In this document: one piece after another, positions 1-64,000 of the stretch | Position numbering within the stretch: the first letter of the stretch is position 1 | Layout: each line of letters opens with the position of its first letter | IMG/VR virus record: IMGVR_UViG_3300018080_000098 | Coordinates: 62,001 to 126,000 of that record | Length of the DNA: 64,000 nucleotides | Reading direction: 5' to 3' (one strand) | Made by a program: the position numbers and the translations under genes | Notes under the pieces: model-generated | Database searches by the model: none | What the model was told of the DNA's origin: nothing | Seen by the model: the letters and a program-made list of their open reading frames with translations, nothing else

Positions 1-1086
1 GCCTTTTCTGTTCTCGTTCAGCGCGTGCGCTCGCAGCATTGTATCCTCGAGGGGGAGGTTCCACAATGGAATCCCAAACTCGTCCAGTGTAGCTGCGCAC
101 TCGAACTTGAGGTTGTGCGCTACCAAAGACCGAAAGGATACGTTGCGAGCAGTGAAGAACATGTGTAGTAGTTTCTTCACCTCGCGGAACTCTTTGCCAC
201 TCCATGGACTGTCGGGGTGTCGGTAAGGGATAACGAATCCCCGGTCGGGGCCGTAGGCAAACCCGACTGTCAATATCTTGTTGCCCACTCGCTGTAAGTT
301 GGCTGTTTCGTAGTCCAGCACAACCACTCGATCCTTATCCAGGTTGCTCACCATATGCTTGAGCAACTTGTACACCTTATCTACTTCCTGCACTACTACT
401 GTCGGCTTCCCTCGTTTACTGTAGTCTGGTACTACCCCTCGAGCTTTGTAGAACGCCCGAGAAATATCCTCCTCGAACATCCCTCCCATTCCTGGCGTTC
501 TGCTGACGAAGGCGAAATGAAAAGTGATGATAGCCGGGTACTCCTCCCCGTCCGGCGTCTTTACCACTACCTCTTTTCCCCGCAGCCCGAATACTTTGGC
601 AGCCGAGTCAATCTGCTCGCCTGTTTGCTTGTCCACCGCTAGCCCTACTGCTGCTGATTTACCAAGCAGCACAATATAGGCAGGCTTGACCTTCATGATG
701 TCGCGCAAAATATTGCGTCGACACGTCCGCACCTCAGCCGAAGTAGGCGGTCGGTCCTTGCGAGGGTCTTCCTCGCGCACAGGTCTGCACCGCACCACGT
801 TCCCGTAGGCCACCCCTTTTTGCGTTCCTCCGTTGACTTTGTGGACTAACTGCCGAAGGATCTGACCCGTTCCACCCACCATCGGTCGACCCACATCATT
901 CTCTACCCGTCCTGGGGCCTCCGCGATAAACATCACGTCGACACCCATCCCCTTCCTATTCTTTCCTCCTCGGTAAACTTCGGTGGGAACCTGCTTACGA
1001 ACGAAGCGGTTGCCTAACAGGGGGCACTCGTACTGTTTGCAGATGTTATCTGCGAGAGGAGAAAGGATGAACTGGTCGTCGGTCAT
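1..1086 (-). CDS. DNA polymerase (family A, SPO1-type) N-terminal part: family-4 uracil-DNA glycosylase domain fused to 3'-5' exonuclease; truncated by window edge
   Basis: Translated by hand (absent from the ORF track). ATG at 1086 follows AGGGAG. UDG part: CKQYECP...VMFIAEAPGRVE..GRPMVGGTG...GNVVRCRP...DRPPTSAEVRTC...IVLLG...ITFHFAF. Exonuclease part: VLDYETA (ExoI), AHNLKFE (ExoII), EDTMLRAHALNEN. The frame is open to base 1; the polymerase domain itself lies outside the window. Confidence 0.88.
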   Translation of the reverse strand, partial: MTDDQFILSPLADNICKQYECPLLGNRFVRKQVPTEVYRGGKNRKGMGVDVMFIAEAPGRVENDVGRPMVGGTGQILRQLVHKVNGGTQKGVAYGNVVRCRPVREEDPRKDRPPTSAEVRTCRRNILRDIMKVKPAYIVLLGKSAAVGLAVDKQTGEQIDSAAKVFGLRGKEVVVKTPDGEEYPAIITFHFAFVSRTPGMGGMFEEDISRAFYKARGVVPDYSKRGKPTVVVQEVDKVYKLLKHMVSNLDKDRVVVLDYETANLQRVGNKILTVGFAYGPDRGFVIPYRHPDSPWSGKEFREVKKLLHMFFTARNVSFRSLVAHNLKFECAATLDEFGIPLWNLPLEDTMLRAHALNENRKG

Positions 1087-1351
1087 TCGGTGAGCTCCCT
1101 GAACGTAGCACCGAATCGGTGATACGTAGTAGTTTTACCAGGGAGACACCCGTCGACGCCTTGTCCCGGAAAGGTCCAGGAGTTCGGTTCATCGCCGTGA
1201 GCACGCGGGAAAGGTTATTGGCGATTGTACGTGCGGTCGGTCCGTTGCATCCGTAGGTAGCAATAAAGTTTGCTACGTTCACGAAGTTTCCAGTCTCACC
1301 TCGGATGAACAAACCGTAGCCGCCTTGCACGTTCATCGCCCAGAATCGCAT
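1046..1351 (-). CDS. Hypothetical protein (~101 aa, MRFWAMNVQGG...)
   Basis: Part of ORF 1046..1501. The ATG at 1351 lies just downstream of the CTTGTAAAAT motif and avoids overlap with the upstream gene. Confidence 0.55.
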   Translation of the reverse strand: MRFWAMNVQGGYGLFIRGETGNFVNVANFIATYGCNGPTARTIANNLSRVLTAMNRTPGPFRDKASTGVSLVKLLRITDSVLRSGSSPNDRRPVHPFSSRR

Positions 1352-1373
1352 ACCGGCGCCACCCTGCTCTAGT

Positions 1374-1383
1374 ATTTTACAAG
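1374..1383 (-). promoter_or_regulatory. Putative promoter motif A (CTTGTAAAAT)
   Basis: Identical 10-mer in intergenic gaps at 1374, 9700 and 43830; contains -10-like TAAAAT. Confidence 0.55.
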
Positions 1384-1446
1384 GTGGCTGCCCGTTTTGA
1401 TGGGCGTTACTACTTCTCTGCCTACCTCTGCAGCATCCCATCGTTT

Positions 1447-1962
1447 TTACGCCTGTTCGCCTGCAAGAGACTTCTTTCCAAAAGAAGCCTCCTTCGGCCA
1501 ATCACTAACGCCGTCAAATACTACGATAATACTATTTATTGTGTGATGGTCGCCTTCACGATACTTGTACATCAACTTCCTGCGCATGGTCAAGCTGCAA
1601 ATCCAGTTCGGCCCCAGCTTCTCCGGGTACTCCAGTATCTTCGGATGCAACAGGATAGTATTTCCACACCGCTCAGTAGTGTAGGTGCCAGGAATCATGT
1701 GGATGATATCGGGGTCCCCATTCGCATTCTTCGAAGGGACTTTCTCGATAGGACGCAACACAAACACACCTCGAGGACCACCAGCTCCCTTCTCCGCCAC
1801 AATCTCTACATACCAGAACTCTTCCGGTTGAGGAGCTTGCGACTGGTCCTCAATGTGCTCCCAAGAAAGAACTCCCGTCTTCCCCAACGTCTTGGAAATT
1901 ACCTTGTTGTTGGGAGGGGCGTCTTCCTGCCTGTTTTTCATGAATTTGACTAATGTGATCAA
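1447..1962 (-). CDS. Hypothetical protein (171 aa)
   Basis: Co-oriented ORF filling the gap between the virion genes and motif A; TTG start with upstream GGAG. Confidence 0.75.
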   Translation of the reverse strand: MITLVKFMKNRQEDAPPNNKVISKTLGKTGVLSWEHIEDQSQAPQPEEFWYVEIVAEKGAGGPRGVFVLRPIEKVPSKNANGDPDIIHMIPGTYTTERCGNTILLHPKILEYPEKLGPNWICSLTMRRKLMYKYREGDHHTINSIIVVFDGVSDWPKEASFGKKSLAGEQA

Positions 1963-1979
1963 CGTAATGACTCCGTGAG

Positions 1980-2897
1980 TTAGAGGTACTTCCAGAAATG
2001 CACTCTGAGTCTTCCTACACGGATATACTCACCCTTATACACATCGAAGGTGAGCCGCACTGTGTAGGGCTTTCCAGTATCGAAAGTTCCTGAAGTCTGG
2101 TCTACCGTGACCGTGTGGTCTGTCCATGCACCAGACCCGTTAATGGTTCCTCCTGTAACTGTGACAGGGGCTTGGTTGGTGTCGTAGAGCTCTACCGTCA
2201 ACTTCGTGTTGGGAGATGTAGCAAATTCTACGTAGGTATCGATGGATACCGGTCGTAGGTCCCCCTGTACGAAAAAGCTGAAATTCTGTACAAGCTGCTG
2301 TATGTTGGGTAGCGCGGTGGGGGAATTCTCTACCCGTTCGTTCACAACGAAACTTACTGCATCGAACTCGTTTTCCGTGAACGTGATATCTGTACCTACA
2401 GCCGAGTTGGCGTAGCGTTCGAAGGGAGGCACAAGCTCTACTGGCAAAGAGGTAGCCACGAGTTGTGTGTAGTCGTCTTCAGCCAACTTTGGAGCTTCAA
2501 TGATATATTCCTGCACTAGGGGGAGCCCACCACCAGGATGATTTATCCACCCAATTACTACTCCATCAAATATGTCCGAATTGGAAAGTTGCGCCTCTTC
2601 TAGCGCGTACTCTACTGGAACCCCTCCAAGCGAACGCCGGTTCTCGTGCGTGGCTACTAATGTGTACCAGGTCGCTGTTCCTGGAGCTGTAAAGCTAAAT
2701 GTGGTTTCCGTATCCTCTCGCCACATTACGCCGTTGTGCTGAAGGCCGTACCCTTCTCCCATTACCAGATTGTTGTCCGTATTCACAGACAAGTCGAATC
2801 CACGGTAAACACCTTTAGGATGCAATCCGTAATGAATCGTATTTTCGCTTAGGTCGTCTTGTGTTGCGCCGTAGTTGTAGTATCTCAGCTGTGCCAT
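1980..2897 (-). CDS. Putative virion structural protein (baseplate/fibre-anchor-like N-terminus, beta-rich C-terminus)
   Basis: The N-terminal GVYRGFDLSV..NLVMGEGYG pattern resembles the N-termini of 43849..49281 and 3834..5114; acidic and beta-rich. Confidence 0.7.
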   Translation of the reverse strand: MAQLRYYNYGATQDDLSENTIHYGLHPKGVYRGFDLSVNTDNNLVMGEGYGLQHNGVMWREDTETTFSFTAPGTATWYTLVATHENRRSLGGVPVEYALEEAQLSNSDIFDGVVIGWINHPGGGLPLVQEYIIEAPKLAEDDYTQLVATSLPVELVPPFERYANSAVGTDITFTENEFDAVSFVVNERVENSPTALPNIQQLVQNFSFFVQGDLRPVSIDTYVEFATSPNTKLTVELYDTNQAPVTVTGGTINGSGAWTDHTVTVDQTSGTFDTGKPYTVRLTFDVYKGEYIRVGRLRVHFWKYL

Positions 2898-2906
2898 CTC
2901 GAGCTC

Positions 2907-3764
2907 CTAGCCGAAAACGAGCATCCCAATATAGTCAACTGTGTTGACAGCAACCTTGATCATGTCTGGTGTACTTGGGAACGTAACCTCGTAAGTGTTT
3001 CTCATCCCTGGCACCGCGGTCGTTGTTAGAGAACCCCATACTCCAGATATGTACGCGTACACCAGTGGTGGGTTCTGATACTGGAAATAAATTTCCGAGC
3101 GTACCTCTTCCAACGGAACCATCACTACGCGCCAGGTAGCACCAGACCCCGATTTCACATCCAGCGCTCGAGTTTGGTACCACCCCTCGGAACCCACCCT
3201 CAGTTTGCTGATATTGTTCATCGGGAGCGCGTACGGCAGGGTATCGTATCGTTCGTTGTTGGGGACCATATCGTGCAAGCTGGGAGCTCGGAAGTCCTCC
3301 ATGTAGACAGTGGAGTTTCCGCCTGCCAACGTGTTGGCGATGTACATTAACGAATCATTTGCTGGAGCTTTCAGCAGGAAGTCTCGAACGGTTGTAGAGA
3401 TGATACGTTTGTCCCGTGTTTCTGCTAGACGGAGCCCATCCCACATCACTTCTGCGATGTGGCATCCATCCTTTAGTTTATCGTACGTGTCGTAGGGATT
3501 GTGGGAAGCCCACATCATGATAGCGGCACCGGGTCCTGCGTCGGTTGCTTCATCGATAACGATCTGGTCGAGGCTAGAGAACACTTGTGAACTGCTGTTA
3601 ACTGCTTGTGGTGTGATAGTATTTTTGGGTACCGGACCTGGGTCTACCCATGTTGAGTCGAACTCGAAGATGTGTTCAATTGAGTTTCCGTTTGCATCTT
3701 TGCCGTAGAGGTGGACCTTCACGACCATGGTGCCAGCACCGGAGGCATCTGCGAGGCCACACAT
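2907..3764 (-). CDS. Putative virion protein, C-terminal part (in frame with 3834..5114 across one TGA)
   Basis: Same frame as the upstream ORF; the 23 intervening codons are open; no Shine-Dalgarno before ATG 3764. Confidence 0.7.
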   Translation of the reverse strand: MCGLADASGAGTMVVKVHLYGKDANGNSIEHIFEFDSTWVDPGPVPKNTITPQAVNSSSQVFSSLDQIVIDEATDAGPGAAIMMWASHNPYDTYDKLKDGCHIAEVMWDGLRLAETRDKRIISTTVRDFLLKAPANDSLMYIANTLAGGNSTVYMEDFRAPSLHDMVPNNERYDTLPYALPMNNISKLRVGSEGWYQTRALDVKSGSGATWRVVMVPLEEVRSEIYFQYQNPPLVYAYISGVWGSLTTTAVPGMRNTYEVTFPSTPDMIKVAVNTVDYIGMLVFG

Positions 3765-3833
3765 GATACGAGCTGGTCCGTAGAGGTCGATGTCGAACGT
3801 GTCGGAAGTGGCTATAGGAGTGAGTAGTTTGTA

Positions 3834-5114
3834 TCAGTATATTACTTGGGGGGACTTGATTAAACTTCCGGTTCCGTCTACCAAGATCTCGTAGATCATG
3901 GGGAACTTCTGGGCATCCGCAAACGCTTCCTGAGTGTTGGTTAGCGCGGTAAACCCAGAGCCCCCCGCGATGATGAGCTCCTCTGCGCTGGGGTTCTTGG
4001 TAGAAAATAGAATTTCATTACTTCCTACTGGGGGCTCGCAGGCATCCACTTTAGTGTAGTACATATGGACCGCCCAATCGGTTGGAACGGTTTCCCATAT
4101 TACTACGCGGTTGGTGCCTACTACGATACTTCCAGCGTAGTCGGTTTCGGTGATTCCGTCTGTTACCCAGACTTTGCCTAATCGTACAGGATAGTTGGTA
4201 AGTTCGACGTATTGTGCGTTTGGGACAGATGTTTTTGACCCGGCGCCATCATCGGTTTTTATGGAAGCATAGGGGATTGCTACTTCACATCGGACACCGG
4301 GAATCTTGGCAATGGATCTATCGTCGGCCACAATCATCCCGTGATCTAGTTGTAGCTGCAGCGGCGAGAAGTCGCCAACGGTTAGATCGTTTTGTGATAG
4401 CGCGTGGGGGTTGGTTGCGGTGGATACGCCGGTTCCGATTTGTCCTCGATGCTCTACGTCTACAGCAGAGAACCAGGGACGGTTCCAGCTGTAGTTTCCT
4501 CGTGTGTGGTCAATCGACATCTGTGTGGTAACTGTAGATGTCAAAGGGTCTTCCACGTTTTGCATAGTGGCGATAGCAATCGGCACTAAGCTGTTGCGCA
4601 CATCCTCGTCGTAGTTTTGATACGCGTCGAGTGTATCGATATCTACTTGTACATCTGCTTCTGACGCACTGTTAGGGGAACCTGGTCTCCAGGTTACTGG
4701 AATAACCGGATCGAGGTAATCATTCAGCTGTGAATCTCCGGGGTCGAGAACGTACCGGAGGTAGACAACGTTTGTGATGCCGACTTCTGGGTCGTCCAGC
4801 TCGATTTGGCGTACTGTGTCGGGGATGAGGATCCACATCCCGTCTTTTGTGACCGCCATACCTGGGCTAATATCAACAGATTCTGTGTTGTTATTATTTA
4901 CTGAGACTGTGAGGGGAACGGTAGTTGTACCTGAAACAGCTGTTTCAGGGTTCTGTTCGCTTACGATTCCGTATGCGGGTGTGGTGAAGTAGTCGGGATG
5001 CCCTATCATGAGCAGCAGTCGCTGCACGAATTCTTCATTGTAGGTGTTGGCTTGATACTGCAGTCTGTCGAGCGACTGTCGAATCGTGTACGTGAGTCCT
5101 GGAATGTTTGCCAT
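3834..5114 (-). CDS. Putative virion/baseplate protein, N-terminal part (probably 735 aa, 2907..5114, with an internal TGA)
   Basis: VSVNNNNTESVDISPGMAVTKDG anchor-type motif and EHRGQIGTGVSTATNPH motif; ends at TGA 3836-3834. Confidence 0.75.
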   Translation of the reverse strand: MANIPGLTYTIRQSLDRLQYQANTYNEEFVQRLLLMIGHPDYFTTPAYGIVSEQNPETAVSGTTTVPLTVSVNNNNTESVDISPGMAVTKDGMWILIPDTVRQIELDDPEVGITNVVYLRYVLDPGDSQLNDYLDPVIPVTWRPGSPNSASEADVQVDIDTLDAYQNYDEDVRNSLVPIAIATMQNVEDPLTSTVTTQMSIDHTRGNYSWNRPWFSAVDVEHRGQIGTGVSTATNPHALSQNDLTVGDFSPLQLQLDHGMIVADDRSIAKIPGVRCEVAIPYASIKTDDGAGSKTSVPNAQYVELTNYPVRLGKVWVTDGITETDYAGSIVVGTNRVVIWETVPTDWAVHMYYTKVDACEPPVGSNEILFSTKNPSAEELIIAGGSGFTALTNTQEAFADAQKFPMIYEILVDGTGSLIKSPQVIY

Positions 5115-5125
5115 GGCGCGTGTCC

Positions 5126-7249
5126 TTAGACGTGGAGGTAGCCGCCGTTGAGCTTACCGTAGAAGCCCAGTTTGGTTTCGAGATCTTTAAGAGAGGGGAA
5201 TAGTGGTTTGATAAAGAGGCCGTTCGCGGCGTAGGTGTGATCTCCCACCATTTGCGAAACGTACTCATGAGACACTGCGGCCACACGAGGAGTAGCGATA
5301 TTCCAATCACCCATCTGTACTTCGCCCGCAGCGGCACCCTTCATGAGAATGTCGATACGTTCTATTGGTTCATCAGTAGATGACAACGTCGCGTTGACTA
5401 GAGTGGGTACTCCTGCAGTGATATTCACGTTGGTCCAATCGTTGGGAAAGAACCTGATGCGCAGTAAAATATCTTGGTCCGAGTTTATCTCGAAGCTCCA
5501 TTGAGCTCCTCCAGTACCGCCAGCCATGCCAGTAATAAGGAAGTTGGGATCTGTGATGCTATACGTGATGGGGTTGTTACCATCTGTGCCTCTAAGCTCA
5601 CTGAAAATTTGGAACGAATTGAAGATGCCAGGGTATTCTGCTCGAGCCAGGAGGTTTGCGCGGTTGATGGCAGCGCTGGTAAGGATAGCCACCTCAACGT
5701 CGGTAGTGGCAGCGCTTATATCGATGGTTTCCAGGTCGTCTGTACCACCACTCATAGTGAATGGTGGTACTCCGGGGGATGCTACCCAGCCGATGCCGAT
5801 TAGGTTTGCTGTGAGCGTGATGAGCTGGTTGCCCTTGATGCTGATTTCATCGTGTGTCAGGTTTACGGTTGTGAGCATTCTGCTTGCGGTAATCTTCAGC
5901 GCAGCCACCGCATTGATTGCTGCCTCCGTTGCTACAGCAACATCAACCGCAAACACCGCGGATGAGATGTCTATTACTCGAGCTCCACTCGTAGCGACGA
6001 AGGTGGAATCGATTTTGTACTCAAACGTGATGCTGGTGCCAAACCCATCATCGAGAACAAAGTTGTCGTTGTTCAGTATTAGTCCAACAGCAGGGCTTAC
6101 AGTGATCCAGCCTGTGGAAGCAGATGTCGGTGTTGGGACGTAGGCGCTGTTCGTTTGGAACTCGAACAGCATAGCGTTTTCACCATCGTCAATGCGGAAC
6201 CAATCGTTGTTCACGATTCCTGCTGGGTCGACAGCAACCATTGAACCAGAAGCGTACGTGAACGGCACTTCTATAATGGGAGCGCAAGTATGCTTGAGCC
6301 ACCATTTTCCTTCATCGTTTAAAAGAGCGAGGAACTTTTCTATATCCGCGTCGTAGTTTATTTCCCCGTCTACTCTGTCCCAGAAAAGAAACTGATCTGC
6401 TTTAATAGGGGTCTCTAAAAATATAGTGTTCTTCTTGATTTCAATTGGTACACCTAAAGCAGATAGAGAAGAATCGTATTTTTGAACATACTGCGTTTCC
6501 TTCATAGTGAAACCGGTAATGAAGGGAGAGGAGCGCCAATCTAGAAGGAATGGTCCTTGTACTTGTTTTACAAAGCTGGCATTAACAGGTAAAGGGAGAA
6601 TTCTGGACTTGTATGCTAGATACGCACGGATTTGGATAATCTCTTCGTCGTCCAGGTCGCGGTGGATTCCGCGGTCCAAAGTAACTTGGTATTGGTAAAT
6701 TCCGTTGACCAAGCTAACGAACTTGTAATCCAGTATGGTGTACTCTTTAAAAGCTGTGGTTATTTCAGGGGTGGAAGATATTGCAATAACGTCTCCCCGC
6801 ACTACGTAGTCGGTGCTATCAATTACGATTATTTTTTTATCTGCTGAGTAGGCACCTTCTACTTTAATGGGGTTGGAGTAGTGGTAAACGGGTTCCCTTT
6901 CAGGGTGGTCTGCAAGAAGCCTACTTCCAAGAACAAGGACGTCATCGATGACGTCGGCCACTTCGTGGAGCTCACGTTCACCTATGGAGATGTATCCTCC
7001 AGCTTCTATCCAGGTTGGGACACGGTTGAGGGTAATGCGGTCTATAAGATATATAGCGTCTTCTTCGAGGCGGAATCTGTTATCGGGTGTGAAGAGGGGC
7101 ATCACAGCGGTGAGTTTTTTCCCGTAGCGCACGTCACCTTTTGCGAAGATGTCGAGGGGCATCGTGATCCCTCGGGGGACGATATGCATCGCCAACCCTT
7201 GGTACATCTGGCGTTGGACTGCGTCCTTTGTTAGCTTGATGATGCCCAT
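5126..7249 (-). CDS. Putative virion structural protein (707 aa) with duplicated internal domain
   Basis: Two copies of NNDxFx[IL]DDG....[LT]FE[FY] and two of ID-IS.A....DV.......AAIN. Confidence 0.75.
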   Translation of the reverse strand: MGIIKLTKDAVQRQMYQGLAMHIVPRGITMPLDIFAKGDVRYGKKLTAVMPLFTPDNRFRLEEDAIYLIDRITLNRVPTWIEAGGYISIGERELHEVADVIDDVLVLGSRLLADHPEREPVYHYSNPIKVEGAYSADKKIIVIDSTDYVVRGDVIAISSTPEITTAFKEYTILDYKFVSLVNGIYQYQVTLDRGIHRDLDDEEIIQIRAYLAYKSRILPLPVNASFVKQVQGPFLLDWRSSPFITGFTMKETQYVQKYDSSLSALGVPIEIKKNTIFLETPIKADQFLFWDRVDGEINYDADIEKFLALLNDEGKWWLKHTCAPIIEVPFTYASGSMVAVDPAGIVNNDWFRIDDGENAMLFEFQTNSAYVPTPTSASTGWITVSPAVGLILNNDNFVLDDGFGTSITFEYKIDSTFVATSGARVIDISSAVFAVDVAVATEAAINAVAALKITASRMLTTVNLTHDEISIKGNQLITLTANLIGIGWVASPGVPPFTMSGGTDDLETIDISAATTDVEVAILTSAAINRANLLARAEYPGIFNSFQIFSELRGTDGNNPITYSITDPNFLITGMAGGTGGAQWSFEINSDQDILLRIRFFPNDWTNVNITAGVPTLVNATLSSTDEPIERIDILMKGAAAGEVQMGDWNIATPRVAAVSHEYVSQMVGDHTYAANGLFIKPLFPSLKDLETKLGFYGKLNGGYLHV

Positions 7250-7259
7250 AAGTACAGCT

Positions 7260-7691
7260 CTAGTCCTGGTGGTGTTCGAGGTAGCCGATGAAGAGATCTA
7301 GTGTGTAAGTGCCTGTAGCGCCTACGGTTGCAGCTATCATCGAGCCAACCACCAGGTTTTTGAGGTCAACAGGACCCCAAAGAAAGTAACTATTACGCCA
7401 GCTTGGATTCCAGTAGGCGTGGAGGGTTAGCAGGAGGTGCGCAGCAGCGCCGGTCCAGATACCCATACAGAAGTAGCACTTCATGAATTTCTGGAAGAAC
7501 TGCTGCACGAAACTCAAGGGAAACTGTAGAAGCCAGCGTCGAAGAGGGAGGACCCCAGATTCTCGGATGTACTTTTCGTCGGTGGGGTCTTGGAGGAAGG
7601 CTTTGGTAGACACACCAAAGATGGTGGCGTCTGCAGCTAGGAAGGCCAATCCGTAGGAAAGGAAAACGAATAGCAGGAACGAGAGTGTCAT
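7260..7691 (-). CDS. DUF1360-like membrane protein
   Basis: N-terminal TM helix, CYFCMGIW motif (CxxCxG[IV]W) and further hydrophobic helices. Confidence 0.65.
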   Translation of the reverse strand: MTLSFLLFVFLSYGLAFLAADATIFGVSTKAFLQDPTDEKYIRESGVLPLRRWLLQFPLSFVQQFFQKFMKCYFCMGIWTGAAAHLLLTLHAYWNPSWRNSYFLWGPVDLKNLVVGSMIAATVGATGTYTLDLFIGYLEHHQD

Positions 7692-7876
7692 TGAGAAGGC
7701 GGTGCTGGGTTATCACGGATGTTGTTGACCACTTCTACGATCAGGTCGAAGTCTCTCCAAGTGAGAGCCACGGACCCTCCGTGGTCATCCTTGATGAGCA
7801 CCTCGTCCTCTGAAACGAACACTTCAGGGCAATTGCGTCCTCGACAGCATGCTGTCCACTGTTTGTTTTCCGGCAT
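7688..7876 (-). CDS. Small hypothetical protein (possibly DUF397-like fold)
   Basis: CCRGRNCPEV....VLIKDDHGGSVALT..DF pattern; ATGA overlap with the next gene. Confidence 0.7.
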   Translation of the reverse strand: MPENKQWTACCRGRNCPEVFVSEDEVLIKDDHGGSVALTWRDFDLIVEVVNNIRDNPAPPSQ

Positions 7877-7879
7877 CTT

Positions 7880-8461
7880 CTACCAGCGCATGATGTGAGC
7901 GTTCGAGCTCGTTTGCATCCCGTCACCCTTGGTGACCGCGTACAGCACCCCCACCACAAGCCCAATACCGATAGTTACCCCAACTGCAAGCCCCATCAAC
8001 CCCTTGTTGCGCTCCCACCACGTGTTCCGAGCTCGGACCTTCGCCTCGATGTGCTCGAGCGCGGACTTGTTGATGAGCTTCCGTATCTCCAGATTCTGCC
8101 GCGCCGCCTCGAGCTCCTTACGCCTCCGGTCCCTTTCTGCCTTGATGGCTACGTAATACCGGGCCTTGTCTGCGTCGATCACTATCCCCGCATGCGGGGC
8201 CAGATCCCCCTTCTTTACTACGCTGCTCTTGCCCTCCGAGTAGCCCTCTCGTTTCTCAATAGGACCACTTACCAATGAACCGCGAGCTCCTACTTCCTTC
8301 TTCGCTTGCTCGTACGTCATGACAGGAGGCACCTTCACTGTCGCGCACCCCGACGACCCCACCACACCCAACGTAGCAGCAAACGCGATAATTACTGCCC
8401 ACCAAGACAGAAACTGCCTACAGCAACTTGTTGAGCTCTTCCAGACGCTCTTGCTCATCAT
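7880..8461 (-). CDS. Putative spanin-like lipoprotein with additional C-terminal TM helix
   Basis: Hydrophobic signal ending GSSG-C (imperfect lipobox), a coiled-coil middle and C-terminal TM LMGLAVGVTIGIGLVVGVLYAV. AAGGAG SD; overlaps the 3' end of 8418..8825. Confidence 0.6.
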   Translation of the reverse strand: MMSKSVWKSSTSCCRQFLSWWAVIIAFAATLGVVGSSGCATVKVPPVMTYEQAKKEVGARGSLVSGPIEKREGYSEGKSSVVKKGDLAPHAGIVIDADKARYYVAIKAERDRRRKELEAARQNLEIRKLINKSALEHIEAKVRARNTWWERNKGLMGLAVGVTIGIGLVVGVLYAVTKGDGMQTSSNAHIMRW

Positions 8462-8825
8462 CTATCTCCTTGATCTCCTCCAGCTTCTTGACCACAGCCT
8501 CCTCCGCCTTCTTGGCCTCAGCTACTTTGATCTTCTCCTCGATGTCCGCCTTCGCCGTCTCATGCTTCGTCTTCGCAATAACGTCCTTCACGCCCTTCAC
8601 TGGACCCTTCCCCTTCAACAGATAAAGGATCCCGAAGACTCCTGCAACAGCAGCACCAATAGCAGTGATGATGCCCACCACCCACAGAAGAACTTTTTTG
8701 CCAGTAGACCCCGTAGCTTTCTTGAGGTCTTGCTTGAGCTCCTCGCTCACCTTGGGCGTATCAGCCTTCTTCTCTTCTGTTTTAGGGGTTTCTTCCGTCT
8801 TGGGAGGGGTTAATGTGTCAGGCAT
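8418..8825 (-). CDS. Putative i-spanin-like single-pass membrane protein
   Basis: One TM (VLLWVVGIITAIGAAVAGVFGILYLL) followed by an E/K-rich coiled coil; lies between the holin-like and lipoprotein genes. Confidence 0.55.
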   Translation of the reverse strand: MPDTLTPPKTEETPKTEEKKADTPKVSEELKQDLKKATGSTGKKVLLWVVGIITAIGAAVAGVFGILYLLKGKGPVKGVKDVIAKTKHETAKADIEEKIKVAEAKKAEEAVVKKLEEIKEIDDEQERLEELNKLL

Positions 8826-8873
8826 CGTAATATTCCCTTTGGTAAGGGGAGCTCGTAGTCCCCCAGAGAGCCG

Positions 8874-9677
8874 CTACTTATCGTTCTTGGGCTCGTCTTT
8901 TTTCTCCTCTGGTTTCTCTTCCGGCTTTTCCTCAGGCGCTGCGGTCGTCTTTGACTCACCGTTTCCTTCAGTCCGCTTGAGTCCCAGCGCAGACTCGATT
9001 ACATCACCCAAGTAGGCAGATCCCTTCTCCGCGAGCCCAGAGTCTACCAGGTACTTGTTGGCTGTCTTTATGGCCAGGTCGAGCTTCTCAGCGCTGTCCA
9101 TCGGGTTGTCTTTGAGCTTGTGAGCAGCTTCCTCGGCCTTCCCGATACCGAACATCGCCGCTTTCAAAACCATGTCGTCAACCATCTGCTTGCTCTGCAG
9201 ATTTGAAATCTTGAACTTCTTGTAGAGCCACGAAGTGAAGATGGGGATGAAGACGGTCAGGAAGGCACCTAGAAGGTAGAGAATCACCTGGAGGATCCAT
9301 CCTCCGATGACGCTACCCTTCGAGTCTTTCTTAGCCGCTGGAGCAGCCTTGGCAGGCTGAGCTGGCACCATTGCAGCAGGGGCAGCCATAGTCGGCACAG
9401 CGGCCATCGCGGGAGCCATAACTGCTGGTGCAGCCATCGCGGCAGCAGGCGCCATTACTGCAGTCATTACCGCTGGTTTCGGCGCTGTCTTCGGCTTCTT
9501 TACTGCTGGACGAGGGCGCGGTTTGGGAGCAGCTCGCATCGCAGGAGCTGCCATTGCTGGAGCCATCGGAGCAGCTCGCATTGCAGGCGCCGGAGCTCCC
9601 ATCGGCTGCGCGTCGACTGGAGCGCTCAGTACAGCTACCAATCCTAGGGTAGCAAACATCAATGTGATCTTCTTCAT
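8874..9677 (-). CDS. Holin-like protein (LL-H-type C-terminal domain) with signal peptide and Met/Ala/Pro low-complexity region
   Basis: Signal peptide ...APVDA-Q, then AMAAP repeats, one TM, and KAAMFGIGKAEEAA...SAEKLDLA...VIESALG resembling LL-H family holins. Confidence 0.6.
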   Translation of the reverse strand: MKKITLMFATLGLVAVLSAPVDAQPMGAPAPAMRAAPMAPAMAAPAMRAAPKPRPRPAVKKPKTAPKPAVMTAVMAPAAAMAAPAVMAPAMAAVPTMAAPAAMVPAQPAKAAPAAKKDSKGSVIGGWILQVILYLLGAFLTVFIPIFTSWLYKKFKISNLQSKQMVDDMVLKAAMFGIGKAEEAAHKLKDNPMDSAEKLDLAIKTANKYLVDSGLAEKGSAYLGDVIESALGLKRTEGNGESKTTAAPEEKPEEKPEEKKDEPKNDK

Positions 9678-9699
9678 GGGATTGTTCTCCTCTTCCCTG

Positions 9700-9709
9700 A
9701 TTTTACAAG
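9700..9709 (-). promoter_or_regulatory. Putative promoter motif A (CTTGTAAAAT)
   Basis: Identical to the 1374 and 43830 copies; same spacing to the downstream ATG as the 1374 copy. Confidence 0.55.
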
Positions 9710-9723
9710 ATGAGCTCTGGTTC

Positions 9724-10701
9724 CTACGCTGTAGGCTGCTCGGTAGCTGGAGCTCCAGGCGCTTGCCCGTTCTTGCCTCGTTGTCTATACTTAGTCAGTA
9801 CCGTCTGCCACATCAGACCGTTGTTGAACGCGAAGATGACTCCGCGTAGGGACAGCTTGTCTGCCTCCTTCTCGAGACCCTGCTGGATCGAGTAATACAC
9901 CATCGCGGCGATGATGAAGCTCATCACAATGAGATGCGGCTGAAATTTGACAGACAGCCCTTTACTCTTCTGGTCTGCGTAGTCCCAGTAGTACGTCCCC
10001 AGCACACCCAGAACCAACGCCAGGAAGTAGAACAGCGCAGCATACCTGTCCTTGAAAGGCTTCTTCTTTACCGTGGTCTTCGTGACCACCTTCTCATCAG
10101 ATCCAGGCTTCTCCTGAAGCCACCAGAAACTTTGCCGCATCACCTTTGGCCGCTTCTTGGGATGTACCCGCAGATGCTTGTGGTGGAACTTCCGTATGTG
10201 TGCGCGTACCTTCTGCTTAGCCTGGTACCGGATGAACTTCTCCATCGCCTGCTTTTCATGTACACGAACGTCGGCCATCCACGCTTTCACCGCAGGTGAT
10301 TCAAGCCCCGTACATTGCACAATCCCATTTTGGATAAGCGTGACCTCGTCGGACGCGCAACGATTGAGCGCTGCTACATCTGTTTCTTTGGAACCGTCGG
10401 AGATGACCAGCTTGAGGACAGGTTCTGGCTTTGGCGGCTCAGGTGCCGTGACCTTTGCAGGACTGTATACTACTTTTTGTTCGGTGACCTTTTCGTTCCC
10501 ATTGTCGACAGTACTCACTATCACAACCCCAACTATGAGGGGGATCACGATAGCCAGTGCTCCGATGACAACCGCATGCCGCTGCATCCACGTGGCAGAT
10601 GGATTTTCCTCTTCTTCCTTGTTTTTGAACTTGTCTGCGAGGTATACTCCCAGGACAAACAGTCCCATGAGAGCACCCCACAGTACGGTGGAGCTGCCCA
10701 T
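9724..10701 (-). CDS. Multi-pass membrane protein (~5 TM) of unknown function
   Basis: Two N-terminal TMs, a soluble region with two Cys and a basic/His-rich stretch, and three C-terminal hydrophobic helices ending FAFNNGLMWQTVL. Confidence 0.8.
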   Translation of the reverse strand: MGSSTVLWGALMGLFVLGVYLADKFKNKEEEENPSATWMQRHAVVIGALAIVIPLIVGVVIVSTVDNGNEKVTEQKVVYSPAKVTAPEPPKPEPVLKLVISDGSKETDVAALNRCASDEVTLIQNGIVQCTGLESPAVKAWMADVRVHEKQAMEKFIRYQAKQKVRAHIRKFHHKHLRVHPKKRPKVMRQSFWWLQEKPGSDEKVVTKTTVKKKPFKDRYAALFYFLALVLGVLGTYYWDYADQKSKGLSVKFQPHLIVMSFIIAAMVYYSIQQGLEKEADKLSLRGVIFAFNNGLMWQTVLTKYRQRGKNGQAPGAPATEQPTA

Positions 10702-10704
10702 CTG

Positions 10705-11595
10705 CTACTCCTCAGCTTCCAGTATCTGCTTTGCTACTTCAATGCCAATATCTCTACGTTTCCTTACTAGTTTAGGATCGAAGTCCAGCCCGCTTCCTAA
10801 TCCATGTGGTGGCATGAAGATGCGGATGTCTAGTTTTTTCTTTCCTTCAGCGTCGGGATGTCCAGCTTCGACAAGCTTGTTGCAGAGCAGTGCGTACTTC
10901 ACATCTCGTAGGAATATTTCAGAGCTCATGAGGTCAACGCAACGCATTCCAATGGTGGCGGCATTACGTTTAGTGCCTAACCAGTTGTCGTGAGGATCTT
11001 TCTTACCCGTTACGGGAGGGCCAGTGAGGATGACGTCTATGGCTTCACAGCCAGCATCAATAGCACTCTGAAGAGGAGTCACACAACGATAGCCACCATC
11101 CATCCAGAAATCGTCTTTAATCCATCTACCAAGTAGGTATGGTTCAAGGCCACTGGATGCGCAAACCCACTTCCACAGGTTTTTAGTATTTTGGTCGGCT
11201 TCATAGTAATGGCCACCGCCATACGCGCAACAGCCAATTCGTATCTCTCTACCCGAAGCCTGGGCCAGTTCATCTTTTACGCGTTCCTTGATTAGCTCTT
11301 GGAGAGCCTTGGAGTTGTAGAATGCGTCTTTAGCTATCAGACCAGCTAGCATTCCCCAGATCCAGCGTTTGTAGATGTCCTTATTTCCGGTGAGTCCGAG
11401 CCAGATGTCATCTAGTGCATTGACAGCGTCATCCAGCACCCCGATGGGGTACTGACTAATCATTGATGCCTGGAGAGCTCCTACGCTTACTCCGCTAACA
11501 AACTCGTACTCGTAGTTATTCCTTACCAGCTCGGTTAGTACTCCTTGGGTGAAAGCGCCTTTGCTTCCACCCCCACTCATAACAAGACCGCGCAT
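10705..11595 (-). CDS. Patatin-like phospholipase
   Basis: Oxyanion motif SGGGSKG, nucleophile elbow GVSVG (GxSxG) and catalytic DGG. Start is likely ATG 11595 (MRGLV) after GGGAGA. Confidence 0.93.
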   Translation of the reverse strand: MRGLVMSGGGSKGAFTQGVLTELVRNNYEYEFVSGVSVGALQASMISQYPIGVLDDAVNALDDIWLGLTGNKDIYKRWIWGMLAGLIAKDAFYNSKALQELIKERVKDELAQASGREIRIGCCAYGGGHYYEADQNTKNLWKWVCASSGLEPYLLGRWIKDDFWMDGGYRCVTPLQSAIDAGCEAIDVILTGPPVTGKKDPHDNWLGTKRNAATIGMRCVDLMSSEIFLRDVKYALLCNKLVEAGHPDAEGKKKLDIRIFMPPHGLGSGLDFDPKLVRKRRDIGIEVAKQILEAEE

Positions 11596-11608
11596 TATCT
11601 TTCTCCCG

Positions 11609-12589
11609 TTACTCCGATGTAGCATGCCATCGGAAGAGCATCATAAATCCGTTCATCTCACACGGTTCCGTTCCTGCGTAGTTTTTCTCTAGAACCATAC
11701 CTAGTTTCCAGTGACGGCTTATCCATTCTACTAAATATGCATCAATTTCAAACACGCCTCTAGGTGAACCTAGGCTAACGTTGCGACAGAGGTAAATGGG
11801 GGGTGGTTCTACAAGTAATATTTGGATTCTTTGATCGTACTTTCCGAGTTCTGCAGAGTCGGTGTAAATAGTTATCTCTTCAGTTCTTTCGTTTACCACC
11901 CACGGACCGGAGCTGTCTGGGATAGGAACCGCAGCAGAGAGGTCGACATCGTATTCTCCATCTCCTGCTGCTGGGATAACGATGTAATTGTACGGGGCAT
12001 CCATCAGGTTGCAGTTACCGGTGCCGCCCGGGTTGGGAGTAACAGAGCTGACTGCAAACTTTACGTAGACCGAAAAGAGATCTATTCCACTGAAGCCACT
12101 GACGGGCTTCCAATTTATCTCGCCATCGTGGAGGTAGACGCCTTCCGCAAATTGGAGTTCTATATTTTTTGCTCCAGTCTCTTCAGCAGCGTAGACGATG
12201 TGAGCAACAGTACCTTCACCACGTTTAACGGGTGGTCCCAGATCGTCTCCGCAAGAGGTATACCACGTGTAAGATCCTCCTGGAGCTGGTGTTGGGACAA
12301 TCACCTGTTTCCCATCGCTGTCGAAACGAGCGCCTTCAATTTTAACTTCTACTGCGTCGTCTTCCAGTGGCTCTCCACTATGATTAGCAACAACAGTGTC
12401 TAGTCTGTTCCTGTTTTCACCATCTAGTTCGTTCTTGAACCAGATATTGCAATCGTCGTCAACAATCTCAATGTAGTCTAAGGCAACAGTGATTTCGCTT
12501 TCCTCTATCTCCTCAGTTAAACGAGGAATGTCTACCTTGTGATTTGGAAAGTCGTTTTGGATTGAGTATGTGTATTTTGTTGCAGCCAT
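11609..12589 (-). CDS. Putative virion accessory protein (326 aa)
   Basis: N-terminal ~70 aa paralogous to 12594..13241 (YTYSI..DFP...V.I..L.EEI..S.I..AL......D.CNI.F..ELD). Confidence 0.75.
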   Translation of the reverse strand: MAATKYTYSIQNDFPNHKVDIPRLTEEIEESEITVALDYIEIVDDDCNIWFKNELDGENRNRLDTVVANHSGEPLEDDAVEVKIEGARFDSDGKQVIVPTPAPGGSYTWYTSCGDDLGPPVKRGEGTVAHIVYAAEETGAKNIELQFAEGVYLHDGEINWKPVSGFSGIDLFSVYVKFAVSSVTPNPGGTGNCNLMDAPYNYIVIPAAGDGEYDVDLSAAVPIPDSSGPWVVNERTEEITIYTDSAELGKYDQRIQILLVEPPPIYLCRNVSLGSPRGVFEIDAYLVEWISRHWKLGMVLEKNYAGTEPCEMNGFMMLFRWHATSE

Positions 12590-12593
12590 TTTA

Positions 12594-13241
12594 CTACACC
12601 TGCATCAGCTCAATACGAGCTGCGCTCAAGCTTGCTGTTTGCGATTTATGCGAGGAGGCAAACTGAATTGCTATACTGTGTGAACCTTCCGTAAGAGCTC
12701 GCTTAGTAAAAAAACTATGCTCAATTGAGGCCCCCTTCCAACCACCATCACCCATACTCAAAGCTGGACTTACTTCTTTTTCTAACAATACGGTAACCCC
12801 GTCCAAAACAATTCTGTATTTTACATCTTTGTTGTACTTGGCTGCGCTTAGATTGAAGCCCCAATGGATATAATAGCTTCCACTGGGAATGAGAGGAACG
12901 TTGAGCGTAAGTGTATCAACATATTCAGTTCTGTTTGTTTTGTACTCTTTTTCCGATTCCGCGAACCACAGTTCTTCTTCTGGTGTTGGGTTCCCATCAT
13001 GGCTACCAATAATACTAGAGCCGCTAGGAGGGGAGGTGTTACCGTCTAAAACAGTCTTGTCATCTGTGTCTAGCTCAGTAACAAATATTATGTTGCACAC
13101 ATCCCCTTTTGTACTGACACCTCGTAGGGCTGCTTTGATAGTGCTTACTCTTATTTCCTCTTCCAGCAGTGCTATGTTCACTTCTCCAAGAGGGAAATCT
13201 GAAGAGATGCTGTACGTGTATTCAAACCCAGGTCCCAACAT
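12594..13241 (-). CDS. Putative virion accessory protein (215 aa)
   Basis: Shares its N-terminal domain with 11609..12589; beta-sandwich-like C-terminus; TGATG coupling with the upstream fibre gene. Confidence 0.75.
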   Translation of the reverse strand: MLGPGFEYTYSISSDFPLGEVNIALLEEEIRVSTIKAALRGVSTKGDVCNIIFVTELDTDDKTVLDGNTSPPSGSSIIGSHDGNPTPEEELWFAESEKEYKTNRTEYVDTLTLNVPLIPSGSYYIHWGFNLSAAKYNKDVKYRIVLDGVTVLLEKEVSPALSMGDGGWKGASIEHSFFTKRALTEGSHSIAIQFASSHKSQTASLSAARIELMQV

Positions 13242-16200
13242 CAGCTCAACCTCATTACTGTCAATCTGGTTCCATAGACAATTGTTCTCAATATACTTGG
13301 GCCAGACAGGCGTTCAACTCCAATGGCTAAACTGTCTCCGTTGTTGAGATCTAAAACAACTGTGGCGCTACAAGAAGTGGCACCCTGCGAAGCGTTTCGA
13401 TGATACATCCGTGCACGTGTACCTGCCACTTCTATAAATCCTAATCCAGTGTCCAAAAACAAAGAAGCTTCGCTTTCTGTTCGCGTAGTACCACTATTTA
13501 TACCAATAGTTGTTTCGCACACAATTTTGTATCTGCCATCCGCATTAACAGTGATTGCATCTGATGCTAGTGTGTACAGGTTTCCAATCACTGTAGTAGC
13601 GTCTAAATTAATTTGAGTTAGTGTGGTAAATGCTTGGTTACCTAGTGAGTCGTAGGCGGTAACAGCATCGTTTGCACGTTCACCGCCAATTCTGTACAGG
13701 CCTTCAGCTGTGTTGTAGTCGGCGGTTCCGCTGGCAACCGGGTGTCTATTGTCTATACCGTACGAAGGAGAGGTTGTTCCTAACCCGATAGGGCCATCTT
13801 TATCGAGGTGCAGTAGTTGGGTTGTGGTACCAGAGCTATTCTCTATGTGTAGCGGGTACGTATTAGCATCGTTGGCTGTTTTAATATACAGTCCGCTCCT
13901 ATCCGTATCTCCACGGAGCGTGAGGCAGTAGTTAGATTCAGCTGCTCCTCCAATAGAAATTTCGTCGTTGGTGGGGTCAATTTTCAGTATGTTGGTAAAT
14001 GTAGATCCAGGCCACGTAGTAATATCATTGTCATCTACTACGATGCCTGTGTCCTGTAACAAGTCTCCTCCTGTTCCATTCCACCGAGTTAACGCGTGGT
14101 CGGTGCTGGGAGGAGAAGCTTTCACCTGAGCATCATTAGTGACGTTTCCCAATCCTACTTGGGCAGCAGTTACGCTGTGCGGGTTAGTAGTGACATCACC
14201 TAGGTGGTTGTCAATCTGCGCATGACTGTTGACCCCCCTATTTAGAATAGTGAGGTGATCAACGTCTCCCTCTACTGTGCTAAACTTTATTTTCTTTTTG
14301 CTGTAGCCGTCGCTGCTGTCTTCGATCAGGAAAAGATCGTCTGCACCAATGTCAGCACTCGAGGGAAAAGAATCAAAGTCTGCCGCTTCCCTGTCTAGGC
14401 CAGCATGTACGTGGTCTGAACGTGAAACAGTGGAAGCACTTCCTGGTGCGTTCGTTGCCCCAACAGCTACCGGCGTTCCAGTAGTAATACCATGCTGGTG
14501 GTCACTACGAGCAAAATTATTAGCAGTTCCTTCCGCTGGTGAAGCTCCTACTTGTACGGCTACTGGGGTACCAGTAGATAGTGAATCGGCAGCCCCTGGA
14601 ACATGCCTGGATGCATGAGATGATACGTCTACGCCATCTACCGTACCAACATTGGAGATGTTGTTGCTCCCCATGTTTAGGGAGCCACCCATTGCGCGGG
14701 CCCCACTGGTCAGAAGATACTGAGAGTGGTCATCCGACCCTAAACCAGCTAGATCTCCGTGCACAGTGATTGCAGTCCCACCCGACCCCGATGAAGCGCC
14801 AATAGGACGTTCATCTACAAACGAAACTATACCGTTTCCCTGTTCCACAATTAAACGCGAAAGATAAATACCACTCTCTTCTATGAATGTGGGTTTGTTC
14901 TCTAGCGAAGCAGCTTCAGCCAAAGTTTGGGTGGAGAACTCCTCAGTTCCATAAATAACTGATATACGGCCATCGGAAGTTAAGATCACTGTGTCAGACC
15001 GGAAATACCCAGCAGTCATCGCTGTAAGTGTCCCCGAATCGTCATAATTAGTTGTGTCTACGTCAATCTGGCTCGCTACTTCTGTCGCACCATTGGTCCC
15101 ATAAAAATAAGAGAACGTAGCATCACCACCGCTACCAGCATAAGTAATAATATCTACGGCACGGTAGTAACTGCCGCTGCCCAGCTCAAATCTAGTACCA
15201 GTAGTTCCTGCTGTAACAGCTAATCCCGACTTTAAAAGCAGCTTACGTGTGGTGTTTAAATAATTCTGAAGTTTCGCACCAAACCCGTGACTGATGCTTC
15301 TAGTTTGGTGAATGAATCTTACGCTGGTTGGTCCGGTTTCAACGATAGCGAGTAGCAACGTGGTAGAGCCAGGTTCCGACGTAGCAGCTGTGATAGCTTC
15401 TGAGACAGAATCGTAACCAATGTAATTAGAAGCGTCCGCAGTTAGGGAAAGCCCAGTAACAGCGTCCCAAAAAACATCGAAAGCATCATCGTTGGCCTGT
15501 CTAGAAATCCATCCATTTCCAGCAGAGACATCTACAGTTAGCCCACCACCATCGGTGACAAGGCCATCACTGTCTTCTGTTATTCCAGTGGAGGTTTGGT
15601 CGTGGAACCACTTCTCCAACGCCATAGACTTGAAAGTTGTGAACCAATAACTAAAATCTCCGGCGAGGAAAGTGCGGGCAAAGGAAGTAGATTGCACTAT
15701 ACCTGAAAGAATTGAGCCAGGAACAGCGGACCATTTAAACTCATCTGAGGAGGCACTGACTAAAAATACTCCTGTAGCGCTATCACACTGACCATTAATA
15801 GTATTTCCAAAGTAAGCGCAACTTTGGATAATAAAGGTTGTATCAGACCCAGTCGACCCGATGCGAGTTCCTCTGTAGCAATTGGATACTTCGCTAGCAA
15901 GAAGTGTGCATTTGGAACCATTATCGGCTAGGAGCGCGTCCGGTGTATTGTCTTTGTTAGCTATTCTAAATGTAGCCCCTACAATATATGCTTCCGCAGA
16001 ATCATCTACTATGATTCCGGTTTGTAAAGGGTTATTGGCGTACGCGGGAAGGACTGCAGATGGTACAGAGAAGAATCCTCCAACCATTCCTAGGTAGGAA
16101 TCACTACCACTAACGCTAATACCTGTGGTAACTGCAATACCAGCGGCATCAATATTGATCGAGAAATTAGTGGCAATTACCTTAGCACCATTTTCAACTG

Positions 16201-17665
16201 CTACTCCCGTAGCACAGCCCTTTAATCCTACTCCGTGTAAAACCACCAGTGAATTTGCAGTAGCAGCGCGAATAATCGCTTTTGTTGGGTCCGTAACTCC
16301 ATAACACTCCAATCCACAAATAGACCCACCAGTACACGTGAATAAATCTTCTGCTGAATTGTTGGCTTCTACGTAAACTGAATCCATCCTACTTGCAGAC
16401 GTAGTGGTTACCAGTACTCCTGGTTGAACCGTCATTGGATCTTCAGTGTACGTACCAGGGAAAACTGCAATCTCGTAGGGATTAGTAGCAGACGCGCCAG
16501 CAGCTATTGCTGCGTCTATCGCAGCTTTAATTGATGTGTAATCTCCACCAGTAGGAGAAACCCTAAAATATTTTTCAGGGTTCTTTAATCTGTCGTCCGA
16601 ATCAGTAACGTAAGGATTAGCGCCAGAAGGAGAACCACCTACCCCAGCAAGTGCGAATATTTGTGACGCTGTTACAGGGTTAAGGCCAGATACGTTGAAA
16701 GATATTTTTCCGTCTGTTACGTCCGACTTTAAAACGCTCCCAACGTTTTGTACCTCTCCCGTGAATGGGTCCTGATCTGGCGGAGGTCTCAGAAAATCAC
16801 CAGCGTCACCTAGCACAAGTTGGTCCGTTACCGCCCACGATGATGTATCCGACGTGATAACTCCCTGGACTAACATCTCCCCATTAGTATCATCATTGAC
16901 CGCCGAGACAATATAACCAATTGCTGGCCTTGCATTTGGATCGTCTTTGTCCGCCACTACGATTAACGGGAGATCTTCTGTGTCGTTCCACCCTCCTGAA
17001 GCTACTAGAGTGCCAGCTGGAATAACACTACCTGTTTCATTTCTGCACCCAACTATTATGCTGCCTTCACTCAGCTCGTCCAGCTTTGTTTTGTCTCCTG
17101 GGAGCATTAGCCCAGATTCGGTGGCAGTCACGTCGGGAATAATATCTGTGCCACCGTCAATATGACTAGAGGCGTGCGCGTTTGGGTCTCTGGGATCTCC
17201 CACATCATCTAGAGTAGCATCTGTAATAACCGCGTTTAGTTCGGCTAAAGAACCGCTACCAAGATTACCGACATCTGTTGCGTGAGGATTGTCTGTCTGC
17301 CCCCGATGAGTAGTATTCGCAGCTACGTCACTGTTCGCTGAAACTCTACCTTCCGTATAATAGAGATTAGACCCTTCTGTAACTTCATCGGTACTCAGTT
17401 GCCCATAATGTGCAGTGCCCCCAATCTCGTGTGGAGCAACAGCATCATCGTAAGCTTGGGCATAAGGGATTATCGATCCACCCTCACTATCAAGGCGAAC
17501 TAAATCTCCTGTGGACAGCCCAGTGTCCAAGTTCACACTGCGTCGTATGTCTTCGAAGTAGTATGCTGAGTGCAGATCAATTTCTTCCCCGGCTGGAAGG
17601 GACAGACCTAAGTCTTCTATCTCGTAGCCTGCGCCAGTAGTATTTCGAATCCAGAATTCAGCCAT
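13241..17665 (-). CDS. Large fibre/tailspike-like protein (1474 aa)
   Basis: His-containing shaft motifs (HASSH, DHSQYL, RSDHxH, NPHSVTAAQVGLGNVTND), a DUF2190-like module, a beta-helix-like start (GDYTSIKAAIDA...FPGTYTE) and a C1q/BclA-like C-terminus. Confidence 0.8.
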   Translation of the reverse strand: MAEFWIRNTTGAGYEIEDLGLSLPAGEEIDLHSAYYFEDIRRSVNLDTGLSTGDLVRLDSEGGSIIPYAQAYDDAVAPHEIGGTAHYGQLSTDEVTEGSNLYYTEGRVSANSDVAANTTHRGQTDNPHATDVGNLGSGSLAELNAVITDATLDDVGDPRDPNAHASSHIDGGTDIIPDVTATESGLMLPGDKTKLDELSEGSIIVGCRNETGSVIPAGTLVASGGWNDTEDLPLIVVADKDDPNARPAIGYIVSAVNDDTNGEMLVQGVITSDTSSWAVTDQLVLGDAGDFLRPPPDQDPFTGEVQNVGSVLKSDVTDGKISFNVSGLNPVTASQIFALAGVGGSPSGANPYVTDSDDRLKNPEKYFRVSPTGGDYTSIKAAIDAAIAAGASATNPYEIAVFPGTYTEDPMTVQPGVLVTTTSASRMDSVYVEANNSAEDLFTCTGGSICGLECYGVTDPTKAIIRAATANSLVVLHGVGLKGCATGVAVENGAKVIATNFSINIDAAGIAVTTGISVSGSDSYLGMVGGFFSVPSAVLPAYANNPLQTGIIVDDSAEAYIVGATFRIANKDNTPDALLADNGSKCTLLASEVSNCYRGTRIGSTGSDTTFIIQSCAYFGNTINGQCDSATGVFLVSASSDEFKWSAVPGSILSGIVQSTSFARTFLAGDFSYWFTTFKSMALEKWFHDQTSTGITEDSDGLVTDGGGLTVDVSAGNGWISRQANDDAFDVFWDAVTGLSLTADASNYIGYDSVSEAITAATSEPGSTTLLLAIVETGPTSVRFIHQTRSISHGFGAKLQNYLNTTRKLLLKSGLAVTAGTTGTRFELGSGSYYRAVDIITYAGSGGDATFSYFYGTNGATEVASQIDVDTTNYDDSGTLTAMTAGYFRSDTVILTSDGRISVIYGTEEFSTQTLAEAASLENKPTFIEESGIYLSRLIVEQGNGIVSFVDERPIGASSGSGGTAITVHGDLAGLGSDDHSQYLLTSGARAMGGSLNMGSNNISNVGTVDGVDVSSHASRHVPGAADSLSTGTPVAVQVGASPAEGTANNFARSDHQHGITTGTPVAVGATNAPGSASTVSRSDHVHAGLDREAADFDSFPSSADIGADDLFLIEDSSDGYSKKKIKFSTVEGDVDHLTILNRGVNSHAQIDNHLGDVTTNPHSVTAAQVGLGNVTNDAQVKASPPSTDHALTRWNGTGGDLLQDTGIVVDDNDITTWPGSTFTNILKIDPTNDEISIGGAAESNYCLTLRGDTDRSGLYIKTANDANTYPLHIENSSGTTTQLLHLDKDGPIGLGTTSPSYGIDNRHPVASGTADYNTAEGLYRIGGERANDAVTAYDSLGNQAFTTLTQINLDATTVIGNLYTLASDAITVNADGRYKIVCETTIGINSGTTRTESEASLFLDTGLGFIEVAGTRARMYHRNASQGATSCSATVVLDLNNGDSLAIGVERLSGPSILRTIVYGTRLTVMRLS

Positions 17666-17677
17666 GATGCCCTAGTC

Positions 17678-20611
17678 CTAGGTTCTCCACGAGGTCCAGA
17701 TAATTATAGCTACATCATTTGAAGCAGCTCCCGTGGCAGACGCCTCAACCCAAACGTAGTCATCTTCATTCAAGTCTGTATTGGCAGAGTTATTTTTGTA
17801 AGTTCCAGCAGCCAATGAAAAGCTTAATACGCTTGATCCATTTACCAGTAAATCGAATTGTTTGGTTGCGTTGCCTGCTCTTGTTCTAGCTGTAATCCGT
17901 TTCACCGTGCAGTCTCTAGGAATTAGAATGCCTGTACCACTACCAGCATTGATAATTCCGTGGCCCCTCAATTGGTTTCCATCTGCATTATCATGCCCCC
18001 AACTATAAACGCATTCAGTAATGGAAAGCCATTTGGTACGAGTAGCATCGTAGTACTGCCACGACTCGAATGTAGTATTATAGTACATATCCCCATCACT
18101 TGGTGGTGGGGTTGTAGGATTGGTCGCAGAGGGAGGGTATATGTCTACTCCGCCCGTTTGCGCGTGGGTATGAAGTGCATCGGCGTTTGACCCATCAAGT
18201 AGAGTGTCTACATTTGGTGCAGTCCAGTTACCTGTGGTTAGTGCAACCCCGCCAATACGAAAAGCAGTTCCAGAAGGAACGTCTAATGCTGTGACAGACG
18301 TCCTCAAATCCACCAGCGGAGCATCGCCCTGCACGAATGTAGACGCCCTAAGAACAAGACGTCCTGATTGAGCTTCTACAATTCCGTTGGTGGTGAAATC
18401 ATATTCGGTGCCATCAGTAGTGACATTTCCATTGGAGGCTAAATTCCAATTGTCAGCGGTGACCACAAGATCCCCTGTGGTGCCCCCAGCAGTAATATTT
18501 ACATCACCGGAACCGCCAGCAGTTAAATTAAGGTTTCCTCCAGAAGTTACTACTGTGCCAGCTCCGCCGCTGAACAAAAGCGAAGTTCCGGAGATGCCTA
18601 GGCTTCCTGCTAGCTGAGCCGCGCCATTTTGTGCCAACACTAAAGCTAGGAGGTACCCTGGTTCAGAAAGATCTCCTGGGTCCGTTGGATTCTGTTTGTA
18701 CTTGAAGTGCAGATCTTGAGCAGATGCGTCTGATACTATCTGCCAATTTTCTACATCCGACGCATCTGCAGAGGGTAAAGCTATCCCTGTATCTTCTGGT
18801 GTCCCAGCAGCAGCATCTTCATTTACTATCCAAACATTAGAATTGGTTCCGTCAGAATTAAAGTTTGTTGAATCTATGGTGGTGCAGTAGACGTCTCCCA
18901 ATCTATTTGCGGCAGTACCAAAGTCGTGGCCGGTTGCTAGTACATCCGTCTGCACATTTATAGTAGGACCAGCTGGATTCAAACTCAGGAATTGAGTATA
19001 CCCGGCCTCTGTTAAATCCGTTAGGTCGGTTGGGTTTGTTTTGTGCTCAAACCATAGAGCAGATGTTGGACCTAGTAAGCGGGTTCTCCAGGACTCAATA
19101 TTACCTGATCCGTCACCAGCTGCCACAACGTGCCCTGCTATTTCGGCGGTTCCCCCAGCAGCATCATAGTTGATAATGAAGGGCTCAGCAGACGTTTGGA
19201 GCACGTCTGCGTTGACTGTCAATTCGCTCGAGGAAAAATCTCCGTAAATTAGCGGGGTGCTAGTACTGCTATTGGAGATATATAGTTTGTCGTCTCCCGC
19301 TTCGTTTTGGCCAGCGCGGAAACCTATAAATACATTGTTGCTTCCAGAAGCTCCTACAGATCCTGCTCTGTACCCGACTACTGTATTTTCGGTTCCGCTC
19401 ACATTGTTTTGTAGTGCAGCCCTACCAATTGCGATGTTACCAGTACCGCCGGGGTTAAGCTGTAGAGCATCTGTCCCCAGTGCAATGCAATCTCTAGCGT
19501 TTGTGGCTGTGTAGAGGGCGTGGTACCCGAGAACAATGTTGTCGTGGCCTTGCGTGTTGGAATAGAGTGCTTCGTAACCAACAACAGTGTTTGCGTCACC
19601 ATTTGTAGTTTGTGCGGCTGCTCCGTAGCCAATTGCTACGCCATACTCTGCTGATGTGGCGGCGCCAAAGGCTTCACTACCAATAGCAATGATGCCATTT
19701 GCTGTGTTCAGAGCGTCGAGAGTGTTGAAACCAATAGCTATTGTATCGTTGGCTGTTTGTTGCGTACTGCCAGCGCCGGTACCAAGAGCAGTATTTCGTT
19801 GACCCGTTGTTGTGCTATTTAACGCGTAGTAACCAACAGCAGTGTTGAAACCGGCTGCTGTCATATTTTCTAGCGCGTAATTTCCTACAGCAACACAGCG
19901 GCTTGTTGGGCCTGTGACCGAATTAAACGTGTTGCTGCCTACTCCAAGAATGTCTCCAGCTGATGTGGTGAAGTTGCCGGAGTTTCGCCCCAAGAAAAGA
20001 TTATTGTTGTAGGCGTGTAGGAATCGGGTTCCACCGAGCTCCACTACACCGTTTCCTGCACCGGACGTTGCTGGAAGGGTTAGGTTACCAGCGAGGACGT
20101 CTATTCCGCTGCTCGCATCCAGATTACCATAAACAGTGGTTACGTTGGTTGGGCCGTCGTAACCGATAGCTGTAGTATAGCCGCCTTCTGAAAGGTCTTT
20201 GGGGTCTGTAGGGTTGGTCTTGTACTGAACGTGGAATTCTCGACCACTGGTTACGGTTAGCTGCCTCCAATTGTGGAGGGTAGTAACGCCATCGGTGGCC
20301 TCCCACATAACCCCCACATTTTCAGCAACCGCTGGAACCGCGTCCTGATTTACCGCCCAGACGTTGGCGTTTGTTCCGTCGGTATTGATAGGCCCGATAA
20401 TATTGTTGGCGTTTAGATTGTTGCAGTAGATATCTCCTAATCTGTTGACGGCGGTTCCAAAATCATAGTTTGTTGCGAGTACATCACTTCCTATAGTGAG
20501 GCTTCCTGTTGCAGGCGCGATGTTACCGACGAGTAGTGTATCAGTATCGGCAATTTCGGTGTCGATTCGGGGCAGGGTGGGATCAAATGCTATGGCACGG
20601 TAGTTAGCCAT
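17678..20611 (-). CDS. Fibre protein with ~14-aa NTAVGxxAL beta-roll repeats (977 aa)
   Basis: Many [NS][TI]A[VI]GxxAL repeats; three copies of a KTNPTDxxDL[ST]ExGY module. Confidence 0.8.
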   Translation of the reverse strand: MANYRAIAFDPTLPRIDTEIADTDTLLVGNIAPATGSLTIGSDVLATNYDFGTAVNRLGDIYCNNLNANNIIGPINTDGTNANVWAVNQDAVPAVAENVGVMWEATDGVTTLHNWRQLTVTSGREFHVQYKTNPTDPKDLSEGGYTTAIGYDGPTNVTTVYGNLDASSGIDVLAGNLTLPATSGAGNGVVELGGTRFLHAYNNNLFLGRNSGNFTTSAGDILGVGSNTFNSVTGPTSRCVAVGNYALENMTAAGFNTAVGYYALNSTTTGQRNTALGTGAGSTQQTANDTIAIGFNTLDALNTANGIIAIGSEAFGAATSAEYGVAIGYGAAAQTTNGDANTVVGYEALYSNTQGHDNIVLGYHALYTATNARDCIALGTDALQLNPGGTGNIAIGRAALQNNVSGTENTVVGYRAGSVGASGSNNVFIGFRAGQNEAGDDKLYISNSSTSTPLIYGDFSSSELTVNADVLQTSAEPFIINYDAAGGTAEIAGHVVAAGDGSGNIESWRTRLLGPTSALWFEHKTNPTDLTDLTEAGYTQFLSLNPAGPTINVQTDVLATGHDFGTAANRLGDVYCTTIDSTNFNSDGTNSNVWIVNEDAAAGTPEDTGIALPSADASDVENWQIVSDASAQDLHFKYKQNPTDPGDLSEPGYLLALVLAQNGAAQLAGSLGISGTSLLFSGGAGTVVTSGGNLNLTAGGSGDVNITAGGTTGDLVVTADNWNLASNGNVTTDGTEYDFTTNGIVEAQSGRLVLRASTFVQGDAPLVDLRTSVTALDVPSGTAFRIGGVALTTGNWTAPNVDTLLDGSNADALHTHAQTGGVDIYPPSATNPTTPPPSDGDMYYNTTFESWQYYDATRTKWLSITECVYSWGHDNADGNQLRGHGIINAGSGTGILIPRDCTVKRITARTRAGNATKQFDLLVNGSSVLSFSLAAGTYKNNSANTDLNEDDYVWVEASATGAASNDVAIIIWTSWRT

Positions 20612-20613
20612 TC

Positions 20614-21360
20614 CTAAGCCTTCTTCAGGGGTCTACTGAGCTCCACGACCAGAATAGAAGCAGTTTTCGCGTAGCCTACTTGCTGTATAACATTCCCGCT
20701 TGTGGATGGTGGAGTGATAGTGACAGCGCCCGCAGTAGTGGCTGAAACGTAGTAGTAGTTATCAGCAGTTAAAGTAAACCCGGTCATTTCTCCTGAACGC
20801 CCAACGATACACGTGGTTGGGTTGGGTTTAGCTCGCACTATTCCTACGCTTGGCATTGTAGCAGTTGTGTTTGCACGAGCTTTGTCTACACTATCTGGTC
20901 CCGTTTGATAAACTACATCCCGAATTGCCACTGTAGCTGGGCATGCCCATTCTGTTTCTAGCAGTTCAATTTGTGGGATGGGGTCGGCTCCATCGAAGAC
21001 GTGCGTGCTGCCGTGTGCAGGAACTATTCCACCTGGTCCAATTATTACACCGTCCAGGTCATGTGTGGGTTCTCCAAACTTCTGCCTCAGTGCTCCTGTA
21101 GCATCTACCCAATAAGTGTACCCACCTAGGCGTAGTTTTGGCTCCTGGTCCCACTCCGACACGTAATCGATCACCTCATCCAGGTTAACAATTCTGATGA
21201 TGTTTTTGGTAAGGAGATCGCGTATCCTGTAGTCGTTGGTGAGCTTGTCGTATTCTACATACTGGTAGTCCTTTGTTTGGCGCGGACCAAGATTATCGTC
21301 GACTGGATTAGGTAACCCAACCGGGCTCGTCATCAACAAATTTGTGATCCGCACACCCAA
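20614..21360 (-). CDS. Putative capsid decoration/fibre protein with C-terminal DUF2190-like domain
   Basis: TTG start with AGGAG; N-terminus paralogous to 21828..23354; C-terminal DVVY...KARA....PSVGIV...GEMTG...YYVS...G.VT.TPP...IQQVG. Confidence 0.7.
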   Translation of the reverse strand: MGVRITNLLMTSPVGLPNPVDDNLGPRQTKDYQYVEYDKLTNDYRIRDLLTKNIIRIVNLDEVIDYVSEWDQEPKLRLGGYTYWVDATGALRQKFGEPTHDLDGVIIGPGGIVPAHGSTHVFDGADPIPQIELLETEWACPATVAIRDVVYQTGPDSVDKARANTTATMPSVGIVRAKPNPTTCIVGRSGEMTGFTLTADNYYYVSATTAGAVTITPPSTSGNVIQQVGYAKTASILVVELSRPLKKA

Positions 21361-21388
21361 TTAAAAACTCCTGTGCAAGCGAAAAGAT

Positions 21389-21667
21389 TTATGCGGGCTC
21401 AGTGTACTGTACAAGAATCCCTACTGAAAGGGTGAGCTCAGCACCATCTGCTGGTACCGTAGCGATCTCCGTCCATTCAGCAGGCAACGGGTCTGGCAGC
21501 TCTATACTTCCAATCTCTGCTACAACCTCCTTCAGCATCTCCAATACAGTTTTTTCGCCATCAGCCGTGACCTCTACATCGAGACTCCCGTCACTCTGCA
21601 GACGTAGCGTAGCTGTGTGCTTCGTGTTTACACTGAACCCTCCAACATCTGCGCTCACTGGGGGCAT
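21389..21667 (-). CDS. Small acidic hypothetical protein (92 aa, MPPVSADV...)
   Basis: ATG 21667 with AAGGAG SD, inside ORF 21389..21703. Confidence 0.75.
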   Translation of the reverse strand: MPPVSADVGGFSVNTKHTATLRLQSDGSLDVEVTADGEKTVLEMLKEVVAEIGSIELPDPLPAEWTEIATVPADGAELTLSVGILVQYTEPA

Positions 21668-21731
21668 CGTTAGTCTCCTTGTGTGCCGCTTGCTGATAAG
21701 CACCCAACAGAATGTTCGATGCGCATTAGCA

Positions 21732-21817
21732 AGCAGCCCCTACTACCAGGGCTGCTCATTATGCCGCCCCTACTACCAGGGCAGCGCGTTAAACCATCCC
21801 TACTACCAGGACGGCTC
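21732..21817 (-). repeat. Three tandem hairpins, 30-nt period, invariant core CCTGGTAGTAGGG (minus strand)
   Basis: Plus-strand CCCTACTACCAGG at 21738, 21768 and 21798; the flanking arms differ between copies but each pairs. Confidence 0.9.
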
Positions 21818-21827
21818 CTCGCTAAAT

Positions 21828-23354
21828 TTAATGCGCGCACCGTGCAGGGAGCAATCGGTACGTCGCATGCGGTACCCTCCTTCTTATAGAATAAAGTGGA
21901 TACCAGGCAGATCTCATGCCCGTAAGCTTGTTTCTCCTAGCTACGTACACTTTGTCCGGGTAACTGTTGCTATCAGGATTGTACCCTACGCAACCTGGCT
22001 GTCGCTGTGCGAGTACCGAGCTGAGCTTTAACGGGCTCGGGGTTACAACGGTCCAGTGGGACCACATGTAGTGCTCGTCGTCCGTTCCAACAGTGTACCA
22101 TGGATCGGCCACCACAACATACTTTGGGCGCGACGTGTTCCTGTAAACCAGCTTGAGTGTGAGCTCATAGGTGCCCAAGTCAAAAGATTCAGTGGCAAAC
22201 GAATCGTAGTTGTATGGGTACATCAAGTAAGCACGCCAACGGCCGGACAGATCTACTGGAAATATGATTGCAGATACAGCACTCGTGGCAGCAAGCCCCC
22301 AATCACGTGGGCCAGACGGTATCACAACCTGTAGAATCCTTTTCCTGCCATACTCTTGTAGAATGAATGGGTTTCCTACAACGTAACTTCCTGCAGGCGC
22401 CGGAACTACCCAACTTACTGCTGCTGTATCCCATACAGCACCACGTGCGTTTGGAGGCACGTTTACAATAGACCCAACCTTTGGGAGCCCGTGTTTGCTG
22501 CGCACCCGAATGGTGTGCCAAATAGCGTTGTCCTCATTGACTATAGGGAGCACTCCTGTGTCGGCTTGTACAATCCGTTGAGCGAGCTCACCGTAATAGT
22601 TGGTGTAGTATTGAGGAGCGTTAAACGCACTAGAAACTCCATATGGTTGCGTGCGCCGGTTGTATTTGTATTTTCCAAGAACAGAAGCTACCAATGAATT
22701 TCTATGCACCACCTTGTGCGGGAACGAGTCACTCACATCAACTCGTTCTTCTGTACGGAAATTCATGACACTGGCAGTGTAGACACCTCCAGCAGACGGG
22801 ATTACTGTTTCCATCCAGCTGAAGAGATCGTTGATTGCGTCAAATCTTCGGTACTCCGTCCAAGTGCTTCCCGGATATTTCAAGCTCCAGTAGCAATACT
22901 TATACAGGGTGTCCCAGGTTCCCATGACGCGGTTTTCGAACCAGCTGAAAAACGCTGACCGCACCTGGGCGAACGGACGTCCTGAAACCGGTATCGTGTC
23001 TGAGTAAATCGAGACAGCTTTGTCTGCCGCACCCAACGGGTCTCCGTCTGTGTCCGACGTTGGTGTTCCATCTACCACCCGTGTAGTACCTGTAGCGTCA
23101 ATCCAGTACTCGTGGGTTCCTATTGTCAGGTGCGGAGTTTCGTTCCAACTCCCAGAAAACTGGATGTCCATATCATCCAGATTTTTTATTTTCAGTACTC
23201 CCTTACGAAGGAGGTACTGCACGTTACCATTGTTAATCAGAGAGTCGTACTCAACGTCTTGGTAAACGCGTGCTTCCCCAATATTGAATGCTTGCCCACC
23301 AACACCAGGCACTACAAGTTTGAACGAGCCTTTGTTCCAGATTTTGACTGCCAT
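21828..23354 (-). CDS. Putative virion protein (508 aa)
   Basis: N-terminal ~105 aa paralogous to 20614..21360, including YWIDATG..R...G.PTSDTDG; aromatic-rich remainder. Confidence 0.75.
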   Translation of the reverse strand: MAVKIWNKGSFKLVVPGVGGQAFNIGEARVYQDVEYDSLINNGNVQYLLRKGVLKIKNLDDMDIQFSGSWNETPHLTIGTHEYWIDATGTTRVVDGTPTSDTDGDPLGAADKAVSIYSDTIPVSGRPFAQVRSAFFSWFENRVMGTWDTLYKYCYWSLKYPGSTWTEYRRFDAINDLFSWMETVIPSAGGVYTASVMNFRTEERVDVSDSFPHKVVHRNSLVASVLGKYKYNRRTQPYGVSSAFNAPQYYTNYYGELAQRIVQADTGVLPIVNEDNAIWHTIRVRSKHGLPKVGSIVNVPPNARGAVWDTAAVSWVVPAPAGSYVVGNPFILQEYGRKRILQVVIPSGPRDWGLAATSAVSAIIFPVDLSGRWRAYLMYPYNYDSFATESFDLGTYELTLKLVYRNTSRPKYVVVADPWYTVGTDDEHYMWSHWTVVTPSPLKLSSVLAQRQPGCVGYNPDSNSYPDKVYVARRNKLTGMRSAWYPLYSIRRRVPHATYRLLPARCAH

Positions 23355-23357
23355 CGT

Positions 23358-23807
23358 TTACCCTTCGTAATACGCGTCTTTGTTTATCTTTGGAAGCATC
23401 ACTTTGCCCTGTAGCCAAGAATTGATAATATACGCAGGTTTGTCGTAGTAAAATATTTCCACTTCTTGGTTGGGGTAATTAGCAAACTCGTCGTACTCGT
23501 TCTTCGAAAGTGCGCCTGCGTTGATAGCGGAGACGAGGGTTGCCGGAGCTTCAGTAATCAGGCCTCCATCTACAAGGCCCGCGATCTCATCGTCCGACCA
23601 TCCAAGGTCAGCCAGTTTTTGCCAGGTAGCAGGCATGATTGTGGGGCGTATGATACTCTCCAGGAAACGATGGAAGCTCCCGTTCGCTAGGGAGTCGTAA
23701 GCGTTCGCCTGGTCGATAGCTCCCAGGAAATCGTCAGGGTCGAGCACCTCGAAAGCGCGAGCGATGCCAGCAGCACGGATAGCTTTTTTCAGCAGGTCCT
23801 TGGCCAT
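23358..23807 (-). CDS. Hypothetical protein (149 aa)
   Basis: Co-oriented; TAATG coupling with the upstream gene. Confidence 0.8.
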   Translation of the reverse strand: MAKDLLKKAIRAAGIARAFEVLDPDDFLGAIDQANAYDSLANGSFHRFLESIIRPTIMPATWQKLADLGWSDDEIAGLVDGGLITEAPATLVSAINAGALSKNEYDEFANYPNQEVEIFYYDKPAYIINSWLQGKVMLPKINKDAYYEG

Positions 23808-24190
23808 TAGTCGTTCTGCTTCCTATACTGGAGCTCCTTGAAGACGTTCTTCACGAGGCTCCAATCGATGCCCATGCAGCGTCTGCATTTATCCTCGAGC
23901 TCCTTGTAGCTTACTGAGCGCAGATAGCGTTGCTCTTTTTTGAACTTTTCAGGGTCGTCTTTCGCGAGATACCTCGCCACTTCATTTTCTGATGGCATTC
24001 CTGGAACGAGGACCCATTTGTGCTTTTCGTCGTGCCAGAAGACGCGACCGACCTTCGGGTTGTCTTTGGAGCCCCATTGTTGAAGCACACGCATGAGGGG
24101 TCCGACTTCGTTGCTGGCGAACCACTGGATACCGTACAAATCGGTGGCTACGCGAATGTACCTTTTTCCTCTATAGGTGATTCGTTGCAT
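23807..24190 (-). CDS. Hypothetical basic protein (127 aa)
   Basis: Co-oriented and coupled to both neighbours; begins MQRITYRGKRYIRVA. Confidence 0.75.
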   Translation of the reverse strand: MQRITYRGKRYIRVATDLYGIQWFASNEVGPLMRVLQQWGSKDNPKVGRVFWHDEKHKWVLVPGMPSENEVARYLAKDDPEKFKKEQRYLRSVSYKELEDKCRRCMGIDWSLVKNVFKELQYRKQND

Positions 24191-24192
24191 TG

Positions 24193-24807
24193 TTATAAAA
24201 TCGCTATAAACTGCGGATGAATTACCAAAGTGTTGCTGTCTTTAGCGACTCCCATTATTTGAATGGTGTCTCCTGCACCATGTCCAGAAACGTTATTCGT
24301 GATCTGCCCTGCAGTAGTATCAAGGTAGTAGGTGTCGCCAGCTACGAGGGTGCCGCTGAATACGGCAGCTTCTCCAGCGTACTGGACCGTGGCTGTAGCA
24401 ACGTCGGGTTTTGCGATACAGATTCCGACGGTGAAGTTGGCTCCTGTTGGCGACGATGCGTCTGCCTGCGAAACGGTGTTTGCTGCGGACACGTACACGG
24501 CATCAGCCACGTTCACGGTGGGCCCTGTGTAGGTACCAACGACGGCGCCAGTACTACCTCCGGCAGCGATATTTATCCACGTGTTTGGGGTGGTGGTCTT
24601 CCACCAAAGAGTGGCATTGCTTTGCTTATAGAACTGTCCGATGGGCAGGTTGTACAGCCACTGTTCACCTGGAGTCCCGAGAGGATTTACTGCGTTGGGG
24701 TCGCCGTCGTAGCCGAGAGGAGTAACCTTGTCGTTCAGCGTGGTCAACGGGGACCACGTGATGACCCGTCGCTCAATCTCAAACTGATTAAGGACCGGGT
24801 CTGCCAT
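24193..24807 (-). CDS. Putative capsid decoration protein with DUF2190-like domain
   Basis: DAVYVSAANTVSQADA....TVGICIAK....VQYAGE...LVAGDTYYLD...G..IQIMGVAK. Confidence 0.7.
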   Translation of the reverse strand: MADPVLNQFEIERRVITWSPLTTLNDKVTPLGYDGDPNAVNPLGTPGEQWLYNLPIGQFYKQSNATLWWKTTTPNTWINIAAGGSTGAVVGTYTGPTVNVADAVYVSAANTVSQADASSPTGANFTVGICIAKPDVATATVQYAGEAAVFSGTLVAGDTYYLDTTAGQITNNVSGHGAGDTIQIMGVAKDSNTLVIHPQFIAIL

Positions 24808-27116
24808 TATACAGTCTCCTCCACGGTCACATCTGTATCGTCTGAGCTCGAGCTGGTTGCTGCTGTATCGAGGATCCGCGCCGTAGTTGGGCTGCTACCA
24901 ATCGTGCCTGCGAAGCACCAGCTGTTGGGGTCTGGTGTCGTCGTGGTGTTGAACGCTCTTTTGTTGGGCAAGTCTTTGAACGCCCACTCCAGCGTGCATT
25001 TAGCGTAGTCGGCCACTGCTGCATTGAACGTCGTTTCGTTGTTGAACGCGGGCAGCGTGATCGTTCTTGATACGAATCCTCCTATAATGTAGTTGCTATC
25101 TCCTGTGTAGGTGGTGGTCACCCTGTTTGCCAGATTGGTGGCTGCTAGGGTACCATAGGCGTACGTGCCCACAGTGTCATTGTCGTGGCACTGGAGGTCT
25201 CTGGTCCACACTTCGGGTCCGCCGGTCCAGCCAGCTCCCTGCCAGGTTCCTCCGCCAGCAGGTGGGGCGGCAATAGTGGGGGCGGTGATAAGGCGCTGGT
25301 TGGCGGTTAGCGTGATTGTGTGGTTTTGCGTGCTCGTGCCATCGTTGCCGCCAGTGCGCAATCTGGTGGCGGGTTCTGTCATCTGGATTTGGGCGAAGTC
25401 GTGTGCGATGTAGACTACGACATTCTCGGTTGTAGTTGCATCGTTGGCTGCTCGGTTTGCGGAGATCTGGTAGTTCGGGCTGGTGATGTTGTAGCCACCA
25501 GCGCTGCGTGCGACTCCAGCTTTGTTTGCAGCGTATGTGTTGGGGCTGGGAATCGAGAGTTGTCCTAGTGGCGAAAAGTAAGTGATTGTGTCGAAGTTGA
25601 GGCAGATCGAGTGCACGGTGACTGTTTCGGCGTCTTTTATTGCCTCTTGTGTTGCCGGGTACGTAATATCCGACTGGTCCATCGCCCCTACTGTTGGGTA
25701 GAGGTTGTTGAGGAAGACGAGGTCCTTGCCGTCTACAGTTCCGCCGCCTGCGTTGGTATACACCCAATCCGACCAGGTTCCCGTGGAGCGTTGTACTCTC
25801 ACACGTGCTGGGAGTGCTTGGGTGGTGGTACCTCGGTCTGCGATATCGGAGGCGAAGGTATGGTTGGTTGTGGGTGCTACGCTGAAGCTCATTGCTTCGC
25901 AGGCGCCGCTGTTTTCCACTTCGACGTTGACAAACTGCAGGTCGGTTTGGATATTGATGTCGAAGGTGTCTGTAGCCTTGAGCTCGGTTTGCGTCCCAGG
26001 GTAGCCGCCCGTGAATTCGAGGGTGGTTATTTGTGGCTTTGCGTCTTCGGTCACGATGATGGTGTACGAGTTTCCATCTTGGTGTGTGGCTGTGATTGTG
26101 TACGGGAGTGTGAATCCTGTTAGGTCGGCTGTTCCGTGGTACGCTGTTGGGTCCTGGTTTGGAGAGGTACTCCAGACGACGGGTTCTCCATTCACGTCGA
26201 CGTCTGGACGGACTTGTACGTGTCCGGTGTAGGCGAAGACGTGAACCGTGATCACGGTCACGTCCGGGCTAGCAGCTGCGCTGGCTACGCGGGTTCCATT
26301 CTCCGTGAGGGTGACGTCGATGTTGCCGATGTTGGGCGTGAGGTTGGAGATGAAGATCACGCCGTCGTAGTCGGGCCCTCCCCCGCCGCCTAATGGGTAA
26401 TCGGTGGCACCGTCCCAAACGTGTACCAGGTTGTCACCAGAGTTCCAGTACATCAGACGGTCGAGCGGGTCGGTGCTGGGAGTAGTTGCTTGCTGCGGGT
26501 CGAAGTAGTAGGTGGGGCTCTTCGCAGAGGTGCCGAAGTAGCCATCTCGTGCGGTCCAGCTATCTCTACCGATGTAGACGTCTCGAGGTCTACGTAGTTG
26601 CACTCCGTCGTCTAGGGAGCCGATGTCGTAGACGGTGTCAGTGGTAAATTCTACGTGGCCACCGATGCGCAGTTGACCTTCTTGGTTGACTTCGAGGAAG
26701 TATGTGGAGCCGTCTCGAACGCGTAGGTAATCCACGGTGCCTTGAGTGGCCCAGATGTCTACGGGTCCGAGGTTGGGGTCGAGGTCGATGTAGGGGCCAT
26801 CGCGGTACGATTCCCGCAGCGGCATAAATACGGTATTGTGGTCGTGCGTGTGTGCAGTGACAGGTGTAGGGACCTGTTCCAGCGTTAGCAGAACAATGTA
26901 GAACTGGATGTCCCCTATGTACCCTTCTTGGAGTAGGCGGCTTCCCAGGAAGACTGTATTCTCAGGCAGGCCAGCGAGCGAAGTTATTCTCGCTTTTTCC
27001 TCATCCTGCAGAACGTACTGTTCTGGGTCTACGATAGGGTCGAGGGATTTCAGCGTAACGCGAACTGCGTAGACGCGTGTTGCTGACGTCACCTGGGTGG
27101 TGATTTCTACAGCCAT
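24807..27116 (-). CDS. Putative virion fibre/decoration protein with Ig-like beta-sandwich repeats (769 aa)
   Basis: Thr-rich beta-strand composition; YDIGS....RPRDVY fibre motif; N-terminus similar to 27138..27431. Confidence 0.7.
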   Translation of the reverse strand: MAVEITTQVTSATRVYAVRVTLKSLDPIVDPEQYVLQDEEKARITSLAGLPENTVFLGSRLLQEGYIGDIQFYIVLLTLEQVPTPVTAHTHDHNTVFMPLRESYRDGPYIDLDPNLGPVDIWATQGTVDYLRVRDGSTYFLEVNQEGQLRIGGHVEFTTDTVYDIGSLDDGVQLRRPRDVYIGRDSWTARDGYFGTSAKSPTYYFDPQQATTPSTDPLDRLMYWNSGDNLVHVWDGATDYPLGGGGGPDYDGVIFISNLTPNIGNIDVTLTENGTRVASAAASPDVTVITVHVFAYTGHVQVRPDVDVNGEPVVWSTSPNQDPTAYHGTADLTGFTLPYTITATHQDGNSYTIIVTEDAKPQITTLEFTGGYPGTQTELKATDTFDINIQTDLQFVNVEVENSGACEAMSFSVAPTTNHTFASDIADRGTTTQALPARVRVQRSTGTWSDWVYTNAGGGTVDGKDLVFLNNLYPTVGAMDQSDITYPATQEAIKDAETVTVHSICLNFDTITYFSPLGQLSIPSPNTYAANKAGVARSAGGYNITSPNYQISANRAANDATTTENVVVYIAHDFAQIQMTEPATRLRTGGNDGTSTQNHTITLTANQRLITAPTIAAPPAGGGTWQGAGWTGGPEVWTRDLQCHDNDTVGTYAYGTLAATNLANRVTTTYTGDSNYIIGGFVSRTITLPAFNNETTFNAAVADYAKCTLEWAFKDLPNKRAFNTTTTPDPNSWCFAGTIGSSPTTARILDTAATSSSSDDTDVTVEETV

Positions 27117-27137
27117 CGTGCAGCTAATTGCCTTTGG

Positions 27138-27431
27138 TTAGCTGTTCGCTGCGTCCAACTGCATCTTGTAGATGTGGTTGCCATTGGATGCAGTCGTGTG
27201 GGACTCTTCGGTAATAGTTGTGAACTCTACGTCCTCCTCGAGCCCAGCGCGGCTGACTATTTCAGGCAGCATGTTTTGCGCTGTGATGTAGTCTGTCGAT
27301 GTTGGCAGAAGTTCCTCACGTGCAACTAGTGTCACCTTCACTGTAGCAGGTGAGCTATTTATCACCGAGGTGGTGATGGATAGAACAACCAGCCCGCTGG
27401 AGATTGGTTGCTTTTCGATTTGGGTAACCAT
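27138..27431 (-). CDS. Hypothetical protein (97 aa), paralogous to the N-terminal domain of 24807..27116
   Basis: ITTSV....VKVTL.......DY........I.S.AGL.E...F aligns by eye with ITTQV....VRVTL.......QY........I.SLAGL.E...F. Confidence 0.7.
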   Translation of the reverse strand: MVTQIEKQPISSGLVVLSITTSVINSSPATVKVTLVAREELLPTSTDYITAQNMLPEIVSRAGLEEDVEFTTITEESHTTASNGNHIYKMQLDAANS

Positions 27432-27442
27432 AGCGCTTTCCT

Positions 27443-28963
27443 TTAGGCTTGCTTACCGTGTATGATGAGCTCCCTGATGTACCAATCTCGTACAAACTTG
27501 TGCGGGTCTAGCTGTACGGACACGCGGAATTGCACGGTGGAGGTGGAGGGGATACTTGCCGACGCGCAGTTGAGCTCTCTAAATTGTTCAGTCTCTGCGA
27601 AGCGATAGTAGACACGTAGCATGTCTGTTGGGATATCTCCTGCTACAGTCCAGCCTTCAATGGAAACAGGGACGTCGAATTGCAGCAGCCCGAAGTTGGC
27701 GAAGTTGTCTGTTGTGTACGCGTTGAGGTTGAACCGGTGCAACCGCTTATTGAGCGGGTCTGCACAGATCATGACATCCGTTTCCTCGTCGTCTAGCATT
27801 ACGCGGTCTGCTACAACTCCTTGCGCGAAGCCCACAGCACCGTACACTTCTGTGGACATCCTGTTGTAGCTATTGAGCTCGTCTTCGAGCGCACGATAGC
27901 CGTAGGTTTTCTGATGAGACAGGGTCAGGTAGTCGAACTGCTCGATGAAGCCTGCGGCTCCGTTAGCTACGAAAACTTGTTTGAAACCTCCTAGCAAGTC
28001 GTGCACGTACACTTGGGCTGGTGAGTAGAGGGAGTACCCGGCTCCGGATGCTTCGATATACTTCAAGCATTTGGGGGACGTTCCGGAGAGATCAATAGCA
28101 CCGACTTCACTGTTGCCGTTGGACACCCAAAGCAGCCCACCGTGGAAGAAGATATCGGTAGCGGTGGTGACCTCAGCGCTCAGGAGGCTACCAGTGGTCA
28201 CGTAGAACATTTCGTGTGCGATGTACACAGGAGCTGTGGGTACGGTGATGTCGAAAGAGATTACGTACCCACGGTTTAGGGTGGCTCCAGCTGGCTGTCC
28301 TTCTGCGCACAGAATGTAGAGGATGCTATTCGTTTCGTCGCAGGCTACGCCTACCGGGTTGTTCAGCAGTGTAGAAGTATCTCCTGGGGTATCGATAGTT
28401 CCAATTCTCGCCTGGAAGGTGCCATCGAGAGAGTACTCATAGATGTTGCAGATGTGGTGGCTGCGCATAGTGATCGCCACGTATTCAGTGGTTCCCACTG
28501 TGAATGTACAGCAATCACTTGCATCGTCGTACTCGTCGGCTACCAGGTTGGCTCCGAAGTGCGGGAAGCGGTGTAGCACTTCGACTTCCTCGTTGAGTAT
28601 AAGTACGCCACCTACCCGGTCTGCAAGGAGGTAGCGTTCATGATCTCCTACTGCTGTCGTTCGTTTCCAGAACTTACGGGGGTCGCTGATAAGCCCTTCA
28701 CGAAATGCGGACAAGGTGGTAGTGAAACCTCTGGTATCGAACTTGATTGCGGTGTTAGTCGTATCCTGCTCGATCATCCCAAGCACCGAAATCACGTCCC
28801 CGAACCCTTGTGCTACAGAAATGTCGGGCGTGAGCGCGTCGATCCGATCCATTTGCGCCTGTAGAAATGTATCGTCTTGGTACAGCAAGTTGTTCCTACG
28901 AAAATCTTCAGAGGATACAGCCTGCTTGAGTGTAGCCTTGAACTGGTCAAACATCGTTCCCAT
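27443..28963 (-). CDS. NHL-repeat-like beta-propeller protein (506 aa)
   Basis: Blade motifs LLNNPVGVACD, LYSPAQVYV, FAQGVVAD and ADPLNKRLHRF. Confidence 0.65.
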   Translation of the reverse strand: MGTMFDQFKATLKQAVSSEDFRRNNLLYQDDTFLQAQMDRIDALTPDISVAQGFGDVISVLGMIEQDTTNTAIKFDTRGFTTTLSAFREGLISDPRKFWKRTTAVGDHERYLLADRVGGVLILNEEVEVLHRFPHFGANLVADEYDDASDCCTFTVGTTEYVAITMRSHHICNIYEYSLDGTFQARIGTIDTPGDTSTLLNNPVGVACDETNSILYILCAEGQPAGATLNRGYVISFDITVPTAPVYIAHEMFYVTTGSLLSAEVTTATDIFFHGGLLWVSNGNSEVGAIDLSGTSPKCLKYIEASGAGYSLYSPAQVYVHDLLGGFKQVFVANGAAGFIEQFDYLTLSHQKTYGYRALEDELNSYNRMSTEVYGAVGFAQGVVADRVMLDDEETDVMICADPLNKRLHRFNLNAYTTDNFANFGLLQFDVPVSIEGWTVAGDIPTDMLRVYYRFAETEQFRELNCASASIPSTSTVQFRVSVQLDPHKFVRDWYIRELIIHGKQA

Positions 28964-29007
28964 GAGTTATATCCTCAATCCGTGCTGGAATTCGCTGAAT
29001 TGGACCT

Positions 29008-29022
29008 GTTATAAGGTAACCT
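29008..29022 (-). promoter_or_regulatory. Putative promoter/operator motif B (AGGTTACCTTATAAC)
   Basis: Similar 15-mers in intergenic gaps at 38038 and 55324. Confidence 0.45.
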
Positions 29023-29030
29023 GCTTGCCT

Positions 29031-29348
29031 CTAGTTCTCACTGGTCTGCGCCTTCAACTGCTTTTCCAGATTTTCTACTCGAGCTTGCACATCCTTTATT
29101 TGCTTATTAGATTCTGCAGCCACCTTTCGAACAGCTCTCATCTCTTCCCGGCAGTACGAAAGTCCACTGTTCACCCTACTCGACTTCGCCACAGATTCCT
29201 CTAGCTGCAGTGCAATATTATTTACTTCGGTGAACAAATCGTTTACGGTTGAGGTCAATTCAGCAACTCGTCCTACAAGAGCACGCACTTCCACTTGTAG
29301 AAGGTCTCTATAGATTTCTATCGTGCGCTTACTTTTTTTACCCTCCAT
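29031..29348 (-). CDS. Coiled-coil hypothetical protein (105 aa)
   Basis: Heptad pattern along most of its length. Confidence 0.75.
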   Translation of the reverse strand: MEGKKSKRTIEIYRDLLQVEVRALVGRVAELTSTVNDLFTEVNNIALQLEESVAKSSRVNSGLSYCREEMRAVRKVAAESNKQIKDVQARVENLEKQLKAQTSEN

Positions 29349-29365
29349 AATATTATTTTCCTATG

Positions 29366-29881
29366 CTAATGCGGGTTTCGGTCACAAATAGAAACACCGC
29401 TGCTGCAATTGTCACACGTTAGTTCACTGCCACTAACCTGTGTAAGCGTTTTGAAAGTGTCGCCGTTGTTGACCCTATCCGCGTCCCAAATATTGTCGTC
29501 TGCATCAAGGTATACTAAAAACGATGTAGAGCAGTTGGTACACGTTGCTATGTAAGGACGAAGGTGGGACTCGAAAGTATTGATAAGTAAATATTCGTCT
29601 GGAGACGCTGCACTGTCCATCGCTTTTTTGCTAGTAAACTTCTTGTTGACGGCAACCAAAGGTTTTAGATCTTCGTCCAGCAACCCTAATAACTCTTCTA
29701 TGTTTTCTGCTTCAGTGGTAAACAAAAATGAAGCTGCAGTTATGGGTCCCCCCTCACTAAGCGTAGCTTCACGTGTGCTCGTATCAAATACAGTGACATT
29801 CTTGACCGGTTTACCATTGGCTTCCAACACCGAAAGAGATTCTACTAAAAGAGCGTCGGAAGTTGCTTTATTGATGATCAT
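29366..29881 (-). CDS. Hypothetical protein with C-terminal CxxC...CxxC (zinc-ribbon-like)
   Basis: CTNC and CDNC motifs; immediately downstream of the 1574-aa fibre gene. Confidence 0.7.
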   Translation of the reverse strand: MIINKATSDALLVESLSVLEANGKPVKNVTVFDTSTREATLSEGGPITAASFLFTTEAENIEELLGLLDEDLKPLVAVNKKFTSKKAMDSAASPDEYLLINTFESHLRPYIATCTNCSTSFLVYLDADDNIWDADRVNNGDTFKTLTQVSGSELTCDNCSSGVSICDRNPH

Positions 29882-29891
29882 TTTGTGCTCC

Positions 29892-32800
29892 TTACCAGCC
29901 GCAACCAGCAGAGAAGTCTGTGATGTCGTACTCTACTCTCACAATGTAAACATAGCTAGCACTACTGGAAGCTGTAACGCCGTTTAAAAATTGTACATAA
30001 TACGAATATTGCGTATTGTCTACGGTAGAACTTAGCCCAGATAGGGTAATCGTTTGTACACCGGAAGATAACGCTCCAGTAGTAGTTCCCAGCGAGGTAC
30101 TAATACTAGGAGATCCCGCATTGACTGGATGGCGATAAAGAGTAACCTTAGCTCCACTAGTAGGAACATTTTGGTGATAGCAAACCACCTCAATTTCTTT
30201 AATTGTAGAAGCATGTGGTATATAAAGAGGAGCACAAATTGTTCTAGCAGCTGTCCCTAACGTATACCACCGTTGTGCTGAAGTAGTGCATTGGTATTGC
30301 CAATACGACGTTGTCGTGTTGGTCATATTTTCTTGGAATGAACTGGTGGGTGCCTGTCTTACGTTTGTCTTGGTAGCATTAAATACAATTGCCCGCCTGG
30401 TATCTTCAGTATTACCGCCAGCATAAGCATGATTTAATTCTAAACACTTACCGCTACTAGTTGTGTTAAGACTACCAACGAACAGCGCAGGGGAGGTGTT
30501 ACTGCTATTACTATTACTGATATTGACAACCGCCGCCCCTAGTGCAGTCCACTCACCACTTCCCCGTTGGAACAGATTTGACCCCGCACTGGAGTACACC
30601 CCATAAGTACAGTTATTGCCCGCGTTAAATGCGCACATGTCTAGATCGGTCGATGCGCTGTCTGCTTGAGCATAAAAAGAATTCAAAGCCCCAGCGGTAT
30701 CGGAGGCGTGACGTGTGTGGTAGTAACTGTAGCCGTAGTAGGTTCCGCTCGCAACAGCGGAACTGGAAAGTGACTCTACATGGATCGTGCCTTCACCGGG
30801 AGCTTGCTGTTTACTAAGGTCATTTCCTACATAAAGACCATAGTGCCAATTGTCGTTGGCATGAAATGCGAACGATCCAACCGAATCGTTGGCGTTTGCG
30901 TTCTGCATGTTTGCACGGACGCCATACCAACTACTGCCGTCTGATTGGCTAGCATCTGGGGAAATGTCTAAATTAATACACCTGCCTTCAATGGAGCTAT
31001 TTAGACGACCACTTAAATTGAGGTCAACATAATTAATATCGCTTGTAACGGTACCAAAATCCTCTGTACCCGACCACAAACCGGAGGAAATCCAAAATGC
31101 GTAGTGGTCTGCGGGCCAAGTAGAATCAAAATAAATACCTCGTTTTGATGCGGATCCATTATCAGTAGTCGTTACATACAAACCGTAATAAAATGCCCCA
31201 CCATCATTATTATCATCGGTGATAGATGCTTTGTAACAAGCTACTTTATCATTTGATGCCAATCCAGCGGCATCAGTAGCAATAATACTCTCTACTGTCC
31301 ACCATGCAGCGCTACCGCCACCATTTGCGGGCTCAGATTTAAAATAATTTCTGGAAGAGCTAACAAATGCGCCCCAGTCCCAATTATCATCTGTATAGAA
31401 ACCTGTCTTTACAGAACTACCAGTAGCACTTCCTTCAGCATAAACTCCGTAGTATCCTGAAGAAGCATTATCGGCAGCATTGGCAGTAATATTTGCGTTT
31501 AAAACTCGAACAGCATCTCCCAAACCAAGAGCAGCACTTGCAGCACTATAACGGTTATCGCTAACAGATACAGTTCCGCCAGGAGCACTACCCGGAGTTA
31601 CCCCCACAAAACTAAGTGCAGTTGTGTATAGTCCATAATCCCAATTGGAATCGGTAAAGAAAGCAATTTTATTAGCTGAACCTGTAGTAGACCCGGCAGC
31701 ATAAAACCCCATGTAATAAGCGTTGGAATTATCAGCAGCATTGGGAGTAATGGTAGCGTGGTAAACTAAAACAGAACTGGTGGCTCCTAACGCAGCACCA
31801 CTAGCATCATAACCGCCCCCATAAACACTATAGAGGCCAGCAGTAGCAGTGCTAGGTGTGGGCTCTACAAAAACTGGAGAAGCACTGTTTAATCCATAGT
31901 CCCAATCACCGTCAACCAACACACCAATAGTATCGTTGCTAGCGCTAGCATCCGGAGTAAGGGATAAATTTACACCTCTTATTTTACTGGCGTCGGTAGC
32001 GCTTTCAGTTACATCAAAATTAAAACCGACTAAATCAGGTGCACCCAAGCCAGAAGTGGTTACTACAGCGTCATAAACATTTACACCGGAACTAATACTA
32101 CTTAAGGTGGCGTAGATTTTTGCGCCAGAATAAAGACCGTAATCCCAAGCTGTATCTGCGTAAAATCCATATTTTACAGCTGATCCAGTGGCAGTCCCAT
32201 TTGCATAAAATCCACGAATAGAAGCAGTACCAGGATCACTAGCATGCCCATTAATTTGAGACTCTATACCATTTAAAACAACACCCGCCCCAAGAGTGGT
32301 AGAAGATGAAACCACTTGGAGGCAACTATCAGCTGTAGTAAATGAATCTGTGATATATGCTTTAGCTAATCCGTAAAAACTCTCTTCCCAATTTTGATCT
32401 GCATAAAAAGCTCGCTTGGTAGCGCTTCCCGTAGCAGTACCTTCAGCCAAATAACCATAATATGACCCACCAGCATTATCACCTGCATCTCCAGTAGGTT
32501 TGGCACGATAATGATAAATTATTGCACCGCTAGCTAATCCTGGAGAGGTATACTGACTATCTACAACATGTGTGGAACCAGCAGAAGAACTGGCAGGAGC
32601 TAACACAACAGCAGCTAAAGATTCACTGTACAATCCATAATCGAAATTAGCGTCTGCATAAAATCCATACTGGTTTGTCCAACTACCAACAGTAGTACCC
32701 GCTGCACTAAAAGCTCTAAATGTACCACCACTGTCAGCAGCATCAGCGCTTAGAGTGCCGTAGTAAGCGTGAACATCGGCATTAGTCACACCTGTAGTAG

Positions 32801-34616
32801 AAGAAAATTCTGATTTAGAAATGGTAATGGTGCCTAAATTACCGCCAACTGCGTCTTCATAAACAGAAGCAAAAGAAGGCTGGTCGTCTACAGACCCAAC
32901 CGGAGAATTTTTAGCTTGGAGAATGGGAGAGTTGGTGCTAGCAGAACCTAATCCACGATAAACGTGCAGTCCATACCCAGTGGTAGAGGTTTGCTCGAAT
33001 ACGAGAGGAGCGCCATCAATATCCAGGTGTTTATCGTTGGCGTAGATCATATCCCAGGTAATGAATCCACCACTATTAAGTTCATTAATAGCACCAACAA
33101 TATTTTTTGTTGTGGTGTCTAACGTGACATCAGCGGTAGAGTTAAATGGGATATCTCCAGACCCGTGAGCTTCAAACAGAATGTCGCTGCTGGCGTGATT
33201 AGGAACACTTAGAGTTAAATCATAAGCAGCAGTATCAACATGCATGTTGAGCGTGCGGCCTGAACTAATAGTGGTATTGCCGCCACTTTGGATAACTAAT
33301 TGAGCGGAGCTGCCTGTATCAGCAGAAATATAAATAGCGCCGCCGTTGGTGGTTTGGATATAGCTAACTCCAGTACCTTCATTTTTAATATCAAATCCGT
33401 AACCGCCGTTATCAGTACCAGCGGTAATGTTCACCTGTCGATCTACAGAGGCAACAAAATTTAATCCGGGGTTAAAATTGACACTTCCATTAGCGTTGGT
33501 AAAGTTAATATTTCCTGTACTACAACTAACATTCCAATTACCACTACTTTGTGTCCAAGTAGAGCTACTACCAGCATTGTGAGAAATACCATTGGTGGAC
33601 GTTATGGCAACTGTACTGTTTGTACCATCTGCAGTTAAATAAAGGTGCCCGTTAATAGCAGCTGTGCCCAGATTGAGGACACCTGTTGCAGCTTCTGCAT
33701 CGAAGTACGTGTTGCCATTTGTATCGTCGATAGTAAAGTTGTACGGGGAAGATAGCCGCCAGGTCAGATTCCTGGCGTCCATCGTTACTAATCCTGCGGA
33801 TACGCCGAAGGCGTCGTAGGCCTGATCTAGATCGTTTCCGTCCCCAGTATTGATTTTCACCCACGTGGTGCCATCGTGGGCGAGCTCCCACTCGCTCGTG
33901 CTGCTGTTGTAGCGGATGCCAGGATCGTTGGAGCCTGTTTGGAGAGCAGTGATAGTTTTCGTATTGGCTGCTGTGGGGCCGAGCTCGAGGTTCTGTGCTT
34001 TGATGACGGTGCCTCCACCGTCTACCTGGGTAACCGCGTAGATATAGTCGGGGCTGTTACCTCCCGACCATCCGATGTTGCCGCCACCCGTAGTGTCCCA
34101 CAGCAGGTCTGCTCCACTGCTACCCACCAGGTAGAAGTCTCCGCTCTGCTTGAAGCGGAAGAGTTCTTGGTAAGCTAAGGCGGCATTGGTGTAGCCCATC
34201 GAGAACAGGTCTGCTTCCTGGGGTGGGCTGTTGGTCTGAATGTCGTGGGTGATACGGAACGCGATGTCGTCGTCGGTAGGGCTACCGGAATCGCGGACCT
34301 TGAAGTCGGTTATCCAACCGGTGCCGCTGGTGAGCTTTCGAACGGTAAGCAGGTGATCGGAGTTGTGCGCGTCGTTTAGGGTGAGCGCGTCTTGCGCTTC
34401 GTATGCATCTACTGTGAGGGCGGACTCGGAAAACGAGGAGAGGCTTTTGAGCTTGGTCTCACCACCGTTCAGAACTTGGAGGACCTCGTTCCCAGTGCCT
34501 CCCCTTTCAAGCGTGATAACGTTTCCGGTAGCCTCGGTGTAATTGTGGTGGATGGTGTCGTCACCACTGTACACCCCAAAACCAGCGTCGAACCAAACTG
34601 GTGTTTTGTTCGCCAT
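29892..34616 (-). CDS. Long fibre / receptor-binding-like protein (1574 aa)
   Basis: Repeated YGFYADxNWDYGLYS-like units and a TTTKNIVGAINEL motif; modules shared with 34733..37447 and 41885..43135. Confidence 0.82.
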   Translation of the reverse strand: MANKTPVWFDAGFGVYSGDDTIHHNYTEATGNVITLERGGTGNEVLQVLNGGETKLKSLSSFSESALTVDAYEAQDALTLNDAHNSDHLLTVRKLTSGTGWITDFKVRDSGSPTDDDIAFRITHDIQTNSPPQEADLFSMGYTNAALAYQELFRFKQSGDFYLVGSSGADLLWDTTGGGNIGWSGGNSPDYIYAVTQVDGGGTVIKAQNLELGPTAANTKTITALQTGSNDPGIRYNSSTSEWELAHDGTTWVKINTGDGNDLDQAYDAFGVSAGLVTMDARNLTWRLSSPYNFTIDDTNGNTYFDAEAATGVLNLGTAAINGHLYLTADGTNSTVAITSTNGISHNAGSSSTWTQSSGNWNVSCSTGNINFTNANGSVNFNPGLNFVASVDRQVNITAGTDNGGYGFDIKNEGTGVSYIQTTNGGAIYISADTGSSAQLVIQSGGNTTISSGRTLNMHVDTAAYDLTLSVPNHASSDILFEAHGSGDIPFNSTADVTLDTTTKNIVGAINELNSGGFITWDMIYANDKHLDIDGAPLVFEQTSTTGYGLHVYRGLGSASTNSPILQAKNSPVGSVDDQPSFASVYEDAVGGNLGTITISKSEFSSTTGVTNADVHAYYGTLSADAADSGGTFRAFSAAGTTVGSWTNQYGFYADANFDYGLYSESLAAVVLAPASSSAGSTHVVDSQYTSPGLASGAIIYHYRAKPTGDAGDNAGGSYYGYLAEGTATGSATKRAFYADQNWEESFYGLAKAYITDSFTTADSCLQVVSSSTTLGAGVVLNGIESQINGHASDPGTASIRGFYANGTATGSAVKYGFYADTAWDYGLYSGAKIYATLSSISSGVNVYDAVVTTSGLGAPDLVGFNFDVTESATDASKIRGVNLSLTPDASASNDTIGVLVDGDWDYGLNSASPVFVEPTPSTATAGLYSVYGGGYDASGAALGATSSVLVYHATITPNAADNSNAYYMGFYAAGSTTGSANKIAFFTDSNWDYGLYTTALSFVGVTPGSAPGGTVSVSDNRYSAASAALGLGDAVRVLNANITANAADNASSGYYGVYAEGSATGSSVKTGFYTDDNWDWGAFVSSSRNYFKSEPANGGGSAAWWTVESIIATDAAGLASNDKVACYKASITDDNNDGGAFYYGLYVTTTDNGSASKRGIYFDSTWPADHYAFWISSGLWSGTEDFGTVTSDINYVDLNLSGRLNSSIEGRCINLDISPDASQSDGSSWYGVRANMQNANANDSVGSFAFHANDNWHYGLYVGNDLSKQQAPGEGTIHVESLSSSAVASGTYYGYSYYHTRHASDTAGALNSFYAQADSASTDLDMCAFNAGNNCTYGVYSSAGSNLFQRGSGEWTALGAAVVNISNSNSSNTSPALFVGSLNTTSSGKCLELNHAYAGGNTEDTRRAIVFNATKTNVRQAPTSSFQENMTNTTTSYWQYQCTTSAQRWYTLGTAARTICAPLYIPHASTIKEIEVVCYHQNVPTSGAKVTLYRHPVNAGSPSISTSLGTTTGALSSGVQTITLSGLSSTVDNTQYSYYVQFLNGVTASSSASYVYIVRVEYDITDFSAGCGW

Positions 34617-34676
34617 AATAGAGCCTCAGGCGTGAGTAGTTGGAAGGTGGGCTACTGCAGCTCGCAGCCCCAATCA

Positions 34677-34714
34677 AACGCGGGAGAGGGAGGTTTGTTT
34701 CCCTCTCCCGCGTT
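34677..34714 (-). terminator. Strong intergenic hairpin (15-bp perfect stem); terminator, attenuator or processing site
   Basis: AACGCGGGAGAGGGA-N8-TCCCTCTCCCGCGTT, 18 nt after the stop of 34733..37447; only a short U tract. Confidence 0.6.
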
Positions 34715-34732
34715 CTCAGAGACTACGAACTA

Positions 34733-37447
34733 CTACAGGCTGACGCGTGTGCCAATCTGGATGACGAACTTGTTGGCAGCGGTGATGACTCCGACTTTCT
34801 GCACAACAGAGGCACCAGGAGTAGTAGAAACTGCTCCGTCCGCATTCATGTACACGTACTCGCCAGTGTCAGCAGCGGCCAATGCACTACTAGATGTCAC
34901 CTCTCCAGCGAGTGCGATTTCGATGTCTACACCGATCGCGCCACCGTTCAGCGCTACACCAATAGCGCGGCTGGCTGCTGCCACCCCCTGGTCTGCCTGG
35001 TACACCGTATTAGCTGCACCGTTATCCAAGGCTACGAGGTCACCTGTGGTGATGGCTTCTGCAGCTGGGTAAGTGATGGTGGTGTCGCCAACACCAGCAA
35101 CAGCTGTATCCAACGCGAGCAGCGCACTCACTATGGATGTTTCCGCTCCGATGTAGGTACCACCAGTGATGTCCTGGTTGACCGCGTCGTTGTAGGTGAG
35201 AGAGTTTCCTGCGGACCCACGTGCCTCGAACGTGATGTCCCCAGTTGCCCCAGCGACGAGGTCTACGTCGGTAGTTCCGTCGTTCACACCAATCGTGATA
35301 GTGCGGTCGCCATCGGTTCCGATGTTGATACCAAAGTCATCATCATCGTTACCGATGTTTATGGCACCCCCATCGGAATTTAGCGATAACGTAGTACCAG
35401 CATCCAGGTCCATCGTAGTTGTGGCATCTAGACCGATTGAGGTGGTAGCTGTTACTGTGGTGCTAGTTGTGGAGTCAATAGCCACAGCGCCATCCGAATC
35501 GATGTCGATGTCGTCGGCTACCAAGTAGACTTCCGTAGCATCGTTGCTACCTACTTGGATGGTCCGTGCGCCACCAGTACCAACGTTGATATTCTGCGCT
35601 ACAGCATCATCACCAACGTTAATGACTCCTCCAGACGAGTTTATGGAGAGTATGCCACCAGCATCTAGATCCATTGTCGTTGTGGAGGTTGCTGCAACTG
35701 CCCCGTCCGAATCGATGTCGATGTCGTCGGCTACCAAGTAGACTTCCGTAGCATCGTTGCTACCTACTTGGATGGTCCGTGCGCCACCAGTACCAACGTT
35801 GATGTTTTGAGCTACTGCATCGTTACCAACGTTAATTACGTCGCCAGAGGAATTGATGGACACTGCACCGGTTCCATCGATATCCACTGTTGTACCAGCT
35901 ACTCCTACTGGGATGGCCCCGCCAGCACCAACGTTGAAGGCTGTGCCATCGAAGTCCATATCGCCGCCGTCCACATCTAGTGTGGTAGCGTTGAGATCGA
36001 CTGTTTGCCCAGTACCATCAAGTGTTAGTGTGCCTCCAGTAGAGGTGACTGTCACACCACCACCACCTGTGAGGCTGAGCAGGTTCGCACCTGTAGTCGA
36101 CACCGTCATGGTGTTCGCGTTGGTCAGCGTGCGCCCAGCCGTACCGTCGAACGTGATGTTGGTGCCTACGAGGCCAGCGAAATTTACTTCGCGCTCGTTC
36201 ACGCCGCCAGTGGACCCAAGGATCAACGCATCATTGGTCTCGTCGACCCGCAGGAAATCGTCACCATTGTCATCTGTCCAGATAATGTCCCAGTCGGAAC
36301 CAGCTGTAACTTCCCAAGTAAGGTCCCCTGTGGCATCGAGGGTAACTGTTGCCGGTCCACCACCGAAGGCATCGTAGGCTTGCTGCAAGTCGTTACCGAG
36401 GGAACTACCGACAGCTGTCCAGTTCATTCCATCAGCATCACAGAAGTAGATTTTACCACCAGCAGCGGTGCTCATGCATATGTCACCAGTGGTACCAGTG
36501 ACGTTTCCATCCGGGTCTCCGTTGTACACGAAGATGGATCCGTTGATCGAACCTTCTTCGTCAGCGAGTGTTAGGATCGCCTGTTCGGTCGCGCCACGTG
36601 TAATTGTTGCGCCACCATTTTTATTCATTGTCAGGCGCGCGTCTGCGTACCCGTTGTACACCTCGAATAGGTTGTCGTCTGTATTCAGCGCGTAGTTGAC
36701 GGGTCCTACGTTTGCTGTGAACGCAGCGTTGACTTCGAGTGAGGTGTCATTAGTAATCGAGTCGACTCTTCTAATGTCTATTGTTGTACCGTTATCGAGG
36801 TCAACTTCGATGGCATCGCCCACCTGTAGCTCTGTGGTGAACGACGAGTTGGTAGCGGTTAGTGTTGTCCCGTTTGTGGTGTAGTTGTCGCGCGTGAGCG
36901 CTACACCCAAACCACCTTGCGCGATTGTGGTTCCTTCGGGAACAATCTTCAGATCGCCACTCGTGGTAGTGAAGTGGGATGTAACTGCAGCCGCGAAGTT
37001 AATCGCCTGATCTACACTAGCTGTGATGGTCAGTGTATCAGTAGAGGCGTCACCGATATCGGTGTCGCCATTGAAGGTTGCAGAGCCTGTTACTGTCTCC
37101 GCACCGTCCACATCGAGGTCACCCTTGATAGTAACTGTTTGCCCCACGCGTCCGATGTTGATATCGGTGGCGTTCGTTCCGCCGATATTAAACGCTTGCA
37201 CAGCATCCGTATCGATGCCTACACCGAACTGCACCACCGTTGCGTTCGTTCCACCGATGACCAGCGCTTCCGCTGCGTCTTTATCGATGTTTGCACCGAA
37301 CTCGACAGCAGTCGCGTTCGTTCCACCTACTGTCAGAACGCCACCACCGGAACCAAAGTCAACTGATGCTGCCAGAAGACCATCGTTGTCGGAGTCCAGT
37401 TGTGTGACTGATCCAGCGTTAATCCAAAGTGCTTCTCTGTCTGCCAT
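34733..37447 (-). CDS. Acidic Gly/Thr/Asp-rich fibre with C-terminal DUF2190-like domain (possible head fibre; 904 aa)
   Basis: IGGTNAT and INVGTGGARTI repeats; C-terminal AAEAITTGDLVAL...RAIGVAL...GEYVYM...VQKVG. Confidence 0.8.
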   Translation of the reverse strand: MADREALWINAGSVTQLDSDNDGLLAASVDFGSGGGVLTVGGTNATAVEFGANIDKDAAEALVIGGTNATVVQFGVGIDTDAVQAFNIGGTNATDINIGRVGQTVTIKGDLDVDGAETVTGSATFNGDTDIGDASTDTLTITASVDQAINFAAAVTSHFTTTSGDLKIVPEGTTIAQGGLGVALTRDNYTTNGTTLTATNSSFTTELQVGDAIEVDLDNGTTIDIRRVDSITNDTSLEVNAAFTANVGPVNYALNTDDNLFEVYNGYADARLTMNKNGGATITRGATEQAILTLADEEGSINGSIFVYNGDPDGNVTGTTGDICMSTAAGGKIYFCDADGMNWTAVGSSLGNDLQQAYDAFGGGPATVTLDATGDLTWEVTAGSDWDIIWTDDNGDDFLRVDETNDALILGSTGGVNEREVNFAGLVGTNITFDGTAGRTLTNANTMTVSTTGANLLSLTGGGGVTVTSTGGTLTLDGTGQTVDLNATTLDVDGGDMDFDGTAFNVGAGGAIPVGVAGTTVDIDGTGAVSINSSGDVINVGNDAVAQNINVGTGGARTIQVGSNDATEVYLVADDIDIDSDGAVAATSTTTMDLDAGGILSINSSGGVINVGDDAVAQNINVGTGGARTIQVGSNDATEVYLVADDIDIDSDGAVAIDSTTSTTVTATTSIGLDATTTMDLDAGTTLSLNSDGGAINIGNDDDDFGINIGTDGDRTITIGVNDGTTDVDLVAGATGDITFEARGSAGNSLTYNDAVNQDITGGTYIGAETSIVSALLALDTAVAGVGDTTITYPAAEAITTGDLVALDNGAANTVYQADQGVAAASRAIGVALNGGAIGVDIEIALAGEVTSSSALAAADTGEYVYMNADGAVSTTPGASVVQKVGVITAANKFVIQIGTRVSL
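35493..35803. repeat. 98-bp perfect direct repeat (35493-35590 and 35706-35803), 213-bp period, inside the fibre gene
   Basis: Base-for-base identity including wobble positions; encodes INVGTGGARTIQVGSNDATEVYLVADDIDIDSD twice. Confidence 0.92.
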
Positions 37448-37465
37448 GGGTTGCCCCTTTCCTTT

Positions 37466-37936
37466 TTAGAGTCCACGATTCGCGAAGTAAGCGCTGGCCT
37501 TTTCAACCCACGGCTGGAGGGTTGCCTTGTCTCTGCCAGCTGGTTCCGGTCCGTTGCCCGACATGTTCACGTATCGGACAACGAGATTTTTTTCTTTTCT
37601 CGTAATCTGTTCCACCCCACTAACAGCGGGGTCTATGGTTGGATCTCCAGTCGCCGCCTCGAACAGCTTTTCTGTACTTGGGTTGCCGATAATCCAAGTA
37701 CCATTCACTTTCACGGCAGGAGGAGGCATCGTTTCAATTGCATCCATCATCCGTTGGTTGGTGGTCTCAATAATGTCTGTGGACGCATTGAAGGTAAGCT
37801 TGTACACTTTACTCTTAGTAACGTCTTCGACATCCCCACGCCACGCAAAGAACACTTCGATGTTTCCAGAGCCATCGATAAACCCCGCTTCAGTAAGCGC
37901 GGTAATCAGCGTGGTTTTGACTTTGTATTTCGCCAT
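37466..37936 (-). CDS. Hypothetical protein (156 aa, MAKYKVKTT...), possibly an abundant virion protein
   Basis: ATG 37936 with strong GGGAGG SD; preceded by motif B and a ~100-nt leader. Confidence 0.8.
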   Translation of the reverse strand: MAKYKVKTTLITALTEAGFIDGSGNIEVFFAWRGDVEDVTKSKVYKLTFNASTDIIETTNQRMMDAIETMPPPAVKVNGTWIIGNPSTEKLFEAATGDPTIDPAVSGVEQITRKEKNLVVRYVNMSGNGPEPAGRDKATLQPWVEKASAYFANRGL

Positions 37937-38037
37937 GCGGCTGCCTCCCTGAACTGTTTCCGTTTGTAAACGGTTGGTTTTACTGCCGTGAAATCCTGAA
38001 GCAGGTGCAAAAGAACACACCCAGCCTTCACTGTTTC

Positions 38038-38052
38038 GCTATACAATAACTT
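38038..38052 (-). promoter_or_regulatory. Putative promoter/operator motif B (AAGTTATTGTATAGC)
   Basis: Matches the 55324 copy at 13 of 15 positions; intergenic. Confidence 0.5.
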
Positions 38053-38100
38053 GGTTTTTTGTGGGATAGAGAGGAGGGAAAGGAAGGGATTTCTGGCAGG

Positions 38101-38565
38101 CTACGTTTCCGACTCGCGTTCCACCGCGACCTGGTCGAAGGAAGCATCGTCTACCCTGTCCAGAGCCTCGTTTACCGCAGGTGCCGACATGTGCCACACG
38201 TGCCCTTCCCACCCCGAATCGTACTCCTCACCCTCCACCTCCTGAGTACTCCTAACGAACTCGTGGTTGTGCTCGAGGTACCAAGCCCGCAGAAGGTCGT
38301 CAGCACGATTCAGAATCGAGTTCCGGGTCTCGTGGCCCAGTTGCGAAATCATGAGCGCCGCTTTGGGGCGGTCTCCACTTCGGTGATCTACCATCACCCC
38401 GACGTACACCGGGTCGTCGTCATCGAGGTCCATTTGGCCACCACCAGAAACTACCACCACATTGCTCAGGAAATCCACGAGGTCGTCCACCTCGGGGTCC
38501 TTCCGAATGTAGTCAGCACGTTTCCGCTGTTTTTTCCAGCCCTTCAGTTTCTGTGGAGTCGACAT
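38101..38565 (-). CDS. Hypothetical protein (154 aa, MSTPQKL...)
   Basis: ATG 38565 with GAGGAG SD just after the stop of the upstream gene. Confidence 0.75.
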   Translation of the reverse strand: MSTPQKLKGWKKQRKRADYIRKDPEVDDLVDFLSNVVVVSGGGQMDLDDDDPVYVGVMVDHRSGDRPKAALMISQLGHETRNSILNRADDLLRAWYLEHNHEFVRSTQEVEGEEYDSGWEGHVWHMSAPAVNEALDRVDDASFDQVAVERESET

Positions 38566-38576
38566 TCTCACGCTCC

Positions 38577-41369
38577 TCACGGATACTCGATGGTCACCTG
38601 GTAGAAGTGGACCGCTTTGTTGTGCCTGCACTGGCAAGGCATGTGCAAGATGGCGAACAGGAAGCTCGTACCAATTTCTGCTGGGATGGGTGACCAAATA
38701 ATTTCTGCGAACAGCCCGAGCTCGCCTATGGGCGCGGTTACTACTTCCTTTGGAACTCTACACCAATAGGTAACTTCCCACGGGTCCATTGGGTAGTTGG
38801 TGGTATCGTACGTAATTTGTGTTATGCGGCTTCGATATATCTCGTTGATCAATGCGGTGTCTGCAGTGTTCACCGGAACAACTGTAGTGGGGGCCGTGGG
38901 CACAAATCCGCCGGTTCCCACCGCGAATTCGGTGATCGCGTAGATGGTGCCGTCTACTGCCGATCGGGCGATGTACCCGGCTGGGAAGGGATCGTCCGCC
39001 AGGTCGGTAAGCTGCAGATCACTCGCTCCCGGAGTGCCCGATAGAATAGGTGCTGTTTGCAGCTGTACTCGAACCTGGGTAAGGAACGCCTCTCCCTCGA
39101 GGACCACCATCCCGTATTCGGCTCCATCAATTTCTGCGATGGTCCAGGGAGCTCCGCTGAAGGGAGAGGTGAAGTACTCTTCCCGGAGCTCGAACCAGCT
39201 CCCACCAGTGTTCCCGATGGAGAAGGTCTTCCCCACGTACGTTTCGCCGCCATAGCGAATGAGCGGCGCCACGACCGCAGTTGTGGTAGCTCCGCCCAGC
39301 CTCACGATGCAACGTACCTGCACAGCGTACGCTTGCTCTCCTGGAGGGAAAGCTCCTACTGGTGGGCCTACGGTGAACGTGCCGTACTGGGTGGTCCCTA
39401 CTGCAGTAGCGTCCGCTCCCAGGTAGCTCGTGTTGTAATCGGGAGGAGTTTCGTCCACGTTCTGCCAACGAGAGCCTGGAACTTGTGGGGGCACCTGTAC
39501 CGGGTAGTCTTGGTGGTAGCCATCAGCGGTGGGTAGCATATCGAAGGTGTTCAGGGGCGTGTGTTTCTGGAACACCTCGGCAGCTACCGTGGTGACGCGC
39601 AAGTCGCCGTCCAGGTTCTTCACCCCTACCTCGAGCAGGTCCACCTGCGCAGAGTTCCAAGACGTGTACCCCGGGGACCCAGATGGCCATCCAGTAGAAG
39701 GGTCGTTGATGAACTCCTCCTCAATCAGATGCCACTTGCCATCTGCTGGGATTTCCCAACCTTCATCACTGTGAGCTCCCAGATAGTTCGTTCCTGCTGA
39801 GCGACTTACCACAGCACAGCGCGCAACGTTCTCTCCCATGTTTTTGACCAGACAGCTGGCCTGCACCCGGTCGATATTGGGAGGGTAGGTAGGCGTCGTA
39901 AAATTTGAGAGCGTAAAAATGGATATGGGGAGCCAACCGTTCTCCTGGTACGCCAAGGATAACCCGTCGTCGCCCACCACAAAGATGTTGGTTGCCAGGC
40001 TTCCCCAGATACCGTAGAGGTGCTCCGTACGGAAGGAGGGCTTCTCCTGCCACAGCGCGCCATCCCAGCGAAGGGTCAAGCCGTTCTCCCCCACAACGAG
40101 CACGTCGGTGCTACTGCCACCCCACACACCTTGTAGGGATTCCACTGTACCGGATGCCATCGGTGCCCAGACTGCACCGTTCCAGTGTAGGATTGTTCCA
40201 GCGAACCCGACTGCGAAAACATCCGACGCGGCGGTACCCCACACACCGAACAGGTCTCGGATGGTTCCACTAACAAGAGGAGCCCAGACGGCTCCGTTGT
40301 AGTAGATGATTTCGCCCGTGTCACCCACGACGAAGATGTTGTTCGCATCAGCACCCCAGATGGCGTAGAGGTCTTGCGCAGACCCCGATGCCATAGGAAC
40401 CCAGGTAACACCATCCCAGTTGGTGACGAGCCCGTTTCTGCCCACTGCGAAGACGTTGTTGGTTGCGGTGCCCCAGACTCCTCGCAGCTGCTCGAGGGTG
40501 TTCGAGGTCAAATCTGTCCAGGAGGTACCATCGTAGTGGAGGATAGTGCCTAGGTTTCCTACGGCGAACATGTCGTTGTTCGCGGTGCCCCACACTCCGT
40601 ACAGGTCTTTTTCGGTACCCGAATCTTGCTCATCCCACGTCGAGCCATCCCAGTAGAGGATGGTTCCGCCATCGCCCACAGCGAACACATCGTTGCTGGC
40701 GAAGCCGTACACGTCCCGGAGTGTCTCGGTAACTTCGGTGTCCAGCACCTGCCAAGCGGTAGTAGAGTAGATGTAGCTGCCGTCTCCGTCGAATTTGCCG
40801 ACGGACATGTGGGCGCTGGCAGTACCTGGGTAGTTGTGCCACTCCTGGAAGGAAGGGTTGATGCCGTTGGCTGCCATGGTTTGGTGCGAATAGAGCTCGG
40901 TGTGGACCTGAATTTCGAGCTTCGTACAGCGAAGTTCTGATCCTTCTACATAGACAAGTCCTGCTTCAACACCGTTGAGGCTGGTGGAGTTCCAGGCGGT
41001 TCCGTTGGGGCCTTGAAAGTAGGTGGCTGGTATTTCGATGTAGGTGTTGGAGGAGATAGTGATCTCTTCGCTATCGTAGTCTACACCTAGTTGCCGGACA
41101 CGAAGCTTAAATTTTGTGGGAAGAGCGCCGTTGACACGCACTGTTGCAATGAGAGTTGCGCTGCCCACTCGAGTAGGTCGTACGTACGATCCGGAAGAAG
41201 TATCGCTAAAGCAGACCGTAAAAGCGCCAGGCTCAGTTGTGTAGACGTAAGCAGTATCTCCATCAGAGTCCGCTTCATTGAGATTAGCCCAGAATGGATT
41301 TGCATTGTTGCTCGTCCAGTAGGTTGCGTACCGTCCTACGTTGTCTGGTCTGAGGATTTGGAGCGCCAT
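38577..41369 (-). CDS. Tail/baseplate appendage protein: three repeated beta-domains, inserted 7-blade propeller, C-terminal tail-collar-like (DUF3751-like) domain
   Basis: Seven 39-aa LxGVWG....DVFAVG..GTIL.WDG..W repeats; C-terminal ITEFAVGTGG...DTALINEIYR...IGELGLFA. Confidence 0.82.
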   Translation of the reverse strand: MALQILRPDNVGRYATYWTSNNANPFWANLNEADSDGDTAYVYTTEPGAFTVCFSDTSSGSYVRPTRVGSATLIATVRVNGALPTKFKLRVRQLGVDYDSEEITISSNTYIEIPATYFQGPNGTAWNSTSLNGVEAGLVYVEGSELRCTKLEIQVHTELYSHQTMAANGINPSFQEWHNYPGTASAHMSVGKFDGDGSYIYSTTAWQVLDTEVTETLRDVYGFASNDVFAVGDGGTILYWDGSTWDEQDSGTEKDLYGVWGTANNDMFAVGNLGTILHYDGTSWTDLTSNTLEQLRGVWGTATNNVFAVGRNGLVTNWDGVTWVPMASGSAQDLYAIWGADANNIFVVGDTGEIIYYNGAVWAPLVSGTIRDLFGVWGTAASDVFAVGFAGTILHWNGAVWAPMASGTVESLQGVWGGSSTDVLVVGENGLTLRWDGALWQEKPSFRTEHLYGIWGSLATNIFVVGDDGLSLAYQENGWLPISIFTLSNFTTPTYPPNIDRVQASCLVKNMGENVARCAVVSRSAGTNYLGAHSDEGWEIPADGKWHLIEEEFINDPSTGWPSGSPGYTSWNSAQVDLLEVGVKNLDGDLRVTTVAAEVFQKHTPLNTFDMLPTADGYHQDYPVQVPPQVPGSRWQNVDETPPDYNTSYLGADATAVGTTQYGTFTVGPPVGAFPPGEQAYAVQVRCIVRLGGATTTAVVAPLIRYGGETYVGKTFSIGNTGGSWFELREEYFTSPFSGAPWTIAEIDGAEYGMVVLEGEAFLTQVRVQLQTAPILSGTPGASDLQLTDLADDPFPAGYIARSAVDGTIYAITEFAVGTGGFVPTAPTTVVPVNTADTALINEIYRSRITQITYDTTNYPMDPWEVTYWCRVPKEVVTAPIGELGLFAEIIWSPIPAEIGTSFLFAILHMPCQCRHNKAVHFYQVTIEYP

Positions 41370-41380
41370 GAGGGACTACC

Positions 41381-41881
41381 TTAGAACTGCACGTTGACGC
41401 GAAAGGCGTACTTCATGGAGCTGTTTTTGCAGATGAGTGGGAAGTGCGCGATGGCTGCAAGGAAGACGGTGCCCACTTCGGATGTGATGGGGGAGCATTT
41501 GATTTCGGCCCAGATGCCTACTTCACTGAGGCGTTCGTTGGCTTCGGTAGTATCGAGTAAGCAGTACACGCAGGCTGCGTTGTCGTTGGGGTGCTCGTAC
41601 TCTGTGATGGCTTTAGTGGGACTACCTCCGATGTTGATGGGGAGCTCGAGCTGCACAGCATCGGGGTTGACGGGAGTGGATACGAGGTAGTCGAAGGGAT
41701 CAAGTCCTCCTTGGCCGACGGAGAACTCTATGGTCTCGAAACCCGTTCCATCTACCTTTCCACGAGCGAGCAGAGCTCGAGCTCGGGAGGTTACTTCGGC
41801 GTCTGTTTCCAGTAGCAGGAAGGTGCTCGGGTCTCCTCCGAAGACTGCGGAACCGAATTCTGAAGTGCCGAAGATGCCCAT
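41381..41881 (-). CDS. Tail-collar-fibre-like (DUF3751-like) protein
   Basis: VT..ARALLA...FSVGQGG..P...L.....LSEVGIWA....FLAAIAHFP; paralogous to 49318..49749. Confidence 0.7.
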   Translation of the reverse strand: MGIFGTSEFGSAVFGGDPSTFLLLETDAEVTSRARALLARGKVDGTGFETIEFSVGQGGLDPFDYLVSTPVNPDAVQLELPINIGGSPTKAITEYEHPNDNAACVYCLLDTTEANERLSEVGIWAEIKCSPITSEVGTVFLAAIAHFPLICKNSSMKYAFRVNVQF

Positions 41882-41884
41882 ATG

Positions 41885-43135
41885 TTAGCCGTTGGTACCG
41901 ATGGCTGCTCCAAGGTCGTCCATTTCGTAGTTCATAAGAGCAGCATATAAAAAAGGAACTCCTGTAGTGTTGGCTGTAGCTGTACGGAACCTCAGAGAGT
42001 AGGAGTGGCCGGTTCTGTCGATGTTGAACGATCCGGAGAGTGTGATAGTATTCACTCCCATGTCGGAAGCATAGGCAGTGGACAACACAGTAACGCTACT
42101 TCCTACTCCAGTATCTTTTTCTAGAAGCTCCAAACGGGGGCGCTGGCCTATAACGCCTGGCAATACTCCACCTCCCCAGTAGCCCCACACTTGCACTGAT
42201 TTCAGGACAGCCCGATTGGGAAGTGGGAGCGGGATAGCCAAGCGTTTGTCGTAGGAGTTGGAGCCAGTTTCGGTGCACTGCCAATAAATAGAAACTGGTG
42301 CAGAGTCGTCTGTGATATTGTAGAAGAAGTCTGGTTCGTACGTGCCTGCATCGAGGGTGTGCTGAGTGACGTAGGTAGCCGGGTCGAGGTACATCCGTAC
42401 CGGCCGTACAGAGCTCAGCATTAAGGTGTAGCGGTTGCCTTCAGTGAGAGATGAGTTGAAGGTGGTTATGTAAAGAGCGCTCCCCGAGCTTGAGTTGCAG
42501 TCACTAGTTACTTTCACTCCATGACCAGAGCTGTTGTTCTGGAGCACCTCCAACGCAGGGCCAGATGCTGCGCAGGTTACCAACGCAGCCCCTTCTGTAT
42601 CCGATGCGTTCTTGTTTTCGACGTGCAGTATAGGGGAGTCTGCTACCGCTTGGTCGCGGTCTACAACGAACCCGTAGTCGGTCGTAGCAGTCTGCGTGTA
42701 CGTCAACGGAGATGCGTTGATATCGAGCGCCTGGTCCAGTGCGTAGAGACCGTCCCAACTGTTGATGCCGGTGGCTGCCAGGTCGGTAAACGTTCCTACC
42801 GGATCGCCCGCTTTGTGGTAAGAAACGTTCCCAGTGCCGCTATCGATGAATATCCCACCTTCCGCCTGCAACCCTGGCCACACTGCGTGGCTTCCTGCCA
42901 TGCGGACGCCCTGGTTGGGTACACCACTCACCGTGAGCAGCCCCCAATCTACAGAGGTGACAGCGGGGTCGTCTAGCTTCCCCACACGCGTTTGCACAGC
43001 TACCAGTGCATCATCTGTGTTGTTACGGTACTCCGCAGCAATGTTGCGCGCAGGGTCGGCGGGAGGAATCACATCGACTTTCGTAGGGCCTAAAGTCGTT
43101 GCGTCGTCGAAGTCAGTAGGATATTTTGTGCTCAT
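41885..43135 (-). CDS. Short fibre / receptor-binding-like protein (416 aa)
   Basis: MSTKYPTDFD...DALVAVQTRVG anchor; middle and C-terminal modules shared with 29892..34616. Confidence 0.75.
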   Translation of the reverse strand: MSTKYPTDFDDATTLGPTKVDVIPPADPARNIAAEYRNNTDDALVAVQTRVGKLDDPAVTSVDWGLLTVSGVPNQGVRMAGSHAVWPGLQAEGGIFIDSGTGNVSYHKAGDPVGTFTDLAATGINSWDGLYALDQALDINASPLTYTQTATTDYGFVVDRDQAVADSPILHVENKNASDTEGAALVTCAASGPALEVLQNNSSGHGVKVTSDCNSSSGSALYITTFNSSLTEGNRYTLMLSSVRPVRMYLDPATYVTQHTLDAGTYEPDFFYNITDDSAPVSIYWQCTETGSNSYDKRLAIPLPLPNRAVLKSVQVWGYWGGGVLPGVIGQRPRLELLEKDTGVGSSVTVLSTAYASDMGVNTITLSGSFNIDRTGHSYSLRFRTATANTTGVPFLYAALMNYEMDDLGAAIGTNG

Positions 43136-43166
43136 GAGCGAGCGCCTTCACGGTGGGGGCAGGGAA

Positions 43167-43481
43167 CTATTGCTGTTGCTGCTGAGGCGGCGCGTCTACC
43201 GTGTCGCCCGTCTCGAGGTTCAGCTCCTTCCCTTCCGGTACCTCCAACACCTTTTTGAGTTTGTCGTATCGGGGTTTGTAGATAGCGCGAAGCTCTTCGT
43301 GGTCTCTACTAACCAACAGTTTGTTGGTTTCTAGCAGCTGCGCTTCCGTGCTGAGCCTCGCTTGCCGCTCCTCGAAAACACCCACCTGTTTGGCGAGTGC
43401 TGCCATCTTCAGTTGTAGCACGAACAGCTCCTGCTGCTCTTGCTTCGGATCGTATTCAGTTTCAGCGTTTTTCTCGTCCAT
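43167..43481 (-). CDS. Small coiled-coil protein (possible fibre assembly chaperone)
   Basis: Helical, ends ELNLETG; similar layout to 43485..43781. Confidence 0.7.
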   Translation of the reverse strand: MDEKNAETEYDPKQEQQELFVLQLKMAALAKQVGVFEERQARLSTEAQLLETNKLLVSRDHEELRAIYKPRYDKLKKVLEVPEGKELNLETGDTVDAPPQQQQQ

Positions 43482-43484
43482 TCT

Positions 43485-43781
43485 TTAACCTCTAGTGATG
43501 ATGCCTGTTTGTACGTCCACTTTGTCTTTACCCGGAGTCAGGTTGTACTTCTCGTTCAGCTGAGACATGAGGCGGCTCAGTTGGGCTTCGGCAGCTTCCT
43601 TCTCGCGCTCCCTTTCTCCCACTCTTGCCTGTGCGAGCTGCATTTGCAGGTCGGCGTTGTCACGGGCGCCGATCGCTACTTGGATAACGAGTCGGTCCGC
43701 TACCTCTACCGTCTCTTGAGGAGAGGATTCTTTTTTCTTGGCTGCAGATTTCTTCTTAGGTGCTTTCTTCTTTGTTGGCAT
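43485..43781 (-). CDS. Small coiled-coil protein (possible fibre assembly chaperone)
   Basis: Lys-rich N-terminus, coiled coil, ends KYNL....VDVQTG.I. Confidence 0.7.
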   Translation of the reverse strand: MPTKKKAPKKKSAAKKKESSPQETVEVADRLVIQVAIGARDNADLQMQLAQARVGEREREKEAAEAQLSRLMSQLNEKYNLTPGKDKVDVQTGIITRG

Positions 43782-43829
43782 TTCAAATACCTCTTGTGCT
43801 GTTGTCGGTTGGTCTACCGGTCTGTACCT

Positions 43830-43839
43830 ATTTTACAAG
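43830..43839 (-). promoter_or_regulatory. Putative promoter motif A (CTTGTAAAAT)
   Basis: Third identical copy; shares CATCTTGTAAAAT with the 9700 copy. Confidence 0.55.
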
Positions 43840-43848
43840 ATGGTGTGG

Positions 43849-46800
43849 CTACTTTTTCGATTTCAGAAGGGGGCGCCCCTTGGGCCAGAAGGCGTCGATG
43901 GCGGTGCCGTCGAGATCGTCCTGTGTGTAGGCCCCCGAAGCAGCCCCCACCCCTCCAGTAGGCCCACCGGACATTTGGATCACCAATTGATTTTTGTATG
44001 TATCTGCGGTTGGGTTGACCAATAGCCCGAAGCAAACATATGCCATCGGGCCTCCGTGGTCGCTGCTGTAGTAGACTCGACCGCTGTCTGAGAACAACGG
44101 CTCTCCCGGCATGTAGGGATACGCTCCCGGCGTCAGGTCGTTATTGTCCAGCAGAAGGTGTGCATCCTTGCACACGTCGGCCAACGGGGTGCCTGTCCCG
44201 GGTACCAGTACCGGCATATTGTAGCGATACGAAATGCTGGCACCGCCAACTCCGCTGAGGTAGATTCCTCGGCCCGCGTTTCTGCTGTCGGAGGTTGCGG
44301 TTAACAGACCTTCCAACGTTGCAATCGTTGCAGGAGACCATGCGGGATACTCGATTTGGAGGCCCTTCAGCGAAGTAACACCGATGGATTGGGAGTCCTC
44401 AAGCGTTGCTGGTTCGGGGAAAAAAACGGCTCCGGTAGCCCATGTAAGTAGTCTTCGGTGGGCCGACGAGCCAAATGGTATAGTGACAATATCGGTTACT
44501 CTCCCTACATGGAACTCTGCTTCTGTACCTGTATTTTTGTTATACACCTCTTCCGTATCTATAGCTGCATAGCTGCCATAGATGTACCCATCATTGGCAG
44601 CAGGTTGCACGTACGAAACAAGCGTTGCGGTATTTACTCGATTTGCATTGTCACTGTTAGCTAGGTACCACTCGATTATACTACCAGGATTAACAGTGTA
44701 GTACACATCTCGCCGAGCTCCTGCTAGCGTTAAATCTTGCAAGGACGTCCACTTAGGGTCTGCTGAACCTACGGGGGTCAGATATTTGGATGGTAATGTG
44801 GACCCTCCGGATATAGGGAGCTGCTTTCCATTGTTTTCCCACAAGGTAGTAAACCACAATGTAAGAAATTCATCTATGTCGGCGTACACCGCTAACCGTT
44901 TGACTACCTGCGATCCTTTAACACGGGGATCGATATACAAGTCTAGCTGCTGTGCTGCTCCAGAAGTTTCCCACCTACTTGTAGTGAGCTCACCTGTTGT
45001 GTACGGCCCTGCAGTGTACATAAAAGGTGTTATAACAGCGCCCTCTTCTTGCTGTGCGGGTGCTCCTACTGTGCATAGGGGTGTGAGGCTGTTCACAAAT
45101 TGGTCTATACGAGGGACAGGTACGGATGGCGGCGCTACCGGTTCGTAACCGGGAGCGTAGCAACGGTACCCAGAAGCTACTCCTGCTCTAGCAGGGTCGA
45201 AGTCGAAATTCATTGCGCCTGTGTGGTAAGCGCTTGCGAACATACTAGTGTTAATGGGGAACGGCATACGCAACATAGAAGCTGCGTTACACGTATGGTT
45301 GGCTAGTACTCTCGAAGTGAGATCTGTAGTTCCTCCTCCTTGTATTCCTTTCACAACGATCGTTTCGTTGTACATTTCGAAGCGCGCACTTCCGAGTAGT
45401 GCGGAAGCTGCTCCGAGTCCAACGTGGTTCGCTGGGATACCTGTCCAGGAGTCAACTCCAGAAAAGTACGAGCACGCCCCTGATTGGGACACATAGAAAT
45501 CGCTGTTCGCTTCCACCTTGCCATGCAGCAGTTCTTTGCACTTGGGCAGCGCTGTACCGATGGTGGCTTGCTGCTCTCCATCAGAGCTCAGTCCCTGGTA
45601 AGGTGTATACGTGTAATGTATTACACACCTATCGGATGCTGCTGTACTCAACGCCTTGTGCGCCGGTACGATAACCAAGGCGTACTGGGAGAAGTCATCC
45701 GATTTGTAGGACACCAGGTTGCTGTGCTCATGCCCAGCTTCGGTTGTCTCTGGAAGAACTCCGATGGGAACGTTTCGTACGAGGTTCCAGTCTGCACCAA
45801 GAGCAGCCCGTGTCCAACAAATAGGCATCGCCTCGCTGGTGGTGTTTCCGCCTACGCTGACGTTTCTCCAGGTAGCTCCCCCGATGCTGTACGAGAAGTC
45901 ACCACTAGGAGCGGGTACTGTGTGGTCGATGTCAAGCTCTTCCCACTCGAAGTATGCCTGAACCGATTTGCCTCCTCTGCCTACTTCCACCCACTTGTTC
46001 ATATCACTCGTCGAGAAGAAAACTGGCATGTCGACTGAGCCAGTGAAAACCCCTGCGCCAAAGTCTACGACGATGGTGTCACGCGCGTCGTTCATGGTGA
46101 CAGTAGCCGGGCCTAAAAGCACAGTTGGGTCTTCGGCAACAGCCGACAGTCGGTCTACGCCCATAAGAGTGACAGTTCCGGATATTCCGGACGCTGCAGT
46201 CACATCGGCGTCTGTGATAGTAATCGAAGTACCCACGATCGGCTTCCGCACGGTTGTATACATCGGCCCAACATGAAGCTCCTCATCGGTGCCACCTGGG
46301 TCCTTGACCACCTTGTGTACAGTATCCGGAATCCCAGATAGCCCGTAGTTGGCCGAATAGTTGCTGCCGGTGAAGCTCCTATCGAAGTGCACCCACCACG
46401 TTAGGACTGCCGTTCCACTTGTGATGCCGGTGGTGTCGATCTCCCCCGTCATCTCGATAGCACGCCCCTTTGCATCAGTGACGGTTACATCGAACCCCTG
46501 ACCACCAGTATAGGGCCGCGTGATGTCGGGGTAGTAGTAAAAAGATATCTCGTCTTCGGTCCCCGCAGGAACCGGTGGTACCACTACCGGAGGGGTTCCG
46601 GAAGAGTCAATCCATTTTGCTGCTGCAGGTGATGGGTGAACAGGGTTTCCCGTGGTGAGGAGCCTCTCCTGCTGGGTAGTCCAGCAGGGGGGACCATAAA
46701 ATTTGAGGTAAGCGATTGAGCCTTCATCCGCCCCAGTGTATAGCATCGCAGGGGTGTGCCGCACGATTTGTGCGTACGCAGTAGGAAAACCAGGAGCCCT

Positions 46801-49281
46801 GATTTGCAGTGTTCCCTGCGTGCCTGCGTGGTTGTAATTGTAGAGGTCACCGGAAGAGCTCGCTAGGATGTCAAACTCAATAGATACCGGGTAGAACTCT
46901 CGAGCGTCACTCCAGATCTTCCGCACCCCATCCGGAGCAGACAGCTGCGCGGCCCCACCCACCGCGCCCAAAGCGTCTGCCTGCAGAATTCTCGCTCCCG
47001 CCACTTCACCCGTGGTGCCCCCTGCACCTAAGTGCTTGTTGGCCAGTCGTGTGCGCAGCTGCCCTTTCATCATCCGATCGATGTCCCGCTTGAGACGCTC
47101 CTCGAGCTCGTGCTCCTCGATGCCCACTTCGTGCCGCAGGTCTACCAGATCGTCGGGATACACACGATCCGGATCGGTAAGACCATCCGGGCGTCCAGCA
47201 CCACTTCCGTTGGGGTTGGTATCAAACGCCCACGGTTGTGTGTTTTTACGATGGATGACAGCAATGGGAATGGCCCACTCTGCCAGGAAGGGGTGGATGC
47301 GATCGTCCGCGTCGATGGCGATAGACTTGGACCAGATACCACCGTCCTCGTACTGCGCGCCAGACCCAGCCATCGTGACATCACCGCGGGTCCAGCCTGC
47401 AGCCACCATTGCATCCGCTTCGTCTAGATAATCATTATTACCCAGATCTTCCGCTACCAATTGCCACTGTACGTAGCCACGCTTCCACCCTTGCCCTCTA
47501 ATCGTCCCGCTGCTGTTGGAGGGTATATAAGGTCGGTGGCGTCTACTTACCAGGTATTCCGAGTTAGCCGTACCATCTGCGTTGTCGTACAGTGTGATAT
47601 TCATTTTCAAGTAGACGAGATTCCTCGCCCACCCATTAACAGCAGTGGGAGCGCTGGGCATCGTCAACTGAGGTCCACACGGAAACTCCAGCCAGTCTTC
47701 GATGCCGCGTACGCGTACTTTAACCTGCTCGTCGTACACCACCAAGTTGGTGGGAAAGGCCCCCGTCTGCATCACGTGGTCCATCCCAGTTAAGAACCCG
47801 CTAGGTTCGTCGTAGGGATAGTGATTGACGCCGAAGGGGGTTTCCTCTTTCAGGTAAACGGAATCGATAGCCTTCCGAGCGGAGTGGGAAACGTCGGCTA
47901 CAGGGTAGACGGGAAAAACGAACCGAACACCGTCCCTGAAAACCTGGATAGCGTTGGGGATGACTTCGAGGCTCGTGCGCTTTACAACGAAGAGCGGAAT
48001 AGCCCAGCTGTAGCCGTCGACAGACGAGACAGCTGCGGGAGCTACCCAAATGCGGTCGTCTGCTGTACTACCAGCAGGCTGTCCGGTAAATGGGTTGCCA
48101 TCGATGTTTGTGCAATCACTGGCGACGTTGGCGTGTCCTGGGTTGTAGAGTGCCAGGGTAGTGGCTGTAAGATTTGACGCAGTTCCGAGTCGGTACCGAA
48201 GAACGTTCCAGCCGTGATCATCGGCATCGATGGGATTGAGGTTGAAGTTGTCTGCGGGTGGTGCTGTTGGGATGCCCTGCTGCCACTCGAGCTTCTGAAG
48301 TTTCTCATCTACTTCGGAGATGGTGTACTTCAGAGTTCCGTCGGGGTTCCTGTCGTACCGGATATCTTCGGGAACAGCCGCCGATGGGTCGATGTATTCT
48401 CGCCATACTTCGAGGAAGATGATGTCGTAGCGTTCCCCGATGCCGGGTTTGGGGTCCATGGTGACGTACTGGCCATGGAGCTCGACGCGGTGTCCATTGA
48501 CATCTGCGGTGAAGGAGTCGAAGCCTATCTGGTCGGCTACGGTTGGGGTTTCAACGATCAGAATTTCGGTATCACTGGCATAGTTTCCAGCGCTGTTGGG
48601 TCGTGGTCCTGCGACCACACCGGAGCCTTCGACGTTCCTCTCGTGCTGGCTTTCTACCAGCATGTGATTCATGAGGGTGGTTTCGGTGTTGTAGGAGCCG
48701 GTGTTGAGGGGGCTCCAGGCGGTACCGGTCCAGAAGTGGAACGTGCGATCGGACAGGACGAAGTAGAAATCTCCCACACGGTTGATGTGCGGTGGCGGTA
48801 CGGGGAGAGCTGCTGGAGTGGCTGCGGTGCCGCGGTACCAATCGCGACCGAGAGGGTTGATTTCATCTCGGTAGTCGAAGTAGAGGTCGTTCGGGGTGAC
48901 GCTTACAGCTGCGGGCGGGATATCCGCGACGCAGTAGACGATGAGGTAGTCTTTTTGCGCATGTACGAGGTAGTCTGCTTCCTTGTAGGAGTGCCACTCG
49001 AGGGTTGGGGTAGCTGGGCTTCCTCCAGCGTTGTACTTCGCCCATAGAACGATGTAGTTCTTTTCGTTGGCGAGGACAGGCAGCGTTTGTGGGGCATCCT
49101 CTACTACTGTCATACCATCGAAGCTGATGGCGACGGAGGGGTCCACTACGACGTTGAGGCCAATGCCTGGTACGACGTTGCCGCCGAAGATAACGCCTCG
49201 GTTGACGACTCGTTCCAGTCGTTCGTTGAGGTTGCTGGTGGAATCCGGGTTCTTCCAGATGAAGGAAGCTCTGAGAGTCAT
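43849..49281 (-). CDS. Very large baseplate wedge/arm-like structural protein (1810 aa)
   Basis: Anchor-type N-terminus, DIIFLEVWRE, AIPLFVVKR / AIPIAVIHRKN...RPDG...DDLVDLRH motifs; lies directly after the wedge genes. Confidence 0.75.
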   Translation of the reverse strand: MTLRASFIWKNPDSTSNLNERLERVVNRGVIFGGNVVPGIGLNVVVDPSVAISFDGMTVVEDAPQTLPVLANEKNYIVLWAKYNAGGSPATPTLEWHSYKEADYLVHAQKDYLIVYCVADIPPAAVSVTPNDLYFDYRDEINPLGRDWYRGTAATPAALPVPPPHINRVGDFYFVLSDRTFHFWTGTAWSPLNTGSYNTETTLMNHMLVESQHERNVEGSGVVAGPRPNSAGNYASDTEILIVETPTVADQIGFDSFTADVNGHRVELHGQYVTMDPKPGIGERYDIIFLEVWREYIDPSAAVPEDIRYDRNPDGTLKYTISEVDEKLQKLEWQQGIPTAPPADNFNLNPIDADDHGWNVLRYRLGTASNLTATTLALYNPGHANVASDCTNIDGNPFTGQPAGSTADDRIWVAPAAVSSVDGYSWAIPLFVVKRTSLEVIPNAIQVFRDGVRFVFPVYPVADVSHSARKAIDSVYLKEETPFGVNHYPYDEPSGFLTGMDHVMQTGAFPTNLVVYDEQVKVRVRGIEDWLEFPCGPQLTMPSAPTAVNGWARNLVYLKMNITLYDNADGTANSEYLVSRRHRPYIPSNSSGTIRGQGWKRGYVQWQLVAEDLGNNDYLDEADAMVAAGWTRGDVTMAGSGAQYEDGGIWSKSIAIDADDRIHPFLAEWAIPIAVIHRKNTQPWAFDTNPNGSGAGRPDGLTDPDRVYPDDLVDLRHEVGIEEHELEERLKRDIDRMMKGQLRTRLANKHLGAGGTTGEVAGARILQADALGAVGGAAQLSAPDGVRKIWSDAREFYPVSIEFDILASSSGDLYNYNHAGTQGTLQIRAPGFPTAYAQIVRHTPAMLYTGADEGSIAYLKFYGPPCWTTQQERLLTTGNPVHPSPAAAKWIDSSGTPPVVVPPVPAGTEDEISFYYYPDITRPYTGGQGFDVTVTDAKGRAIEMTGEIDTTGITSGTAVLTWWVHFDRSFTGSNYSANYGLSGIPDTVHKVVKDPGGTDEELHVGPMYTTVRKPIVGTSITITDADVTAASGISGTVTLMGVDRLSAVAEDPTVLLGPATVTMNDARDTIVVDFGAGVFTGSVDMPVFFSTSDMNKWVEVGRGGKSVQAYFEWEELDIDHTVPAPSGDFSYSIGGATWRNVSVGGNTTSEAMPICWTRAALGADWNLVRNVPIGVLPETTEAGHEHSNLVSYKSDDFSQYALVIVPAHKALSTAASDRCVIHYTYTPYQGLSSDGEQQATIGTALPKCKELLHGKVEANSDFYVSQSGACSYFSGVDSWTGIPANHVGLGAASALLGSARFEMYNETIVVKGIQGGGTTDLTSRVLANHTCNAASMLRMPFPINTSMFASAYHTGAMNFDFDPARAGVASGYRCYAPGYEPVAPPSVPVPRIDQFVNSLTPLCTVGAPAQQEEGAVITPFMYTAGPYTTGELTTSRWETSGAAQQLDLYIDPRVKGSQVVKRLAVYADIDEFLTLWFTTLWENNGKQLPISGGSTLPSKYLTPVGSADPKWTSLQDLTLAGARRDVYYTVNPGSIIEWYLANSDNANRVNTATLVSYVQPAANDGYIYGSYAAIDTEEVYNKNTGTEAEFHVGRVTDIVTIPFGSSAHRRLLTWATGAVFFPEPATLEDSQSIGVTSLKGLQIEYPAWSPATIATLEGLLTATSDSRNAGRGIYLSGVGGASISYRYNMPVLVPGTGTPLADVCKDAHLLLDNNDLTPGAYPYMPGEPLFSDSGRVYYSSDHGGPMAYVCFGLLVNPTADTYKNQLVIQMSGGPTGGVGAASGAYTQDDLDGTAIDAFWPKGRPLLKSKK

Positions 49282-49317
49282 GCGATGCTCCTAAAAATAG
49301 GTGCCAGCGTCGGTGTG

Positions 49318-49749
49318 CTACAAGAACACGCTGACGCGAAATTCTGCTGTATCGGAACCAGTGAACACGACCAGAGGTCGGTGGTGGATGGCGAACAGGA
49401 ATATGGTGCCTTCTGGTTCCGGGTCCCCTGATGGAACACAAGTCGTTTCAGCCCATAACCCCAAGGCGCTCACGGGACCTGTGACCTCGTGTTTCCGCAC
49501 GTTGCAGACGAATACTGGGCAGAAGTCGTTTACCCATTCGTACGCATCGATGGGTTCCAGTCCAAAGACGGAAGCTCCAATATCTGTTGCGGAGGGGTCA
49601 ATGGCGAGTGACACTGTGGGATCGAGGAAATCGTGTCCTGTAGCTGCGAGCGAGAAGTACTTGACTATGAAGGACTTTCCGTTGGTCCACCCTACAGCTT
49701 CGCGTCGTTTGGCTTCGTTGGTGAGAAGTGCGATGGAGTCGTACGCCAT
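49318..49749 (-). CDS. Tail-collar-fibre-like (DUF3751-like) protein
   Basis: LLTNEAK....FSL...G.D..DP......VSALGLWA....FLFAIHHRP; paralog of 41381..41881. Confidence 0.65.
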   Translation of the reverse strand: MAYDSIALLTNEAKRREAVGWTNGKSFIVKYFSLAATGHDFLDPTVSLAIDPSATDIGASVFGLEPIDAYEWVNDFCPVFVCNVRKHEVTGPVSALGLWAETTCVPSGDPEPEGTIFLFAIHHRPLVVFTGSDTAEFRVSVFL

Positions 49750-49834
49750 GGGTAATTAATCCTGTTTCGTTTGGTTTTTCCTGGTGTGCACCAGGGCAGA
49801 CTCCACCTTTTGCGCCGAAATTGTGTTCACGGGC

Positions 49835-51466
49835 TTATTGCTCCTCTAAATGTACCTTGTAAATCAGGATCTTGTAGGCGGGAAAGCCTGCAGTTTTTCT
49901 ACCTATCGTCACAATCAGAACGTCATCTGTCACGCTGGTTAAGCTGATACTTGACATGGCAGCTAGCGTGGTTCGTGTTATCTGGTTGGGTAGTGTTACT
50001 GATTGGAAGGTGGAGGACCAGGTGGTTCCTATTTCATCCCAGTACCACAGGTCGGAAGACCGTTGCAGGATGAGCTCTCCCTCTGTGAACGCGATATCCA
50101 TTTTGTAGTCGATACTCAGGTCGTAGAGGGTGGGGTTGGGGTCTGGTAGTCCTTCCACCTGTGAGATGGCGCATGGTTCTGGTGGGTCTGTTACGTCCAG
50201 AACGCAGGCGTGATGGCTTTGACCTGCGGTTACACCGGGGGGATCGATGAACACTTTACGCACTATTTCTGAGTCTGTGAAGTCCACCCCTATCTGGTTG
50301 GAAGAGAAATCCCAGTTGTCCCAATTTTTGAAGATGCCTCCATCTCGTTTGAAGTGTCTCCAAGATAGGTAATCGATGTCGGCTCGTCCGATGTCGTAGG
50401 GGAGTCCTGGCGAAGTTCCGAAGGCGAGATACGAGAAGAACGGCAGGTAGTGCGGGAAGTCTTGCCAGAACCCAGCTTGGAGCAGGGGAGTTTCTGCATA
50501 ATCAATAAATACTTCAACCTGTCCATAATCGCCGGGGACTTGATTTCGGTCGATTCTCAGTCGCACATGGAGGTCTTTGTTGACGTAGTCAAACGGGACG
50601 AGTGCAGCGTAGTTGTTGGGGTCAAGCGGGTTTACCGAGTCTTCAATGAGTCCCAAGTGGAGGACTCCTCCCAACTTTACAGCTGCTAACGAAATGCCTG
50701 TGGTGTCGAACATATCGAACAGCAGCCAGGTGTAGCCATCCGGAGCTGCTGTTGGGTTGGTGATAATTAAACGTGTTTCCGCTTCGGTAACGTAGTCGTT
50801 TCGGAACTCGTCTGGGGTATACGGCAGCAAAATTGGACCGATGTACGCGAAGCTGTTCAGTGGGTCTACGTCGTCCACGCGGAGGTAGTTGTTGCCAGTG
50901 ATGGCGCCTGGTACACCTCCTCCAGCGGTGATCCAATTTAGGGGTCCAACGATGGCATCAGGCGTTACTCCATCGAAGGGGTCGTAGAAGGTGGGACCGT
51001 ACACGTATTCAATTTCGAGCCATAGTTGGCTGATGTCTATTCGTCCTGCTGCTGCTACAGTGGTCACGCCAGCTCCGAGAGAGCTCGTGTCTGCGAGGGT
51101 GAATCTGGTCAGTGTGGTCCAGTCTTCGCGGACGCGGATGAGGCCGTTTTGCCAACCTAGGTTGACGTTCACGGTGGCTCCTACGGTGTGCGGGGCGCCT
51201 CCTTGAGTAATTTGGAAGTCGACCTGGTTGGTTCCGGCAACGTTTGCTCGTATGCGGTAGTGGAGTGTCACTGCCATGATGCGGCCCATAGTGGGGGCCC
51301 ATCCGGCGCCACAGTGGAAGTTGGAGGTTTCTGCTACGGTATCAGAGTAGACGTAGCTGCTGTCATCGGATGTGTTGAGCACAGCTTCCCAACCAGAGGG
51401 GGCGTTGGAGACGCTCCAATCTGCTGCTGTTCCGGGAGCGCTTGTAGGTACGATGATGCGTGGCAT
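49835..51466 (-). CDS. Putative baseplate-associated multi-domain protein (543 aa)
   Basis: N-terminal domain (WEAV..SDDSSYVYS) similar to the repeated domain of 38577..41369. Confidence 0.7.
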   Translation of the reverse strand: MPRIIVPTSAPGTAADWSVSNAPSGWEAVLNTSDDSSYVYSDTVAETSNFHCGAGWAPTMGRIMAVTLHYRIRANVAGTNQVDFQITQGGAPHTVGATVNVNLGWQNGLIRVREDWTTLTRFTLADTSSLGAGVTTVAAAGRIDISQLWLEIEYVYGPTFYDPFDGVTPDAIVGPLNWITAGGGVPGAITGNNYLRVDDVDPLNSFAYIGPILLPYTPDEFRNDYVTEAETRLIITNPTAAPDGYTWLLFDMFDTTGISLAAVKLGGVLHLGLIEDSVNPLDPNNYAALVPFDYVNKDLHVRLRIDRNQVPGDYGQVEVFIDYAETPLLQAGFWQDFPHYLPFFSYLAFGTSPGLPYDIGRADIDYLSWRHFKRDGGIFKNWDNWDFSSNQIGVDFTDSEIVRKVFIDPPGVTAGQSHHACVLDVTDPPEPCAISQVEGLPDPNPTLYDLSIDYKMDIAFTEGELILQRSSDLWYWDEIGTTWSSTFQSVTLPNQITRTTLAAMSSISLTSVTDDVLIVTIGRKTAGFPAYKILIYKVHLEEQ

Positions 51467-51469
51467 GGG

Positions 51470-52792
51470 TTAGACCAGTTCGTCGAAGTAGGGGTTATCG
51501 AGCAGTCCGGGTGTATCTCCTCCGAAGATGGGGTTGTTGGGCGTGTGTACAGCGGTAGCTGTATCTGCGCACGCCATCGTAGTAAATTTTACAGTGTCGG
51601 GCCCGTTCATGCAGCAGTTGGCGTCCTCGTCGTGCACTCCGTGGAGTGGGTACGTGTCGAGGCATCTGCTGAAGTCGAACATCTTCTTGGTGGATGTACC
51701 CACCCAGAAGTCTGTCAGGAGGTCGATATCATAGATAGAATCGAATGGTGGCGTAGGTGGAAGAGGAACAGGTTCTGTATCCAGAGTGTCTCCGCTGTCA
51801 AAGAAGTGACTACTACCGATGCCGGGATGCTCGACGGTCTGGTCGAAGGGCGTAGCGTAGGCGCAGATGGGGATATCTGCTTTGAAGAGCATGGCGCCGA
51901 CAACGTAGACGCTGTCCATACAGCCCATGTACTCGATGAGAGCTTGTGCAGAGCAGACGTCATCGAGGGTGTCGAACTGGTGTGCGGAGAATTCGGTGGT
52001 ATCTGCTGGCGCTACCGTGATTACGTCTTCTCCGTAGGTGGCGAAGTCGTAGTAGTCTGCTACGTTATTGACGAGCTTGCTGAAAGCGACCCAGCGGGCT
52101 ACGCAGAGGTTGGGCAGCCAGACGTGTCCTTCGAACCCGAAGACATCGTCTGCGGAGGTCACGGGTTGGTAGAGGTCGGGTTGCCAGAGCTCGGGGTTGC
52201 GCGTTTCTTTGAACACGGGTGTGGACGAGACGAATCCGGATACGTAATCGGTAACTCCGCCTTCGGTGCCTCCTTCTGCGAACAGGCTGATGGCCATCGC
52301 TTTGACGGCGAGGATGCGAAGGGATCTGATGGAGGGCAGGTATTTACGCCATGGGAGCTGGTACTCTGCGATGAAGGAGGCCCATTTGGAATTCAGGAGG
52401 TTGAAGTATTTCTCTACTTGGCGTCCGGAGTATTCGTAGAGCTGTCTACTACCCATCTCCAGGATGGAGGTCATGTAGGTGGCAGCGATAGCCAGGTGTA
52501 CGGGCTCGTCCACACCGTTGTAGGCTGTAAGAAAGTTTATAGCTGGTGGTTCGAACAGATTGATGTAAACGGGCTGCGAGTTCGATTTTGGGATAATCGT
52601 TCCCATTGGCTCGTCGTTTATCGTAATATGAACTGGGTCTTCTCTATCTGTGGTCAGAATAAATTCGGTTGGTTTTGAAGACCTGGGCACTCGGATATCC
52701 GCGAACAGGTAGAAGGAGCCTGGAGGGACCTGTGCGGTCATATCATCTGTGGAGAATGTCCACGGGTAGATTCTTGGGTAGAAGTTCAACAT
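51470..52792 (-). CDS. Putative baseplate wedge protein (gpI/gp7-like position)
   Basis: Directly follows the baseplate J-like gene; R.LAV.A....F.EGGTEGGV...V pattern. Confidence 0.6.
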   Translation of the reverse strand: MLNFYPRIYPWTFSTDDMTAQVPPGSFYLFADIRVPRSSKPTEFILTTDREDPVHITINDEPMGTIIPKSNSQPVYINLFEPPAINFLTAYNGVDEPVHLAIAATYMTSILEMGSRQLYEYSGRQVEKYFNLLNSKWASFIAEYQLPWRKYLPSIRSLRILAVKAMAISLFAEGGTEGGVTDYVSGFVSSTPVFKETRNPELWQPDLYQPVTSADDVFGFEGHVWLPNLCVARWVAFSKLVNNVADYYDFATYGEDVITVAPADTTEFSAHQFDTLDDVCSAQALIEYMGCMDSVYVVGAMLFKADIPICAYATPFDQTVEHPGIGSSHFFDSGDTLDTEPVPLPPTPPFDSIYDIDLLTDFWVGTSTKKMFDFSRCLDTYPLHGVHDEDANCCMNGPDTVKFTTMACADTATAVHTPNNPIFGGDTPGLLDNPYFDELV

Positions 52793-52798
52793 GATGGT

Positions 52799-54229
52799 TT
52801 ACTGTGCGGAGAAGATGGACCCTGGTGATAGCACTGGGTACTCTGTTCTTCCATCGAATTCGATGGGCGACACATCTTGGACACCTTCGTCTAGCCGGGC
52901 GAAAACGAGGACGGTAAACGTGCTCAATCCGGGCACAGCAGCTAGGACGGTGTCTTGGTAATCGCGTGGGTCGAGTGTGGCTCCAAATCGTTTTCTGGTA
53001 GCAGATGGAGAAATGGGGTCGTTGAAGTAGAACTCCGTGTATTCCTGAATAGCGACGTTTACAGCGTCCTGGTCTTCTGCAGACGTTGCTACAGCTCGAG
53101 CTTGTACAAAAACTGGGACAGCGTATCCTAGTCGTACGAGGACGTCGTTTCCGAAAGGTTTTCCCCTACCTTGCAGAGCGGTGTTCGCGTCCACAATACC
53201 CTCGTAGTTGAAATATTTGATTTCAACTGTTTGCCCAGGTTGTAGCGCGGTTGACAACGTAACTCGATCGTTGGCCCTTGGCGAATTACGAAACGCTTGT
53301 GCTGAGTCTGGCGTGAAGGTGAACGTAGCCCGTTCTCCATCAACCATGACATACTGAACTGACTGTACTGGGGGCTTATCGAGCGGGATAGACAGCTCTC
53401 CTCCTAACGCGGTGAACGTTTGGAGCTCATTCCCAAGGGTGTCTGTAATCACGTAGACGTCGTAGGCTGTGCGGCCATTAACGTAAGCTTGTCGTTCGAA
53501 GAGCTCGAACTCACTGGACGAAACGAGGGCTACATCGGTAGCTGCTACATCGTAGTCGAGGATGGTGGTTACCAGCCTACCAGTGAGGTCTGTATCCAGG
53601 GCCTGCAGGTTATTCCAGATGAGGTTTCTGAAGCTGGTTCTATCGAGTGGGTCGAATCCTCCGAGGGCCGCTTCGAAGTTGGTTACTCCATCGAAGTCGT
53701 TGACTCCGCTGATGATCGAGGTGATAGTTTCGGGTGGCAGGTTGAAGTCGTCGCCTATGGAAACGGCTTCGACTTCTCCGCGAACCTCGTACCGTCTTTC
53801 TGTTGGATTGTAGTAGATGTCCGGGTTATTTCCATCCATCACAATATCGTCAGTGGTGATGAATGTGTACCTTTGGTCTTCGGTACCGACGAGGGCGCCT
53901 TGTGGGATGACGTATACCTCTCCTGCTATTGGTCTGGATTCTCTGTAGAACGTTACTACAGCGTCTGCGAGCTCTCCGACATTGGGGTCTAGTGAGTAGT
54001 TATTCCCCAACGCTTCTATATCGTCATCGTCGATGTCTTCTGTGTTTTCTAGCTGGTACACCGTAGTTAGGTAAGCTGCTTGCGTTTCAGTAGCAGAGAG
54101 TTCAGTTGCTGTGGCGTAGATGAGCACACCGAGGGGGCCTTTGGCCACATCGATAGTGGGGTCGATATCCTCGAAGGTTTCTCCCATCGATTCGATAATT
54201 TCGTCTACATTTCTTGGAGCGGTAGCCAT
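52799..54229 (-). CDS. Baseplate J-like wedge protein
   Basis: A.AVVTFYR...VIPQGALV....TF.TT...VEAVSIGDDFNL...I.....GVTN..A.LGGFD, typical of baseplate J/gp47 proteins. Confidence 0.88.
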   Translation of the reverse strand: MATAPRNVDEIIESMGETFEDIDPTIDVAKGPLGVLIYATATELSATETQAAYLTTVYQLENTEDIDDDDIEALGNNYSLDPNVGELADAVVTFYRESRPIAGEVYVIPQGALVGTEDQRYTFITTDDIVMDGNNPDIYYNPTERRYEVRGEVEAVSIGDDFNLPPETITSIISGVNDFDGVTNFEAALGGFDPLDRTSFRNLIWNNLQALDTDLTGRLVTTILDYDVAATDVALVSSSEFELFERQAYVNGRTAYDVYVITDTLGNELQTFTALGGELSIPLDKPPVQSVQYVMVDGERATFTFTPDSAQAFRNSPRANDRVTLSTALQPGQTVEIKYFNYEGIVDANTALQGRGKPFGNDVLVRLGYAVPVFVQARAVATSAEDQDAVNVAIQEYTEFYFNDPISPSATRKRFGATLDPRDYQDTVLAAVPGLSTFTVLVFARLDEGVQDVSPIEFDGRTEYPVLSPGSIFSAQ

Positions 54230-54238
54230 GGTTTTTCC

Positions 54239-54736
54239 TTAGAGGTAGGTTACCGAGCTTTCTGGGGTGGTGATGAAGTTCAACAAATCTTGTGCTTCGA
54301 GAGAAGACGGAAGTTGTTGACTAAGGTTAATAGTGAAATTGAGGGGAACGTCGTCTTCGCTTTCAGTGATTACTCTCAGGAAAAATCCGTAGGAAGATTT
54401 TCCTAGGTTTCTCACCCAGAGCTCTCGTATTTCTTCGATAAGCTCGTCTGCTTCTGCGTAGGAGTCTTCATCTTGGAGATCGATAAGGCGATCTACAGAG
54501 CTTTCCACAGCGAACCGTATACGTTCTTCAGCGGAGATAGCGTCTAGGGAGACTGGGTCGGAGTCGATAAGGTAGAGCTCGCTGCCGTTGTAGTAGACAG
54601 ACGTTTCTGGGTCCCAGTTGTTCAGCAGAGACTCTGCTATATCCTGGGCGCATTTTTCAATGCCTGTAACTATCATGAAGCGGCCCCCGGTGCTTACCAT
54701 GAGGTCGCCGTCGTCGCATTTGAGTGTCAAGCTCAC
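54239..54736 (-). CDS. gp25-like / DUF2634-like baseplate wedge (sheath initiator) protein
   Basis: DGDLMV...GRF.IVTGIEK.AQDI...L........YNGSEL; immediately upstream of the J-like gene. Confidence 0.75.
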   Translation of the reverse strand: MSLTLKCDDGDLMVSTGGRFMIVTGIEKCAQDIAESLLNNWDPETSVYYNGSELYLIDSDPVSLDAISAEERIRFAVESSVDRLIDLQDEDSYAEADELIEEIRELWVRNLGKSSYGFFLRVITESEDDVPLNFTINLSQQLPSSLEAQDLLNFITTPESSVTYL

Positions 54737-54751
54737 GCTGTACTCCTTTAG

Positions 54752-55294
54752 TTATGGGTACGACACGAAGGCTCGTATCCATGACCGAAGTTCTTTTCTG
54801 ACATCGTTCTCTTCTTTTTGTTTGTACTGTGCTTCCATCACGCCATCAAACATGCGGTGGAAGTATTCATTTCGGTCTATGTCTACGAGACGTCCAAGCG
54901 ACCTGGTCATTGCTTGGAGGACAGGTTGCATACCTGTTTGGATAGATAATCCTCCGCTGTCTAGGGTTCCTGAGAAGCTATCGAGGAAGTCGTTGAACTT
55001 TCCTGTGATAGTCAGCAATTCTGCAGCTACGAGCTCGCTGTAGAGAACTTGTTGCTCGGTTACTTCTTTGAGCAGCGCGTTGTAATCTTTCGTACGTTGG
55101 CTTGATTCTCCTTTGGTCAGCTGCTTCAGGTAGGCGACAGCCTTCTTTTTAGTAGTAGAGGATAGGAGAATTAGGGCATCTTCTGTGGACGCCGGGATAG
55201 CTTGCGATACACCATTCACTGAATCGTAGTAGGAGGGTGTTACCTGCCGTCTGTTGGCTACTAGTTTTTTCAGTTGGTTATCGGAGAGTGCCAT
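54752..55294 (-). CDS. Hypothetical helical protein (180 aa) in the baseplate operon
   Basis: Co-oriented ORF downstream of motif B. Confidence 0.75.
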   Translation of the reverse strand: MALSDNQLKKLVANRRQVTPSYYDSVNGVSQAIPASTEDALILLSSTTKKKAVAYLKQLTKGESSQRTKDYNALLKEVTEQQVLYSELVAAELLTITGKFNDFLDSFSGTLDSGGLSIQTGMQPVLQAMTRSLGRLVDIDRNEYFHRMFDGVMEAQYKQKEENDVRKELRSWIRAFVSYP

Positions 55295-55323
55295 GTGTTT
55301 GCTTTCTTTGTGCCAAAAGCAGT

Positions 55324-55338
55324 GTTATAAAATAACTT
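55324..55338 (-). promoter_or_regulatory. Putative promoter/operator motif B (AAGTTATTTTATAAC)
   Basis: Intergenic; contains the inverted repeat GTTAT-N3-ATAAC and -10-like TATAAC. Confidence 0.5.
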
Positions 55339-55349
55339 CAAAGCCTTAA

Positions 55350-58007
55350 TTAGATAAATTGTGTTATTGCATCTGTGAGCGCGCCAACTGATACAGGGGC
55401 GCAGCTTTCTTGGGTTGTTACCGTAGTACCGATTTTCAGAGACAGTTCGGACGCATCTTCACCTAGCAGCTCTTTGATGGCTTTGTCGAACTCGTTGAGC
55501 ACGTCTACTTTGGACTCTACACTTTTGGTGATATCCTCCATAACTTCCTTGATGCCTCTAGATATTTCTTGGGAGGTGGTGGTAGCAGTTTTGAGGACGT
55601 CTCCAGTGAAGTCTTCTATTTCTTCGCTTATTTCAGTTGTCTCTGGTTCTGTGGGGAACAAGCTTGCTTGAGGTAGTGTATCGTACACAGCGGAGAGCTC
55701 TTCCGATTCGTTGATGGTGTGTTGGACCTCGTCTGGTGAACACTCGTTGTTGGGGTCTGTTCCTTCTTTGCAGGGGTTAGTCTCACCTTCGAGGTCGATG
55801 CCGAGGATGTCGTCCATGATGGCAGTGATCATGCAGAGGGGTTTCTCGATGATACTAATCATTTTCTCGAAAGCTGTAGTAATAGTCTCGTCGAGGACAG
55901 CGCTGAGCTCTTTAAGGGCATCTCCCAGCAGGGACATGGGGATTGGGATACCACCGATGCTAACGGAGCCTCCTCCGAGGGATGGCGTACTGATGCTTCC
56001 TGTAGCGGCGGAAGCAGCACCCAGCAGGCATTGGGTGAGGTTGTTGTTGACGAGGTTGTCTGCAAGTGACAAGATATTTTGCAGGGTATTCAGAACGGGC
56101 TTTACGAGGCTCATCATGCCATCAATGAGTCGGTCAAACACTCCAGTAGCTGTGGTCACAACGGAAGACAGCGCGCCGAAAGCCGCCTCCACTTTCTTGG
56201 CCACGTCTGGCAGCTCTGGGGAAGGTAGGTTGGCGAGGGCTTCCTGGGCCGTGTTCAGGTTTGAGCTCAGGTAGTCTGGGACCTGGGATATTGTTCCGGT
56301 GGCCAGATTGAGTACGTCTGAGACGGGGGACTCGAGACTGGTTCTCATATTTTTGAGTTGGCGGGCGCAGCCCCTACCTCGAGTGGCCATTTCTTTTGCC
56401 AGGTCTTTGTCTTCTCCTGTTTTGGACAGGTCGATGGCTTGTGCGGCTGCTAAAGATTTCTTGACTTTGGAGCGCATGCCATTCGGGAGTATTTCCTTGT
56501 TGTCTCTGACAATGGATGCTATCTTGCTCTGCTTGTTAGATGGGTCGTTTGCGTCTGGTACGGCAATACCATCTATGTCTTTTTCTAGCAGCTCTACTAT
56601 TTCAGCATCCGTGAACTGGAACTTCGTGAAGAGCTCTGGGTCGTCGATTACTTTGACAACAGGTATTTGAGCGTAGCCCGCGAAGTCTCCCTCATCCAGC
56701 ACAGGGGTTTCTCCTGCGAGGATGTCAGTGAGCATCAGATCTGGGTAGCCCCACACGTACAACTTGTTGTAACTGGAGATGGTGGTTTGTGTTTCTCCAA
56801 GCTCCCCAATCCAGAAGATGTAGCCGTTGAGCTGCGAGATGTCTCCGTTGGTGTAGAGGTCTGCGGTGCTTTGCAGAGATTGGTTGTAGGCACGATACTG
56901 TTCTTGGATGACTGGGGTTGCTACGATTTCTCCACAGACTTCTTCGTATGTATTGACTTCCACGTTTTGCGTGATGAACAGGTGCGGAAGATTGGGGGTC
57001 TCGTTCATTTTTGTGAGAAAGTCTTTAGTCTGCTGGAGGTCGTTTCCTAACAGGGTGTAGAGTTGCCTGATGCCAACGAGGTTGGTTCCTTCTACCAGGA
57101 AAAGCTTTTTGTTAATGATGACGATTTCGTCGTCGGTTGACTCGAGGTAGGCAGCGGCTTCCTCTGCCGACTCCACTACAGGAATATCGATAGCAGTCAT
57201 CAGCTGCTGGTAGGTGTTGTAGCCGAACTGCTTGGCAATGGTGTTAGAAGTATCCTCGGCGTCTTTAACGGGGGTGCCAGCGCCTCCTTCGAGGAAGGTG
57301 TACTCTACGATGTCTGGAGTGTCGACACCACTTCCGACGAGAGTTCCGCTGACCAGATCGGTGACATCTGTGTTGGCGAGCCATTTAGTTAACGTTGCTC
57401 CCATGTTGTACCGAGTAGACACTGCACCATCTACGTCCACCCCTAGCGAGAGTACGATGGTTGTTCCGTTGACACTCGAGGATGGTTCTCTCAAACGGGC
57501 GGTGATGACCCCATTTAAGCCAGCTTCGGTAATGCCGTCGTAGGTGTTGACCAGTATCAGATGAGTGTTGCTGTAGATACGCCATACTGTGTACGCTCTG
57601 AGGACGTTGCTGGAGTCTGTGATTTGAAGTTGGTCTCCTGCGTTTATCTCTGTAGTGAATAGCGTACCGGCCCCGTAGACGTTGGTGTCCCCGTTGGTTA
57701 CGCTAAGCGTTCCAGTGATGGCATCATTCGCGTAGATAGGCCCTTCATAGATGTAGCCGATTTGGATATCGTTTCCATCCCGACCAGGTTCTTTTGCTTT
57801 CCAGAGAACCTTGTTGTTGGCAGTAGAACCGATGGTCACCTCGGCGTAGGATTTCGTAGTAGCATTTATTTTTGTTAGCTCCGTACTCAGATCAGCCAGT
57901 GTGGTTTCACCTTCTGCTTCGATGTCTCGAAGGGATTGGTTGACCTCTTTGAGGGCTTCCGCAATATCGTCTTCGATTGCACAGCCTAGGTAAATGGATG
58001 GAGACAT
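55350..58007 (-). CDS. Baseplate-associated protein (885 aa): sheath-like beta domain plus long acidic helical region
   Basis: WKAKEPGRDGNDIQI...FLEGG motif, an inserted GTLFTTEINAGD domain and an amphipathic helical C-terminal half. Confidence 0.7.
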   Translation of the reverse strand: MSPSIYLGCAIEDDIAEALKEVNQSLRDIEAEGETTLADLSTELTKINATTKSYAEVTIGSTANNKVLWKAKEPGRDGNDIQIGYIYEGPIYANDAITGTLSVTNGDTNVYGAGTLFTTEINAGDQLQITDSSNVLRAYTVWRIYSNTHLILVNTYDGITEAGLNGVITARLREPSSSVNGTTIVLSLGVDVDGAVSTRYNMGATLTKWLANTDVTDLVSGTLVGSGVDTPDIVEYTFLEGGAGTPVKDAEDTSNTIAKQFGYNTYQQLMTAIDIPVVESAEEAAAYLESTDDEIVIINKKLFLVEGTNLVGIRQLYTLLGNDLQQTKDFLTKMNETPNLPHLFITQNVEVNTYEEVCGEIVATPVIQEQYRAYNQSLQSTADLYTNGDISQLNGYIFWIGELGETQTTISSYNKLYVWGYPDLMLTDILAGETPVLDEGDFAGYAQIPVVKVIDDPELFTKFQFTDAEIVELLEKDIDGIAVPDANDPSNKQSKIASIVRDNKEILPNGMRSKVKKSLAAAQAIDLSKTGEDKDLAKEMATRGRGCARQLKNMRTSLESPVSDVLNLATGTISQVPDYLSSNLNTAQEALANLPSPELPDVAKKVEAAFGALSSVVTTATGVFDRLIDGMMSLVKPVLNTLQNILSLADNLVNNNLTQCLLGAASAATGSISTPSLGGGSVSIGGIPIPMSLLGDALKELSAVLDETITTAFEKMISIIEKPLCMITAIMDDILGIDLEGETNPCKEGTDPNNECSPDEVQHTINESEELSAVYDTLPQASLFPTEPETTEISEEIEDFTGDVLKTATTTSQEISRGIKEVMEDITKSVESKVDVLNEFDKAIKELLGEDASELSLKIGTTVTTQESCAPVSVGALTDAITQFI

Positions 58008-58012
58008 TGGTA

Positions 58013-59269
58013 TTATCCGCTGGCAAAAACTTGCTTGCTTGGTATTTGGTTAGCTGTAGAGAGGGCACCAGCCAACGCTGTTGCTAGCGCTGCTGCAGCC
58101 ACGCCAATAGGGTTTGGTGCAGGAAAGGTTGCGGTAAGCGCGCTGGTGAGTCCTTGCATGGCACCGAAGGCGGTATTAAACGCAGTAGTTGTGGGCGCTG
58201 CTAGGGCAATAGGTAGCAGCGGTGCTTTACCAAAGTGGGTAATGGGTGCTTTTAGGTGCACTTTAGCGGATTCAACTGTGAACAGTGTAGACGCGTTGAA
58301 CTTGGTAGTTGGTGCGGTAGTGGTGAGAGATGTTCCGTATATGTAGGAGCCTCCTTTAACAAACTTGGTTTTGATATCTTGGGCAGTCAACCGAAGAACG
58401 TTTTTAGCTCCAAGGTCTACTTTGGTTTCTATCGAGGTTGATGTGTTGCTTAATAGGATGTTCAGATTCTGGTCTACCTGATGAAGCAGGTAGCCTGCGG
58501 CTTTGTGGTAAATTTTTTTGTGGTAGCGCAGGTCGAAGTTGGTACTGCTTTGTTTGGTAAACAGCCCGAGCCCGTCTACGATATCGCCTTCCTGGTGTTC
58601 GATGATGGGGACACCCAGTCTGTTGTTGAGCCAGCGACTGTACTCTACGGCGAACTCGGTGGTAGGCAGCTTGATATACTGCTGCATGGAGTTTTTGAAG
58701 ATGGTGTCGGGTCTTTTCACAACACCGAAGCGCTCCTCGTTCGCGACGGTGTAGGGAGGGCTGGTGTGGAGCTTTCGTGCGTAGGTTGGTGCGATGCTGC
58801 GGAGCTCGAGTCTACTTTGGGAGAGCTCCTGGCGGATGGTGCCGCCTCGAGTTTCTACGTCTCCTCCTTTTCCGAGGAAGAGGTAGGCTCTACCGTTGGA
58901 CATCATTTCCATCTCGCCGGGATTGAGAGGACGGTAGAGCTGTTGGTCGGCTTCGAAGCTTGCCACGTTGCTGTCGGGGTCTGATGAGAAATAGCCGACG
59001 ATTGTATTGAGAGGGGTGTCACCTCTTTGGAGGGTGAGCACTTCGGTGCTGGCTTCGGGCATCACACGCATCCAGCTGTTAGGTCCTACATAAGGATGTC
59101 GCACTCCTAGTCTGGTGAAGCCGGTCTCTAGACCCATATCGACTTCGATAGCTTCGAAATCGGGAAGTACCTGCTTGACGACGCCACGGATAGGCAAGCG
59201 TAGGCGTTGCTCTACCTCTTTGTGGCGTCGTGCTTCTGTATGTGCAAGTGTGCTCGCTGGCATTGCCAA
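58013..59269 (-). CDS. Putative baseplate central spike (gpV/gp5-like)
   Basis: OB-fold-like N-terminus (GVVKQV...IEV...WMRVMPE..TEVL...IVGY), beta-repeat middle, ends SKQVF; downstream of the hub gene. Confidence 0.7.
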   Translation of the reverse strand: MAMPASTLAHTEARRHKEVEQRLRLPIRGVVKQVLPDFEAIEVDMGLETGFTRLGVRHPYVGPNSWMRVMPEASTEVLTLQRGDTPLNTIVGYFSSDPDSNVASFEADQQLYRPLNPGEMEMMSNGRAYLFLGKGGDVETRGGTIRQELSQSRLELRSIAPTYARKLHTSPPYTVANEERFGVVKRPDTIFKNSMQQYIKLPTTEFAVEYSRWLNNRLGVPIIEHQEGDIVDGLGLFTKQSSTNFDLRYHKKIYHKAAGYLLHQVDQNLNILLSNTSTSIETKVDLGAKNVLRLTAQDIKTKFVKGGSYIYGTSLTTTAPTTKFNASTLFTVESAKVHLKAPITHFGKAPLLPIALAAPTTTAFNTAFGAMQGLTSALTATFPAPNPIGVAAAALATALAGALSTANQIPSKQVFASG

Positions 59270-59271
59270 TC

Positions 59272-62200
59272 CTATCGGATGGGTAGAACTTTATCTCCAC
59301 TGGCGAGCCCCTTCATTGAGCTTCTTCCGCGCTTTGCCTGGTTTCTGAGATATTTCTTCGTTTGTTCGCCAACAAATTTGTTGCTCATCAGCATCTGCAG
59401 CCCCTTTTTAAACTTTTTGCCTCTTCGTGAATATAAAAATCCCTTTCCTTCGTACAAGGCAGCAAGCTCCTTAGCAGGTTTTGCAGCACATTTTTTGAGC
59501 TTTTCTTTATTGTACACGTACCCAGTACTGATTTTGAGGTACTGTCCAGTGAACATGTCGCGCGCTCGCGCTTTCAGTTTACACTTTTTAATCTGTACTT
59601 CTAGCTGGTTTATTCGTTTTTGGCTGAAGCGTTGACAAAATGTAGCCGCCGCATTGTTATATGCAGCGTCTAACCTGGCAAAATTCGCCTGCTCACTCAT
59701 AACCCTGTGGTACTTCTGTACTTTACCGTTAGGTTTTGGTATAAGTAGCTGCGATGGCAAAAAGAAAAATGCCCCGTTCACCCAAACCCATAGCTGCCCC
59801 CTACCTATTCCTTCAGGTGGGACGACAAACTTTTTGTACGTATTCCTTTTTTTATAGTACGCTATAACATCTTTCACTGTAATCTTCTTTTTGCCTTTAA
59901 CCCAACGCCTGATTCCCCGCCTGCGCCAGTATGAATTCCAATAACCTCTAGCTTCTTTGTTCATTGTATTAGGTATTTTGTTTGGGCCTTTCCGTGGATC
60001 TGACCCGGTGTACCCAGTATAAAAAGTGGCCCTGGCCCGTATCTGCGCATCTATGTACTGCTTGTTCGCTGCCAACGTGACTCGTAAAGACTCATCGTCT
60101 GCAGCATTTCCTGTACTTCTATTTCTTACCTGCATACCAAAATGCAAGTGCTCATTCGAAGTCCCACTGTTCCCAGACCAGCAAATCTGTTCACCAGCTC
60201 GCATCAAAGGTTTGTCTGGGCTGCCACGTTTCCAGTTTTTATGCCCACCTAAAGTTTGATCTTTATTCGGTCCCATCCTTCGGATATCGGATAGATGAAT
60301 GTAAGCAAGTTTGACCCAAAGCTTTCCACCATTGTTGAGGGAAATTTGAGTGCTCCCCTCTTTATGCTTTGGCAGTGATGCCCAACCTTCAATATCCAAG
60401 CGTAGCCCACCACTTTGATGTTTACGTTCCAATTTAATACCACTGCGCCACCCACCAAGATTTTTCCATATTACGTAAGGCTCAAAATATATTTTCATAT
60501 AGCCTTTCTTTACTTCTTCCTTGATCCTACCCAGCGCAAACTGTTTAAGCGCTCTTCTACTACTACTCCCCCGACCAATCTTCACCCACGCAATGCGACT
60601 GATTCCCGACTCTCCCCACCTTCCTACTTTCATAGAAGCATGCGCTTTGATCACATCAATAGGAGTAAGACATGGAGTTCCTACACCTGCGGGTAAATCC
60701 CACCCATAATGAGCAGCGTCTCTCCCTCCACGCCCCTTCTTAAATTTTTTCCTGGTTAAGTAAGGGTCCTCATACGCTTCGTAACCGCACCTCTGAAACC
60801 TACGCAAAAATCCAAAGGCTGAATACTCAACCTGCCTACCGGGAGAAGGAATATACTTCCAAGCGTCCCGCATGTACAGAATCGGGTCCCCGGTAGCCCT
60901 CCCAACCTCGACATTCGTTAAGTCGGGTGGGCTTGTTGGATTTGTTTTGACAGGAGACTTAGACCGAATACCCGCTGTAACCGTCTCCACCGCCATCCCG
61001 CGAGGCATCGACATACGACGCATATTGACCGGAGTTGCGTACGCAGCCCCCCATTGCGTCGCTACCGCTGCAGAAAAAGCACTAGCCGTCCGCGCCGCCG
61101 TGGCCAAGTCACCAGAACACCCCGCACCAGTAGTGCTCGCCTTCGTCGCCTTCCCACCACCCTTCGGACCCTCTTTAGGTGTTAGCACCTTGTTCCCATC
61201 CCGCGAAAATAGCCCCGTAAAAAAGTTCGTGTAATTAATCGGCTGCCTAGGCCCACCCGCAATAAACCTAAAAGTTCCATCACGGAACAGCCATCGCGTG
61301 TACGCCAGGTTGGTATCCGTATTACAAGTTCCCAAAGGAGGATTCATCGTATGCGTAACAGATTTCACCAACCCTATCCGCTGCCTTGGTACCAACCAAA
61401 TAGGACGGTTCGGAACAACGTAAGGACGGAACGGCATCGACACCTGCATGCTGTGCGCTTGCCCCAACTGCCGCTGAATGTGGAACAGCGCATATATCTT
61501 CAGCTGGTCAGCCGCCTGCTGCAGCTCAGTCTTAGTGAACTGAACCTTCCCATCTTTCCCCTTTTTCTTTGATACATCACCTGCACCACCCAATCCAGGG
61601 ATCTTGAGATTGATGTTCTCTACCCGCACGCCCAAACGCCGCGCCAAAGTAGTCGCTATGAATACACGCGTCCGAAAAAAGTTCTCATTAAGCGTTCCCT
61701 TCGTTTGGTTCTCGAGCTGCTTGTCTATATGAATACCCTTGACTACCCAAGCTGTAGGTATCTCCTGCGCCTCCTCCGCTATCGTAGCGTCAGACCAATC
61801 ACGACTTAACGTATACGCCTGATGTACGATGTTCCCGAAATCCCGTGGGAACGCATTATAATGAGGGAACTCGAAAACAAAGTCTCCCCACCCATTTATC
61901 CAATACTGGTAATCGATCACCGAGCATATATCATCCAACAACTTCTTCCGTGTCTCGTACACCACATTAAGTGAATTGTGCGTAACCTTCGAAGTGTTCT
62001 TTTGTACAATTGTAGAAGCGCCTGTGCCACCCGCAGGCATCAATAAATGGTAAAAAGCATTCAAAGGAGAAAACGCGCTACCCATATCCGATGTGGTCCC
62101 CTGACCCGCCTCCGTAACCTCTGGGTAGGTTAACGGTCTCCCCATTATACCGAACAAGACTATCCGATTCCACTTGTCCAACAAATGCCTTCCAGGAATA

Positions 62201-64000
62201 TTTTTATATGCTTGCGCTGTATTTCGTTTGTCTGTGTAAGACGCTAGCTTTGTAATGAATCCTCTAAATATAGGTGTCTGCTCACAACACAGATACTCTA
62301 TCGCTTGCTCGAATGACTTCCCCATTAAAGGATGCGGTTGGTCACCCATTTTACTCAAAAGGTCTGCAAAAATCCCAGCGTGCTTCTTCTCGAAGTGAGC
62401 AAACTTCAGCAGTGCGTCCGCTGTGGTGTGTACGCGCTTCGTTTCTTCTTTGCCCTTCTCCGTTGTACGTCGTAGGTGCTGTAGAAAACGTCCTATGCGA
62501 TCTAATCCGACGATTGTCGCAGACCCCTTCACCATGTTCCGCAGCTGCTCCCGCTTCCAGTTCACCCACCGTAGCGCTTCGCTTATATTCACTCCGCGTT
62601 GTTGACCAGTGAATGTGGAGATGTACGCTTGGTAGCTGCCATTAATGTTCTTTTTACTTGGAGTCAGCTGATTGAATATCTGACCCTTTATTTCCTTTGC
62701 TACCCCGTCCGCTTTGTTACTAGCAATAAGGTATGACTGTTCCCACTCGTTCATCCTCGGACCCAGCGCAGCCTCAATCTCGTTCCACTTAGCGACACCC
62801 AAGTTAGGGGATGTTACTGCTTCCACTTGTGTTGCCGGAACCGACCGCTCCCCACGAAAAACTACCCACCAGTCTACCCTAATTTCAGCAAATCCCAACC
62901 GCTTGCGCCAAGAATTTTTCGTGCTAGCACTCGCTGGATTATCCCGCTGCTCCCTCAACTGCTTCTGCCTGTCCTCTGCTCCCTTGATTCGCTCTGCATA
63001 CCACTGCTTCTGAGCAGCGCTAGTAGCCGCCGCCTTTGCAGCGTTCAAATCTGCTATATGTTTTTTCAGAAAAGCCAGGTTTTTTTGTATAATTTCGTAG
63101 TTCTTCGTCTGAATGGGTTTCACGTCTTTGCTGAGCAGACGGTTTCCCATGCTGTATAAATTGTCATTTACATATTTGACGTACGCAGTTAGCCTCTTTC
63201 CATATTCTTTGGTTATCTCTAATGGACCCGATTGCTTTAAATCCGTTGCTTCGGCTGCTGTTATTTTTCCGCTACTACGTGCAGAATCCACCCACTTTTC
63301 CCAACCACTCGTTTTAGTAGATGACGCAAACCGTGCCAATTCACTAGTATTACTACCATAAGCTTTATACTTCATAACTGCCGCATTTAAGTACGCCGCA
63401 GCTACATAATAAATAGATGCGTCTTTGACGAAAACCTGTTTAACTGTCTTCCCGTCTTTGAATGCGTTTTTTGTAAGAGCCTCGTACGCTTTGCGCGCCA
63501 AGTACTTGACCGATGATTTCTCCGCCTTATCCGCAGTAGCTTTAGGAACATTAGCAACGGGAGCTAGCTCTACTTCTAACACCCTTCTAGTTTTCTGAAT
63601 AGACGGCCTTATCTTGCTTGCTTTACCCCTAACCAAATAGGGCTCCCCTACCAGATCGTAGATAGCCATTATATCCTGAAGAACGTACCCAAGTGAATCA
63701 GTAATGTCCTCCGCAATCTTGGACATAGAAACGTCCACTTTGGCTAACACTTGCTTTGCACAAGCATCATTGTAGTCTTCCCCAGCTTTTGAATATTCCC
63801 CTCTACTAATATCGAGCTTACCCTTGCGACCTAAACACGCTTTTGTTTTCCCACCACCGCTCATTTCTTTCGCAGTCCACAAACGATGAAGGTCGATATA
63901 AGTATCTTCTAAATAGAAACCATCACGTCCATAAATATATGGATTACTATTTTTAGCGTAGAGTGCTTGGGTAGAGGAGATAGCGTAGACTTCTTTGAGC
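59272..64000 (-). CDS. Baseplate hub-like protein fused to M23 metallopeptidase (virion peptidoglycan hydrolase); 5' end outside window
   Basis: The frame stays open from 63882 to the window edge (checked by hand). Hub-like DYQYWINGWGDFVFEFPHYN and PFRP...PNRPI...VKSVTH; M23 motifs HYGWD, YIHLS and GNSGTSNEHLHF. Confidence 0.82.
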   Translation of the reverse strand, partial: LKEVYAISSTQALYAKNSNPYIYGRDGFYLEDTYIDLHRLWTAKEMSGGGKTKACLGRKGKLDISRGEYSKAGEDYNDACAKQVLAKVDVSMSKIAEDITDSLGYVLQDIMAIYDLVGEPYLVRGKASKIRPSIQKTRRVLEVELAPVANVPKATADKAEKSSVKYLARKAYEALTKNAFKDGKTVKQVFVKDASIYYVAAAYLNAAVMKYKAYGSNTSELARFASSTKTSGWEKWVDSARSSGKITAAEATDLKQSGPLEITKEYGKRLTAYVKYVNDNLYSMGNRLLSKDVKPIQTKNYEIIQKNLAFLKKHIADLNAAKAAATSAAQKQWYAERIKGAEDRQKQLREQRDNPASASTKNSWRKRLGFAEIRVDWWVVFRGERSVPATQVEAVTSPNLGVAKWNEIEAALGPRMNEWEQSYLIASNKADGVAKEIKGQIFNQLTPSKKNINGSYQAYISTFTGQQRGVNISEALRWVNWKREQLRNMVKGSATIVGLDRIGRFLQHLRRTTEKGKEETKRVHTTADALLKFAHFEKKHAGIFADLLSKMGDQPHPLMGKSFEQAIEYLCCEQTPIFRGFITKLASYTDKRNTAQAYKNIPGRHLLDKWNRIVLFGIMGRPLTYPEVTEAGQGTTSDMGSAFSPLNAFYHLLMPAGGTGASTIVQKNTSKVTHNSLNVVYETRKKLLDDICSVIDYQYWINGWGDFVFEFPHYNAFPRDFGNIVHQAYTLSRDWSDATIAEEAQEIPTAWVVKGIHIDKQLENQTKGTLNENFFRTRVFIATTLARRLGVRVENINLKIPGLGGAGDVSKKKGKDGKVQFTKTELQQAADQLKIYALFHIQRQLGQAHSMQVSMPFRPYVVPNRPIWLVPRQRIGLVKSVTHTMNPPLGTCNTDTNLAYTRWLFRDGTFRFIAGGPRQPINYTNFFTGLFSRDGNKVLTPKEGPKGGGKATKASTTGAGCSGDLATAARTASAFSAAVATQWGAAYATPVNMRRMSMPRGMAVETVTAGIRSKSPVKTNPTSPPDLTNVEVGRATGDPILYMRDAWKYIPSPGRQVEYSAFGFLRRFQRCGYEAYEDPYLTRKKFKKGRGGRDAAHYGWDLPAGVGTPCLTPIDVIKAHASMKVGRWGESGISRIAWVKIGRGSSSRRALKQFALGRIKEEVKKGYMKIYFEPYVIWKNLGGWRSGIKLERKHQSGGLRLDIEGWASLPKHKEGSTQISLNNGGKLWVKLAYIHLSDIRRMGPNKDQTLGGHKNWKRGSPDKPLMRAGEQICWSGNSGTSNEHLHFGMQVRNRSTGNAADDESLRVTLAANKQYIDAQIRARATFYTGYTGSDPRKGPNKIPNTMNKEARGYWNSYWRRRGIRRWVKGKKKITVKDVIAYYKKRNTYKKFVVPPEGIGRGQLWVWVNGAFFFLPSQLLIPKPNGKVQKYHRVMSEQANFARLDAAYNNAAATFCQRFSQKRINQLEVQIKKCKLKARARDMFTGQYLKISTGYVYNKEKLKKCAAKPAKELAALYEGKGFLYSRRGKKFKKGLQMLMSNKFVGEQTKKYLRNQAKRGRSSMKGLASGDKVLPIR

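What the first reader, a model, noticed from the sequence alone, without database searches (positions are those of the whole stretch)
2907..5114. Single in-frame TGA splits one 735-codon virion gene: readthrough/recoding candidate
Seen: ORF 3834..5114 ends ...SPQVIY-TGA and the same frame continues open as YKLLTPIATSDTFDIDLYGPARI directly into ORF 2907..3764. That ORF has no SD before its ATG, and the 69-nt gap is longer than most gaps in this operon. TGA appears to be a true stop elsewhere (13241, 38577, 7688), so this is not genome-wide code 4/25. Options: programmed readthrough giving short and long forms of a structural protein, Sec insertion (I see no convincing SECIS hairpin directly 3'), a recent nonsense mutation from TGC/TGT/TGG, or a sequencing error.
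Basis: partly seen in the sequence, partly recalled or inferred. Interest (0 to 1): 0.65.

Follow-up and report, generated by a model that had tools for sequence, protein, structure and literature searches.

The report
Recent nonsense allele in phage tail gene
The in-frame TGA is real in this assembly, but it is a very recent one-base change (TGC to TGA) at an invariant cysteine of a single 735-residue tail/baseplate protein of an uncultured jumbo phage, so it is an ordinary nonsense variant, not programmed recoding.

Summary
On the minus strand, one TGA (window 3834-3836) splits a 735-codon frame into 426 and 308 codons. The window lies in a 349,793-bp jumbo-phage contig with terminal repeats, from a sediment metagenome.

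The recoding reading does not hold.
- A 55,546-bp contig from a sister metagenome matches this genome at every base except two. Those two lie 16 nt apart in this gene: TGC (Cys) instead of TGA, and ACT instead of CCT.
- All 35 full-length homologues, down to 41% identity, are single proteins of about 725-756 aa with an invariant Cys at this column.
- The 23 codons between the TGA and the next ATG include invariant residues, and that ATG has no Shine-Dalgarno sequence.
- TGA ends about 100 other genes. The genome is 91% coding under the standard code, and this is its only such junction.
- I found no SECIS-like hairpin, no tRNA-Sec, no SelB and no canonical UCA tRNA.
- Independent de Bruijn contigs of a public run stop exactly at the variable base, which suggests both alleles are present in the population.

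Best reading: a segregating nonsense allele that removes the two distal beta-sandwich domains of a receptor-binding-like baseplate protein. An assembly or sequencing artefact is the main rival. Interest is low.

The parts
2907..5114 (-). One ancestral gene of 735 codons for a multi-domain beta-rich virion (tail/baseplate, receptor-binding-like) protein, interrupted here by a single TGA
   Evidence: Translation. Continuous ORFs of 735-737 aa in L002-L005. 35 full-length homologues. Structure model and fold matches.
3837..5114 (-). Codons 1-426. This is the product expected from the TGA allele: an N-terminal helix, a shoulder-like domain (about residues 1-225), and a second beta domain (about 260-420)
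   Evidence: Residues 1-225 match the N-terminal parts of a Haloferax virus tail fibre, the lactococcal phage 1358 receptor-binding protein and TssK at Z 6-8.2.
3834..3836 (-). In-frame TGA at codon 427. The otherwise identical contig G001/L002 has TGC here, L003 has TGT, and L004 and L005 have TGC. Cys is invariant in the family
3816..3818 (-). Codon 433, CCT (Pro) here and ACT (Thr) in G001. This is the only other difference in 55,546 shared bases, 16 nt downstream of the TGA
3765..3833 (-). The 69-nt 'gap', which is really codons 428-450 of the ancestral protein. It is conserved coding sequence that includes the invariant Y445 and G446
2907..3764 (-). Downstream ORF (codons 451-735 plus the TAG stop). 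It carries most of two jelly-roll/CBM-like beta-sandwich domains (about 418-550 and 591-735). Its ATG is an internal Met with no Shine-Dalgarno sequence
3790..3834 (.). Stretch not covered by any Logan contig of run SRR6963352 (X1). One contig ends at 3789 and the next begins at 3835, right next to the variable base

Best explanation
The TGA is a very recent point mutation (TGC to TGA, Cys427 to stop) that is segregating in a nearly clonal natural population of an uncultured jumbo phage distantly related to phiKZ. It is linked to a second change 16 nt downstream (Thr433 to Pro). The gene is a single 735-residue virion protein. It has an N-terminal domain resembling receptor-binding-protein shoulder and TssK domains, followed by beta-sandwich domains, and it sits in a tail/baseplate/fibre gene block. 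Ribosomes are expected to terminate at the UGA and release a 426-residue protein that keeps the presumed anchoring part and lacks the two distal jelly-roll domains. Full-length protein could arise only from the low, unprogrammed leakiness typical of UGA. Shown here: the stop, its uniqueness in the genome, the Cys-coding allele in an otherwise identical contig, continuity and an invariant Cys in all homologues, and the absence of recoding signals. Inferred: that the allele is real rather than an artefact, that it is tolerated because this protein or its distal part is dispensable or is complemented by co-infecting wild-type genomes, and the protein's role.
For: G001 (IMGVR_UViG_3300017991_000132, 55,546 bp) matches genome positions 12916-68461 at every base except window 3818 and 3834, and it has TGC at the site. 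L003-L005 and 31 further proteins are continuous at 724-756 aa, and C427 is invariant across 35 sequences. The 23 codons after the TGA contain the invariant Y445 and G446, and there is no Shine-Dalgarno sequence before ATG 3764. The genome is 91% coding under code 11, 103 genes end in TGA, and there is only one such junction. The fold downstream of the UGA is weak (-7.5 kcal/mol, z about -1) and is the same in both alleles. There is no Rfam match. No tRNA-Sec reaches threshold and no SelB is found. ARAGORN finds no canonical UCA anticodon among 18 tRNAs. Logan contigs of SRR6963352 end at ...ATATACTG, one base before the variable position, and at 3789. That is what a de Bruijn graph does at a branch, so at least two variants are probably present in that run. 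The tail/baseplate context comes, and the fold evidence.
Against: No raw reads could be seen, so allele counts, phasing and strand balance at 3834 and 3818 are unknown. The TGA allele appears in only one assembly, JGI 3300018080. Two differences 16 nt apart in 55.5 kb are not what independent random mutations give (roughly 6 in 10,000 by my estimate), so either a single mutational event, selection, or a local artefact is involved. A nonsense allele at an invariant residue that an assembler picked as the main path is unexpected if the protein is essential. One aberrant tRNA-like gene could conceivably present a UCA anticodon.
Confidence: 0.7

Rival explanations
1. It is an assembly or sequencing artefact. 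The phage genome really has TGC (and ACT) here, and the assembler followed a path built from erroneous or minority k-mers.
For: The TGA allele is found in only one assembly. Depth in the one run available is only about 10x. The two differences sit close together, about 20 nt downstream of a C6 run on the coding strand, which is the kind of place where local systematic errors occur (my own knowledge). The changes are a G-to-T and a T-to-G on the plus strand, and both types are also known as artefact classes (my own knowledge).
Against: Assemblers follow the best-supported path. Two linked errors would have to dominate at about 10x depth. The rest of the 55.5 kb agrees perfectly between the two assemblies. 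The Logan graph of an independent assembly branches exactly at 3834, which needs repeated k-mers for more than one variant.
Confidence: 0.13
2. The UGA is decoded at a useful rate, so both a 426-aa and a 735-aa form are made. Decoding could be by near-cognate tRNA-Trp or tRNA-Cys, or by a phage-encoded suppressor.
For: The downstream frame is intact. UGA is the leakiest stop codon in bacteria (my own knowledge). The genome encodes tRNA-Cys(GCA), and it has an aberrant tRNA-like gene at genome c219640-219718 with a 6-nt loop UUUCAU that ARAGORN labels 'Glu|SeC'.
Against: The stop is not conserved in any relative, including a genome identical elsewhere. The intact downstream frame is explained simply by how recent the mutation is. 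The base after the stop is U, which I recall as the most efficient UGA termination context in E. coli. No stimulatory structure is present. An efficient opal suppressor would conflict with about 100 genes that end in TGA. The tRNA-like gene has no canonical 7-nt anticodon loop, and its minimum-energy fold gives a branched 26-nt arm.
Confidence: 0.06
3. The clustered changes are escape mutations from a sequence-specific host defence, for example a CRISPR protospacer covering about 3790-3836. The nonsense change is tolerated because the protein's distal part is dispensable. This concerns the cause of the mutation and is compatible with the best explanation.
For: The only two differences in 55.5 kb lie 16 nt apart. 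The Logan graph also breaks at 3790, which hints at a third variable site within 45 nt. The changes hit conserved residues (C427, and perhaps I442), which argues against diversifying selection on the protein itself.
Against: No matching spacer was found in 185,579 species-representative genomes with two patterns. The host is unknown. A span of 45 nt is longer than one typical protospacer plus PAM. A single multi-nucleotide mutation event explains two nearby changes equally well.
Confidence: 0.08
4. The UGA encodes selenocysteine in place of the invariant cysteine.
For: A UGA aligned with an invariant Cys in homologues is the classic signature of a Sec/Cys pair.
Against: There is no hairpin in the 23 nt after the UGA. 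The only fold further downstream is weak, has its apical loop about 40 nt away, and is identical in the Cys allele. No tRNA-Sec reaches the Rfam threshold (best 31.5 bits against 47), and there is no SelB in the phage. The sister genome has TGC with the same flanks.
Confidence: 0.01
5. These are two real genes, with the downstream part starting independently at ATG 3764.
For: An ATG exists 23 codons after the stop, and automated annotation called a 285-aa gene there.
Against: There is no Shine-Dalgarno sequence. No homologue is split. The skipped 23 codons contain invariant residues. In the model both break points fall inside beta-strands (423-430 and 448-455).
Confidence: 0.02

Closest known systems
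Spontaneous nonsense (opal) mutants of phage structural genes, the classical conditional-lethal type
   Same: A single base change turns a sense codon (TGC) into TGA inside a virion gene. The downstream frame is still intact and the wild-type allele coexists.
   Different: It was seen in an environmental population rather than selected in the laboratory. It is linked to a second change 16 nt away. Whether it is lethal, complemented or tolerated is unknown.
Programmed UGA readthrough in Q-beta (coat protein extended to the A1 read-through protein)
   Same: A UGA sits between an upstream structural ORF and an in-frame extension.
   Different: In Q-beta the stop is a fixed, conserved feature and the extension is an add-on (my own knowledge). 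Here the stop is missing from all relatives and interrupts a conserved domain at an invariant residue.
Bacterial selenoprotein genes (UGA plus a SECIS hairpin, as in fdhF)
   Same: The UGA aligns with Cys in homologues.
   Different: There is no SECIS-like hairpin, no tRNA-Sec and no SelB in the phage, and the stop is not conserved.
Stop-codon reassignment in phages with suppressor tRNAs (bioRxiv 10.1101/2021.08.26.457843; PMC9523058)
   Same: It is a large phage with its own tRNAs, and the in-frame stop lies in a late (structural) gene.
   Different: Recoded phages carry many in-frame stops across many genes and avoid that codon as a terminator. This genome has one in-frame TGA, is 91% coding under code 11, and ends 103 genes in TGA. 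It has no canonical suppressor tRNA.
Baseplate-attached receptor-binding proteins with a shoulder domain (lactococcal phage 1358 RBP, TssK of type VI secretion, Haloferax tailed virus 1 tail fibre)
   Same: The N-terminal 225 residues superpose at Z 6-8.2. The C-terminal jelly-roll/CBM-like domains resemble the distal domains of phage fibres. The gene lies in a tail/baseplate block.
   Different: There is no sequence similarity to any solved chain, Pfam or PHROG family. The Z scores are in the range where a common arrangement cannot be excluded. Oligomeric state and location in the virion are untested.

Membership tests
Programmed stop-codon readthrough (Q-beta A1 type) | The stop codon is conserved at the same position in relatives | tested here: not met
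   35 homologues have Cys, and an otherwise identical contig has TGC.
Programmed stop-codon readthrough (Q-beta A1 type) | A leaky context or stimulatory RNA structure 3' of the stop | tested here: not met
   The context is UGA-U. The downstream fold is -7.5 kcal/mol with z about -1, the same in both alleles. There is no Rfam match.
Programmed stop-codon readthrough (Q-beta A1 type) | Both short and long protein forms are present in virions | not testable with these tools
   This needs proteomics on a cultured phage or on the sample.
Bacterial selenoprotein gene | UGA aligned with Cys (or Sec) in homologues | tested here: met
   C427 is invariant.
Bacterial selenoprotein gene | A SECIS stem-loop immediately downstream of the UGA | tested here: not met
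   The first 23 nt after the UGA are unpaired. Beyond that there is only a weak, interrupted hairpin, which the TGC allele shares.
Bacterial selenoprotein gene | tRNA-Sec and SelB are available | tested here: inconclusive
   Neither is in the phage genome. The host is unknown and could supply them.
Genome-wide TGA reassignment (codes 4 and 25, or phage recoding) | Many genes carry in-frame TGA, and TGA is avoided as a terminator | tested here: not met
   There is one junction only, 103 of 435 genes end in TGA, and coding density is 91% under code 11.
Genome-wide TGA reassignment (codes 4 and 25, or phage recoding) | A suppressor tRNA with a UCA anticodon | tested here: inconclusive
   No canonical one is present. 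One aberrant tRNA-like gene with a 6-nt loop UUUCAU is ambiguous.
Two independent genes | Homologues are split, the second gene has its own ribosome-binding site and start, and the gap is not conserved | tested here: not met
Diversity-generating retroelement target | A template repeat near-identical to the variable stretch elsewhere in the genome | tested here: not met
   A short-word blastn of window 3701-3950 against the whole genome finds only chance matches of 17 nt or less.
Baseplate-attached receptor-binding protein (shoulder/TssK-like N-terminus) | N-terminal shoulder fold | tested here: inconclusive
   Z is 8.2 (129 residues aligned), 7.3 and 6.5-6.6 to 9h5b, 4rgg, 6n38 and 5y0e over model residues 1-225. 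The tool's own notes rate Z values in this range as middling.
Baseplate-attached receptor-binding protein (shoulder/TssK-like N-terminus) | Encoded among tail and baseplate genes | tested here: met
   The same strand carries a Baseplate_J-like gene at 52802-54229, tail-fibre-like genes at 55353-58007 and 38580-41369, and a gene similar to PhiPA3 gene 165 (noted there as phiKZ gp145-like) at 24810-27116.

The most novel reading that the evidence does not exclude
The UGA is not a dead end. It is decoded at a useful rate in some hosts or conditions, for example by the phage's own aberrant tRNA-like gene that may present UCA, or by Cys/Sec insertion. The two distal binding domains of this tail protein would then be attached conditionally. 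The TGA and TGC alleles would coexist as a population-level switch of adsorption properties.
Probability: 0.04. Interest if true: 0.7.

Novelty: already known. Interest (0 to 1): 0.15.

Why it matters
It matters mainly as a caution. A UGA aligned with an invariant Cys, with an open downstream frame, looks like recoding or selenocysteine. Here a sister contig identical at all but two bases shows it is a fresh nonsense allele. For annotation, the two called genes (426 and 285 aa) should be treated as one interrupted gene. If the allele is real and common in its sample, it would be a small natural example of a jumbo phage tolerating loss of the distal domains of one of its many fibre-like proteins. 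That is of modest interest for questions of host range.

Tried and rejected
- **Searches of isolate phages:** megablast and tblastn of both halves and of both neighbouring genes against INPHARED phages found nothing.
- **Family and structure-by-sequence searches:** Pfam and PHROGs found no family for either half. A profile of the family against PDB sequences found nothing. The ESM Atlas look-alike search gave only scores of about 0.8 and TM values below 0.5, which are leads only.
- **Reads:** Read laying returned only Logan contigs, not raw reads. No contig covers 3790-3834, so allele frequencies could not be measured.
- **Pattern scans:** scans of IMG/VR and JGI metagenome contigs with N at both variable bases found only the sister contig (IMG/VR) and the window's own contig (JGI).
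- **CRISPR spacers:** two patterns searched in GTDB representative genomes gave no match.
- **DGR:** there is no template repeat in the genome.
- **Hot spot in a related lineage:** L004 and L005 differ at one base, and it lies in another gene.
- **Selenocysteine:** no SECIS, no tRNA-Sec, no SelB.
- **Recoding RNA elements:** nothing in Rfam.
- **A second Logan contig ending at 3817:** not on record.
- **Limits and rules:** no other genetic code was used for any translation.
Full report
**Observation**

On the minus strand, ORF 3834..5114 (426 codons) ends in TGA at 3834-3836. The same frame stays open for 23 codons and runs into ORF 2907..3764 (285 codons, TAG stop). That makes 735 codons with one internal stop. 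The ATG at 3764 has no Shine-Dalgarno-like motif, whereas many neighbouring genes have AGGA or GGAG upstream.

**Setting**

The window is positions 62001-126000 of a 349,793-bp virus record with direct terminal repeats. The record is JGI contig Ga0180433_10000009 of IMG metagenome 3300018080, and the matching public runs are labelled as sediment metagenomes.

Every sizeable gene in the window is on the minus strand. Recognisable genes are tail and baseplate genes:
- a Baseplate_J-like protein at 52802-54229;
- tail-fibre-like N-termini at 55353-58007 and 38580-41369;
- a 769-aa protein at 24810-27116 that is 36-42% identical to PhiPA3 gene 165, which that record notes as phiKZ gp145-like, and to its counterparts in other phiKZ-related Pseudomonas phages.

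So this is an uncultured jumbo myovirus distantly related to phiKZ-like phages. Neither half of the interrupted gene, nor its two neighbours, matches anything in Pfam, PHROGs or isolate phage genomes.

**One gene or two**

Four IMG/VR loci encode relatives, and all four have one continuous ORF of 735-737 codons. The word search found 36 proteins. Nearly all are 720-756 aa and continuous. The exceptions are one 665-aa hit covering 91% of the query and the window's own 426-aa piece.

In an alignment of 35 full-length sequences, down to 41% identity, Cys427 is invariant. The 23 codons between the TGA and the ATG contain the invariant Y445 and G446 and several nearly invariant residues. In the structure model both break points fall inside beta-strands (423-430 and 448-455). 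The two ORFs are therefore one gene, and the idea of an independent downstream start is rejected.

**How old is the stop**

Contig IMGVR_UViG_3300017991_000132 (55,546 bp, handle G001) comes from a different IMG metagenome. It matches genome positions 12916-68461 at every base except two:
- window 3834, where G001 has TGC and the window has TGA;
- window 3818, where G001 has ACT (Thr433) and the window has CCT (Pro).

The more distant relatives use TGT or TGC, so TGC is ancestral and TGA is a very recent derived state. The intact downstream frame therefore says nothing about readthrough, because it has simply had no time to decay.

Two differences 16 nt apart in 55.5 kb are unlikely to be independent events. 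My rough estimate is about 2 x 16 / 55,546, or 6 in 10,000. A single multi-nucleotide mutation, local selection, or a local artefact must be involved.

**Reads**

Only Logan contigs, not raw reads, were available. In run X1 (SRR6963352) a 26,141-nt contig ends with ...ATATACTG, one base before the variable position. A 13,456-nt contig ends at window 3789. Nothing covers 3790-3834.

Ending exactly before a variable base is what a de Bruijn graph does at a branch. I therefore infer that more than one variant at 3834, and perhaps at 3790, is present in that run. This is not proof, and the tool itself warns that a hole proves nothing. A third contig on record carries the same 426-aa product, but the tool did not show it, so what it contains at the TGA site is unknown. 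The 285-aa downstream call occurs only on the window's own contig, so the TGA allele is directly attested in one assembly only.

**Tests of recoding**

*Genetic code.* A crude longest-ORF gene call gives 435 genes and 91% coding density under the standard code. Stop usage is TAG 185, TAA 147 and TGA 103. This locus is the only same-frame gene pair separated by a TGA with an open gap of 30 nt or more. No other code was applied at any point.

*Suppressor tRNA.* ARAGORN finds 18 tRNA genes and none has a canonical UCA anticodon. One aberrant tRNA-like gene (genome c219640-219718) scores 43.7 bits with the Rfam tRNA model. It has a 6-nt loop UUUCAU in ARAGORN's fold, which ARAGORN labels 'Glu|SeC', and a branched 26-nt arm in the minimum-energy fold. 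It cannot be accepted as an opal suppressor, and it cannot be fully dismissed. An efficient suppressor would in any case conflict with about 100 TGA terminators.

*Selenocysteine.* The Sec/Cys alignment signature is met. However, the 23 nt after the UGA are unpaired. The only downstream fold is weak (-7.5 kcal/mol, z about -1), and it is the same in the TGC allele. No tRNA-Sec reaches threshold (best 31.5 bits against a cut-off of 47, all at ordinary tRNA genes) and there is no SelB.

*Readthrough signals.* The site is UGA-U. From my recollection of the E. coli literature this is the strongest UGA termination context. There is no Rfam element.

*Targeted hypervariation by a DGR.* The genome contains no template repeat.

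**What the protein is**

AlphaFold2 on the 35-sequence alignment gave mean pLDDT 81 and pTM 0.62.
- Residues 1-225 superpose on the N-terminal parts of the Haloferax tailed virus 1 tail fibre (Z 8.2), the lactococcal phage 1358 receptor-binding protein (Z 7.0-7.3) and TssK (Z 6.0-6.6).
- Residues 418-550 and 591-735 are jelly-roll/CBM-like beta-sandwiches. They resemble domains in phage tails, a Bdellovibrio fibre and carbohydrate-binding modules (Z 5-6.7).
- The best Foldseek PDB match is a chain of the phage phi812 baseplate (E 9e-10, probability 0.99).

These scores are middling, so the assignment as a baseplate-attached, receptor-binding-like protein is an inference, supported by the gene's neighbourhood. 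Under that reading, the TGA at codon 427 falls at the start of the third domain. The 426-aa product would keep the presumed anchoring part and lose both distal domains.

**Explanation and rivals**

*Most likely (0.7).* A real, recent nonsense allele is segregating with the wild-type allele. Translation terminates at the UGA. The allele persists because this fibre-like protein or its distal part is dispensable in a phage with many such proteins, or because wild-type genomes complement it during co-infection.

*Main rival (0.13).* An assembly or sequencing artefact. It is favoured by the single attestation, by about 10x depth, and by the clustering of the two changes near a C6 run. It is disfavoured by the perfect agreement over the other 55.5 kb and by the graph branch in an independent assembly.

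*Minor rivals.*
- Functional readthrough or suppression: 0.06.
- A split gene with its own downstream start: 0.02.
- Selenocysteine: 0.01.

*A non-exclusive idea about cause (0.08).* The clustered changes could be escape from a sequence-specific host defence. This stays untested. Two spacer-type patterns found nothing in 185,579 representative genomes. A related lineage shows no hot spot here.

**Comparison, novelty and verdict**

This behaves like an ordinary opal mutant of a phage structural gene. It fails the defining tests for programmed readthrough, for a selenoprotein gene, for stop-codon reassignment (as described in bioRxiv 10.1101/2021.08.26.457843 and PMC9523058) and for a split gene.

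The finding is real as sequence, but it is not a recoding site, and interest is low. The two annotated genes should be merged as one interrupted gene. The decisive step is to look at the raw reads at 3790-3834.

Noticed in passing
outside the window: genome (G000:C1) 214001-221000 = L018, minus strand (L018 1605-1679, 3718-3858, 4864-4938, 4941-5011, 5018-5093, 5640-5718): A cluster of tRNA-like genes with non-canonical anticodon arms. They score 31-51 bits with the Rfam tRNA model but have loops of 6 nt (UUUCAU, labelled 'Glu|SeC'), 8 nt (UUUAAGGA) and 12 nt, and one has an insert of about 70 nt. Only the tRNA-Leu(AAG) at 4864-4938 folds canonically. They may be decoys, tRNAs with altered anticodon loops, or decayed copies. 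Their function is unknown.
   Followed up: partly
whole genome; in the window, the stops of the 31 listed genes: TAG is the most used stop codon (185 TAG, 147 TAA, 103 TGA in a crude gene call). In the window's structural block only 2 of the 30 genes other than the interrupted one end in TGA. Stops are often embedded in the next gene's Shine-Dalgarno-like motif (for example TAAGGA or TAGGAG).
   Followed up: partly
outside the window: genome plus strand around 40970 (TAG) and 43112 (TGA): Three long open stretches (321, 713 and 211 codons) lie in one frame, separated by single stops. The last has no in-frame ATG for 164 codons. This could be adjacent genes, a shadow frame, or another interrupted gene. 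The stretch is identical in the sister contig G001.
   Followed up: no
window 24810-27116 (-): This gene matches PHROG 15433, labelled 'tail sheath', and PhiPA3 gene 165, also annotated as tail sheath. The PhiPA3 record says that gene is similar to phiKZ gp145. From my own knowledge the phiKZ sheath is gp29, so the 'sheath' label may be a propagated misannotation of a tail or fibre-associated protein.
   Followed up: no
window 3789/3790: The left Logan contig of SRR6963352 ends at 3789, not at 3817 as expected if the known variable site at 3818 were the only branch on that side. This hints at a third polymorphic site at 3790, the second base of the Ile442 codon, in that run.
   Followed up: partly

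What the first reader, a model, noticed from the sequence alone, without database searches (positions are those of the whole stretch)
7260..11595. Atypical lysis-like cassette headed by a patatin phospholipase, with no recognisable endolysin
Seen: seven consecutive non-fibre genes embedded among virion genes: patatin (intact GGGxKG/GxSxG/DGG), a 5-TM protein, an LL-H-like holin, a single-TM coiled-coil protein, an overlapping lipoprotein, a small Cys protein and a DUF1360-like membrane protein. Established: canonical diderm lysis uses holin-endolysin-spanin, and patatins act as membrane-destroying effectors (e.g. CBASS CapV). Inference: this may be a phospholipase-assisted lysis or membrane-remodelling system. 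The only peptidoglycan-hydrolase motif I see in the window is the virion M23 domain about 50 kb away.
Basis: partly seen in the sequence, partly recalled or inferred. Interest (0 to 1): 0.72.

Follow-up and report, generated by a model that had tools for sequence, protein, structure and literature searches.

The report
Patatin beside a phage lysis-type module
In this 350-kb sediment phage, an intact patatin phospholipase that belongs with the tail-fibre genes happens to sit next to a separate holin/spanin-like membrane-gene module, and the "missing" cell-wall enzyme is probably a divergent secreted lysozyme-like protein encoded far away, so this is mostly an ordinary dispersed lysis system plus a phospholipase of unknown role.

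Summary
The seven genes exist as described, on the minus strand of a 349,793-bp phage genome with terminal repeats. The patatin is real: Pfam E = 1.8e-19, and its GGG, GxSxG and DGG motifs are invariant in 45 relatives. The 267-aa protein belongs to the LL-H holin family only through its relatives. The "lipoprotein" also has a conserved C-terminal membrane helix, which is the unimolecular-spanin layout. The virion M23 domain was not found.

The idea of one cassette headed by the patatin does not hold up. The patatin's steady partner is the upstream 326-aa fibre-type protein, adjacent in 6 of 6 closer relatives. The holin/spanin-like module lies within 10 kb of the patatin in only 3 of 80 viral loci. 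In one phage with a 74%-identical patatin, the module is at least 69 kb away on the same contig.

The genome also encodes a secreted, cysteine-rich protein with lytic-transglycosylase motifs and a lysozyme-like predicted fold, about 194 kb away. That makes it a candidate endolysin.

Best reading: two neighbouring modules and a dispersed but conventional lysis system. The patatin's role remains open; a part in lysis is possible but not supported by gene linkage. Phage WO already carries a published, untested "patatin lytic cassette" hypothesis.

The parts
11609..12589 (-). w_326: fibre-module protein with an N-terminal adaptor domain of about 70 aa (shared with the neighbouring 215-aa protein) and a C-terminal jelly-roll domain. 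It is the patatin's conserved upstream partner.
10705..11595 (-). Patatin-like phospholipase, 296 aa from M11 (the longest ORF runs to 11625). It has no signal peptide, no membrane helix and no extra regulatory domain.
   Evidence: PF01734 E = 1.8e-19. The catalytic Ser and Asp and the oxyanion Gly residues are invariant in 45 sequences. Nearest solved relatives are PlpD (E = 1e-18) and CapV (E = 1e-13). There are 174 relatives in IMG/VR, mostly on large phage contigs.
9724..10701 (-). p325: multi-pass membrane protein with a loop of about 160 aa. It is a variable accessory gene between the patatin and the core membrane module.
   Evidence: Hydropathy scan. Present in L005 and L006, absent in L003 and L105. 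No significant family match.
8874..9677 (-). p267: holin-family (LL-H type) protein, made of a signal peptide, about 100 aa rich in Ala, Pro and Met, one membrane helix and a 120-aa charged C-terminal domain.
   Evidence: Pfam Holin_LLH E = 0.017, below the cut-off. PHROG holin 2609 E = 8e-4. 37 of 55 relatives hit Holin_LLH, and PHROG holin families 2609, 6918 and 608 are also hit. Conserved in L003, L005, L006 and L105.
8418..8825 (-). p135: single-pass membrane protein (helix at about 45-67) with a charged, helical-looking C-terminal tail. It could be a second holin, an antiholin or an i-spanin-like partner.
   Evidence: Hydropathy scan. Only weak sub-threshold hits to DUF948 here and to Holin-X in an orthologue. 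Conserved next to p267 and p193 in L003, L005, L006 and L105. Analogous genes occupy the same position in L011 and L012.
7880..8461 (-). p193: candidate unimolecular spanin, with an N-terminal lipoprotein-type signal (Cys39 of the ORF), a periplasmic domain without Cys, and a C-terminal Gly-rich membrane helix. It overlaps p135 by 44 nt.
   Evidence: In an alignment of 19 homologues the Cys is near-invariant, position -1 is G, S or A in all, and the C-terminal helix is conserved. The defining features of u-spanins are taken from PMC6139136. No family match.
7688..7876 (-). p62: small soluble protein with a conserved W-x-x-CC-x(3-5)-C-P motif. Function unknown.
   Evidence: Conserved in L003, L005 and L006. 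No family match.
7260..7691 (-). p143: DUF1360-like small membrane protein, the last gene of the membrane module.
   Evidence: DUF1360 at E = 1e-3 here and 4e-5 to 5e-4 in four orthologues, one of them above the gathering score. PHROG 781, of unknown function.
5126..7249 (-). w_707: conserved large protein that always follows the membrane module, probably a virion protein. It marks the module's fixed downstream anchor.
   Evidence: 45-77% identical homologues follow the module in L003, L005, L006 and L105. No family match.

Best explanation
Two independent gene modules lie side by side here.

MODULE 1 is the tail end of the fibre gene array. It holds w_326 (adaptor domain plus jelly-roll) followed by a minimal, catalytically intact, cytoplasmic patatin phospholipase.

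MODULE 2 is a lysis-type membrane module. It holds an LL-H-family holin-like protein (p267), a single-pass partner (p135), an overlapping lipoprotein with a C-terminal membrane helix (p193, unimolecular-spanin layout), a small Cys protein and a DUF1360-like protein. p325 is a variable extra.

The cell-wall enzyme is not missing. The best candidate is a Sec-exported, very basic, 384-aa lytic-transglycosylase-like protein with many invariant cysteines, at genome position 267,104-268,258. It is followed two genes later by its own single-pass membrane protein.

Proposed mechanism (inferred, not shown):
1. Late in infection the transglycosylase-like enzyme accumulates in the periplasm.
2. p267, perhaps with p135, permeabilises or depolarises the inner membrane and sets the timing.
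3. p193 bridges the inner and outer membranes and disrupts the outer membrane once the wall is cut.

The patatin is made from the same late transcript region. As a gene it travels with the fibre genes, not with the lysis genes. My best guess is that it is a soluble accessory lipase acting on host membrane lipids at or after release. One example would be clearing receptor-bearing membrane debris. It is probably not an obligatory lysis component.
For: GENOME AND CONTEXT
- The genome is a complete 350-kb phage record.
- The region sits in a virion gene context.

PATATIN AND ITS PARTNER
- The patatin is intact and conserved.
- w_326 is adjacent to the patatin in 6 of 6 closer relatives and in 15 of 80 viral loci.
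- Fibre or adaptor-domain proteins lie within 6 kb upstream in 52 of 80 loci.

WHAT LIES DOWNSTREAM OF THE PATATIN VARIES
- The membrane module, in L003, L005, L006, L022, L024 and L026.
- The SLT-like block, in L002/L023 and L027.
- Laminin_G_3 fibre-like proteins, in L004.
- Neck and tail genes, in L007.

THE MEMBRANE MODULE IS A SEPARATE UNIT
- It stays with w_707 and the genes after it even where the patatin is about 153 kb away.
- Holin-family membership of p267 comes through its relatives.
- The u-spanin features of p193 are conserved in 19 homologues (criteria).
- A similar three-gene layout follows short LL-H-like homologues in L011 and L012.
- This is the only dense cluster of membrane-protein genes in the genome.

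SLT-LIKE PROTEIN
- The motifs RMES, CGMTQ and NRYNQG are invariant in 8 relatives.
- The protein atlas gives a feature score of 0.94 and a structural TM-score of 0.82 to SLT clusters.
Against: - No function was tested.
- p267 itself scores below every curated holin threshold. It is also unusually long for a holin, with a signal peptide.
- p193 matches no known spanin family.
- No endolysin lies next to the module.
- Patatin and p325 are separated by only 3 nt. In both known arrangements the patatin abuts lysis-type genes, either the membrane module or the SLT block. That fits a lysis link better than my reading allows.
- The role I suggest for the patatin is a guess.
Confidence: 0.55

Rival explanations
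1. Phospholipase-assisted lysis. In this reading the cytoplasmic patatin is a true lysis effector. It degrades inner-membrane phospholipids late in infection and acts together with the holin-like and spanin-like proteins.
For: - The patatin is adjacent and nearly abutting (3-nt gap) to the membrane genes in the window and in L005/L022, L006/L024, L026 and L003.
- In the other arrangement the patatin is followed within 3.5-6.5 kb by the SLT-like candidate endolysin block (L023, L027).
- The enzyme is minimal and PlpD-like, with no regulatory domain, so it may be constitutively active.
- The catalytic residues are invariant.
- There is a precedent hypothesis in phage WO (PMC9203015).
Against: - Only 3 of 80 viral patatin loci have the module within 10 kb.
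- The two are about 153 kb apart on one contig of a close relative.
- Fibre or depolymerase-like genes are inserted between them in L003 and L006.
- More distant patatins sit among replication, metabolic or small unknown genes.
- A candidate wall-degrading enzyme exists, so no substitute for an endolysin is needed.
Confidence: 0.2
2. Virion-associated or entry-associated lipase. In this reading the patatin is carried on or with the fibre apparatus, perhaps through w_326, and attacks host envelope lipids during adsorption or penetration.
For: - The w_326-patatin gene pair is conserved inside fibre arrays.
- In L007 the pair lies between capsid and sheath genes.
- w_326 has a virion-type jelly-roll fold and an adaptor domain shared with neighbouring fibre proteins.
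Against: - The patatin lacks the adaptor domain that the neighbouring fibre proteins share, and no fusion of the two was seen in 80 loci.
- There is no virion proteomics for this uncultured lineage.
- At 29-37% identity most patatins have unrelated upstream neighbours.
Confidence: 0.15
3. The membrane module is not a lysis cassette. It could instead serve superinfection exclusion, receptor masking by a lipoprotein encoded next to the fibre genes (in the manner of T5 Llp or Cor), or envelope remodelling during assembly.
For: - The module is next to fibre genes.
- No endolysin is adjacent to it.
- p267 is atypical for a holin.
- p193 and p135 match no known spanin family.
- In L011 and L012 the gene at p193's position has a signal peptide but no lipobox Cys.
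Against: - p267's family hits holin models repeatedly.
- The combination of a lipobox and a C-terminal membrane helix, with no periplasmic Cys, is the diagnostic u-spanin layout.
- No other membrane-gene cluster in the genome could serve as the lysis cassette.
Confidence: 0.1

Closest known systems
Phage WO (Wolbachia) putative patatin-based lytic cassette (Bordenstein & Bordenstein 2022, PMC9203015)
   Same: A patatin-like phospholipase is encoded beside a small single-pass, coiled-coil 'holin-like' protein and another membrane-anchored protein, directly next to tail genes. It has been proposed, but not tested, as a lysis or exit system.
   Different: - WO lacks any endolysin, and its host lacks detectable peptidoglycan. 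This genome has a candidate secreted transglycosylase.
- WO's third gene is an ankyrin protein. No ankyrin domain was found here.
- In WO the cassette is reported as conserved. Here the patatin and the membrane module separate in relatives.
- The two patatin lineages were not compared directly.
Dispersed lysis genes of T4-like and other large phages (established knowledge: in T4 the holin gene t lies next to tail-fibre genes 37/38, while the endolysin e and the spanins pseT.3/pseT.2 are elsewhere)
   Same: The holin-type gene is embedded next to fibre genes, and the endolysin is encoded far away.
   Different: There is no sequence relationship. Here the spanin-like gene stays with the holin-like gene.
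Unimolecular spanins (T1 gp11 type; Kongari et al. 2018, PMC6139136)
   Same: p193 has an N-terminal lipoprotein signal, a C-terminal membrane helix and no periplasmic cysteine, and it lies next to a holin-family gene.
   Different: - It has no sequence similarity to any of the 13 described families, as far as family libraries can show.
- The region next to the membrane helix looks like a charged helix rather than the beta-rich domain of gp11. Secondary structure was not computed here.
- It overlaps an upstream single-pass gene, as o-spanin genes do.
LL-H type holins (Pfam PF09682, PHROGs 2609, 6918 and 608)
   Same: The membrane helix and charged C-terminal domain of p267 are homologous, by transitive evidence.
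   Different: p267 and most of its close kin carry an extra signal peptide and a segment of about 100 aa rich in Ala, Pro and Met on the periplasmic side. p267 itself is below the curated threshold.
Bacterial patatins PlpD (type Vd secreted lipase) and CapV (CBASS effector)
   Same: They share the patatin fold and the catalytic Ser-Asp dyad. They are the nearest solved sequences, at E = 1e-18 and 1e-13.
   Different: The phage protein has no secretion or barrel domain as in PlpD. No nucleotide-sensing region was identified, and no CBASS genes were seen nearby.

Membership tests
Patatin-like phospholipase (PF01734) | Profile match above the curated cut-off | tested here: met
   71.2 bits against a cut-off of 27.7, E = 1.8e-19. 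The whole-genome search finds the same single locus.
Patatin-like phospholipase (PF01734) | Gly-rich oxyanion motif, GxSxG nucleophile and DG[GA] catalytic Asp | tested here: met
   SGGGSKG, GVSVG (Ser47) and DGG (Asp176) are present. They are invariant columns in 45 sequences.
Patatin-like phospholipase (PF01734) | Lipid acyl-hydrolase activity | not testable with these tools
   Needs an enzyme assay.
Holin, LL-H type (PF09682) | Profile match above the curated cut-off for this protein | tested here: not met
   16.0 bits against a cut-off of 24.9, E = 0.017.
Holin, LL-H type (PF09682) | Homologues of the same domain belong to the family | tested here: met
   37 of 55 representatives found with p267 residues 118-267 hit PF09682 at E <= 0.01, best 2.8e-8. 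PHROG holin families are also hit.
Holin (functional class) | Encoded next to an endolysin | tested here: not met
   No wall hydrolase lies in the window. The candidate is about 194 kb away.
Holin (functional class) | Timed lethal permeabilisation of the inner membrane | not testable with these tools
   Needs induction or complementation assays.
Unimolecular spanin | N-terminal outer-membrane lipoprotein signal with a lipobox Cys | tested here: met
   The Cys is present in at least 90% of 19 homologues, position -1 is G, S or A in all, and position +2 is never Asp. Position -3 fits the consensus in only about half (consensus).
Unimolecular spanin | C-terminal transmembrane helix | tested here: met
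   A conserved Gly-rich hydrophobic segment lies at residues 155-175 in all 19 homologues.
Unimolecular spanin | No periplasmic cysteine | tested here: met
   There is none after Cys39 in p193. PMC6139136 reports this for all 58 u-spanins it surveyed.
Unimolecular spanin | Complements an Rz/Rz1 defect or disrupts the outer membrane | not testable with these tools
   Needs a genetic test.
Two-component spanin (i-spanin p135 plus o-spanin p193) | The o-spanin is a small lipoprotein without a membrane helix, and periplasmic Cys residues provide disulfide links | tested here: not met
   p193 has a C-terminal membrane helix. Neither protein has a periplasmic Cys. Only the overlapping gene arrangement fits.
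Phage WO-type patatin lytic cassette | Conserved linkage of patatin with a holin-like gene, and no endolysin in the genome | tested here: not met
   Linkage is seen in 3 of 80 viral loci and is broken on one contig of a close relative. An SLT-like candidate is present.
Lytic transglycosylase / lysozyme-like superfamily (the 384-aa protein outside the window) | Sequence-profile match | tested here: not met
   There is no Pfam, PHROG or PDB sequence hit.
Lytic transglycosylase / lysozyme-like superfamily (the 384-aa protein outside the window) | Family-1 motifs (E-S, G-x-x-Q, Y-N-x-G) and a lysozyme-like fold | tested here: inconclusive
DUF1360 (PF07098) | Profile match above the cut-off | tested here: inconclusive
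   19.2 bits against a cut-off of 21 here. Four orthologues score 20.5-23.8 bits, and one passes.

The most novel reading that the evidence does not exclude
A conserved family of minimal patatin phospholipases, found in at least 174 IMG/VR contigs and mostly in phages over 100 kb, could be a fourth, lipid-attacking component of phage exit. In that case it would work alongside holin, endolysin and spanin, and in this lineage it would be physically joined to the holin/spanin module. This would be the first tractable counterpart, in a host that presumably has a cell wall, of the untested phage WO 'patatin lysis' idea.
Probability: 0.2. Interest if true: 0.75.

Novelty: new variant of a known kind. 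Interest (0 to 1): 0.4.

Why it matters
If the patatin did take part in lysis, phage exit would involve enzymatic attack on membrane lipids. That has been proposed for Wolbachia phage WO but never shown.

As the evidence stands, the useful results are more modest:
- Huge phages carry a widespread, catalytically intact patatin family that is tied to their fibre genes and has no known role.
- This lineage offers an unusual holin-family protein with a periplasmic extension.
- It also offers a new candidate unimolecular spanin.
- It has a highly divergent, disulfide-rich, secreted transglycosylase that standard profiles miss.

The last point is a reminder that "no endolysin found" in a jumbo phage usually reflects the limits of detection.

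Tried and rejected
- DNA search of the region against GenBank phages found nothing.
- A single-protein scan of IMG/VR with the patatin found nothing. The alignment-based scan worked.
- Whole-genome Pfam searches for SLT, GH24 lysozyme, Amidase_2, M23, M15_4 and GH108 were all empty. They also missed the SLT-like protein, so these negatives are weak. GH25, GH19, Amidase_3, CHAP and NlpC/P60 were not searched.
- Complex prediction for w_326 with the patatin gave no verdict (score 0.00). This counts neither for nor against binding.
- Profile comparison of the p193 family with the positionally analogous L012 protein, and BLAST of p135 against its L012 analogue, showed no significant similarity. 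The similarity of the three-gene layout is therefore architectural only.
- The sigma-70 promoter and terminator scan found nothing above chance, so no transcript boundary between the patatin and the membrane genes could be shown or excluded.
- The protein atlas was uninformative for w_326 and p193.
- The patatin homologue of Rhodothermus phage RM378 sits among replication genes, which did not help.
- No RNA sequencing run holds this sequence. Only the source sediment DNA run does, so there are no expression data.
- A regular-expression search for the M23 motif across the proteome found nothing.

Full report
WHERE THE WINDOW LIES
The window is bases 62,001-126,000 of a 349,793-bp virus record with terminal repeats, estimated to be complete. 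The genome has 53.7% G+C and 18 tRNA genes. It comes from a sediment metagenome. Every substantial ORF in the window is on the minus strand. The region is structural. It contains a tail sheath (PHROG E = 6e-107), a tail-spike-like protein and large fibre-like proteins.

THE OBSERVATION
Seven tightly packed genes occupy 7260-11625.
- The first is a genuine patatin, PF01734 at E = 1.8e-19. The gene callers behind the public protein collection start it at M11, giving 296 aa. In an alignment of 45 family members the Gly-rich loop, the GxSxG serine and the DGG aspartate are invariant. The nearest solved sequences are PlpD and CapV. The protein has no signal peptide, no membrane helix and no extra domain.
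- p325 is a multi-pass membrane protein.
- p267 has a signal peptide, about 100 residues rich in Ala, Pro and Met, one membrane helix and a charged tail.
- p135 has one membrane helix.
- p193 overlaps p135 by 44 nt. It has both a lipoprotein-type signal and a C-terminal membrane helix.
- p62 is a small Cys protein.
- p143 is a small membrane protein.
Only about 69 of 462 predicted proteins in the genome have a hydrophobic segment by the same crude test. No other cluster of this kind exists, so the cluster is not a chance run.

FAMILY CALLS
- p267 is below the Pfam threshold for Holin_LLH (E = 0.017). It is marginal for a PHROG holin (E = 8e-4).
- An exhaustive HMMER search with its C-terminal 150 residues found 55 representatives. 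Of these, 37 hit Holin_LLH on their own (best E = 2.8e-8), and several hit PHROG holin families. Homology to that family is therefore reasonable, but it says nothing about function.
- In p193's 19 homologues the lipobox Cys is near-invariant and the C-terminal helix is conserved. There is no periplasmic Cys. These are the defining features of unimolecular spanins as set out by Kongari et al. (PMC6139136).
- p143 and four orthologues all give borderline DUF1360 matches.

IS THE PATATIN PART OF THE MEMBRANE MODULE?
I fetched the neighbourhoods of six relatives whose patatins are 48-77% identical and compared them by BLAST.
- The 326-aa protein just upstream (w_326) is the immediate neighbour in 6 of 6.
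- The membrane genes follow the patatin in only three (L003, L005, L006). In two of those, other genes are inserted between them: a 505-aa capsule-depolymerase-like protein plus a 99-aa protein in L003, and a 353-aa protein in L006.
- In L004 the patatin is followed by Laminin_G_3 proteins.
- In L007 it lies between capsid and sheath genes.
- In L002 it is followed by homologues of genome region 262-268 kb.

A wider scan of IMG/VR found 174 relatives. In the 80 best loci, local profile searches gave these counts:
- The p267 and p193 families lie within 10 kb of the patatin in only 3 loci. All three are close kin, and at least two are the same phages as L005 and L006.
- A w_326-family protein is present in 23 loci, and it is immediately upstream in 15.
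- Fibre or adaptor-domain proteins lie within 6 kb upstream in 52.

The reciprocal scan with the p193 family was decisive. On contig IMGVR_UViG_3300017971_000190 (221,679 bp) the module p267-p135-p193-p143-707 lies at about 38-42 kb. The w_326-patatin pair, with a patatin 74% identical to the window's, lies at about 192-193 kb. The module keeps its downstream partners (w_707 and the next two genes), and the patatin keeps its upstream partners. The junction in the window is therefore a lineage-specific meeting of two modules.

More distant patatins (25-37% identity) sit among small unknown, metabolic or replication genes.

WHAT IS w_326?
- With 45 homologues, AlphaFold gives a confident model, pLDDT 93.6. 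It has a small alpha/beta N-terminal domain and a jelly-roll.
- The N-terminal domain is shared with the neighbouring 215-aa protein.
- Foldseek finds nothing convincing.
- This fits a virion-surface or sugar-binding protein, no more.
- Complex prediction with the patatin returned no verdict.

THE "MISSING" ENDOLYSIN
Six Pfam endolysin families are absent from the genome by profile search. However, the gene that follows the patatin block in L002 led to a 384-aa protein at genome position 267,104-268,258.
- It has a signal peptide and is very basic.
- It has many cysteines that are invariant across 8 relatives.
- It carries the motifs RMES, CGMTQ and NRYNQG in the order typical of family-1 lytic transglycosylases.
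- Sequence libraries do not recognise it.
- The protein atlas places it among SLT clusters, with a feature score of 0.94 and a structural TM-score of 0.82.
- Foldseek's own hits are lysozymes, but they are not significant.
I rate it a probable wall-degrading enzyme and the best endolysin candidate. A 149-aa single-pass protein lies two genes downstream, and this order is kept in L023 and L027.

It is noteworthy that in L023 and L027 the fibre-w_326-patatin block directly abuts this SLT block. In both known arrangements, then, the patatin borders lysis-type genes. This is the main reason I keep the lysis rival at 0.2.

MECHANISM AND COMPARISON
The simplest reading is a conventional three-step lysis with dispersed genes, as is familiar from T4, where the holin gene also lies beside fibre genes (established knowledge).
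- Shown here: gene order, conservation, motifs and architectures.
- Inferred: every functional step.

The closest published idea is the patatin-based lytic cassette of phage WO, which is also untested (PMC9203015). The present case differs from it in three ways: it has a candidate endolysin, it lacks the ankyrin gene, and it loses the linkage in relatives.

VERDICT
The locus is a new variant of known kinds rather than a new system. The open and moderately interesting question is what a conserved, active-looking phospholipase is doing at the end of the fibre gene array in so many very large phages.

Noticed in passing
window 2907-5114 (minus strand); TGA at 3836-3834: The 426-aa and 285-aa ORFs form one gene of 733-756 aa in three relatives. 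In the window they are split by a single in-frame TGA that aligns with a conserved Cys (PQV[IVF]Y-C-[YH]K), and conserved sequence continues straight after it. This could be a nonsense mutation, an assembly error, or a Cys/Sec-type recoding. TGA otherwise ends 84 of 365 longer ORFs.
   Followed up: partly
outside the window: G000:C1:267104-269538 (L008:7104-9538): This may be a second small lysis cluster. It holds the secreted, Cys-rich SLT-like 384-aa protein, then a 222-aa protein, then a 149-aa single-pass protein with a charged, helical-looking C-terminal tail. The order is conserved in L023 and L027.
   Followed up: partly
window 12594-13241 and 11609-12589; L003:5911-7014: An N-terminal domain of about 70 aa (Y-T-Y-S-I-x-x-D-F-P...) is shared by several neighbouring fibre-region proteins. 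It occurs three times in one 367-aa protein of L003, and it also exists as a stand-alone 72-aa viral protein family in the atlas. It looks like a modular attachment domain.
   Followed up: partly
L056:10001-13152 and L077:9104-10861: Two huge-phage contigs each carry two patatin genes of this family close together, about 1.3 kb apart in L056 and directly adjacent in L077.
   Followed up: no
L011:526-1651 and L012:1018-2231: Short LL-H-type holin homologues are followed by a coiled-coil protein with an N-terminal membrane helix. An overlapping gene (41 nt overlap) follows, whose product has a signal peptide without a lipobox Cys and a C-terminal membrane helix. The layout matches p267-p135-p193, but there is no detectable sequence similarity.
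   Followed up: partly
window 54752-55294 (minus strand): This 180-aa ORF has a weak, sub-threshold match to a STAND NTPase domain (nSTAND1, E = 3.5e-4, 20.8 bits against a cut-off of 27.1) in the middle of the virion gene block.
   Followed up: no

What the first reader, a model, noticed from the sequence alone, without database searches (positions are those of the whole stretch)
11609..43135. Exceptionally large arsenal of fibre/decoration proteins built from shuffled shared modules
Seen: more than ten appendage-like proteins in about 31 kb reuse modules. (a) GNDLxQAYDAFG...LTW and DIxFEAxGS in the 1574-aa and 904-aa proteins. (b) WDxxYAxDxxLDI...SPIL and the same C-terminal domain in the 1574-aa and 416-aa proteins. 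(c) A shared N-terminus in the 508-aa and 248-aa proteins. (d) A shared N-terminus in the 326-aa and 215-aa proteins. (e) The 97-aa protein resembles the N-terminus of the 769-aa protein. Inference: a combinatorial, possibly branched appendage network in which paralogous anchors dock different heads onto the virion.
Basis: partly seen in the sequence, partly recalled or inferred. Interest (0 to 1): 0.6.

Follow-up and report, generated by a model that had tools for sequence, protein, structure and literature searches.

The report
Modular tail-fibre gene cluster, jumbo phage
An uncultivated 350-kb phage from sediment carries, next to its baseplate genes, about 20 genes for fibre-like virion appendages that reuse protein modules; this resembles other giant phages, but one conserved two-gene joint stands out.

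Summary
I found more: a C-terminal domain shared by the 204-, 248- and 904-aa proteins, and a domain shared by the 143-aa and 166-aa proteins and the 930-aa C-terminus.

The window lies in a complete 349,793-bp virus record with terminal repeats. The cluster sits just downstream of a Baseplate_J gene.

Eight related contigs keep the gene order. Small and core proteins stay conserved. The large proteins keep only their N-termini, and their distal parts diverge, fuse, split or drop out.

AlphaFold models give two fold assignments:
- The shared C-terminal domain is a beta-tulip (Z 10 to capsid decoration proteins, 7.5 to the phi29 gp12 autochaperone).
- The 769-aa phiKZ-gp145-like protein is an array of Ig-like domains, not a tail sheath as its PHROG label says.

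Only three of the relations involve N-terminal anchors. The rest are shaft or C-terminal modules, so the "paralogous anchors" inference is only partly supported.

Multi-fibre modular arsenals are already known (phiKZ gp131-135, Goslar DUF7941, phiKp24).

The most interesting new point is a conserved junction. The Ig-array domain is always followed by a gene that starts with the 204-type N-module, and that gene's product ranges from 104 to 2,497 aa.

The parts
41885..43135 (-). 416-aa fibre-like protein. The N-terminal ~200 aa are conserved in relatives. Module B is at residues 95-177 (window 42605-42853). Module C, the C-terminal domain, is at residues 284-413 (window 41897-42286).
   Evidence: BLASTP and hhalign to the 1574-aa protein. 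Homologues share only the N-terminal half. The ESM Atlas model gives a jelly-roll/CBM-like lead for 241-408 and a PTL_trimer-like lead for the N-terminal part (lead only).
41381..41881 (-). 166-aa stand-alone copy of module G
   Evidence: BLASTP E 5e-15 and hhalign E 7.5e-14 to 930 residues 778-929. BLASTP E 1e-14 to the 143-aa protein.
38577..41369 (-). 930-aa protein with C-terminal module G (residues 778-929, window 38583-39038), which resembles the N-terminal domain of tail-collar fibre proteins
   Evidence: PHROG 1780 'tail collar fiber protein' E 9e-6. Pfam PF12571 E 1e-3, below its cut-off. 58% identical over its full length to the G003 orthologue.
34733..37447 (-). 904-aa G/T/D/A-rich repetitive fibre. 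Contains 24-aa and 71-aa tandem repeats, module A (residues 339-492, window 35972-36433), the DIxFEAxGS half-module (residue 737) and C-terminal module E (residues 809-901, window 34745-35023).
   Evidence: Tandem DNA repeats of 213 nt and 72 nt. The G003 orthologue is 1401 aa with only residues 1-454 well conserved.
29892..34616 (-). 1574-aa fibre. The N-terminal ~290 aa are conserved in relatives. Module A is at residues 248-379 (window 33480-33875), module B at 478-573 (window 32898-33185). A long variable shaft follows, then module C at 1438-1573 (window 29898-30305).
   Evidence: Modules A+B have only 30 representatives among 1.84 billion proteins. Low G+C, 0.45.
27443..28963 (-). 506-aa conserved core protein of unknown fold
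   Evidence: 55-88% identical in all eight relatives. No PHROG, Pfam, NCBIfam or PDB match.
27138..27431 (-). 97-aa stand-alone paralogue of the N-terminal domain of the 769-aa protein
   Evidence: hhalign with 8-sequence alignments: probability 92.7%, E 4e-7. With 4 sequences it was not significant.
24807..27116 (-). 769-aa phiKZ-gp145-like protein. N-terminal beta-beta-alpha-alpha-beta-beta domain (residues 1-81), a low-confidence linker, then five tandem Ig/FN3-like beta-sandwiches (residues 250-768, window 24813-26369).
   Evidence: 42% identical to PhiPA3 gp165. PHROG 15433 E 6e-107. At least 257 homologous clusters with varied N-termini. AF2 pLDDT 84, above 90 across the array. Matches titin, FdeC, intimin, invasin and RTX adhesin repeats.
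24193..24807 (-). 204-aa protein: N-module (residues 1-87, window 24547-24807), glycine-rich linker, then module E beta-tulip (residues 97-197, window 24217-24519). Its start overlaps the stop of the 769-aa gene.
   Evidence: The N-module follows the Ig-array gene in every locus examined.
21828..23354 (-). 508-aa accessory protein: module D (residues 1-131, window 22962-23354) plus a unique 370-aa body. With the 104-aa gene it forms a cassette present in 3 of 8 genomes.
   Evidence: PF26986 Cap_depo, weak. Present in G000, G001 and L041; absent in G002, G003 and L042-L044.
20614..21360 (-). 248-aa protein: module D (residues 1-131), a conserved linker with an HGxTH motif, and module E beta-tulip (residues 143-240, window 20641-20934)
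   Evidence: PF26986 Cap_depo. AF2 pLDDT 83. Residues 132-248: Z 10.0 to the Adjutor decoration protein, 7.5 to the phi29 gp12 C-terminal fragment. BFVD matches to long tail-fibre-like proteins.
17678..20611 (-). 977-aa mosaic spike/fibre protein. Its C-terminal ~150 aa (residues 826-976) are a separate gene in some relatives.
   Evidence: PHROG 4636 'tail spike' and 6002 'virion structural', E ~1e-25. The C-terminal part is a 190-aa gene in L041/L044, a 242-aa gene in G001/G002, and fused to a 614-aa protein in L043.
13241..17665 (-). 1474-aa fibre whose N-terminal ~150-176 aa are conserved and whose body is variable
   Evidence: Weak PHROG tail-fibre motifs at residues 1145-1180. G003 keeps only residues 4-149; G002 and L044 keep most of it.
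12594..13241 (-). 215-aa protein with N-terminal module F (residues 4-99)
   Evidence: BLASTP E 5e-12 and hhalign E 6e-7 to the 326-aa protein. No orthologue in the relatives examined.
11609..12589 (-). 326-aa protein with N-terminal module F (residues 2-95) and a conserved C-terminal body
   Evidence: In G003 only residues 82-325 are conserved (66%); the N-terminus is not.
49318..49749 (-). 143-aa third copy of module G, outside the reported range
   Evidence: BLASTP E 1e-14 to the 166-aa protein and 9e-7 to the 930 C-terminus. G003 has the equivalent 145-aa gene.
52799..54229 (-). 476-aa Baseplate_J-like wedge protein (context: the baseplate module lies upstream in the same transcription direction)
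   Evidence: PF04865, 23-26 bits, above its cut-off.

Best explanation
The region is the distal part of the tail morphogenesis operon of an uncultivated ~350-kb phage. It encodes a multi-component host-recognition apparatus attached at or near the baseplate.

About ten long or adhesin-like proteins are built from a small set of domains that were duplicated and shuffled long ago:
- two shaft modules, A and B;
- a C-terminal jelly-roll-like domain, C;
- a C-terminal beta-tulip knob, E;
- a tail-collar-like domain, G;
- three N-terminal domains: D, F and the 769 N-domain.

Inferred mechanism:
- Each large protein docks to the virion through its own lineage-conserved N-terminus.
- Its distal part is free to diverge and be swapped, which sets host range.
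- The small 'headless' copies (97, 166 and 143 aa; perhaps 215 aa) occupy equivalent sites or co-assemble with their long paralogues, as the short gp132 does beside gp131 in phiKZ.
- The 769-aa Ig-array protein and the next gene product form a serial joint. The ~90-aa N-module of the downstream protein binds the conserved Ig-array end, so the unit can carry anything from a bare cap to a 2,500-aa fibre.

Shown: the homologies, the folds of two proteins, the synteny, the conservation pattern and the invariable adjacency. Inferred: virion location, docking and host recognition.
For: - Module homologies.
- Baseplate_J gene directly upstream on the same strand.
- Tail-fibre, tail-spike or tail-collar PHROG hits in the 930-, 977-, 1474- and 885-aa proteins.
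- The 769-aa protein is homologous to phiKZ gp145, called a putative tail fibre that tolerates no transposon insertions. It folds as an adhesin-like Ig array.
- Module E is a beta-tulip that also occurs in many long phage proteins annotated as tail-fibre-like, collagen-repeat or Mtd_N-containing.
- The 248-aa N-domain is PF26986 Cap_depo. It weakly matches a small tail protein encoded just upstream of the fibre genes in N4-like Klebsiella phages.
- In eight relatives the core genes stay at 55-88% identity. The large genes keep only their N-termini, with fusions, fissions and a presence/absence cassette.
- The Ig-array gene is always followed by a gene that starts with the 204 N-module. HMM E-values are 3e-49, 2e-27 and 9e-20 in three distant loci, and the downstream products are 104, 159, 201, 204, 1636, at least 1999 and 2497 aa.
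- Precedent for paralogous N-terminal anchors that form one fibre base: phiKZ gp131/133/134/135 (PMC13250141).
Against: - No proteomic or structural evidence that any of these proteins is in the virion.
- No tail sheath, tube or gp25 was recognised by Pfam in the genome, so the tail type rests on Baseplate_J alone.
- The closest solved matches of the beta-tulip are capsid decoration proteins. Ig-like arrays also occur in capsid decoration proteins such as T4 Hoc (my own knowledge). Some members could therefore sit on the head.
- Roughly half the ORFs in the range have no assignable function.
- The Ig array is the most conserved part of its protein, the opposite of a typical receptor-binding tip.
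- Adjacency of the Ig-array end and the N-module could also reflect one recombination block that spans the gene boundary.
Confidence: 0.65

Rival explanations
1. Some members are capsid decoration proteins or head fibres rather than tail appendages. These would be the beta-tulip-bearing 204-, 248- and 904-aa proteins and the Ig-array 769-aa protein. The beta-tulip would bind capsid three-fold sites, as in phi29 gp8.5, and the rest would project outward.
For: The best structural matches of module E are capsid decoration or cement proteins: Adjutor Z 10.0, HFTV1 9.2, Patience 8.8, Pam3 8.3, phi29 gp8.5 N-base 6.2. Ig-like arrays are typical of the capsid decoration protein T4 Hoc (my own knowledge).
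Against: - The beta-tulip is C-terminal here. In G004, L047 and L052 the 204-type N-module starts 1,600-2,500-aa proteins instead, which suggests the N-module is the anchor and the beta-tulip is the distal part.
- The same fold is the C-terminal autochaperone of the phi29 gp12 tail appendage (Z 7.5).
- BFVD matches are long tail-fibre-like proteins.
- The genes lie inside the baseplate/fibre operon.
- phiKZ gp145 is treated as a tail fibre.
Confidence: 0.15
2. The small paralogues (97, 166, 143 and 215 aa) are not virion parts. They would be assembly chaperones that transiently mimic a domain of their long partner. The C-terminal beta-tulip would be an intramolecular chaperone that is cleaved off after trimerisation.
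For: Module E resembles the phi29 gp12 C-terminal autochaperone fragment (3gqh, Z 7.5). BFVD hits include proteins annotated as 'intramolecular chaperone auto-processing domain containing'. Small genes next to fibre genes are often chaperones (general phage knowledge).
Against: - No S74-type chaperone or tail-fibre-assembly family was detected by Pfam, PHROG or NCBIfam.
- In the 204- and 248-aa proteins the beta-tulip is about half of the protein, so removing it would leave little.
- phiKZ's short gp132 is discussed as one of the gp131 paralogues.
Confidence: 0.15
3. The similarities are compositional artefacts of G/T/S/A-rich repetitive proteins and carry no evolutionary or functional meaning.
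For: The large proteins are strongly enriched in G, T, S, A and D and contain internal tandem repeats.
Against: - The matches survive profile-profile comparison with E down to 1e-14.
- They involve conserved non-repetitive motifs.
- They are retained as paralogous pairs inside the relatives.
- Two of them correspond to confidently folded domains.
Confidence: 0.02

Closest known systems
phiKZ gp131-gp135 paralogous baseplate-fibre family (PMC13250141; Sycheva 2012, as cited there)
   Same: Several paralogues share an N-terminal domain and carry different C-terminal parts. A short paralogue (gp132; 107 aa in PhiPA3) resembles only the N-terminus, like the 97-aa protein beside the 769-aa one. The genes lie in the baseplate region of a jumbo phage.
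   Different: No sequence similarity to the PhiPA3 gp150-154 homologues. Here most shared modules are internal or C-terminal. No six-helix bundle or beta-propeller is known here. The rest of the genome is not phiKZ-like: it has T4-type topoisomerase II, a recognisable DNA polymerase and a ribonucleotide reductase.
phiKZ gp145 / PhiPA3 gp165 (PHROG 15433)
   Same: 42% identity over ~470 aa with the 769-aa protein. It is followed by another large fibre-like gene (gp146/gp166).
   Different: The N-terminal 240 aa are unrelated. The PhiPA3 gp166 N-terminus shows no similarity to the 204 N-module. The PHROG 'tail sheath' label does not fit the predicted Ig-array fold, and the phiKZ sheath is gp29.
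Goslar/Chimalliviridae DUF7941 family (PMC13742148)
   Same: A family of paralogues with a common N-terminal module followed by carbohydrate-binding or other heads. It is proposed to be anchored at the peripheral baseplate for host recognition.
   Different: DUF7941 is described as chimallivirus-specific and was not detected here. Head-to-tail filament formation is not indicated for these proteins.
Hyperbranched or multi-RBP systems of phiKp24, RaK2, PhiK64-1, CBA120 and G7C (PMC9700779 for phiKp24; the others from my own knowledge)
   Same: A jumbo or large phage with about ten or more fibre/spike genes in one cluster, conserved attachment parts and exchangeable distal parts.
   Different: No depolymerase beta-helix families and no T4 gp10-like branching domains were detected. 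The only link is the small Cap_depo-type domain in the 248- and 508-aa proteins.
T4 long tail fibre joints (gp34-gp35-gp36-gp37; my own knowledge)
   Same: A fibre built from serially joined separate gene products encoded by adjacent genes. This is the working analogy for the Ig-array protein plus the downstream protein that bears the N-module.
   Different: No homology. The joint here is inferred only from invariant adjacency and co-conservation.
Beta-tulip decoration proteins and the phi29 gp12 C-terminal autochaperone
   Same: The fold of module E matches: Z 10.0, rmsd 2.8 over 107 residues to 8saj_3; Z 7.5 over 88 residues to 3gqh_A.
   Different: Here it is a C-terminal domain of three different appendage-like proteins, not a stand-alone capsid protein. 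No sequence-level similarity to solved structures.

Membership tests
phiKZ gp145-like proteins (PHROG 15433) | Sequence homology across the ~470-aa C-terminal region | tested here: met
   PHROG E 5.7e-107 over residues 260-707. 42% identity, E 1e-90, to PhiPA3 gp165.
Contractile-tail sheath (the label carried by PHROG 15433) | Sheath fold or a Phage_sheath Pfam domain | tested here: not met
   The AF2 model is an N-domain plus five Ig/FN3-like sandwiches; its best matches are adhesins and titin. There is no PF04984 hit anywhere in the genome. The phiKZ sheath is gp29.
Beta-tulip capsid decoration proteins | Beta-tulip fold | tested here: met
   248-aa model residues 132-248: Z 10.0, 9.2, 8.8 and 8.3 to decoration/cement proteins; Foldseek probability ~1.
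Beta-tulip capsid decoration proteins | Small stand-alone protein that binds capsid three-fold or quasi-three-fold sites | not testable with these tools
   Here the fold is the C-terminal domain of 204-, 248- and 904-aa proteins encoded in the baseplate/fibre operon. Capsid binding cannot be assessed.
phiKZ gp131-135 type anchor-sharing fibre family | Homology to the gp131 N-terminal domain | tested here: not met
   No significant match of any window or relative protein to PhiPA3 gp150-154.
phiKZ gp131-135 type anchor-sharing fibre family | Several paralogues share an N-terminal domain but differ C-terminally, including a short N-terminus-only paralogue | tested here: met
   508/248, 326/215 and 97/769. 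This is an analogy of organisation only.
Branched tailspike systems with T4 gp10-like adaptor domains (CBA120/G7C type) | gp10-like branching domains in one or more fibre proteins | tested here: inconclusive
   No such family appeared in the PHROG, Pfam or NCBIfam scans. Most proteins were not folded, so a divergent domain cannot be excluded.
Pfam PF26986 (Cap_depo) | Match to the family model | tested here: met
   Precomputed hits on the 248-aa protein and all 20 of its homologues; weak on the 508-aa protein. The model is not in my local Pfam copy, so I could not rescore it.
DGR-diversified Mtd-type receptor-binding proteins | A reverse transcriptase and a template/variable repeat pair | tested here: not met
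   No RVT_1 hit in the genome. No imperfect repeat pairs between genes in the region.
P2 gpJ / T4 gp6 baseplate wedge (context gene) | Baseplate_J domain above the curated cut-off | tested here: met
   476-aa protein: 23.1-26.5 bits against a cut-off of 21.1.

The most novel reading that the evidence does not exclude
The C-terminal Ig-array of the gp145-like family and the ~90-aa N-module of the gene that follows it form a portable two-gene docking joint. The joint is spread across otherwise unrelated large phages. It lets a conserved proximal adhesin-like arm carry interchangeable distal parts, from a 104-aa cap, through a beta-tulip knob (204 aa here), to 1,600-2,500-aa giant fibres. As far as I could find, such a joint has not been described.
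Probability: 0.35. Interest if true: 0.55.

Novelty: new member of a known kind. Interest (0 to 1): 0.35.

Why it matters
Host recognition by jumbo phages is poorly understood, and their peripheral baseplates and fibres are the parts that cryo-EM still fails to resolve.

This locus and its eight relatives give a clean comparative picture of which parts of a multi-fibre apparatus are fixed (core proteins and N-termini) and which are exchangeable.

The analysis corrects a propagated mis-annotation: gp145-like proteins are labelled 'tail sheath'.

It identifies the beta-tulip as a recurrent C-terminal fibre domain.

It points to a conserved Ig-array/N-module junction. If that junction is a real docking joint, it would be a natural handle for engineering or predicting fibre composition in large phages.

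In itself, a modular fibre arsenal in a jumbo phage is expected rather than surprising.

Tried and rejected
- Megablast of 20 kb against the phage collection found nothing.
- PHROG, Pfam and NCBIfam left most proteins unannotated.
- Sequence searches of the PDB with the 769-, 506-, 977-, 1474-, 1574- and 508-aa proteins and with the 248-family profile gave nothing usable.
- I first assumed a phiKZ-like genome because of the gp145 match. I rejected this: only that one domain is shared with PhiPA3, and the replication genes are of other types.
- The 'tail sheath' label for the 769-aa protein is rejected.
- Relation (e) looked insignificant with 4-sequence profiles. It became significant only after four more relatives were added, so it is the weakest of the five.
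- Similarity of the 204 N-module to the PhiPA3 gp166 (gp146-like) N-terminus: none.
- DGR hypothesis: no reverse transcriptase.
- Internal repeats by BLASTP self-comparison: none reported, although DNA-level tandem repeats exist in the 904-aa gene.
- The ESM Atlas search of the 769-aa protein was uninformative.
- The Pfam scan of the 28 module A/B homologues gave only sporadic adhesin domains.
No verdict exists.
- Two scripts failed and gave no data: one search timed out and one search had a parsing error.
- Read laying was not used. No RNA run holds the stretch.

Full report
**Where the window lies.** The window is bases 62,001-126,000 of a 349,793-bp IMG/VR virus record with direct terminal repeats, rated complete. 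It was assembled from a sediment metagenome; partial matches occur in another sediment sample and in seawater samples, and no RNA run holds it. From about 8.8 kb to beyond the window's end at 64 kb, every sizeable gene is on the minus strand. The reported range, 11,609-43,135, holds 22 called genes with about 10,200 codons in total.

**Genome type.** The genome is not close to any deposited phage. It encodes T4-type topoisomerase II subunits, a recognisable DNA polymerase, a helicase, a ribonucleotide reductase and an SbcC-like protein. It is therefore not a phiKZ-like (chimalli-) virus, even though one of its proteins has its only deposited-phage relatives there.

**Checking the observation.**
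- BLASTP among the local proteins recovers relations (a) to (d) with E from 3e-7 to 9e-17.
- To do the suggested profile test I fetched syntenic relatives: G001, G002, G003 and G004 and later L041-L044. I built ortholog alignments and ran hhalign all-against-all.
- Relations (a) to (d) hold, with E from 8e-6 to 9e-15. The C-terminal domain shared by the 416- and 1574-aa proteins is weaker (E 2.5e-4).
- Relation (e), the 97-aa protein against the N-terminus of the 769-aa protein, was not significant with four sequences per profile (E 0.016). It reached probability 92.7% and E 4e-7 over 66 columns with eight. It is real but is the weakest of the five.

- A C-terminal ~100-aa domain (module E) is shared by the 204-, 248- and 904-aa proteins.
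- A ~150-aa domain (module G) is shared by the 930-aa C-terminus, the 166-aa protein and a 143-aa protein at 49,318-49,749, outside the range.

**Is it more than chance?** Paralogy is strongly concentrated here: about 10 of 22 genes against about 25 of 440 elsewhere (p 6e-7). The same paralogous pairs exist inside the relatives. There are no DNA-level repeats between genes, so the duplications are old. The only DNA repeats are tandem duplications inside the 904-aa gene and an intergenic hairpin array.

**What the proteins are: family scans.**
- Family scans say little. Tail-collar-fibre, tail-spike and tail-fibre PHROGs touch the 930-, 977-, 1474- and (outside the range) 885-aa proteins.
- The 476-aa protein at 52,799-54,229 carries a Baseplate_J domain above the curated cut-off. 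This places the cluster directly downstream of baseplate wedge genes.
- Modules A and B (1574 residues 230-600) are rare: 30 representatives among 1.84 billion proteins, none with an informative Pfam domain. Module B recurs three or four times along some of those proteins.

**The 416-aa protein.** It has only five homologues, which share just its N-terminal half. Its ESM Atlas model suggests a jelly-roll/CBM-like C-terminal domain. The model is poor and the TM-scores are about 0.5, so this is only a lead.

**The 248-aa protein.**
- It has 20 close homologues, all carrying Pfam PF26986 'Cap_depo'.
- With that alignment AlphaFold gives pLDDT 83. There is an N-domain (residues 1-107), a low-confidence linker containing a conserved HGxTH motif, and a C-domain (residues 137-248).
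- The C-domain is a beta-tulip. It scores Z 10.0, 9.2, 8.8 and 8.3 to capsid decoration or cement proteins of Adjutor, HFTV1, Patience and Pam3. It scores 7.5 to the C-terminal autochaperone fragment of the phi29 gp12 appendage and 6.2 to the phi29 head-fibre base.
- In the viral predicted-structure library the same model matches many 500-1,400-aa proteins annotated as tail-fibre-like, collagen-repeat, Mtd_N or intramolecular-chaperone-containing.
- Part of the N-domain weakly resembles the C-terminal end of a Klebsiella phage depolymerase (Z 4.5). It also resembles a 232-aa tail protein encoded just upstream of the fibre genes of N4-like Klebsiella phages.

**The 769-aa protein.**
- It is the homologue of PhiPA3 gp165 / phiKZ gp145: 42% identity over 470 aa, while nothing else in the region is shared.
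- Its PHROG is labelled 'tail sheath'. However, the phiKZ sheath is gp29, and gp145/146 are regarded as putative tail fibres that tolerate no transposon insertions.
- The C-terminal 535 aa have at least 257 homologous clusters at 40-84% identity. They are fused to many different N-termini, including Phage_fiber_2, collagen, Mtd_N, BppL_N and PA14.
- With an 84-sequence alignment AlphaFold gives pLDDT above 90 for residues 250-769.
- The fold is five tandem Ig/FN3-like sandwiches. It is most like bacterial adhesins (FdeC Z 8.5, intimin, invasin, RTX repeats) and titin. It is not a sheath.

**Comparison with relatives.** Gene order is conserved in eight contigs.
- The 506-, 769-, 204-, 149- and 248-aa proteins stay at roughly 45-88% identity.
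- The 1574-, 904-, 416-, 1474- and 977-aa proteins keep their first 150-450 residues at 35-72%. Beyond that they drop to 25-30% or become unalignable, and their lengths change (904 to 1,401 aa; 416 to 534 aa).
- The last 150 aa of the 977-aa protein are a separate 190- or 242-aa gene in four relatives and are fused to a different protein in a fifth.
- The 508-aa + 104-aa cassette is present in three of eight genomes. The 127-aa gene is present in three.
- The variable fibre genes also have lower G+C (0.45-0.48 against about 0.55).
- This is the usual signature of virion-anchored proteins with exchangeable distal parts.

**A conserved junction.**
- G004 is a complete 157-kb phage that shares nothing else detectable with this locus. 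It shares the Ig-array (60% identity) and the first 87 residues of the next gene (65% identity to the 204-aa protein). There, that next gene encodes 2,497 aa.
- I then looked at three more distant Ig-array homologues (45-59% identity). In all three the next gene starts with the same N-module: HMM E 3e-49, 2e-27 and 9e-20. The products are 104, 159 and at least 1,999 aa.
- Two further loci found with the N-module as query also have the Ig-array immediately upstream. Their products are 201 and 1,636 aa; one has a ~1-kb insertion between the two genes.
- In one contig without DNA on hand, two Endonuclease_7 genes sit between the Ig-array gene and a 2,584-aa gene.
- This invariant adjacency, with a free choice of what follows the N-module, is best explained by a docking joint between the two products. 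One recombination block spanning the gene border is the alternative.
PhiPA3 gp166 shows no similar N-terminus.

**Interpretation.** The cluster most likely encodes the peripheral host-recognition apparatus of the tail. One of these pairs has a short 'headless' copy, which parallels phiKZ gp132 beside gp131. But modules A and B are internal, modules C and E are C-terminal, and G is C-terminal in the 930-aa protein. Each of the four largest fibres has its own N-terminus, and no gp10-like branching adaptor was found. The inference is therefore partly supported. The main rival is that the beta-tulip or Ig-array proteins decorate the capsid. It cannot be excluded, but gene context, domain order and the viral structural matches argue against it.

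**Comparison with known systems.**
- Paralogous fibre families anchored at the baseplate are established in phiKZ: gp131/133/134/135 form hetero-hexameric fibre bases (PMC13250141).
- They are proposed for the DUF7941 family of Goslar (PMC13742148).
- Hyperbranched multi-fibre sets are described for phiKp24 (PMC9700779).
- The present locus works like these but is not a sequence member of any of them, apart from the gp145-like domain and the Cap_depo domain.
- It is a new member of a known kind. The Ig-array/N-module joint is the one element that may be new.

Noticed in passing
window 21733-21822 (minus strand), between the 508-aa and 104-aa genes; also L003:13260-13350 and L041:14965-15060: Three tandem 30-nt units, each a hairpin with an invariant core CCCUGGUAGUAGGG. 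The outer stems differ by compensatory changes between copies and between relatives. The array starts just after the stop codon of the 508-aa gene and occurs nowhere else in the 350-kb genome. RNA fold energy is -54 kcal/mol, z -3.1. No Rfam match. It belongs to the accessory 508+104 cassette.
   Followed up: partly
window 10705-11625 (minus strand): A 306-aa patatin-like phospholipase (PF01734, E 1.8e-19). Its start overlaps the end of the 326-aa gene, at the tail end of the fibre operon. It is 70% identical in G003. It could be a virion-associated or lysis-related lipase.
   Followed up: partly
window 24807-27116 and PHROG 15433: The 'tail sheath' annotation of gp145-like proteins (PhiPA3 gp164/165 in RefSeq; other records say tail assembly protein or hydrolase) appears to be a propagated error. 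The predicted fold is an Ig-like array.
   Followed up: yes
window 43849-49281, 55350-58007, and 59272 to beyond the window end: The appendage arsenal extends beyond the reported range. It includes an 1810-aa protein, an 885-aa protein with a tail-fibre N-terminal motif (PHROG 1980, E 6e-11), and a 1982-aa protein with a weak metallo-endopeptidase motif, possibly a tape measure or tail lysin.
   Followed up: no
window 30000-34000 and 12000-18000: G+C drops to 0.45-0.48 in the 1574-, 1474- and 977-aa genes, against 0.53-0.57 in neighbouring genes. This is consistent with different ancestry or different constraints on the variable fibre genes.
   Followed up: no
window 35466-35891 and 37167-37310: Tandem duplications inside the 904-aa gene: two 213-nt copies at 83% identity (two 71-aa repeats) and two 72-nt copies.
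   Followed up: partly
contig behind P0079 (no DNA on hand) and L052:1253-2211: In two relatives the otherwise tight Ig-array/N-module gene junction is interrupted. In one, two Endonuclease_7 genes sit there; in the other, a ~1-kb insert. This suggests homing-endonuclease-type insertions at the junction.
   Followed up: no
window 8874-10701 (minus strand): Downstream of the patatin gene there is a 325-aa protein with an N-terminal hydrophobic segment. There is also a 267-aa Ala/Pro/Lys-rich protein with a signal-peptide-like N-terminus. They may be envelope-acting or lysis proteins.
   Followed up: no
G004 (L022-L024), genes at 43641-46949 of the 60-kb stretch: Three tandem paralogous ~365-aa genes (40-46% identical) lie downstream of the giant fibre genes of the 157-kb relative. 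The 883-aa Ig-array protein there shares its first 157 aa (66% identity) with a 960-aa protein.
   Followed up: no
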